Source of the DNA: Chiloscyllium plagiosum
Lineage: Eukaryota
NCBI RefSeq assembly: GCF_004010195.1
Contig: NC_057718.1
Location: forward strand, 6,815,267 to 6,835,266
Direction of reading: 5' to 3'
Length of the DNA stretch: 20,000 nt
The notes beneath the pieces are model-generated. The model ran no database searches. It was not told where the DNA came from and saw only the letters and a program-made list of their open reading frames with translations. Positions within the stretch are counted from its first letter, which is position 1. The number at the start of each line of letters is the position of its first letter. Shown one piece after another: positions 1 through 20,000 of this stretch. A program made the translations under genes and the position numbers.

Positions 1-1
1 T

Positions 2-49
2 TATGGCGAGTGTCCTGGTCCATTGTGTTGTGCATACAATCAAACGGAT
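2..49 (+). CDS. Candidate 3' end of an internal coding exon (YGECPGPLCCAYNQTD), gene not recognised
   Basis: Non-repetitive open frame TAT GGC GAG TGT ... ACG GAT ending at a good donor GAT|GTAAGC (49|50), phase 0. The exon start lies outside the window. Confidence 0.4.
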
Positions 50-681
50 GTAAGCTTGTGGTTTGACTCTGTTTGGTGCTGTTCCAGAAACAGAAGGAGG
101 GTTTTGTAAAGATGTAATGTAAACACTCCATTTGTGTTTTTGAACATCATAGACAAATTGGCAGAGATCAGAGCAGTCTTGCCCTTTAACGGGGACTATT
201 GCCAAATGCATACAACCATTGAGCCAGCCTCATCACCTATAACAGGACAGTCGAGAAATCAATCATTTACAACCAGATATAATGAAGTAATCAAAACCTG
301 TGCAATTTAGCTTAACATTTCATCATACCGCCCACCACCTTCTCTTTCCTGGTCTCCCTTATTTTGATCATAATGCCTTCATTTCTCCAAAAGGGAAATG
401 TAGTCTCACCTGGCATGACAAGCGATTAGTTACAGCTACCCAACAGAGCTACCGAGACTTCCAATAATTACTTTGAACGCGTTCCTCAAATATCACTGAA
501 ATCGTATGTTTCAATGCATTCATTTTCAGAATGCAGATATCGTAGGTGAGGCCAATGTTTGCTTTCCATCTTTCAAGGAGATGGGAGTGGTGAGCTGTCA
601 TTTTAAACCACAGCAGCCTACACAAAAGTAGAGCAAACCTGTTGTTAATTGGCATCTATGGGACCAGGACTGTGCCTGATG

Positions 682-846
682 CATCAGGAATGATGAAGGG
701 CTCCTGCCCGAAACATCGATTTTCCTGCTCCTCGGATGCTGCCTGACCTGTCCTGCTCCTCGGATGCTGCCTGACCTGCTGTGCTTTTCCAGCACCACTC
801 TAATCTTGGTTCTAATCTCCAGCATCTGCAGTACCCACTTCCGCCT
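682..846 (+). mobile_element. Penelope-like pLTR-derived short element with degenerate hammerhead core
   Basis: aTGATGA-A-GGGC-tcct-GCCC-GAAA-catc (690-717), then family body tcctgctcctcggatgctgcctgacctgctgtgcttttccagc...ccagcatctgcagtacccactt shared with many other loci in the window. Internal 28 bp tandem duplication at 723-778. Confidence 0.7.
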
Positions 847-847
847 T

Positions 848-1420
848 GGAGAAATTGTTCCCAATAGGGGCGGCACGGTGGCTCAGTGGTTAGCACTGCA
901 GCCTCACCGCGCCAGGGTCCCAGGTTTGATTCCAGCCTTGGGGGAACTGTCTGTGCGGAGTTTGCACATTCTCCCCGTGTCTGCGTGGTTTCCTCCGGGT
1001 ACTCCGGTTTCCTCCCAAAGATATGCAGATTAGGTGGATTGGCCACGCTAAATTGCCCATAGTGTTAGGTGCATTAGTCAGAGGGAAATGGGACTGGGTG
1101 GGTTACTCTTCGGAGGGTCGGTGTGGACTTGGTGGGCTGAAGAGCCTGTTTCCACACTGTAGGGAATCTAATCTAATCATTAAAGGATCGACAATGAGTG
1201 GCCACAGATTGAAAGTGATTTGCACGCATTGTAGATGTGATGTGAGACAAATAACTTTTCAGACAACAAGTGGTTCATGTTTGACAAACACTGTCTGGAA
1301 GTGTGATGGAGTGAGGTTCAACTGAGGCATTTATTATTTGAATTGACACGTTGTGTGGGGAAAAGATGGGTGAGTGGTGCTAAGTTATAGTGCTCATTCA
1401 AGAGCTGGAGAAAGTGTGTA
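848..1420 (+). mobile_element. Old CR1 LINE 3' fragment split by an HE1 SINE
   Basis: EKLFP (848-866) continues after the SINE as KGSTMSGHRLKVI..DVRQ.., resembling the CR1 ORF2 C-terminus (LFP..SRTRGH.LK..RRNFF). Confidence 0.55.
867..1178 (+). mobile_element. HE1-type tRNA-derived V-SINE, full length
   Basis: Head GGGGCGGCACGGTGGCTCAGTGGTTAGCAC (A box), GGTTTGATTCC (B box), core GGAGTTTGCACATTCTCCCCGTGTCTGCGTGG, LINE-like tail GCCTGTTTCCACACTGTAGG, then (AATCT)n. Confidence 0.9.
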
Positions 1421-1457
1421 ATAGCAGCCTGCTGTGCAGTAACCACCTCTGTGATTC

Positions 1458-1932
1458 CCATTAACATTTTGATTCCCTTGTCTAATAAGAATCCACCAAT
1501 TTCCACCTTTAAAATATTTACTGACCCTGTACCCACAGCTTTCTGAGGTAAGGAGTTCAAAGTAGCACAATCCTCAGAGAGAAAAAAATAAATTCCTCAA
1601 CTCTGTTCGGGCGGCACGGTGGCACTGCTGCCTCACAGTGCCAGAGACCCGGGTTCAATTCCTGCCTGAGGCGACTGACTGTGTGGAGTTTGCACATTCT
1701 CCCCGAGTCTGCGTGGGTTTGCTCCGGTTTCCTCCCACAGTCCAAAGATGTGCAGGTCAGGTGAATTGGCCATGCTAAATTGCCCATAGTGTTAGGTAAG
1801 GGGTAAATGTAGGGGTATGGGTGGTTTGCGCTTCAGCGGGGCGGTGTGGACTTGTTAGTCTGAAGGGCCTGTTTCCACACTGTAAAGTAATCTAATCTAA
1901 TCTGTCCTAAAATGGCACACACTTATTTTAAA
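1458..1932 (-). mobile_element. CR1 LINE 3' fragment split by an HE1 SINE
   Basis: Minus-strand translation NSLPQKAVGTGSVNILKVEIGGFLLDKGIK matches the CR1 ORF2 end. Possible TSD tctgttc (1602-1608) / tctgtcc (1901-1907) around the SINE. Confidence 0.65.
1609..1902 (+). mobile_element. HE1-type SINE with A-box deletion
   Basis: GGGCGGCACGGTGGCACTGC head lacking tcagtggttagc, B box GGTTCAATTCC, V-domain core, (AATCT)n tail. Confidence 0.9.
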
Positions 1933-2004
1933 ATTCTTTCAAATGTTTTTATACTGTGGCCCCCGGTCGTCTCCTCTGCCCTGAAGCTCTTCAGCCTTTC
2001 ACTC

Positions 2005-2182
2005 TGCCTCCCCTCCCTTCCCCCCACCTCCTGTCCCACCCCCACTCTCCTATTTATCTCTCAGCCCGCTTGAGCGCCCCCCAACATTCCTGATGAAGGG
2101 CTTATGCCCGAAAAGTCGACTCTCCTGCTCCTCAGACACTGTCTGACCTGCTGTGCTTTTCCAGCGCCACATCTTTTGACTC
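2005..2182 (+). mobile_element. Penelope-like 3'/pLTR fragment with near-intact hammerhead core
   Basis: C-rich leader, then CTGATGA-A-GGGC-ttat-GCCC-GAAA-aGTC (2090-2117) and the family body. Confidence 0.7.
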
Positions 2183-2189
2183 ACTCTCT

Positions 2190-2885
2190 TGAGCTGTGCC
2201 AGTTTTTGGGGTGAAGATACACTCTCACTCCTGTTCAGGATGCAGTTCAAAGATGTTAACCCAGCAACATTGAAGGGACAGTGATATATTTCTAAGTCTG
2301 GATGGTGAATGGCTTAGAGAGAATCTTGCAGACAGTGGTGTTCCCATGCGTCTGCTGCTCTAGTCCATCCAGATGGTAGATGTCAATGGTTTGGAATATT
2401 CTGTTATAGGAATCTTGGTGAGTTGTTGCTGTGCTTAGTCATTGAGTCACAAGGCATGGTCTAACCATTCCATGCCAAACATAATGCCAAACTAATCCCA
2501 CCTGCCTGTCCCTGGCCCACCTAGTACATAGAACACTGTGCTCCTGTATCAGTGCTGGAGGGGGTGAATGTTGAACAGAGGTGGTGGATGGAGTGCTAAT
2601 CAAGTGGGCTCCTTTGATCTGGATACTGTTGAGTTTCTTGATTGCAGTTGGAGCTGCCCTCCTCCAAGCGAGTGAAGATTATTTCTTCAGACACCTGACC
2701 TGTGACTTGTAAATGGTGGACTGGCGCTGGGGGGTCACGAGATGATTGCTTGCTACCGTATTCCTAGGCTCTGACCTGCTCTTGTAGCCAGAGCATTTAC
2801 ATGGTTGGCCCATTTCAGTCCCTGGACAATGATAGCCCCTGGAGGTTGATGGTGGGGGATTGAATATTGGCAATGCTATTGAATG
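2190..2885 (-). mobile_element. Degenerate CR1-group (Zenon/L2-like) LINE RT C-terminal fragment
   Basis: Minus-strand HLVTPQRQSTIYKSQVR resembles the LTPQ.LSTIYKAQVR..MEY motif. 2260-2400 is the reverse complement of 7660-7800. Confidence 0.65.
2436..2520 (-). mobile_element. Short CR1/HER1 3' tail fragment inserted in the Zenon/L2-like LINE
   Basis: tccatgccaaacataatgccaaac matches the CR1 tail seen at 13620-13685 and 14219-14243. GAGTCA tail motif at the left end. Confidence 0.55.
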
Positions 2886-3195
2886 ACTCACATAAGCATC
2901 ACAGATAGAGGTAGAAATTCTAATTATGTCCTTTGATTCATTTCAGTGAACGAAAAGGTTGCTCAAGTATCTGAGGTTATCAAACACAAATTTGTGAAGT
3001 TGTTTTGTGAGATAGGGTCCAAAAGCGTCTTTTACGTGATGTGACAATGGTTATGTTATCCCTCATAATGAAAGAAACTAAACCTGGACATTGTGATATT
3101 GAAGAATCTGACAGACATTAATGATTGTTGATTACCATGTCCAAGCATTCCATTTACAGGCACTTAAATGTCTGGGCTGATCTTAGTTTGTTAGA

Positions 3196-3391
3196 TCCAC
3201 CTATTGCATTCTCAGCTACCTTCCTCCCAGCCTCACCCCCTTCCACTTATCTGCCCATCCCCAAGGCTCCCAACCTCATTCCTGATGAAGGGCTTTTCCT
3301 GGTCCTCGGATGCTGCCTGACCTGCTGTGGTTTTCCAGCACCACTCTAATCTAAACTCTAATTTCCAGCATCTGCAGTACCCACTTTCGCC
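3196..3391 (+). mobile_element. Penelope-like 3'/pLTR fragment with half of the hammerhead deleted
   Basis: CTGATGAAGGGCTTTT (3282-3297) joins directly to cctggtcctc, so GCCCGAAACGTC is missing. The rest matches 682-846 and 5131-5261. Confidence 0.7.
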
Positions 3392-3671
3392 TAGTTGATA
3401 CAAACGAGAACAGCAGAGTGTCACACATGAACTGAGCTGCGGTAAGTAGCTGCCCTCAGGTCACATGCCATATACAGAAACGATATCAAGCGCTTGTTTC
3501 TCCAAGCTCTGCCAATATCCTGACCGTGTGAAATGGGCTTCACTTAGAAACCAGAGAATGCTTGTGTTGATGGCGAGTAAGTTTGTCAAAGAACCACAGT
3601 GAGCAATGGGCGGAAGGACAATGAGCCACTTGCTTTGCATTCCATATTTTTACATTAACTGAGTGACAGGA

Positions 3672-3849
3672 AGGCATCGTACTGTCATGATTCTTCAGCT
3701 GATCATCCAGAGAAATCATAAGTTCAAATCCCACTCTGGTAATTTCAGAATCTGAATTATGGTCCAAATGTGACCCTCACATTGTGAGAAGATTGTAAAA
3801 ATTGAACTGGTTCACTCCTGTTTTTTTGGGAAGGAAATTTGTCATCCTA
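3672..3849 (+). mobile_element. Degenerate tRNA-derived SINE (non-HE1 family)
   Basis: B-box-like AGTTCAAATCCCAC (3721-3734), then motifs ctggttcact...gggaaggaaatttgtcatcc that I recall from a shark SINE family. Confidence 0.4.
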
Positions 3850-3850
3850 A

Positions 3851-4047
3851 AGGTTTGCATGTGGAATGAACTTCCTGAGGAAGTGGTAGATGTGGGCACA
3901 CTTAGAACACTTAAAAGACACTTGGATAAGTACATGAATAGGGAAGGTTTGGAGGGACATGAGCCAGGAGCAGTCGATTGGGACCAGTTCAGTTTGGGAA
4001 AGCTGGTAGGCATGAATGAGTCCGTGCTGTATGACTCCATAACTCTA
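3851..4047 (+). mobile_element. CR1 LINE 3' end
   Basis: WNELPEEVVDVGTLRTLKRHLDKYMNREGLEG, then tail gtgctgtatgactccataactcta. Confidence 0.8.
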
Positions 4048-4069
4048 CAACACAGGCTCATATTTGATT

Positions 4070-4539
4070 GTAGGAGCATAGGAACAGGAATAAGCTCTTC
4101 ATTCCCTCAAGACTGTCCACCATTCAATGAGATCATGGCTGATCTGTGAGGGGAAAGTGAGGACTGCAGATGCTGGAGATCAGAGCTGAAAATGTGTTGC
4201 TGGAAAAGCGCAGCAGGTCAGGCAGCATTCAAGAAGCAGGAGAATCGACGTTTCAGGCATGAGCCCTTCTTCCTGAAGAAGGGCTCATGCCCCAAACGTC
4301 GATTCTCCTGCTTCTTGGATGCTGCCTCATCTGTGACCTAACTCCATATACCTGCCTTTGGCCCAGATCCAATAATATTTCAGTTTAATAAAAAAATTAA
4401 CAACTGATCCAGCATCTACTGCCCTTTGTGGAAGAGATTTTAATCATCTCCCACCCTTTGTGTGTAGAAGTGTTTCCTAGCATCTCTCATGAATGGACTG
4501 ACCCTAATTTTTAGACTATGTCCATTAGTTCTAGAGTTC
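4070..4539 (-). mobile_element. CR1 LINE 3' end interrupted by a hairpin element
   Basis: 3' UTR motif ccattcaatgagatcatggctgatc (compare 15987-16010) and ORF2-end-like sequence resuming after 4329. Confidence 0.7.
4150..4328. mobile_element. Head-to-head (hairpin) Penelope-like pLTR element with 8 bp TSD
   Basis: Arms 4220-4272 and 4275-4327 are 53 bp inverted repeats with 3 mismatches. Flanked by atctgtga at 4142-4149 and 4329-4336. Confidence 0.8.
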
Positions 4540-5094
4540 AGGTATGCATCACATCTGGTCTCTAATATGTCCTGGCATGCTTCTTAGTTCCATTAAATCA
4601 CTGCACGAAATGGTAACCATTTAAGGAGAAGATCCATCACCGACGGCAAGGGCAATAATTGCCAACATTGCCTGTGACCCTCATGTTCCAGTGGAGGTGA
4701 TGCTGTGGAATCATGTAGTGTGGGAGAGCTGAAGAGGGACATGATGGATATAAATTGGAGATGATAGTTACAGGCGATGAATAGTGTGTGGGAACGTTCA
4801 GTCTCTGAGCTGACAATGCATCTGCAAAAACCTGTAAATTCCAACATCACTATAAACTGTGCATCTCTGATGAAAACTGATCCTGCTGGTTACATTCCTT
4901 CATGTGTTGAGAGTGAGGACAAGCCAAGTGAAAGAAGTTCAACAAGGGTTGAGCTGAAGCAGTTGCTCTGATGTTCAGTTAGTCAGCAGACCTCTCGCTA
5001 GAAGACAAATCTCCCATTTGTAGTGTATTGAGATTGAAACAGAATCATAGGCTTTCACTTATAAAGTGAAGTGTGTTGGCTGTTCTTAACAGAG

Positions 5095-5565
5095 TAAACA
5101 AACAGGAGGCTGGAAAAACAGGAGGCTGGATTCCTGATGAAGGGCTTTTGCCCGAAACGTCAATTTTCCTGCTCCTTAGATGCTGCCTGTCCTGCTGTGC
5201 TTTTCCAGCACCACTCTAATCTTGACTCTGATCTCCAGCAACTGCAGTACCCACTTTCGCCAGGCTAGAAGAATATGGCAAGCCAGACAGCATCAGGAGT
5301 TGGAGAAAGTGAGGACTGCAGATGCTGGAGATCAGAGTTGAAAAGTGGAAAAGCACAGCCGGTCAGGCTGCATCCAAGGAGCAGGAGAACTGATGTTTTG
5401 GGCTTAACCCATTCATTAGGAATGTGATCATCAACTCCTCTTGAATCCTAAAGAAGGGTTATACCTGAAGCATTGACTTCTCCACCTCCTGGTGCTGCCT
5501 GACTGACTGTCTTCTTCCAGCCTCTTGCTAGTCTGCTTTGCATTCCAGCATCTACAGTTCCTTAT
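5095..5565. mobile_element. Nested cluster of four Penelope-like pLTR pieces
   Basis: Older inverted pair (minus arm ~5095-5130 plus 5262-5305; plus arm ~5446-5565) with younger copies at 5131-5261 (+, flanked by aggctgga/aggctaga) and 5302-5425 (-). Confidence 0.65.
5134..5161 (+). ncRNA. Minimal type I hammerhead ribozyme core (Penelope-type), intact
   Basis: CTGATGA-A-GGGC-TTTT-GCCC-GAAA-CGTC: both conserved boxes, 4 bp stem II, palindromic ACGT in place of stem III, GUC triplet. Stem I pairing is weak. Confidence 0.6.
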
Positions 5566-5611
5566 ATCTGTAAGCACGTTTTTAGCAGACTGGCTTTCAC
5601 TGCAAATCTGG

Positions 5612-6077
5612 ATAGACAATAGACAATAGACAATAGACAATAGACAATAGACAATAGACAATAGACAATAGACAATAGACAATAGACAATAGACAATAGA
5701 CAATAGACAATAGACAATAGACAATAGACAATAGACAATAGACAATAGACAATAGACAATAGACAATAGACAATAGACAATAGACAATAGACAATAGACA
5801 ATAGACAATAGACAATAGACAATAGACAATAGACAATAGACAATAGACAATAGACAATAGACAATAGACAATAGACAATAGACAATAGACAATAGACAAT
5901 AGACAATAGACAATAGACAATAGACAATAGACAATAGACAATAGACAATAGACAATAGACAATAGACAATAGACAATAGACAATAGACAATAGACAATAG
6001 ACAATAGACAATAGACAATAGACAATAGACAATAGACAATAGACAATAGACAATAGACAATAGACAATAGACAATAG
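5612..6077. repeat. Perfect heptamer tandem repeat (ATAGACA)66 plus ATAG
   Basis: 462 bp from 5612 to 6073 equals 66 units with no visible variant. It explains the spurious (LLSIVYC)n ORFs. Confidence 0.97.
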
Positions 6078-6208
6078 GTGCAGGAGTACCAGCATGCTGT
6101 TAGCCTTCTTCACTACCTGCTGTACCTGCATGCTTACCTTCATTGACTGGTGTACAAGAACACCCAGATCTCTCTGTACTGCCCCTTTACATAAATTGAT
6201 TCCATTTA
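6074..6208 (-). mobile_element. Internally deleted, 5'-truncated CR1 remnant whose tail is the heptamer array
   Basis: ataggtgcaggagta matches 15944-15958, and 6089-6208 matches 16565-16684 (LCKGAVQRDLGVLVHQSMKVSMQVQQVVKKAN). Confidence 0.85.
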
Positions 6209-6580
6209 CCCCAATTGATTGACCCCAATCAAGCACCATCAGGAACCCACTTTAAATACCTGGAAACATCTGTGCTTTGTGACTACCTCTCCTTACATTA
6301 ATTATGTGTGCAAATTTTCATGTATGCTAGTCACATCTAAGTGGTGATTTGGCCCTGCCTGCGACTGCTCTTCCTCACATGAGACTTTGTGAAGTCAGGC
6401 TTGAGAAATCACCCAGCCCATGATCTGGAGCTGAATGAATCATCTCCAGCAGGAGGTGACTGAAGGACACTGGTCTGAGACATGGAAAAGCCATCATCCA
6501 ATGATTTCCCACATTGAGAAATACACAAGATTTCTTGGCACTTGGCACTTCTCTTTGACCAGAAATAGCCTCTTACTCAA

Positions 6581-6832
6581 CCCTTTAGAACTGAGATGAG
6601 GAGGAATTTCTTCAGCCTGAGGGTGGTGACTCTACGGAACTCATTGGCACTGTGGAGGCCTAGTCATTGAGTGTATTTAAGACATTGATCGATAAGTTCC
6701 TGATTAGTGAGGGAATTAAAGTCTACAGACAGAAGGCAGGAGAGTGGGGTTGAGAATCATATTGGTCATGATTGAATGGTGGAGCAGACCTGATGGGCAG
6801 AATGGCCTAATTCTGCTCCTATATCTGATGGT
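6581..6832 (+). mobile_element. CR1 LINE 3' end
   Basis: PFRTEMRRNFFSLRVV start and 3' UTR gattgaatggtggagcagacctgatgggcagaatggcctaattctgctcct. Confidence 0.8.
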
Positions 6833-6939
6833 GGTATTATCTTTGGCGGAAGTCCAGGGTACAAGTATCACTATAGGAATGACTTGGCTCCCCACTGTCC
6901 CATCCGCTCAGAACCACAGCTCAGGGTGGTATTGCGAGA

Positions 6940-7090
6940 ATTGAGAATTGGAGGTGGTGGGTGTGGGGAGGATGGGGTGAGGGAGAGATGGGGGAAGGAT
7001 CATAGCCTTTGGAGGGAGAGATTGAGAGGGGTGGGGACTTGGAGATCAGGGTCAGGGAGAGAAATGATGATCAGGGATCAGGACAGGAAT
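6940..7090. repeat. Purine/G-rich low-complexity tract with short (GATCAGG)-like repeats
   Basis: Runs of GGGGA/GAGA and repeated gatcagg/ggtcagg units at 7044-7088. Confidence 0.5.
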
Positions 7091-7299
7091 TCCACAGTCC
7101 GCATTTTGCATCCAGGAATGATCAGTTGTGCAGAGGTTGGTGTAAGTGTTTGACTTCTTTTAATGGAGCAGACATTCAGGGTTAGTTTGTCAGTGGACTT
7201 GTACTTCAGAACTTACTGCACCCCTAGTTAAGCCATTCCAGTCCAGTAAAACATTGACATTTACCCGCCAATATAAGCAATTGCCCACAGGTGTCCTGT

Positions 7300-7840
7300 G
7301 CCCCATTAACAGTAACAGAATTGTACTCCATACAATCTTAATCACATGGCCTGGTATACCCCTCACTCAAAAATTGCCTTGAAGCAGGGGATCAACCCTG
7401 GTTCAATGGAAAAATGCAGAACATCATGCCAGGAGCAGCATTAGGCATACCTGAAATCTATCTGGGGAAGCTACAAAACAGGATGATTCACATGCTAGAC
7501 AGTGGAAGCAACAATCGATAGACAGCGCTAAGTGATTCCAAAACGAACAGATCATCTTGGAGTTCTGCGGACCTGCCATATCTAGTCATACTTGAAATGT
7601 TAACTCTTTTTTTTCTCTCTACAGATGCTGAGTTACTCCAGTATTTTCTAAGTCCTGTGATAGCACCTTCCAAACCCATCAGTCCGACCATCTCAGAGAA
7701 CAAGAGAAGCAGATACATGGGAATGCCATCCCCTCCAGGTTCCCCTCCAAGACACTCACCATCCTAACTTGGAACTATATTGCCATTCCTTCATTGTTAC
7801 TGGAACTCCATCCATAAAAACATTGTTAGTGTCCTTGCAC
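7300..7840 (+). mobile_element. Zenon/L2-like LINE fragments (EN-RT linker 7300-7590; C-terminus 7660-7840)
   Basis: ggggatcaaccctggttcaatg (GDQPWFN) linker motif and agcaccttccaaaccca...cagatacatgggaa...cactcaccatcctaacttgg, the same family as 2190-2885. Confidence 0.6.
7593..7650 (+). mobile_element. Small degenerate Penelope-like pLTR fragment
   Basis: gaaatgttaactct...tctctctacagatgctg...ccagtattttct resembles 13866-13931. Confidence 0.45.
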
Positions 7841-7924
7841 ATATATTAAATACATGCACAATCAGTAATAGCTCTGAATCAGAACGTTAATGTAAGAAAG
7901 GAACTTGTTAAATTTATGATCACA

Positions 7925-9090
7925 GCGAAAATATTACTGAGCAAACTGATAGAGTTGCAAGTAAATAAGTTCACTGGTCCTGATGGACACCTTCAGAGGA
8001 CCTTAAAAGAGATAGCTGTTGAGGTAGTAGGTTAATTGGTCTCAATTTTCCAAAATTCATTCAATAATGGAAAGGTTCCCACAGGTTGAAAAATAGCAAA
8101 TATACTAAAGGAGGGATGGAGGCAGGATACAGGAATTACAAAATCTATAAGCTGAATATCTGTCAGGCAGAAGGTAGCAGATTCAATCTTTCAGGAGGTT
8201 TGGCTGGACACTTAGATAACTCAATGTAGTTGGGAAAAGTCAGGATGGTTTTGTGAAAGGGAAACCGTGTTTAATCAATTGATTGGAATTATTTGAAGGA
8301 ATAATAGCTGTTATGGATGAAGGGAACTCTATTGATGCACTGTACTTGCAATTTCAGAAAGCATTTGGCAAGGTTCCACAGAAAGGATTATTGTGAAAAA
8401 TAGAAGCTCATGGTACAAGGGACAAAATATTAGGGTGGGGAGAAGATCGGCTGGCGAGCAGAAAACAGAGAGCATTCTGAAGTGGGTTTTTTTTCAGACT
8501 GGCGGGATGTGATGAGCGTTTTCTCACAAGAGTCTATGCTTGAGCCTCAACTTTTACAATCTATAGCAATAACTGAGATGAGGGGTTTGAAGATGGAGAG
8601 GAAACTACATTGTGAAGATGACAAGGCAACGATGCAGACCAATCTAGATGGTTTAAATGGATTGGGGAAAACTCTGACAGATGGAGTATAATGTGAAAAA
8701 AAACAGAATGTTGTTTAAATATGGAATGATCACAGGATTCTGAGGTTCAAAAGGATCTAATTATTCTAGTGTGTGAGTGGAGAATATAATTTAAACAAGT
8801 AATTAATGCCTTTTCTTTATTATGGCAGGAATTGAACAGAAAATAAAGGATGGTAATCTTTAGTTGGACATGGCAAGCGTGAGACCACCTGTCAAATACT
8901 GTGTGCAGTTCCAGACAAAGATGAGAGGATTTGCTTTTCTCTCTCAGAATGTTGTGCAACTTTGCCAGTGGAACCATTAAATATTTTTATGGCAGAGGTA
9001 GATAAATTCTTGTTAGGCAAGATTATCAGCGATAGATGGGAATGTGGAATTCAGAACACAACTGTGATCAGAGCGAATGATTGAATGGCT
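7925..9090 (+). mobile_element. Old CR1 LINE RT region with many deletions and stops
   Basis: KLIELQVNKFTGPDG, QDGFVKGKPCLIN, FQKAFGKVP motifs and 3' UTR atgattgaatggc. Confidence 0.8.
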
Positions 9091-9110
9091 CTAAACTCCA
9101 GCTGACTTCG

Positions 9111-9220
9111 TCTGATCAAGGAGTAGTGGTCTGAAAGCTTGTGATTTCAAATAAACCTATTGGCCTATAATCTTGTGACTCCTGACATAGTCCACCCTAG
9201 TCCAACACAAGCATCTCTAC
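9111..9220 (+). mobile_element. Second Penelope-like pLTR family with a degenerate hammerhead (AAGCTT type)
   Basis: CTGATcA-A-GGAG-tagtg-gtct-GAAA-GCTT followed by AATAAA (9149-9154). Confidence 0.5.
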
Positions 9221-9526
9221 AGTACTGCCTCACTGCACCAGGGCCACAGATTCAATTCCAGCCTCGGGCAACTTGTCTGTGTAGAGTTTGCACATTCTCC
9301 CCGTGTCTGTGTGGGTTTCCTCTGGGTGCTCTGGTTTCCTCCCACAGTCCAAAGATGTGCAGGTCAAGGTGGATTGGCTGTGCTTAGTTGCCAATAGCGT
9401 TCAGGGATGTATAGGTTAGGAGCATTAGTCAGGGGAATGGGTCTGGGTGAGTGACTCTTTGGAAGGTCAGTTTGGACTTGTTGAGCAAAATGGCCTGTTT
9501 CCACACTGTGGTGATTCCATGATTCT
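9221..9526 (+). mobile_element. HE1-type SINE, 5' truncated
   Basis: B box gattcaattcc, core GAGTTTGCACATTCTCCCCGTGTCTG, tail ggcctgtttccacactgt...gattccatgattct. Confidence 0.88.
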
Positions 9527-9550
9527 GTATAGATTTCAGCAAGTCCAGAT

Positions 9551-9640
9551 GGCAACTCACCACCACCTTCTCAAGGACAATTAGAGATGGACAACGATAT
9601 TACTTGCCAGCAATATCCACATCCCATGAAAGAATAAGAA
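9551..9640 (+). mobile_element. 3' terminus of the Zenon/L2-like LINE
   Basis: gcaactcaccaccaccttctcaaggacaattag (ATHHHLLKDN*) then cacatcccatgaaagaataa. Probable continuation of 7660-7840. Confidence 0.55.
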
Positions 9641-11186
9641 GTGAACCCAGCTATGTAGGTGACACCCAGTGTAGAAACCTACTGAGATCCCACGACTGAA
9701 GGGTCAAGAATCAGTGGTGACTTTGAGAGCTGCTGACAAAGCAATGCCTCCCTGGTCCAGGAGGAGACAGCTTCTCAAGGAGCAGACAGTCTTTCTGGCA
9801 AAGTGCCACCTCCTCATACATTGGTCCTCAGAAACTTCCAAGAAAATAGACCGTAATCTTGGTAATGAGGAAGGCAAGTGGAATATTGGTCTTTATTTCA
9901 AAGGGGTGGAGTTTAAAAGAAGGGAGGTTTTGCTAAAACTATGTACAGCTCTAGTCAGATCATATACTGTGATCAGATTTGGGCCCTTTATCTAATGGTG
10001 TTGGAACCAATCAAGAGAAGGTTCACTGGGCTGATACCAGACATGGAGGTTCTGCCTTATGAGGAGGGGTTCACTAGATTGGGCCTATACTTGTTGGAAT
10101 GTAGAAGAATGAGAGGCAACCGTATTGAAACATACAAGGTTCTTAGAGGACTTGACAGAGTAGATATGAAAAGGTTGTTTCCCCTTGAGGAAGAGTTTTG
10201 GACCAGACGGAATAACTTCAGAATAAGAAGTCACACATTTAATTTGATTTAGTTTATTATTGTCATGCATACTGAGATATAGTGAAAAGTATTGTGTTGT
10301 GTGCTATCGGAGCAAACCATGCTTTATTTATCAGGATATTAAAACAGAATGCAGAATATCATGTTACAACTACAGAGAAGGTGCAGAGAGGGACCAACTC
10401 TAATATATGAGAGGTCTGTTCCTAAGTCTGAAAACTGCTAGGAAGAAGCTGTTCTTCAATCTGTTGGCATGTGTTTTCAAACTTTTATATCTTCTGCCCA
10501 ATGGAAGAGGGTGGAAGAGATTATAACTGGGGTGGGAGGGGTCTTTAATTATATTGGCTGCTTTCCCGAGGCAGTGAGAAGTGTAGATGGAGTCAGTGGT
10601 GGGGAGGCTGGTTTGTGTGATGGACTGGGCTGTGTTCACAACTCTCTGTAATATCTTGTGGTCTTGAGCACAGCAGTTGCTATATCGATCCGTGATGCAC
10701 CCAGATAGGATACTTCCTATGGTGCATCGATAAAAATAGGCAAGAGTCATTGTGGAGATGTTGGATTTCCTTAGCCTTCTGCGAAAGTAAAGGCATTGAT
10801 GTGGATTCTTGACAAAGGCATCAACGTAGATTGACCAGGACAGAATGTTGGAGCTATTAACTCCTAGGGACTCAATGCTGTCAACCACCCCCACCTCAAC
10901 ACCATTGATACAGACAAGGCCATGTCCCCCACCACGCTTCCTGAAGCTGATGACCAGCTCCTTTGTTTTGCTGATGTTGGGGGAGAGATTGTTGCCTTTA
11001 CACTGTACCAATAAGCACTCCATATCTTTCCTGTAGTATGTCCTGTTGTTTGAGATTTGACCCACTACAGTGATATCATCAGCAATTTGTAAGTGGAGTT
11101 AGAGCTGAATTTGACCACACAGTTGTGAGTATATAAAGAGTACAGCAAGGGGCTGAATACACAGCTTTGTGGGGCATCGGTGTTGA

Positions 11187-11402
11187 AAAGTGTGGCGCTG
11201 GAAAAGCATAGCCGGTCAAGCAGCATCCAACGAGCAGGAGAGTCGACGTTTCAGGAATAAACTCTTCATCAGGAATAATGAAGGGTTTATGCCTGAAACG
11301 TTGATTGTCCTGCTCCTCAGATGCTGCCTGACCTGCTGTGCTTTTCCAGTGCCACACTTTTCGACTCTGATCTCCAGCATCTGCAGTCCTCACTTTCTCC
11401 TA
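11187..11402. mobile_element. Head-to-head (hairpin) Penelope-like pLTR element with ~15 bp TSD
   Basis: 85 bp inverted arms 11185-11269 and 11278-11362. Flanks gggcatcggtgttga (11172-11186) and gggcactggtgttga (11403-11417). Confidence 0.8.
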
Positions 11403-12296
11403 GGGCACTGGTGTTGAGGTTATCGTGCGGTCTGTGGGTCAGGAAGTCGATGATCCAGTTGCAGAGGAGGGGGGCAGAGTCTTCGGTCTCAGTGTTTGGT
11501 TTGAGTTTGGTTGAGATTATGGTGTTGGGCAGAGCTAAAGTCAATAAATAGGAGTCTGCAGTAGGTTATCCAAATGCTCCAGGGATGAATATTGGGCCTG
11601 GGAGATGGTGTCTGCCAGGGATCTGTAATTGTAGGTCAATTGTAGTGGGTCAAGGTAATCTCGGAGACTGGAGTTTGATGTGTGCCATTACTGACCTCTG
11701 AAAGCACTTCATAACAATGGATGTCAAAGTCACTGGGCGGTCGTCATTCAGGCACGCTGCCTGATTTTCCTTTGGCACCAGGATGATAGTGGTCATCTTG
11801 AGGGATATGGGAACCTCATATCAGGGTGAGGAGAGATTAAAGATATCTGCAAATCCTCTCACCAGCTGGTGCATACAGGCTCTGAGTTCACAGTCAGGGA
11901 CTCCAGCTGGGCCAGTCACTGTCCATGGGTTCACCCTTGAGAAGGCTGATCTGATGGCTGTGGTGGTGACGGTGGGTACGTGGGCTCCCGAGGGAAGGTG
12001 ACATTACTTCACTGACCTTCTGTTCCAATGAGGACAGAATGCATCCAGCTCATCGGGGAGGGATGGATTGTTGCCAGCGATTCTAATTGACTGCGCTCTG
12101 TAGCTCGTTAAACCATGTAAGCCTTGCCACAGTCGATGGGTGTTTCTCTGGTTAGTCAAGGACTCTGGTTTAGTCTGGGATTGCATCTGAGCATGCCTGA
12201 TGGCCTTGTGAAGGTCATACTTGGATTTTCCGTATAGGTTAGGGACACCCAACCTGAACACCTCAAACCTGAACTTCAGTAGGGTGTGGATTTCCC

Positions 12297-12601
12297 AGAT
12301 TTAGATTAGATTAGATGCCCTACAGTGTGTGGAAACAGGCCCTTCAGCCCAACCAGTACACACCGACCCTCCGAAGAGTAACCCACCCAGACCCATTTCC
12401 ATCTGACTAATGCACCTAAAACAATGGGCAATTTGGCACGACCAATTCACCTGACCTGCTCATCTTTGGACTATGGGAGAAACCCATGCAGACACGGAGA
12501 ATGTGCAAACTCCACACAGATAGTCACCGGAGGCTGGAATTGAACCTGGGATCCTGGTGCTGTGAGGCAGCAGTGCTAACCACTGAGCCACTGTGCCACC
12601 C
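12297..12601 (-). mobile_element. HE1-type SINE inserted in Rex1
   Basis: Reverse complement of head (gtgctaaccactgagccactgtgccaccc), core (gaatgtgcaaactcc) and (AGATT)n tail. Confidence 0.9.
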
Positions 12602-12926
12602 TTCATCCAGAGTTCATCCATGGTTTCCTGTTGGAGAATACTCAGATTGATTTCTTTGTTGCGCAGTCCTCTACACACTGACTGATGAACTCTGTGACGG
12701 TAGTGGCATATTCATTTAGGTTGGTTGATGAGTTCTTGACTACGAACCAGTCCACCGACTCCAAGCAGTCATATAAAAGCTTATCCATGTCTGACTTTCA
12801 GACAGAGATGAAGAGAAATTGCTTCTTTCAGGGGACAATGCATCTGTAGAATTCTTTACCACAGAGAGCTGTTAGGCTGGGTCGTAAAGGGTTATGAGGA
12901 TAAGATACGAACATATACTTAAGGAT

Positions 12927-13233
12927 AATCATAGAATAGAATCCTTATAGTGTGGAAACAGACCATTCGGTCCATGCTGACGCTCCAGAGAGCAGCCCGA
13001 TCACCCTACCCTGTCTTTCCATGGCTAATGCACTTAACCTACACATCCCTGGGCACTATGGGCAATTTCCCATGGCCAATCTACCTAACCTACATATCTT
13101 TGGACTGTGGGAGGAAACTGGAGCACCCACATAGACATGAAGAGAACATGCAGTCACACAGACAGTCACCTGAGGGTGGAATCGAACCTGGGTCTTTGGT
13201 GCTGTAAGGCAGCAGTGCTAAACACTGAGCCAT
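12927..13233 (-). mobile_element. HE1-type SINE inserted in the CR1 3' end
   Basis: ggaatcgaacc B box, gtgctaaacactgagcca A box, tail aatcatagaat...gtgtggaaacag. Confidence 0.85.
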
Positions 13234-13528
13234 CTGATTATAACCACTAGTGAGCTATGATCTTATTAAATGGCAGAGCAGACTCAATGTGTCGAGTGGT
13301 CTGCTTCAGCTACAACATTGTATGGTCTTATGGTGGATGACAATCAAGTACAATCAGCAGTTACAAACCTGAGCACTCACTCACTAACTCTCACTTGTTC
13401 ACAGCAAAGCTGTTCATGTTTTAATGTTTCAGAGTTTGCTCTCTTCTCTTGGTAGCTGGGATGTTCTCAATGAATGGGTCCATATAGAATAGTTAGTGAT
13501 CCAGTGATAAGTGTTCCTAATGACGAAT

Positions 13529-14330
13529 ACTGGGGTATACGACCAATATAATAATGATGGGGAGTTAATAAATTGTGAACAGAACCATGAAGTGCAAAGG
13601 AAAGTGATATATATATAAGTTTGGGATCATGTTTGGCATGGACTGGTTAGAGCGATGGGTCTGTTTTCGTGTTGTATGACTCTATGTTCTTTTTGACTTC
13701 TAGATTTCACTCACTTAATCAAACCTGTTTTACATTATATCCTTATTAAATACTTCTCAGAAGTTATTTGCTTTCTAAAAAAAAAAATCAGTCCATGGAA
13801 CTATCTCTCCCGCAGTCCTGAGGCAACTGTCCTATAGGATGTTCTGAAGAAGAGTCACTGGACCCAAAACGTTCGCTCTGCTTTCTCTCCACTGATGCTG
13901 CCAGACCTGCTGAGCTTTTCTAGCAATTTCTGATTTTGTCCAAGAAGTTATGCGAGGCTTGGGTTTTTTTTAAAGCAAGTAAAATTCTGAAAAGTATTTA
14001 GTAAAGATAGAATGTAAAAAAGGTTTGATTAAGTGAGTGAAATCAAGAAATCAAAAGGAACATAGAGTCATAGAGTCATAGAAACTGGGGTATAAAACCA
14101 ATAAAATAATGATGGGGAGTTAATAAATTGCAAATAGCACCACAGTACAAAGGAAAGTGAGATATATATGAGTTTGGGATTATGTTTGGCATGGAAACAG
14201 GCCCTTTGTTCCAACCAGTCCATGCCAAACATAATCCCAAACTCATCATATATCTCGCTTTTCTTTGCATTAATGGTTCTATTTGCAGTGTATTAACTCC
14301 CCATCTTTATTGTATTGGCCTTAGACCCCA
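13529..14330. repeat. Complex inverted duplication A-B-C-spacer-C'-A-B'-A'
   Basis: A 13529-13642, direct copy 14084-14195, inverted copy 14219-14330. C 13675-13787 is inverted at 13964-14072. Perfect inverted blocks of 24 bp (13703-13726 / 14021-14044) and 28 bp (14168-14195 / 14219-14246). Confidence 0.9.
13842..13940 (+). mobile_element. Older Penelope-like pLTR fragment in the inverted-repeat spacer
   Basis: CTGAAGA-A-GAGTC-actg-GACCC-aAAA-CGTT followed by gatgctgccagacctgctgagcttttctagc. Confidence 0.6.
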
Positions 14331-14476
14331 TCATTCACAACTATGTCCACTGCTGCCTGGACACTAAGCTTGGGTACTCTCATTTCCACACCTCTCCATC
14401 TCTCTATCTCTCCGTCCACATGAACACACTCCTTAAAACTTACCACTTTGATGAAAGCTTTGGTCACCTAATCTAA

Positions 14477-15660
14477 TGATGACACAAAAAGTGGGGGTAA
14501 TATTGAGGATGGTGTCAGGCTACAGTCTGAGATTGATCAGCTGGTAATTTGGGCAGAGCAATGGCAGTTGGACTTTCCCCTGATAAATGCAAGGTGATGC
14601 ATTTTGGGAGGTCTAATAAGGAAAGGATATACAAAATGAATGATAGATCCCTAGGGAGTATTGAGGAACAAAGGGACCTTGGTGTACAAATCCATAGATC
14701 CCTGAAGGTGTCAACACAAGTAGTCAGGGTAGGAAAGGAGGCATATGGGATGCTTCCCTTCATTAGCCAGGTATACATTATCAGAGCAAGGAAATCTTGT
14801 TACAAATTTATAGAACATTAGCTTGGTCACAGATGGAATCCCGTATACAGTTCTGATCACCGCACTACATCATAGCACTGTAGAGGGTGCAGAGGAGATT
14901 CACCAGGATATTGCCTGGGCTGAAAAGTCTCAGTTATGAAGAGAGGCTGGATAGGCTGGGTTTGTTTTCCCTGGAGCAGAGGAGCCTGAGGGTGGGTCTG
15001 ATCAAGGTGTACAAAATTATGACAGGATAGGCAAGCATGTCTAAGACCAGAGAGTAGGAGTTGAAGTTGAGGAGTAAGTGTTTTAGAGAGGACCTGAGAA
15101 GGATTTTTTTTTTCCTCAGAGGGTGGTAAAGATATGGAAGGTGCTGCCTGAGAGGGTGGTGGAGGCAGGTATTTCTCAGCATTGAAGAAGCATCGGGATG
15201 AACACTTAAATGCCAGACCACGGTAGGCTATGGACCAAATGCAGGTTAACAGGATTAGTGGAGAATAAATGCTTATTGTTGAAAGGTGTGGTGCTCGAAA
15301 AACACAGCCAGTCAGGCAGCATCCAAGGAGCAGGAGAGTCGACATTTCAGACATAAGCCCTTCATCAGGAATGAGGCTTGTGGGCCAAGGCGGCTGAGAG
15401 ATAAATGGGAGGGGGCTCCGACTGGAGGAAAAGTAGCGGAGAATGTGATAGTTAGATGAAGATGGGGTTGGGGGGGGGGGAGGGAGGTGGTGATAGGTCA
15501 GAGAGGAATGTGCAGCAGATGGACAGATAAGACCATTCAAGACGGCTCCCAGGTCATCTCCTTAGCCCTGAAACTCTTCAGCAAAGCCTTGATGTTTGTT
15601 GGTCAGCATAGACATGGTGGGCTGAAAGGCCTGCTTCCACGCTGAATGAGTCTCCATGAC
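14477..15660 (+). mobile_element. CR1 LINE, 5' truncated at the DDTK motif, degenerate
   Basis: DDTK, PDKCKVMHFGRSN, EEQRDLGVQIHRSLKV, SYEERLDRLGLFSLEQRSLR, and 3' UTR gacatggtgggctgaaaggcctg. Confidence 0.85.
15278..15545 (-). mobile_element. Penelope-like 3'/pLTR fragment inserted in the CR1 3' UTR
   Basis: Minus-strand CTGATGA-A-GGGC-ttat-GTCT-GAAA-tGTC (15341-15368) with C-rich leader and family body. Confidence 0.7.
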
Positions 15661-15932
15661 GAACATTCGGTTTGGATCTTAGTGCCAAATTTTGCTTTAA
15701 TGCATCTGTGTAACACCATGGGATAGTTCATTACTTCAAGGGCACTGTATAATGTTGTTGTTGACTGCATTTTCAGGAAGTAGATTGAAGAGTGACCAGA
15801 TCAAGGTGTTTAAAGTGTTAAAACGATTTAAAAGGCTTGTCAAAAAGGAGTTATTTTCTCTGATGTGGTGGGGGTGGGGAAGAGAAGAACAAAAGGACAT
15901 AACCCTGAAATTGCCCTCTCAGCAGTGAGAAA

Positions 15933-18747
15933 TACAATAGACAATAGGTGCGGGAGTAGGCCATTCTGTCCTTCGAGCCAGCTCCACCATTCAGTATGGT
16001 CATGGCTGATCATCCACAATCAGCATCCTGTTCCTGCCTTATCCCCATAACCCTCAATTCCACTATCCTTTAGAGCTCTATCCAACTCTTTCTTGAAAGT
16101 ATCCAGAGACTTGGCCTCCACAGCCTTCTGGGGCAGAGCATTCCACACACCCACCACTCTCTGGGTGAAGAAGTTTCTCCTCAACTCTGTTCTAAGTGGC
16201 CTACCCCTTATTTTTAAACTGTGTCCTCTGGTTCGGGACTCACCCATCAGCGGAAACATGCTTCCTGCTTCCAGAGTGTCCGATCCTTTAATAATCTCAT
16301 ACATCTCAATCAGATCCCCTCTCAGCCTTCTAAACTCAAGCGTATACAAGCCCAGTCGCTCCAATCTTTCAGCGTAAGATAGTCCCACCATTCCAGGAAT
16401 TGACTTCATGAACCTACACTGCACTCCCTCAGTAGCCAGAATGTCTTTTCTCAAATTTGGAGATCAAAACTGCACACAATATTCCAGCTGCGGTCTCACC
16501 AGGGCCCTGTACAGCTGCAGAAGGACCTCTTTGCTCCTATACTCAATTCCTCTTATTACGAAGGCCAGCATGCCATTAGCTTTCTTCACTGCCTGCTGTA
16601 CCTGCATGCTCGCTTTCATTGACTGATGTACAAGAACACCTAGGTCTTGTTGTACTGCCCCTTTACATAACTTGACTCCATTTAGGTAGTAATCTGCCTT
16701 CTTGTTCTTGCCACCAAAGTGGATAACCACACATTTATCCACATTAAACTGCATCTGCCATGCATCCGTCCACTCACCCAGTCTGTCCAGGTCACCCTGT
16801 ATTCTCCTAACATCTTCCTCACATTTCACCCTGCCACTCAGCTTTGTGTCATCAGTAAATTTGATAATATTACTTTTAATACCTTCATCTATATCATTAA
16901 TGTACATTGTAAAAAGCTGCGGTCCCAGCACTGATCCCTGCAATACCCTACTGGTCACCGCCTGTCATTCCGAAAGGAAGCCATTTATCACTACTCTTTG
17001 TTTCCTGTCAGCCAACCAATTTTCAATCCATGTCAGTATTTTGCCCCTAATACCATGTGCCCTAACTTTGCTCACTAATCTCCTATGTGGGACTTTATCA
17101 AAGGCTTTCGGAAAGGCCAGGTATACTGCATCCACTGAATCTCCCTTGTCCATCTTCAGAGTTAAATCCTCAAAAAATTCCAGAAGATTAGCCAAGCATG
17201 ATTTCCCCTTCATAAATCCATGCTGACTCTGATCTATCCTGTTACTAATATCCAGATGTGTTGTAATTTCATCCTTTATAATAGACTCCAGCATCTTTCC
17301 CACCACTGTGGTCAGACTAACTGGTCTATAATTCCCTGTTTTCTCTCTCCCTCCTTTCTTTAAAAGTGGGACAACATTAGCCACCCTCCAATCCGCAGGA
17401 ACTGATCCTGAATCTATAGAACATTGGAAAATGATCACAAATGCATCCACGATTTCTAGAGCACCTCCTTCAGTACCCTGGGATGCAGACCATCAGGTCC
17501 CGGGGACTTATCAGCCTTCAGACCTAACAGTCTCTCCAACACCAATTCCTGGCAAATATAAATTCCCTTCAGTTCAGGTCCTTNNNNNNNNNNNNNNNNN
17601 NNNNNNNNNNNNNNNNNNNNNNNNNNNNNNNNNNNNNNNNNNNNNNNNNNNNNNNNNNNNNNNNNNNNNNNNNNNNNNNNNNNNNNNNNNNNNNNNNNNN
17701 NNNNNNNNNNNNNNNNNNNNNNNNNNNNNNNNNNNNNNNNNNNNNNNNNNNNNNNNNNNNNNNNNNNNNNNNNNNNNNNNNNNNNNNNNNNNNNNNNNNN
17801 NNNNNNNNNNNNNNNNNNNNNNNNNNNNNNNNNNNNNNNNNNNNNNNNNNNNNNNNNNNNNNNNNNNNNNNTTCCCTTATTCAACTGAAATATTGTCACT
17901 TGCGAATCTACCCTCTCCCTCTCAAACTGCAGATTGAAGCTTATTGTATTGTGGTCACTACCTCCTAATGGCTCCTTTACCTCGAGGTTCCTGATCAAAT
18001 CCGGTTTGTTGCACATCACCAGATCCAGAATTGCCTTCTCCCTGGTCGGCTCCAGCACAAGATGTTCTAAGAATCCATCTCAGAGGCACTCCACAAACTC
18101 CCTTTCTTGGGGTCCAGTACCATCCTGATTCTCCCAGTCTACCTGCATGTTGAAATCCCCCATAACAACTGTAGTAATATCTTTGCGACAGGCCAATTTC
18201 AGCTCCTTATTCAATTTATACCCTACATCCAGGCTACTGTTTGGGGGCCTGTAGATAACTCCCATGAGGGCCTTTCTACCCTTAGAATTTCTCAGCTCTA
18301 TCCATACTGACTCTACATCCCCTGGTTCTAGGTCCCCCCACGCAAGGGACTGAATATCATCCCTTACCAATATGGCCACCCACCCCCTCTGCCCGTCGGT
18401 CTGTCCTTACGATAGCACGTTTGCTTTGAATATTCATTTCCCAGGCCCTGTCCACTTGAAGCCACATCTCCGTTATCCCCACAACATCGTAACTGCCAAT
18501 TTCCAAATGAGCCTCAAGCTCATCCACCTTATTTCTAATGCTTCGTGCATTCATATATAATATTTTTATTTGTTACCCCCCTACCCTTCCTATCAATCCC
18601 TATTTCACTTGACCTTATGGCATGATCCTTTTTTGAGTTTTCTGCTCCATTGATTCTGTTATCTTTCTTGACTTCTCTTGTTCTAACTTACCCTTTAACT
18701 TCCTTCATAAACTTCCAGTTTGTCCCCTCCCGCTCTGCTATTCCGCT
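15933..18747 (-). mobile_element. Young HER1/CR1 LINE, near-complete ORF2 (APE endonuclease plus RT), disabled, ORF1 absent
   Basis: NARSIRNK, VGITEMW, GVIYRPP, MGDFN, ILDLV, SDHN (APE). KSPGPDG, NYRPVSL, QHGF, KAFDKVPH, QGSVLGP, FTDDTK (RT). Stops at ~18080, ~16965 and ~16464, frameshifts at ~18370-18420 and ~17460. Tail (TGTCTAT). Confidence 0.95.
17584..17871. other. Assembly gap (288 N) inside the young CR1
   Basis: Run of N. Confidence 0.99.
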
Positions 18748-19156
18748 ATACACGGAATGTTTCAGGCCAATGGAAATCGGGAGAAATCTCCAGTCCCCCG
18801 CCCCCACGCCGCCCACCCCACCCCCCTCCAGCAGCCAAAAGTTTAGACCATCAGCTGTCAAGACTGAGAGGGACAGATTTTGATCACTGAGATCATCAAG
18901 GACTATGATGTAAAGGCTGAAAGTGAAGTTGTGGTGCAGATCAGGCACGTGTTATATCGTGAAAGCTCAGGGTCAGAGAGTTGAATTCCTTCCTCTATTT
19001 CTTTGTTCCAAATAAAAATTGGATATCTGAGGAGCAGGCTGTAAGAGCAGAGTTTGAATAAGAAATCCATCCCTGCATTCCCTGCATATTTGGTTAAGTG
19101 AAGCCTGCTCTTAGTTATTGGACAGCCTGACATTTTATCACCTTCCTCATTGACAG

Positions 19157-19300
19157 GCTATTATCTTCCAACAATACAAGCTCAGAAATCTGCGGATTAA
19201 AGGAAGAGGTTGGACAGAGGTTGAGGAACTTGGGAAACATCTCAACAAACTCAGCCATGAGACATGCTGTTGCTGCTGGAAATATTCTGTGTTTGATTGA
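19157..19300 (+). CDS. Candidate terminal coding exon AIIFQQYKLRNLRIKGRGWTEVEELGKHLNKLSHETCCCCWKYSVFD*
   Basis: Branch-point-like CCTGAC (19126-19131), pyrimidine tract, acceptor ccttcctcattgacAG|G, 47 open codons in phase 0 to TGA. The sequence is non-repetitive. Confidence 0.45.
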   Translation, partial: AIIFQQYKLRNLRIKGRGWTEVEELGKHLNKLSHETCCCCWKYSVFD

Positions 19301-19524
19301 CTGATCAGGCAGCATTATCTAAAAATAGGGCCAGTTCTTCCCGCTGTTTAATCAGTATTGTAAACCAGATAATTTGTATAGACGCAATGGGCCAAAGGAC
19401 CTCTACTATACTGCATGATTCCATTTGTACAGGGATCTGGGGTGGGTGCAGATTTGGTTTAGCTTTGCCTGGACAGACTCAACACCCCAAAGGACCTCTT
19501 CTGTACTGTATCATTCAATGATCT

Positions 19525-19685
19525 AGTCACCGTCATATTGTTATTTCAGGGAGCTGCTGTGTACACACATGTTGCAATTTTTCTTGAATTAAACTAGTGG
19601 CTGCACTTCAAAAGTGAATCAGTGTGACTTGGGATTTCCTGAGGAAGTGAAGGCCACATATAAATGCCCACGCTTTCTTCCTTCT
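19525..19685 (+). mobile_element. Degenerate 3' part of a Deu-domain (SacSINE1-like) SINE
   Basis: cacttcaaaagt...cttgggatttcctgaggaagtgaaggccacatataaatgc..ctttctt resembles the L2-derived tail of these SINEs. Confidence 0.5.
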
Positions 19686-19694
19686 CTTCATCTA

Positions 19695-20000
19695 TGAGAA
19701 AGTGAGGACTGCAAATGCTGGAGACCAGAGTTGCAAAGTGTGGTGCTGGAAAAACGTGGCAGGCCAGTCAGCATCGGAGGAGCAGGAAAATTGACGTTTC
19801 GGGCATAAGCCCTTCTTCAGGAATGAGACTGGTGTGCCAAGTGGGCTGAGATAAAAGGTGGGGCGAGGAATTTGGGGGAGGGGCGCTGGGAATACAATAG
19901 GTGGAAGGAGGTGAGGGTGAGGGTGATAGGCCGAAGAGGGGGTGGGGGCGGAGAGGTCGGGAAGAAGATTGCAGATCAAGAAGGCGGTGCTGAGTCCGAG
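19695..20000 (-). mobile_element. Penelope-like element 3'/pLTR region, running off the window end
   Basis: Family body plus the longest C-rich leader in the window, with a hammerhead core at 19793-19820. Confidence 0.75.
19793..19820 (-). ncRNA. Minimal type I hammerhead ribozyme core (Penelope-type), intact
   Basis: Minus strand CTGAAGA-A-GGGC-TTAT-GCCC-GAAA-CGTC. Confidence 0.6.

Follow-up and report, generated by a model that had tools for sequence, protein, structure and literature searches.

Minimal hammerhead ribozymes (min-HHRs) of metazoan Penelope-like retroelements (PLEs) have been reported in the fish Neptune, Poseidon and Xena elements and in coelacanth, Xenopus and reptiles (PMC4209133). 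In two descriptions of endonuclease-positive PLEs (PMC8557442; PMC11167929), insertions are 5'-truncated, may have an inverted 5'-truncated copy adjoining the 5' end, carry a 30-40-bp tail at one end only and have two 3' end positions, both downstream of the hammerhead and close to an AC-rich stem-loop, and the Neptune and Nematis clades have, at the C terminus, a GIY-YIG endonuclease with a linker of CxxC type; all of these properties are shared by the elements studied here. A model of internal initiation with priming on two strands has so far been demonstrated for a single lizard element, in vitro, and in the Anolis PLE hammerhead cleavage depends on protein, while insertion proceeds without it (PMC11167929). 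The feature described below is ordinary and of a kind already described, a small hammerhead motif being known from PLEs of fishes and frogs, and literature searches traced no publication on the particular families (F1, F2 and F3) found here.

The window, i.e. the whole stretch of 20,000 nucleotides that was analysed, had been claimed in the earlier note to contain about 14 related loci, and all 14 were present with a motif at each of them. The pattern TGAWGAAGGGCNNNNGCCCGAAAC gave eight matches with at most 3 mismatches in the window (691+, 2091+, 4250-, 4274+, 5135+, 11276+, 15344- and 19796-) compared with 0.01 expected, and eight or more matches were obtained in 0/200 shuffles. Further, more decayed copies of the motif were located at 11245-, 5395- and 5448+, and in the copy at 3282+ the 3' half of the motif has been lost through an internal deletion. 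The observation that stem II (GGGC/GCCC) is kept and its loop varies was confirmed (TCCT at 691, TTAT at 2091, 15344 and 19796, TCAT at 4274 and TTTT at 5135). The copies at 9112+ and 13844+, previously regarded as decayed versions of the same element, have the same architecture with other helix sequences and therefore belong to different families; the motifs fall into three families, F1, F2 and F3. Three pairs of motifs are inverted head-to-head (4250-/4274+, 11245-/11276+ and 5395-/5448+), with local inverted-alignment scores of 38-50, where the null has its 95th percentile at 11 and its maximum at 25, and the 14 motifs therefore correspond to 11 insertion events. There are 14 motifs in 19.3 kb of the window and about 7-8 in an arbitrary 60 kb of the genome, a density several times that of this small sample. 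The core, helix II and the ACGU palindrome are all kept in only 2 of the 14 motifs (5134-5161 and 19793-19820 on the minus strand), and the remaining ones carry substitutions, often of CpG type, at C3 (690), G12 (4273) and 15.2 (2090 and 15341), among others. The copies in the window are dead retrocopies, mostly decayed, and no function is expected at these loci.

Judged by its sequence, the motif fits the published min-HHR of metazoan PLEs (PMC4209133). The same core boxes are present, together with one unpaired nucleotide between A9 and 10.1 and the G10.1-C11.1 pair; likewise a helix III hairpin is lacking, the stretch 15.2-16.2 is palindromic and helix I is short, and the motifs are mostly dispersed singles with some close opposite-strand pairs and a massive copy number (PMC4209133). 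In the absence of a helix III hairpin, the palindromic tetranucleotide at 15.1-16.1 would pair between two motifs in a dimer. The identification as a minimal type I hammerhead of PLEs was thus borne out, with CUGANGA, GAAA, G10.1-C11.1, the palindromic tetranucleotide and the short helix I all found. Helix II has 4-5 bp here compared with 7-8 bp in the Schistosoma min-HHR, and helix I with its 2-4 bp is at the short end, closer to the 2 bp of Drosophila virilis (PMC4209133). Across the 3.56-Gb genome the exact 28-mer of the motif was found 21,180 times (reversed control, 0), much more often than the approximately 4,000-9,000 motifs reported for coelacanth and Xenopus (PMC4209133).

Conservation was counted in genome copies that could be parsed without indels (48/51 for F1, 14/14 for F2 and 12/15 for F3); the families were parsed by fixed offsets with 6 indel copies left out, a three-family MAFFT alignment having shifted F3 by one column. 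The CUGANGA-type core was kept in 40/48 F1, 9/14 F2 and at least 6/12 F3 copies, the other F3 copies showing mostly CpG-type decays of G8, and GAA was kept in 41/48 F1, 3/14 F2 and 10/12 F3 copies. The low number for F2 reflects G12>A in 11/14 copies, a CpG decay in a sample that was picked by likeness to a decayed query. Position H17 was C in 46/48 F1, U in 14/14 F2 and U or A in 12/12 F3 copies, the extra nucleotide after A9 was A in 48/48, 12/14 and 12/12 copies, respectively, and 10.1:11.1 was G:C or G:U in 45/48, 13/14 and 12/12. The helices differed between families: at 10.3:11.3, F3 has A:U where the other two have G:C; 10.4:11.4 is C:G in F1, U:A in F2 and G:C in F3; at 1.1:2.1, F2 has A:U where F1 and F3 have G:C; and at 1.2:2.2, F3 has U:A where F1 and F2 have A:U. 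At 15.2:16.2 a C:G pair (F1, F2) is replaced by G:C (F3) with the palindrome preserved, as ACGU in 38/48 F1 and 6/14 F2 copies (the other F2 copies being mostly the CpG decays ATGT and ACAT) and as AGCU in 10/12 F3 copies. Helix I comprises 2-4 bp, and 38/48 F1 copies show a U.U mismatch at 1.3:2.3. In a second alignment (F1 and F2), which cannot represent the fifth pair of F2, the covariation score was 0.140 compared with a shuffled mean of 0.115, with 2/500 shuffles as high, and slid registers reached at most 0.076 each; the counts for pair 2.1:1.1 were CG 21 and UA 9. In these comparisons the catalytic boxes are constant across families, and helix I, helix II and the palindromic pair 15.2:16.2 vary by compensatory substitutions. 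Covariation of stem II between families was found, as was a short stem I (2-4 bp) in the consensus that also covaries, and the extra A after A9 mentioned in the earlier note was present in nearly all parsed copies of F1, F2 and F3.

The proposed search with hammerhead models gave no support, since the Rfam hammerhead covariance models had no match in the 20 kb either at the gathering threshold or at E<=10, and none at E<=10 in the 101 nt that surround the intact copy. The catalytic boxes of Rfam Hammerhead_1, Hammerhead_3, HH9, HH10 and Hammerhead_II are as in the motif, but these models expect a closed helix III, which the motif does not have, and no match was obtained at any threshold tried. 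Sub-threshold hits to Rfam miRNA families were rejected as miRNA genes, being inverted pairs read as hairpins.

The missing Rfam match would also be compatible with the motif being a structured RNA signal (a hairpin or protein-binding site) whose boxes are retained but catalytically irrelevant, rather than an active ribozyme. An extended hairpin (UGAUG/CGUCG) is the predicted minimum-energy fold for F1, at -11.4 kcal/mol compared with -0.7 for the hammerhead secondary structure, and dimer cofolding gave hairpin stacking and not a hammerhead, with nearest-neighbour energies that cannot judge the hammerhead fold. Such a signal would also agree with the very short helix I, with the weak in vitro activity of PLE min-HHRs (PMC4209133), with the finding that hammerhead mutants of the Anolis PLE still insert and that no RNA-seq ends occur at the cut site (PMC11167929), and with Naiad PLEs, which thrive without hammerheads (PMC8557442). 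However, all 11 core positions are kept in most copies of three families, although the tails of F1 and F3 are otherwise unalignable, and the G10.1-C11.1 pair and the extra nucleotide after A9 are traits specific to hammerheads. Furthermore, the C:G to G:C swap at 15.2:16.2 in F3 keeps the self-complementary tetranucleotide required for a dimeric helix III and disrupts the U7/G8 pairing required by the alternative hairpin. We consider it unlikely that the motif serves as such a signal.

Among poly(A) single-cell reads (run X20) both strands were about equally represented and 96 in 100 reads continue into unlike flanks, which suggests embedded copies. Read ends did not pile up anywhere on the stretch, libraries of this poly(A) single-cell type being uninformative on cleavage. 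A 7-13-fold step in depth was seen at L021:5013; it is confounded, most copies belonging to older subfamilies, and it is no measure of 5' ends because the 3'UTRs of these subfamilies are too diverged (>8%).

In the genome, copies of F1 and F2 have the motif about 210-250 nt downstream of the end of an ORF whose last part encodes a GIY-YIG endonuclease; the link to an ORF was obtained for these two families and not for F3. The Pfam GIY-YIG model (PF01541) gave 25.6 bits on L020:1501-1869:-, over the cutoff of 22.6, and 21.5-21.9 bits, slightly below it, on L018 and L012. The linker CHRRNCKTC and a YIGETGR motif were seen in translations of the ORF ends, and the readable ORF parts in long copies were an N-terminal ...ERSVLSKGLTF... 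stretch and the linker between reverse transcriptase (RT) and endonuclease, the 1.9-2.5 kb preceding the endonuclease reading as N in 6/6 of them. Seemingly open frames of 870-960 aa were rejected, as they arise from N translated as X. Endonuclease remnants were also found upstream of the motif in the older F1 lineage of the type present in the window (L032, E 2.8e-9) and in F2 (L052, E 6e-4), and a search of the genome for ORF ends gave 91,655 first-look candidates. The association looked for in the earlier note was thereby found in the genome for GIY-YIG ORF ends. This position differs from that in the Anolis element, whose hammerhead overlaps the start of its ORF (PMC11167929); here the motif lies about 210 nt past the ORF stop. 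The partial-tandem terminal repeat of PLEs was not seen in 6 long copies: a second hammerhead or same-strand tail upstream of the ORF was present in 0/6, and these copies are perhaps 5'-truncated.

Within the window no remnant of a PLE ORF was detected by tblastn with endonuclease and linker pieces; the matches of one tblastn query stem from a SINE that is inserted in this query. The window does contain an RT at about 16.4-18.4 kb, minus strand (RVT_1, 58 and 37 bits), which is accompanied by a weak, sub-cutoff match to an AP-endonuclease and is of LINE type and not a PLE RT. The statement that the window holds no RT or GIY-YIG ORF was consequently correct for GIY-YIG and incorrect for RT. Given this LINE-type RT and endonuclease, several tRNA-derived SINE copies in the window and a motif copy (675-846) adjoining a SINE head, the repeats could be thought to be tails of a LINE with an AP-endonuclease, or of the SINE that accompanies it, with hammerhead-like boxes arising by chance. 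Against this, the tail carrying the motif adjoins in the genome the end of a GIY-YIG ORF instead of a LINE with an AP-endonuclease, the tails of the SINEs and LINEs differ in sequence (family D9), and the boxes are common to three families with compensatory changes, so that a LINE or SINE origin is hardly credible.

The copies are 5'-truncated or solo units of approximately 100-130 nt, with an extension of 30-45 nt on one side only, target-site duplications of 8-16 bp and two alternative 3' ends, a short 3' end and a full tail; in F1 and F3 the inverted arms are 35-45 nt shorter than the forward arms at the end. The F1 insertion at 675-846 (plus strand) has a micro-inverted head (675-690), a motif at 690-717 with C3 and 16.2 mutated and loop TCCT, a 28-bp internal tandem duplication (723-778) and a tail extending to about 846; four other F1 insertions are joined to upstream 3'UTR sequence. 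The copy at 2011-2182 (plus) includes about 80 nt upstream, in C-rich 3'UTR, with its motif at 2090-2117 (15.2 C>A) and the short 3' end without tail extension. That at 3199-3392 (plus) has its truncated motif from 3282 and a full tail, that at 15278-15447 (minus) has a motif (15341-15368) with helix II and 15.2 decayed and the short 3' end, and that at 19692-19899 (minus) has an intact motif (19793-19820; N7 = A, loop UUAU) and a full tail. The F1 solo unit at 5130-5262 (plus) starts with ATTC, 4 nt before C3, and has a full tail and a fully intact motif (5134-5161), which is the sole exact match in the window to the genome-wide 28-mer.

The head-to-head F1 pair at 4151-4330 consists of a minus arm with full tail (4151-4273; motif 4250-4273) and a truncated plus arm (4274 to about 4322; motif 4273-4300, G12>C), and the target sequence duplicated on its two sides measures about 8-9 bp (ATCTGTGA). 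In the F1 pair at 11176-11403 the minus arm (about 11190-11272) has the short 3' end and the plus arm (11276-11400) the full tail, and the flanking duplication is about 15-16 bp (GGGCAYYGGTGTTGA). The third F1 pair (5303-5575) is decayed, with a minus arm at 5303-5424 (motif 5395-5418) and a plus arm at about 5448-5575. The F2 solo unit (13841-13939, plus) has ACGU at 15.1-16.1, H17 = U, G12 decayed to A, helix II G(A)GUC/GACCC with loop ACUG, and the short 3' end. The F3 copy (9105-9215, plus) has AGCU at 15.1-16.1, H17 = U, helix II GGAGY/GGUCU (GGAGC/GCUCC in better F3 copies) and a tail unrelated to that of F1.

The inverted 5'-truncated partners, the one-sided tail and the duplications are as described for PLEs (PMC8557442; PMC4209133). 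Given these and the linkage to the ORF, the loci are very probably 3'-terminal tail insertions of min-HHR-bearing PLEs that encode a GIY-YIG endonuclease with a CX4CX2C linker. The PLEs would carry the motif in their terminal repeat, so that each insertion brings one. The element RNA would be copied by target-primed reverse transcription from internal sites downstream of the hammerhead, near the AC-rich stem-loop, and both target strands could be used as primers, which would give inverted pairs and a one-sided tail (PMC11167929). The hammerhead may form a dimer via the palindromic ACGU or AGCU and cleave after GUC, GUU or CUU; its activity is likely to be low and protein-assisted, and it would be dispensable for the insertion itself.

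Several copies begin at the ribozyme, as had been noticed, and within 80 kb this was so for 8/13 F1 insertion events, which start at most about 4 nt from the 5' edge of helix I. The same discrete start was seen for 6/9 F2 loci and most F3 loci, these numbers coming from small curated samples. Automated classing by upstream homology was partial, the young-family panel giving 14-17 on old extended copies compared with a null maximum of 16.

A shared start of this kind might also be expected if the units of about 100-130 nt were a self-propagating non-autonomous lineage, retrozyme-like or SINE-like, and not dead-on-arrival fragments. A 2026 preprint derives animal retrozymes from PLE terminal repeats, with one cartilaginous fish included (10.64898/2026.07.22.740005), and animal non-LTR retrozymes likewise have a type I hammerhead related to these repeats. 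Tandem Repeats Finder found in the window only an (ATAGACA)n array and two duplications, the internal one of 28 bp and another of 16 bp, and no tandem arrays of the hammerhead unit. Retrozymes, as Cervera and De la Pena in 2020 and Li et al. in 2026 are said to have described them, are tandem arrays of units of approximately 170-400 nt with circular RNAs. The units in the window are, unlike these, dispersed or inverted and never tandem, and the arrangement that defines retrozymes is therefore absent. In addition, variants just 3' of the motif are common to short and ORF-linked copies, no private diagnostic substitutions were seen in a small sample of short copies, and the same units are expected if reverse transcription of a normal transcript starts internally, close to its 5' end. 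A separate non-autonomous lineage is not required because the same variants occur joined to ORF ends; the earlier view of the loci as non-autonomous pLTR derivatives gives way to that of ordinary PLE insertions, and we regard a self-propagating lineage as distinctly improbable.

If the loci are tail insertions of PLEs, the discrete start and the lack of the 35-45-nt tail in inverted arms might have a further explanation, which we put forward only tentatively and consider unlikely to be correct. The hammerhead may mark the true 5' terminus of the reverse-transcribed RNA, with a transcription start or processing site just upstream of helix I, and in that case the units that begin with the hammerhead, about 100-130 nt long, would represent complete short-leader cDNAs initiated internally at the first site and not random truncations. 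Were this true, hundreds of thousands of copies would constitute an in vivo record of the model of internal initiation and two-strand priming, and a role at the 5' end would be indicated for the hammerhead motif.

For the genome, these results mean that a large share of the short interspersed repeats in its 3.56 Gb are PLE tails with min-HHR motifs. A pattern already described is hereby found in a further host, with a very high number of copies, which is of little importance beyond annotation. For PLE specialists, the three families provide a natural record of 5' ends at the hammerhead edge, two 3' ends and tailless inverted arms, which bears on the unsettled mechanism of PLE transposition and on the purpose of the hammerhead.

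The hammerhead motif TGAWGAAGGGCNNNNGCCCGAAAC was searched for by pattern in the window and gave 8 matches at three or fewer mismatches, compared with 0.01 expected from 200 shuffles; six further loci were more decayed or came from related families. The motif was present at every coordinate listed in the earlier note, and the estimate of about 14 related loci made there agrees with the 14 motifs found, but these correspond to 11 insertion events, three of which are head-to-head inverted pairs. The core residues, helix II and the palindrome are all retained at just two of the 14 motifs, 5134-5161 and 19793-19820 (minus strand), and the other copies carry substitutions, often of CpG type. In the 3.56-Gb eukaryotic assembly the exact 28-mer CTGATGAAGGGCNNNNGCCCGAAACGTC is present in 21,180 copies, of which 10,535 are in forward and 10,645 in reverse orientation; the reversed control of this 28-mer has 0 occurrences.

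The motifs fall into three families. F1 (12 window loci) has helix II GGGC/GCCC, ACGU at 15.1-16.1 and predicted cleavage after GUC; F2 (13841-13939) has helix II GGGUC/GACCC with loop ACUG, ACGU at 15.1-16.1 and the triplet GUU; and F3 (9105-9215) has helix II GGAGC/GCUCC with loop AGU, AGCU at 15.1-16.1 and the triplet CUU or CUA. The motifs at 9112 and 13844, which had been regarded as decayed copies, belong to the separate families F3 and F2, respectively. For the structure test, window and genome copies were parsed at fixed offsets and copies with indels were left out, which gave 48/51 F1, 14/14 F2 and 12/15 F3 copies. The F2 and F3 genome copies were chosen by their likeness to decayed window copies, and this explains why G12 is replaced by A in 11 of the 14 F2 copies. 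The extra A after A9 is found in 48/48 F1, 12/14 F2 and 12/12 F3 copies. In helix II, pairing is kept while the pairs differ between families, both at 10.3:11.3 (G:C in F1 and F2, A:U in F3) and at 10.4:11.4 (C:G, U:A and G:C in F1, F2 and F3). A short helix I is also present, with covariation between families at 1.1:2.1 (G:C, A:U, G:C) and 1.2:2.2 (A:U, A:U, U:A), U.U, C:G and G:C at 1.3:2.3, and no pairing past four positions. In the F1 plus F2 alignment 80% of cells are paired and the covariation score is 0.140 compared with a shuffled mean of 0.115; scores equally high were obtained in 2 of 500 shuffles, a figure that for these related sequences is not a probability, and all slid registers scored 0.076 or less.

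The same motif could instead fold as an extended hairpin, in which UGAUG pairs with CGUCG, and for F1 this structure is given -11.4 kcal/mol by ViennaRNA compared with -0.7 for the hammerhead secondary structure. A covariance search with the Rfam hammerhead models gave no match at any threshold tried (gathering threshold, E≤10 on 20 kb and E≤10 on 101 nt). These models need a closed helix III, which the minimal hammerhead (min-HHR) class by definition does not have. The pair 15.2:16.2 is C:G in F1 and F2 and G:C in F3, and this swap disrupts the hairpin (G8.G and U7.C) yet keeps the self-complementary tetranucleotide. Comparison of the families therefore favours reading the motif as a hammerhead formed by dimers over a plain hairpin.

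Outside the window, the motif is preceded in genome copies by about 210 nt of C-rich untranslated sequence and, 5' of this, by the end of an ORF reading ...CHRRNCKTC...IIYCIRCSRCGLLYIGETGRLLAERFREHL...LGTLQPQGINVDFNSF. The Pfam GIY-YIG model matched this ORF end at one fetched locus (L020) with 25.6 bits (cutoff 22.6) and at two others (L018 and L012) with 21.5-21.9 bits, which is below the cutoff. A first look at the genome yielded 91,655 candidates for the ORF end, and the 150 that were scored were all 92-100% identical to the query. Across six long copies the similarity over the last (3') 545-580 nt is 94.7-96.7%, so this family is young. Endonuclease remnants were also found 5' of the motif for the older F1 lineage of the window type (loop UUAU; locus L032, E 2.8e-9) and for F2 (locus L052, E 6e-4), and no ORF link was found for F3 among the genome copies examined. 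None of the six long copies has a second same-strand tail upstream, where the 1.9-2.5 kb before the endonuclease reads N in all six; apparent long open frames in this region were artefacts of N. The window repeats are min-HHR-bearing tails of Penelope-like elements (PLEs), recognised here by the motif, the GIY-YIG ORF end and the insertion signatures.

Head-to-head inverted pairs occupy both strands at 4151-4330 (target duplication about 8-9 bp), 5303-5575 and 11176-11403 (about 15-16 bp), and two more were found in arbitrarily chosen DNA, at L028:6776-6982 (about 13 bp) and L032:6557-6780 (about 15 bp). The motifs face one another with the tails outward, and the inverted-alignment scores of the window pairs were 38-50 compared with a null 95th percentile of 11; the hairpins also surface as sub-threshold miRNA-family matches in the Rfam search. 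Since target duplications flank the pairs, each pair was inserted as a single unit. The inverted arm stops soon past a stem-loop that is AC-rich (about 8-17 nt beyond ...CCAGCACCAC) and the forward arm is 35-45 nt longer, an asymmetry that recurs in F3. In a curated small sample of 80 kb that was not selected by motif (the window and loci L027-L032), 8 of 13 F1 insertion events have their start no more than about 4 nt from the edge of helix I (675, 4151-4330, 5130, 5303-5575, 11176-11403, L028:3313 and the L028 and L032 pairs), which bears out the earlier remark that several elements begin at or near the ribozyme. The remaining five (2011, 3199, 15278-15447, 19692-19899 and L032:9108-9985) reach into the 3'UTR. 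Starts at the helix I edge were likewise seen in 6/9 F2 and most F3 loci, also in small curated samples. This discrete start is the basis for a less likely reading, in which the helix I edge would mark the 5' terminus of the reverse-transcribed RNA. No tandem hammerhead units were found in the window, so the arrangement is not that of a retrozyme. At L008:1267-1872, and at L025:1621-1810 versus 4571-4760, an inverted tail with hammerhead is fused straight onto a 5'-truncated forward copy; the forward copy in L008 begins within the endonuclease domain and extends 3' only as far as the 5' edge of the expected hammerhead position.

Read mapping revealed no excess of molecule starts or ends anywhere, the sole raw RNA library with reads being poly(A) single-cell. 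These reads cover both strands and 96 of 100 run into unlike flanks, which suits embedded copies and says nothing for or against cleavage. The read-depth step at the 5' edge of the motif is confounded by subfamily divergence.

The window was said to have no RT ORF, which proved incorrect, and no GIY-YIG ORF, of which indeed no remnant was found there. A LINE-type retrotransposon remnant (16020-18406, minus strand) contains RVT_1 matches at 16965-17492 (58 bits) and 16464-16964 (37 bits) and, upstream of the RT, an AP-endonuclease remnant at 18080-18406 (21.7 bits, below cutoff), with a run of 288 N (17584-17871) in between; this LINE and the hammerhead tails are not partners. GC skew is strongly negative over this region (16-19 kb). 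A 120-nt direct repeat (6089-6208 and 16565-16684, 88% alike) has its second copy inside the LINE RT region, and 6089-6208 is therefore probably a LINE fragment. A tRNA-derived SINE, its head resembling GGCGGCACGGTGGCTCAGTGG, is present five times, at 868-1170, 1600-1890 and 9220-9517 (plus strand) and at 12327-12601 and 12953-13232 (minus strand); one adjoins the hammerhead tail copy 675-846 and another comes after the F3 copy. The F2 unit is the centre of a foldback-like structure (13500-14361) with inverted arms (13675-13783 and 13964-14072; 13500-13591 and 14270-14361), direct repeats (13529-13642 and 14084-14195) and sub-threshold miRNA-family matches at 14152-14262. A perfect (ATAGACA)n microsatellite of 66.6 copies (5612-6077) comes right after the decayed inverted pair, and a 232-codon open frame at 10400-11098 (minus strand) matches Pfam ALKBH8_N weakly, at 20.6 bits (cutoff 21).

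The min-HHR of metazoan PLEs was defined by Cervera and De la Pena 2014 (PMC4209133), and its defining traits are exactly those of the window motifs. It was described in fishes (Neptune, Poseidon and Xena elements), coelacanth (about 4,000), Xenopus (about 9,000) and reptiles, as mostly single and dispersed motifs with some close opposite-strand pairs. Its activity in vitro was low, being detected solely when constructs were dimeric or trimeric or carried a helix III extended by engineering. Craig et al. 2021 (PMC8557442) describe PLEs with 5' truncation, an adjoining 5'-truncated copy in inverted orientation and a tail of 30-40 bp that frequently occurs at just one end, and Neptune with a CX2-5CxxC linker. 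For an Anolis element studied in vitro, Frangieh et al. 2024 (PMC11167929) report reverse transcription from two adjacent internal sites inside a stem-loop that is AC-rich, cleavage and extension of both DNA strands, hammerhead cleavage that was protein-assisted and dispensable for insertion, and no RNA-seq ends at the cut site. The preprint by Li et al. 2026 (10.64898/2026.07.22.740005) describes retrozymes derived from PLE terminal repeats, one cartilaginous fish included; these are tandem whereas the window units are not. Motif architecture, ORF linkage and insertion signatures are observed here; by extension from the published work, target-primed reverse transcription would start internally, downstream of the motif, and priming off both target strands could account both for the inverted pairs and for a tail on one side only. 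Folding would be dimeric, with cleavage predicted after position 17.

The hammerhead-bearing elements recognised in the earlier note are thus real, and all features seen here fit the descriptions in these four sources. Sequencing runs X1-X19, under four organism codes, contain 31-letter words nearly identical to those of the young family, at shares of 0.32-0.81 of the words; several hosts share either this family or its close relatives. These PLE min-HHR tails are of a kind already described, and the present copies are further members in another host and at very high copy number.
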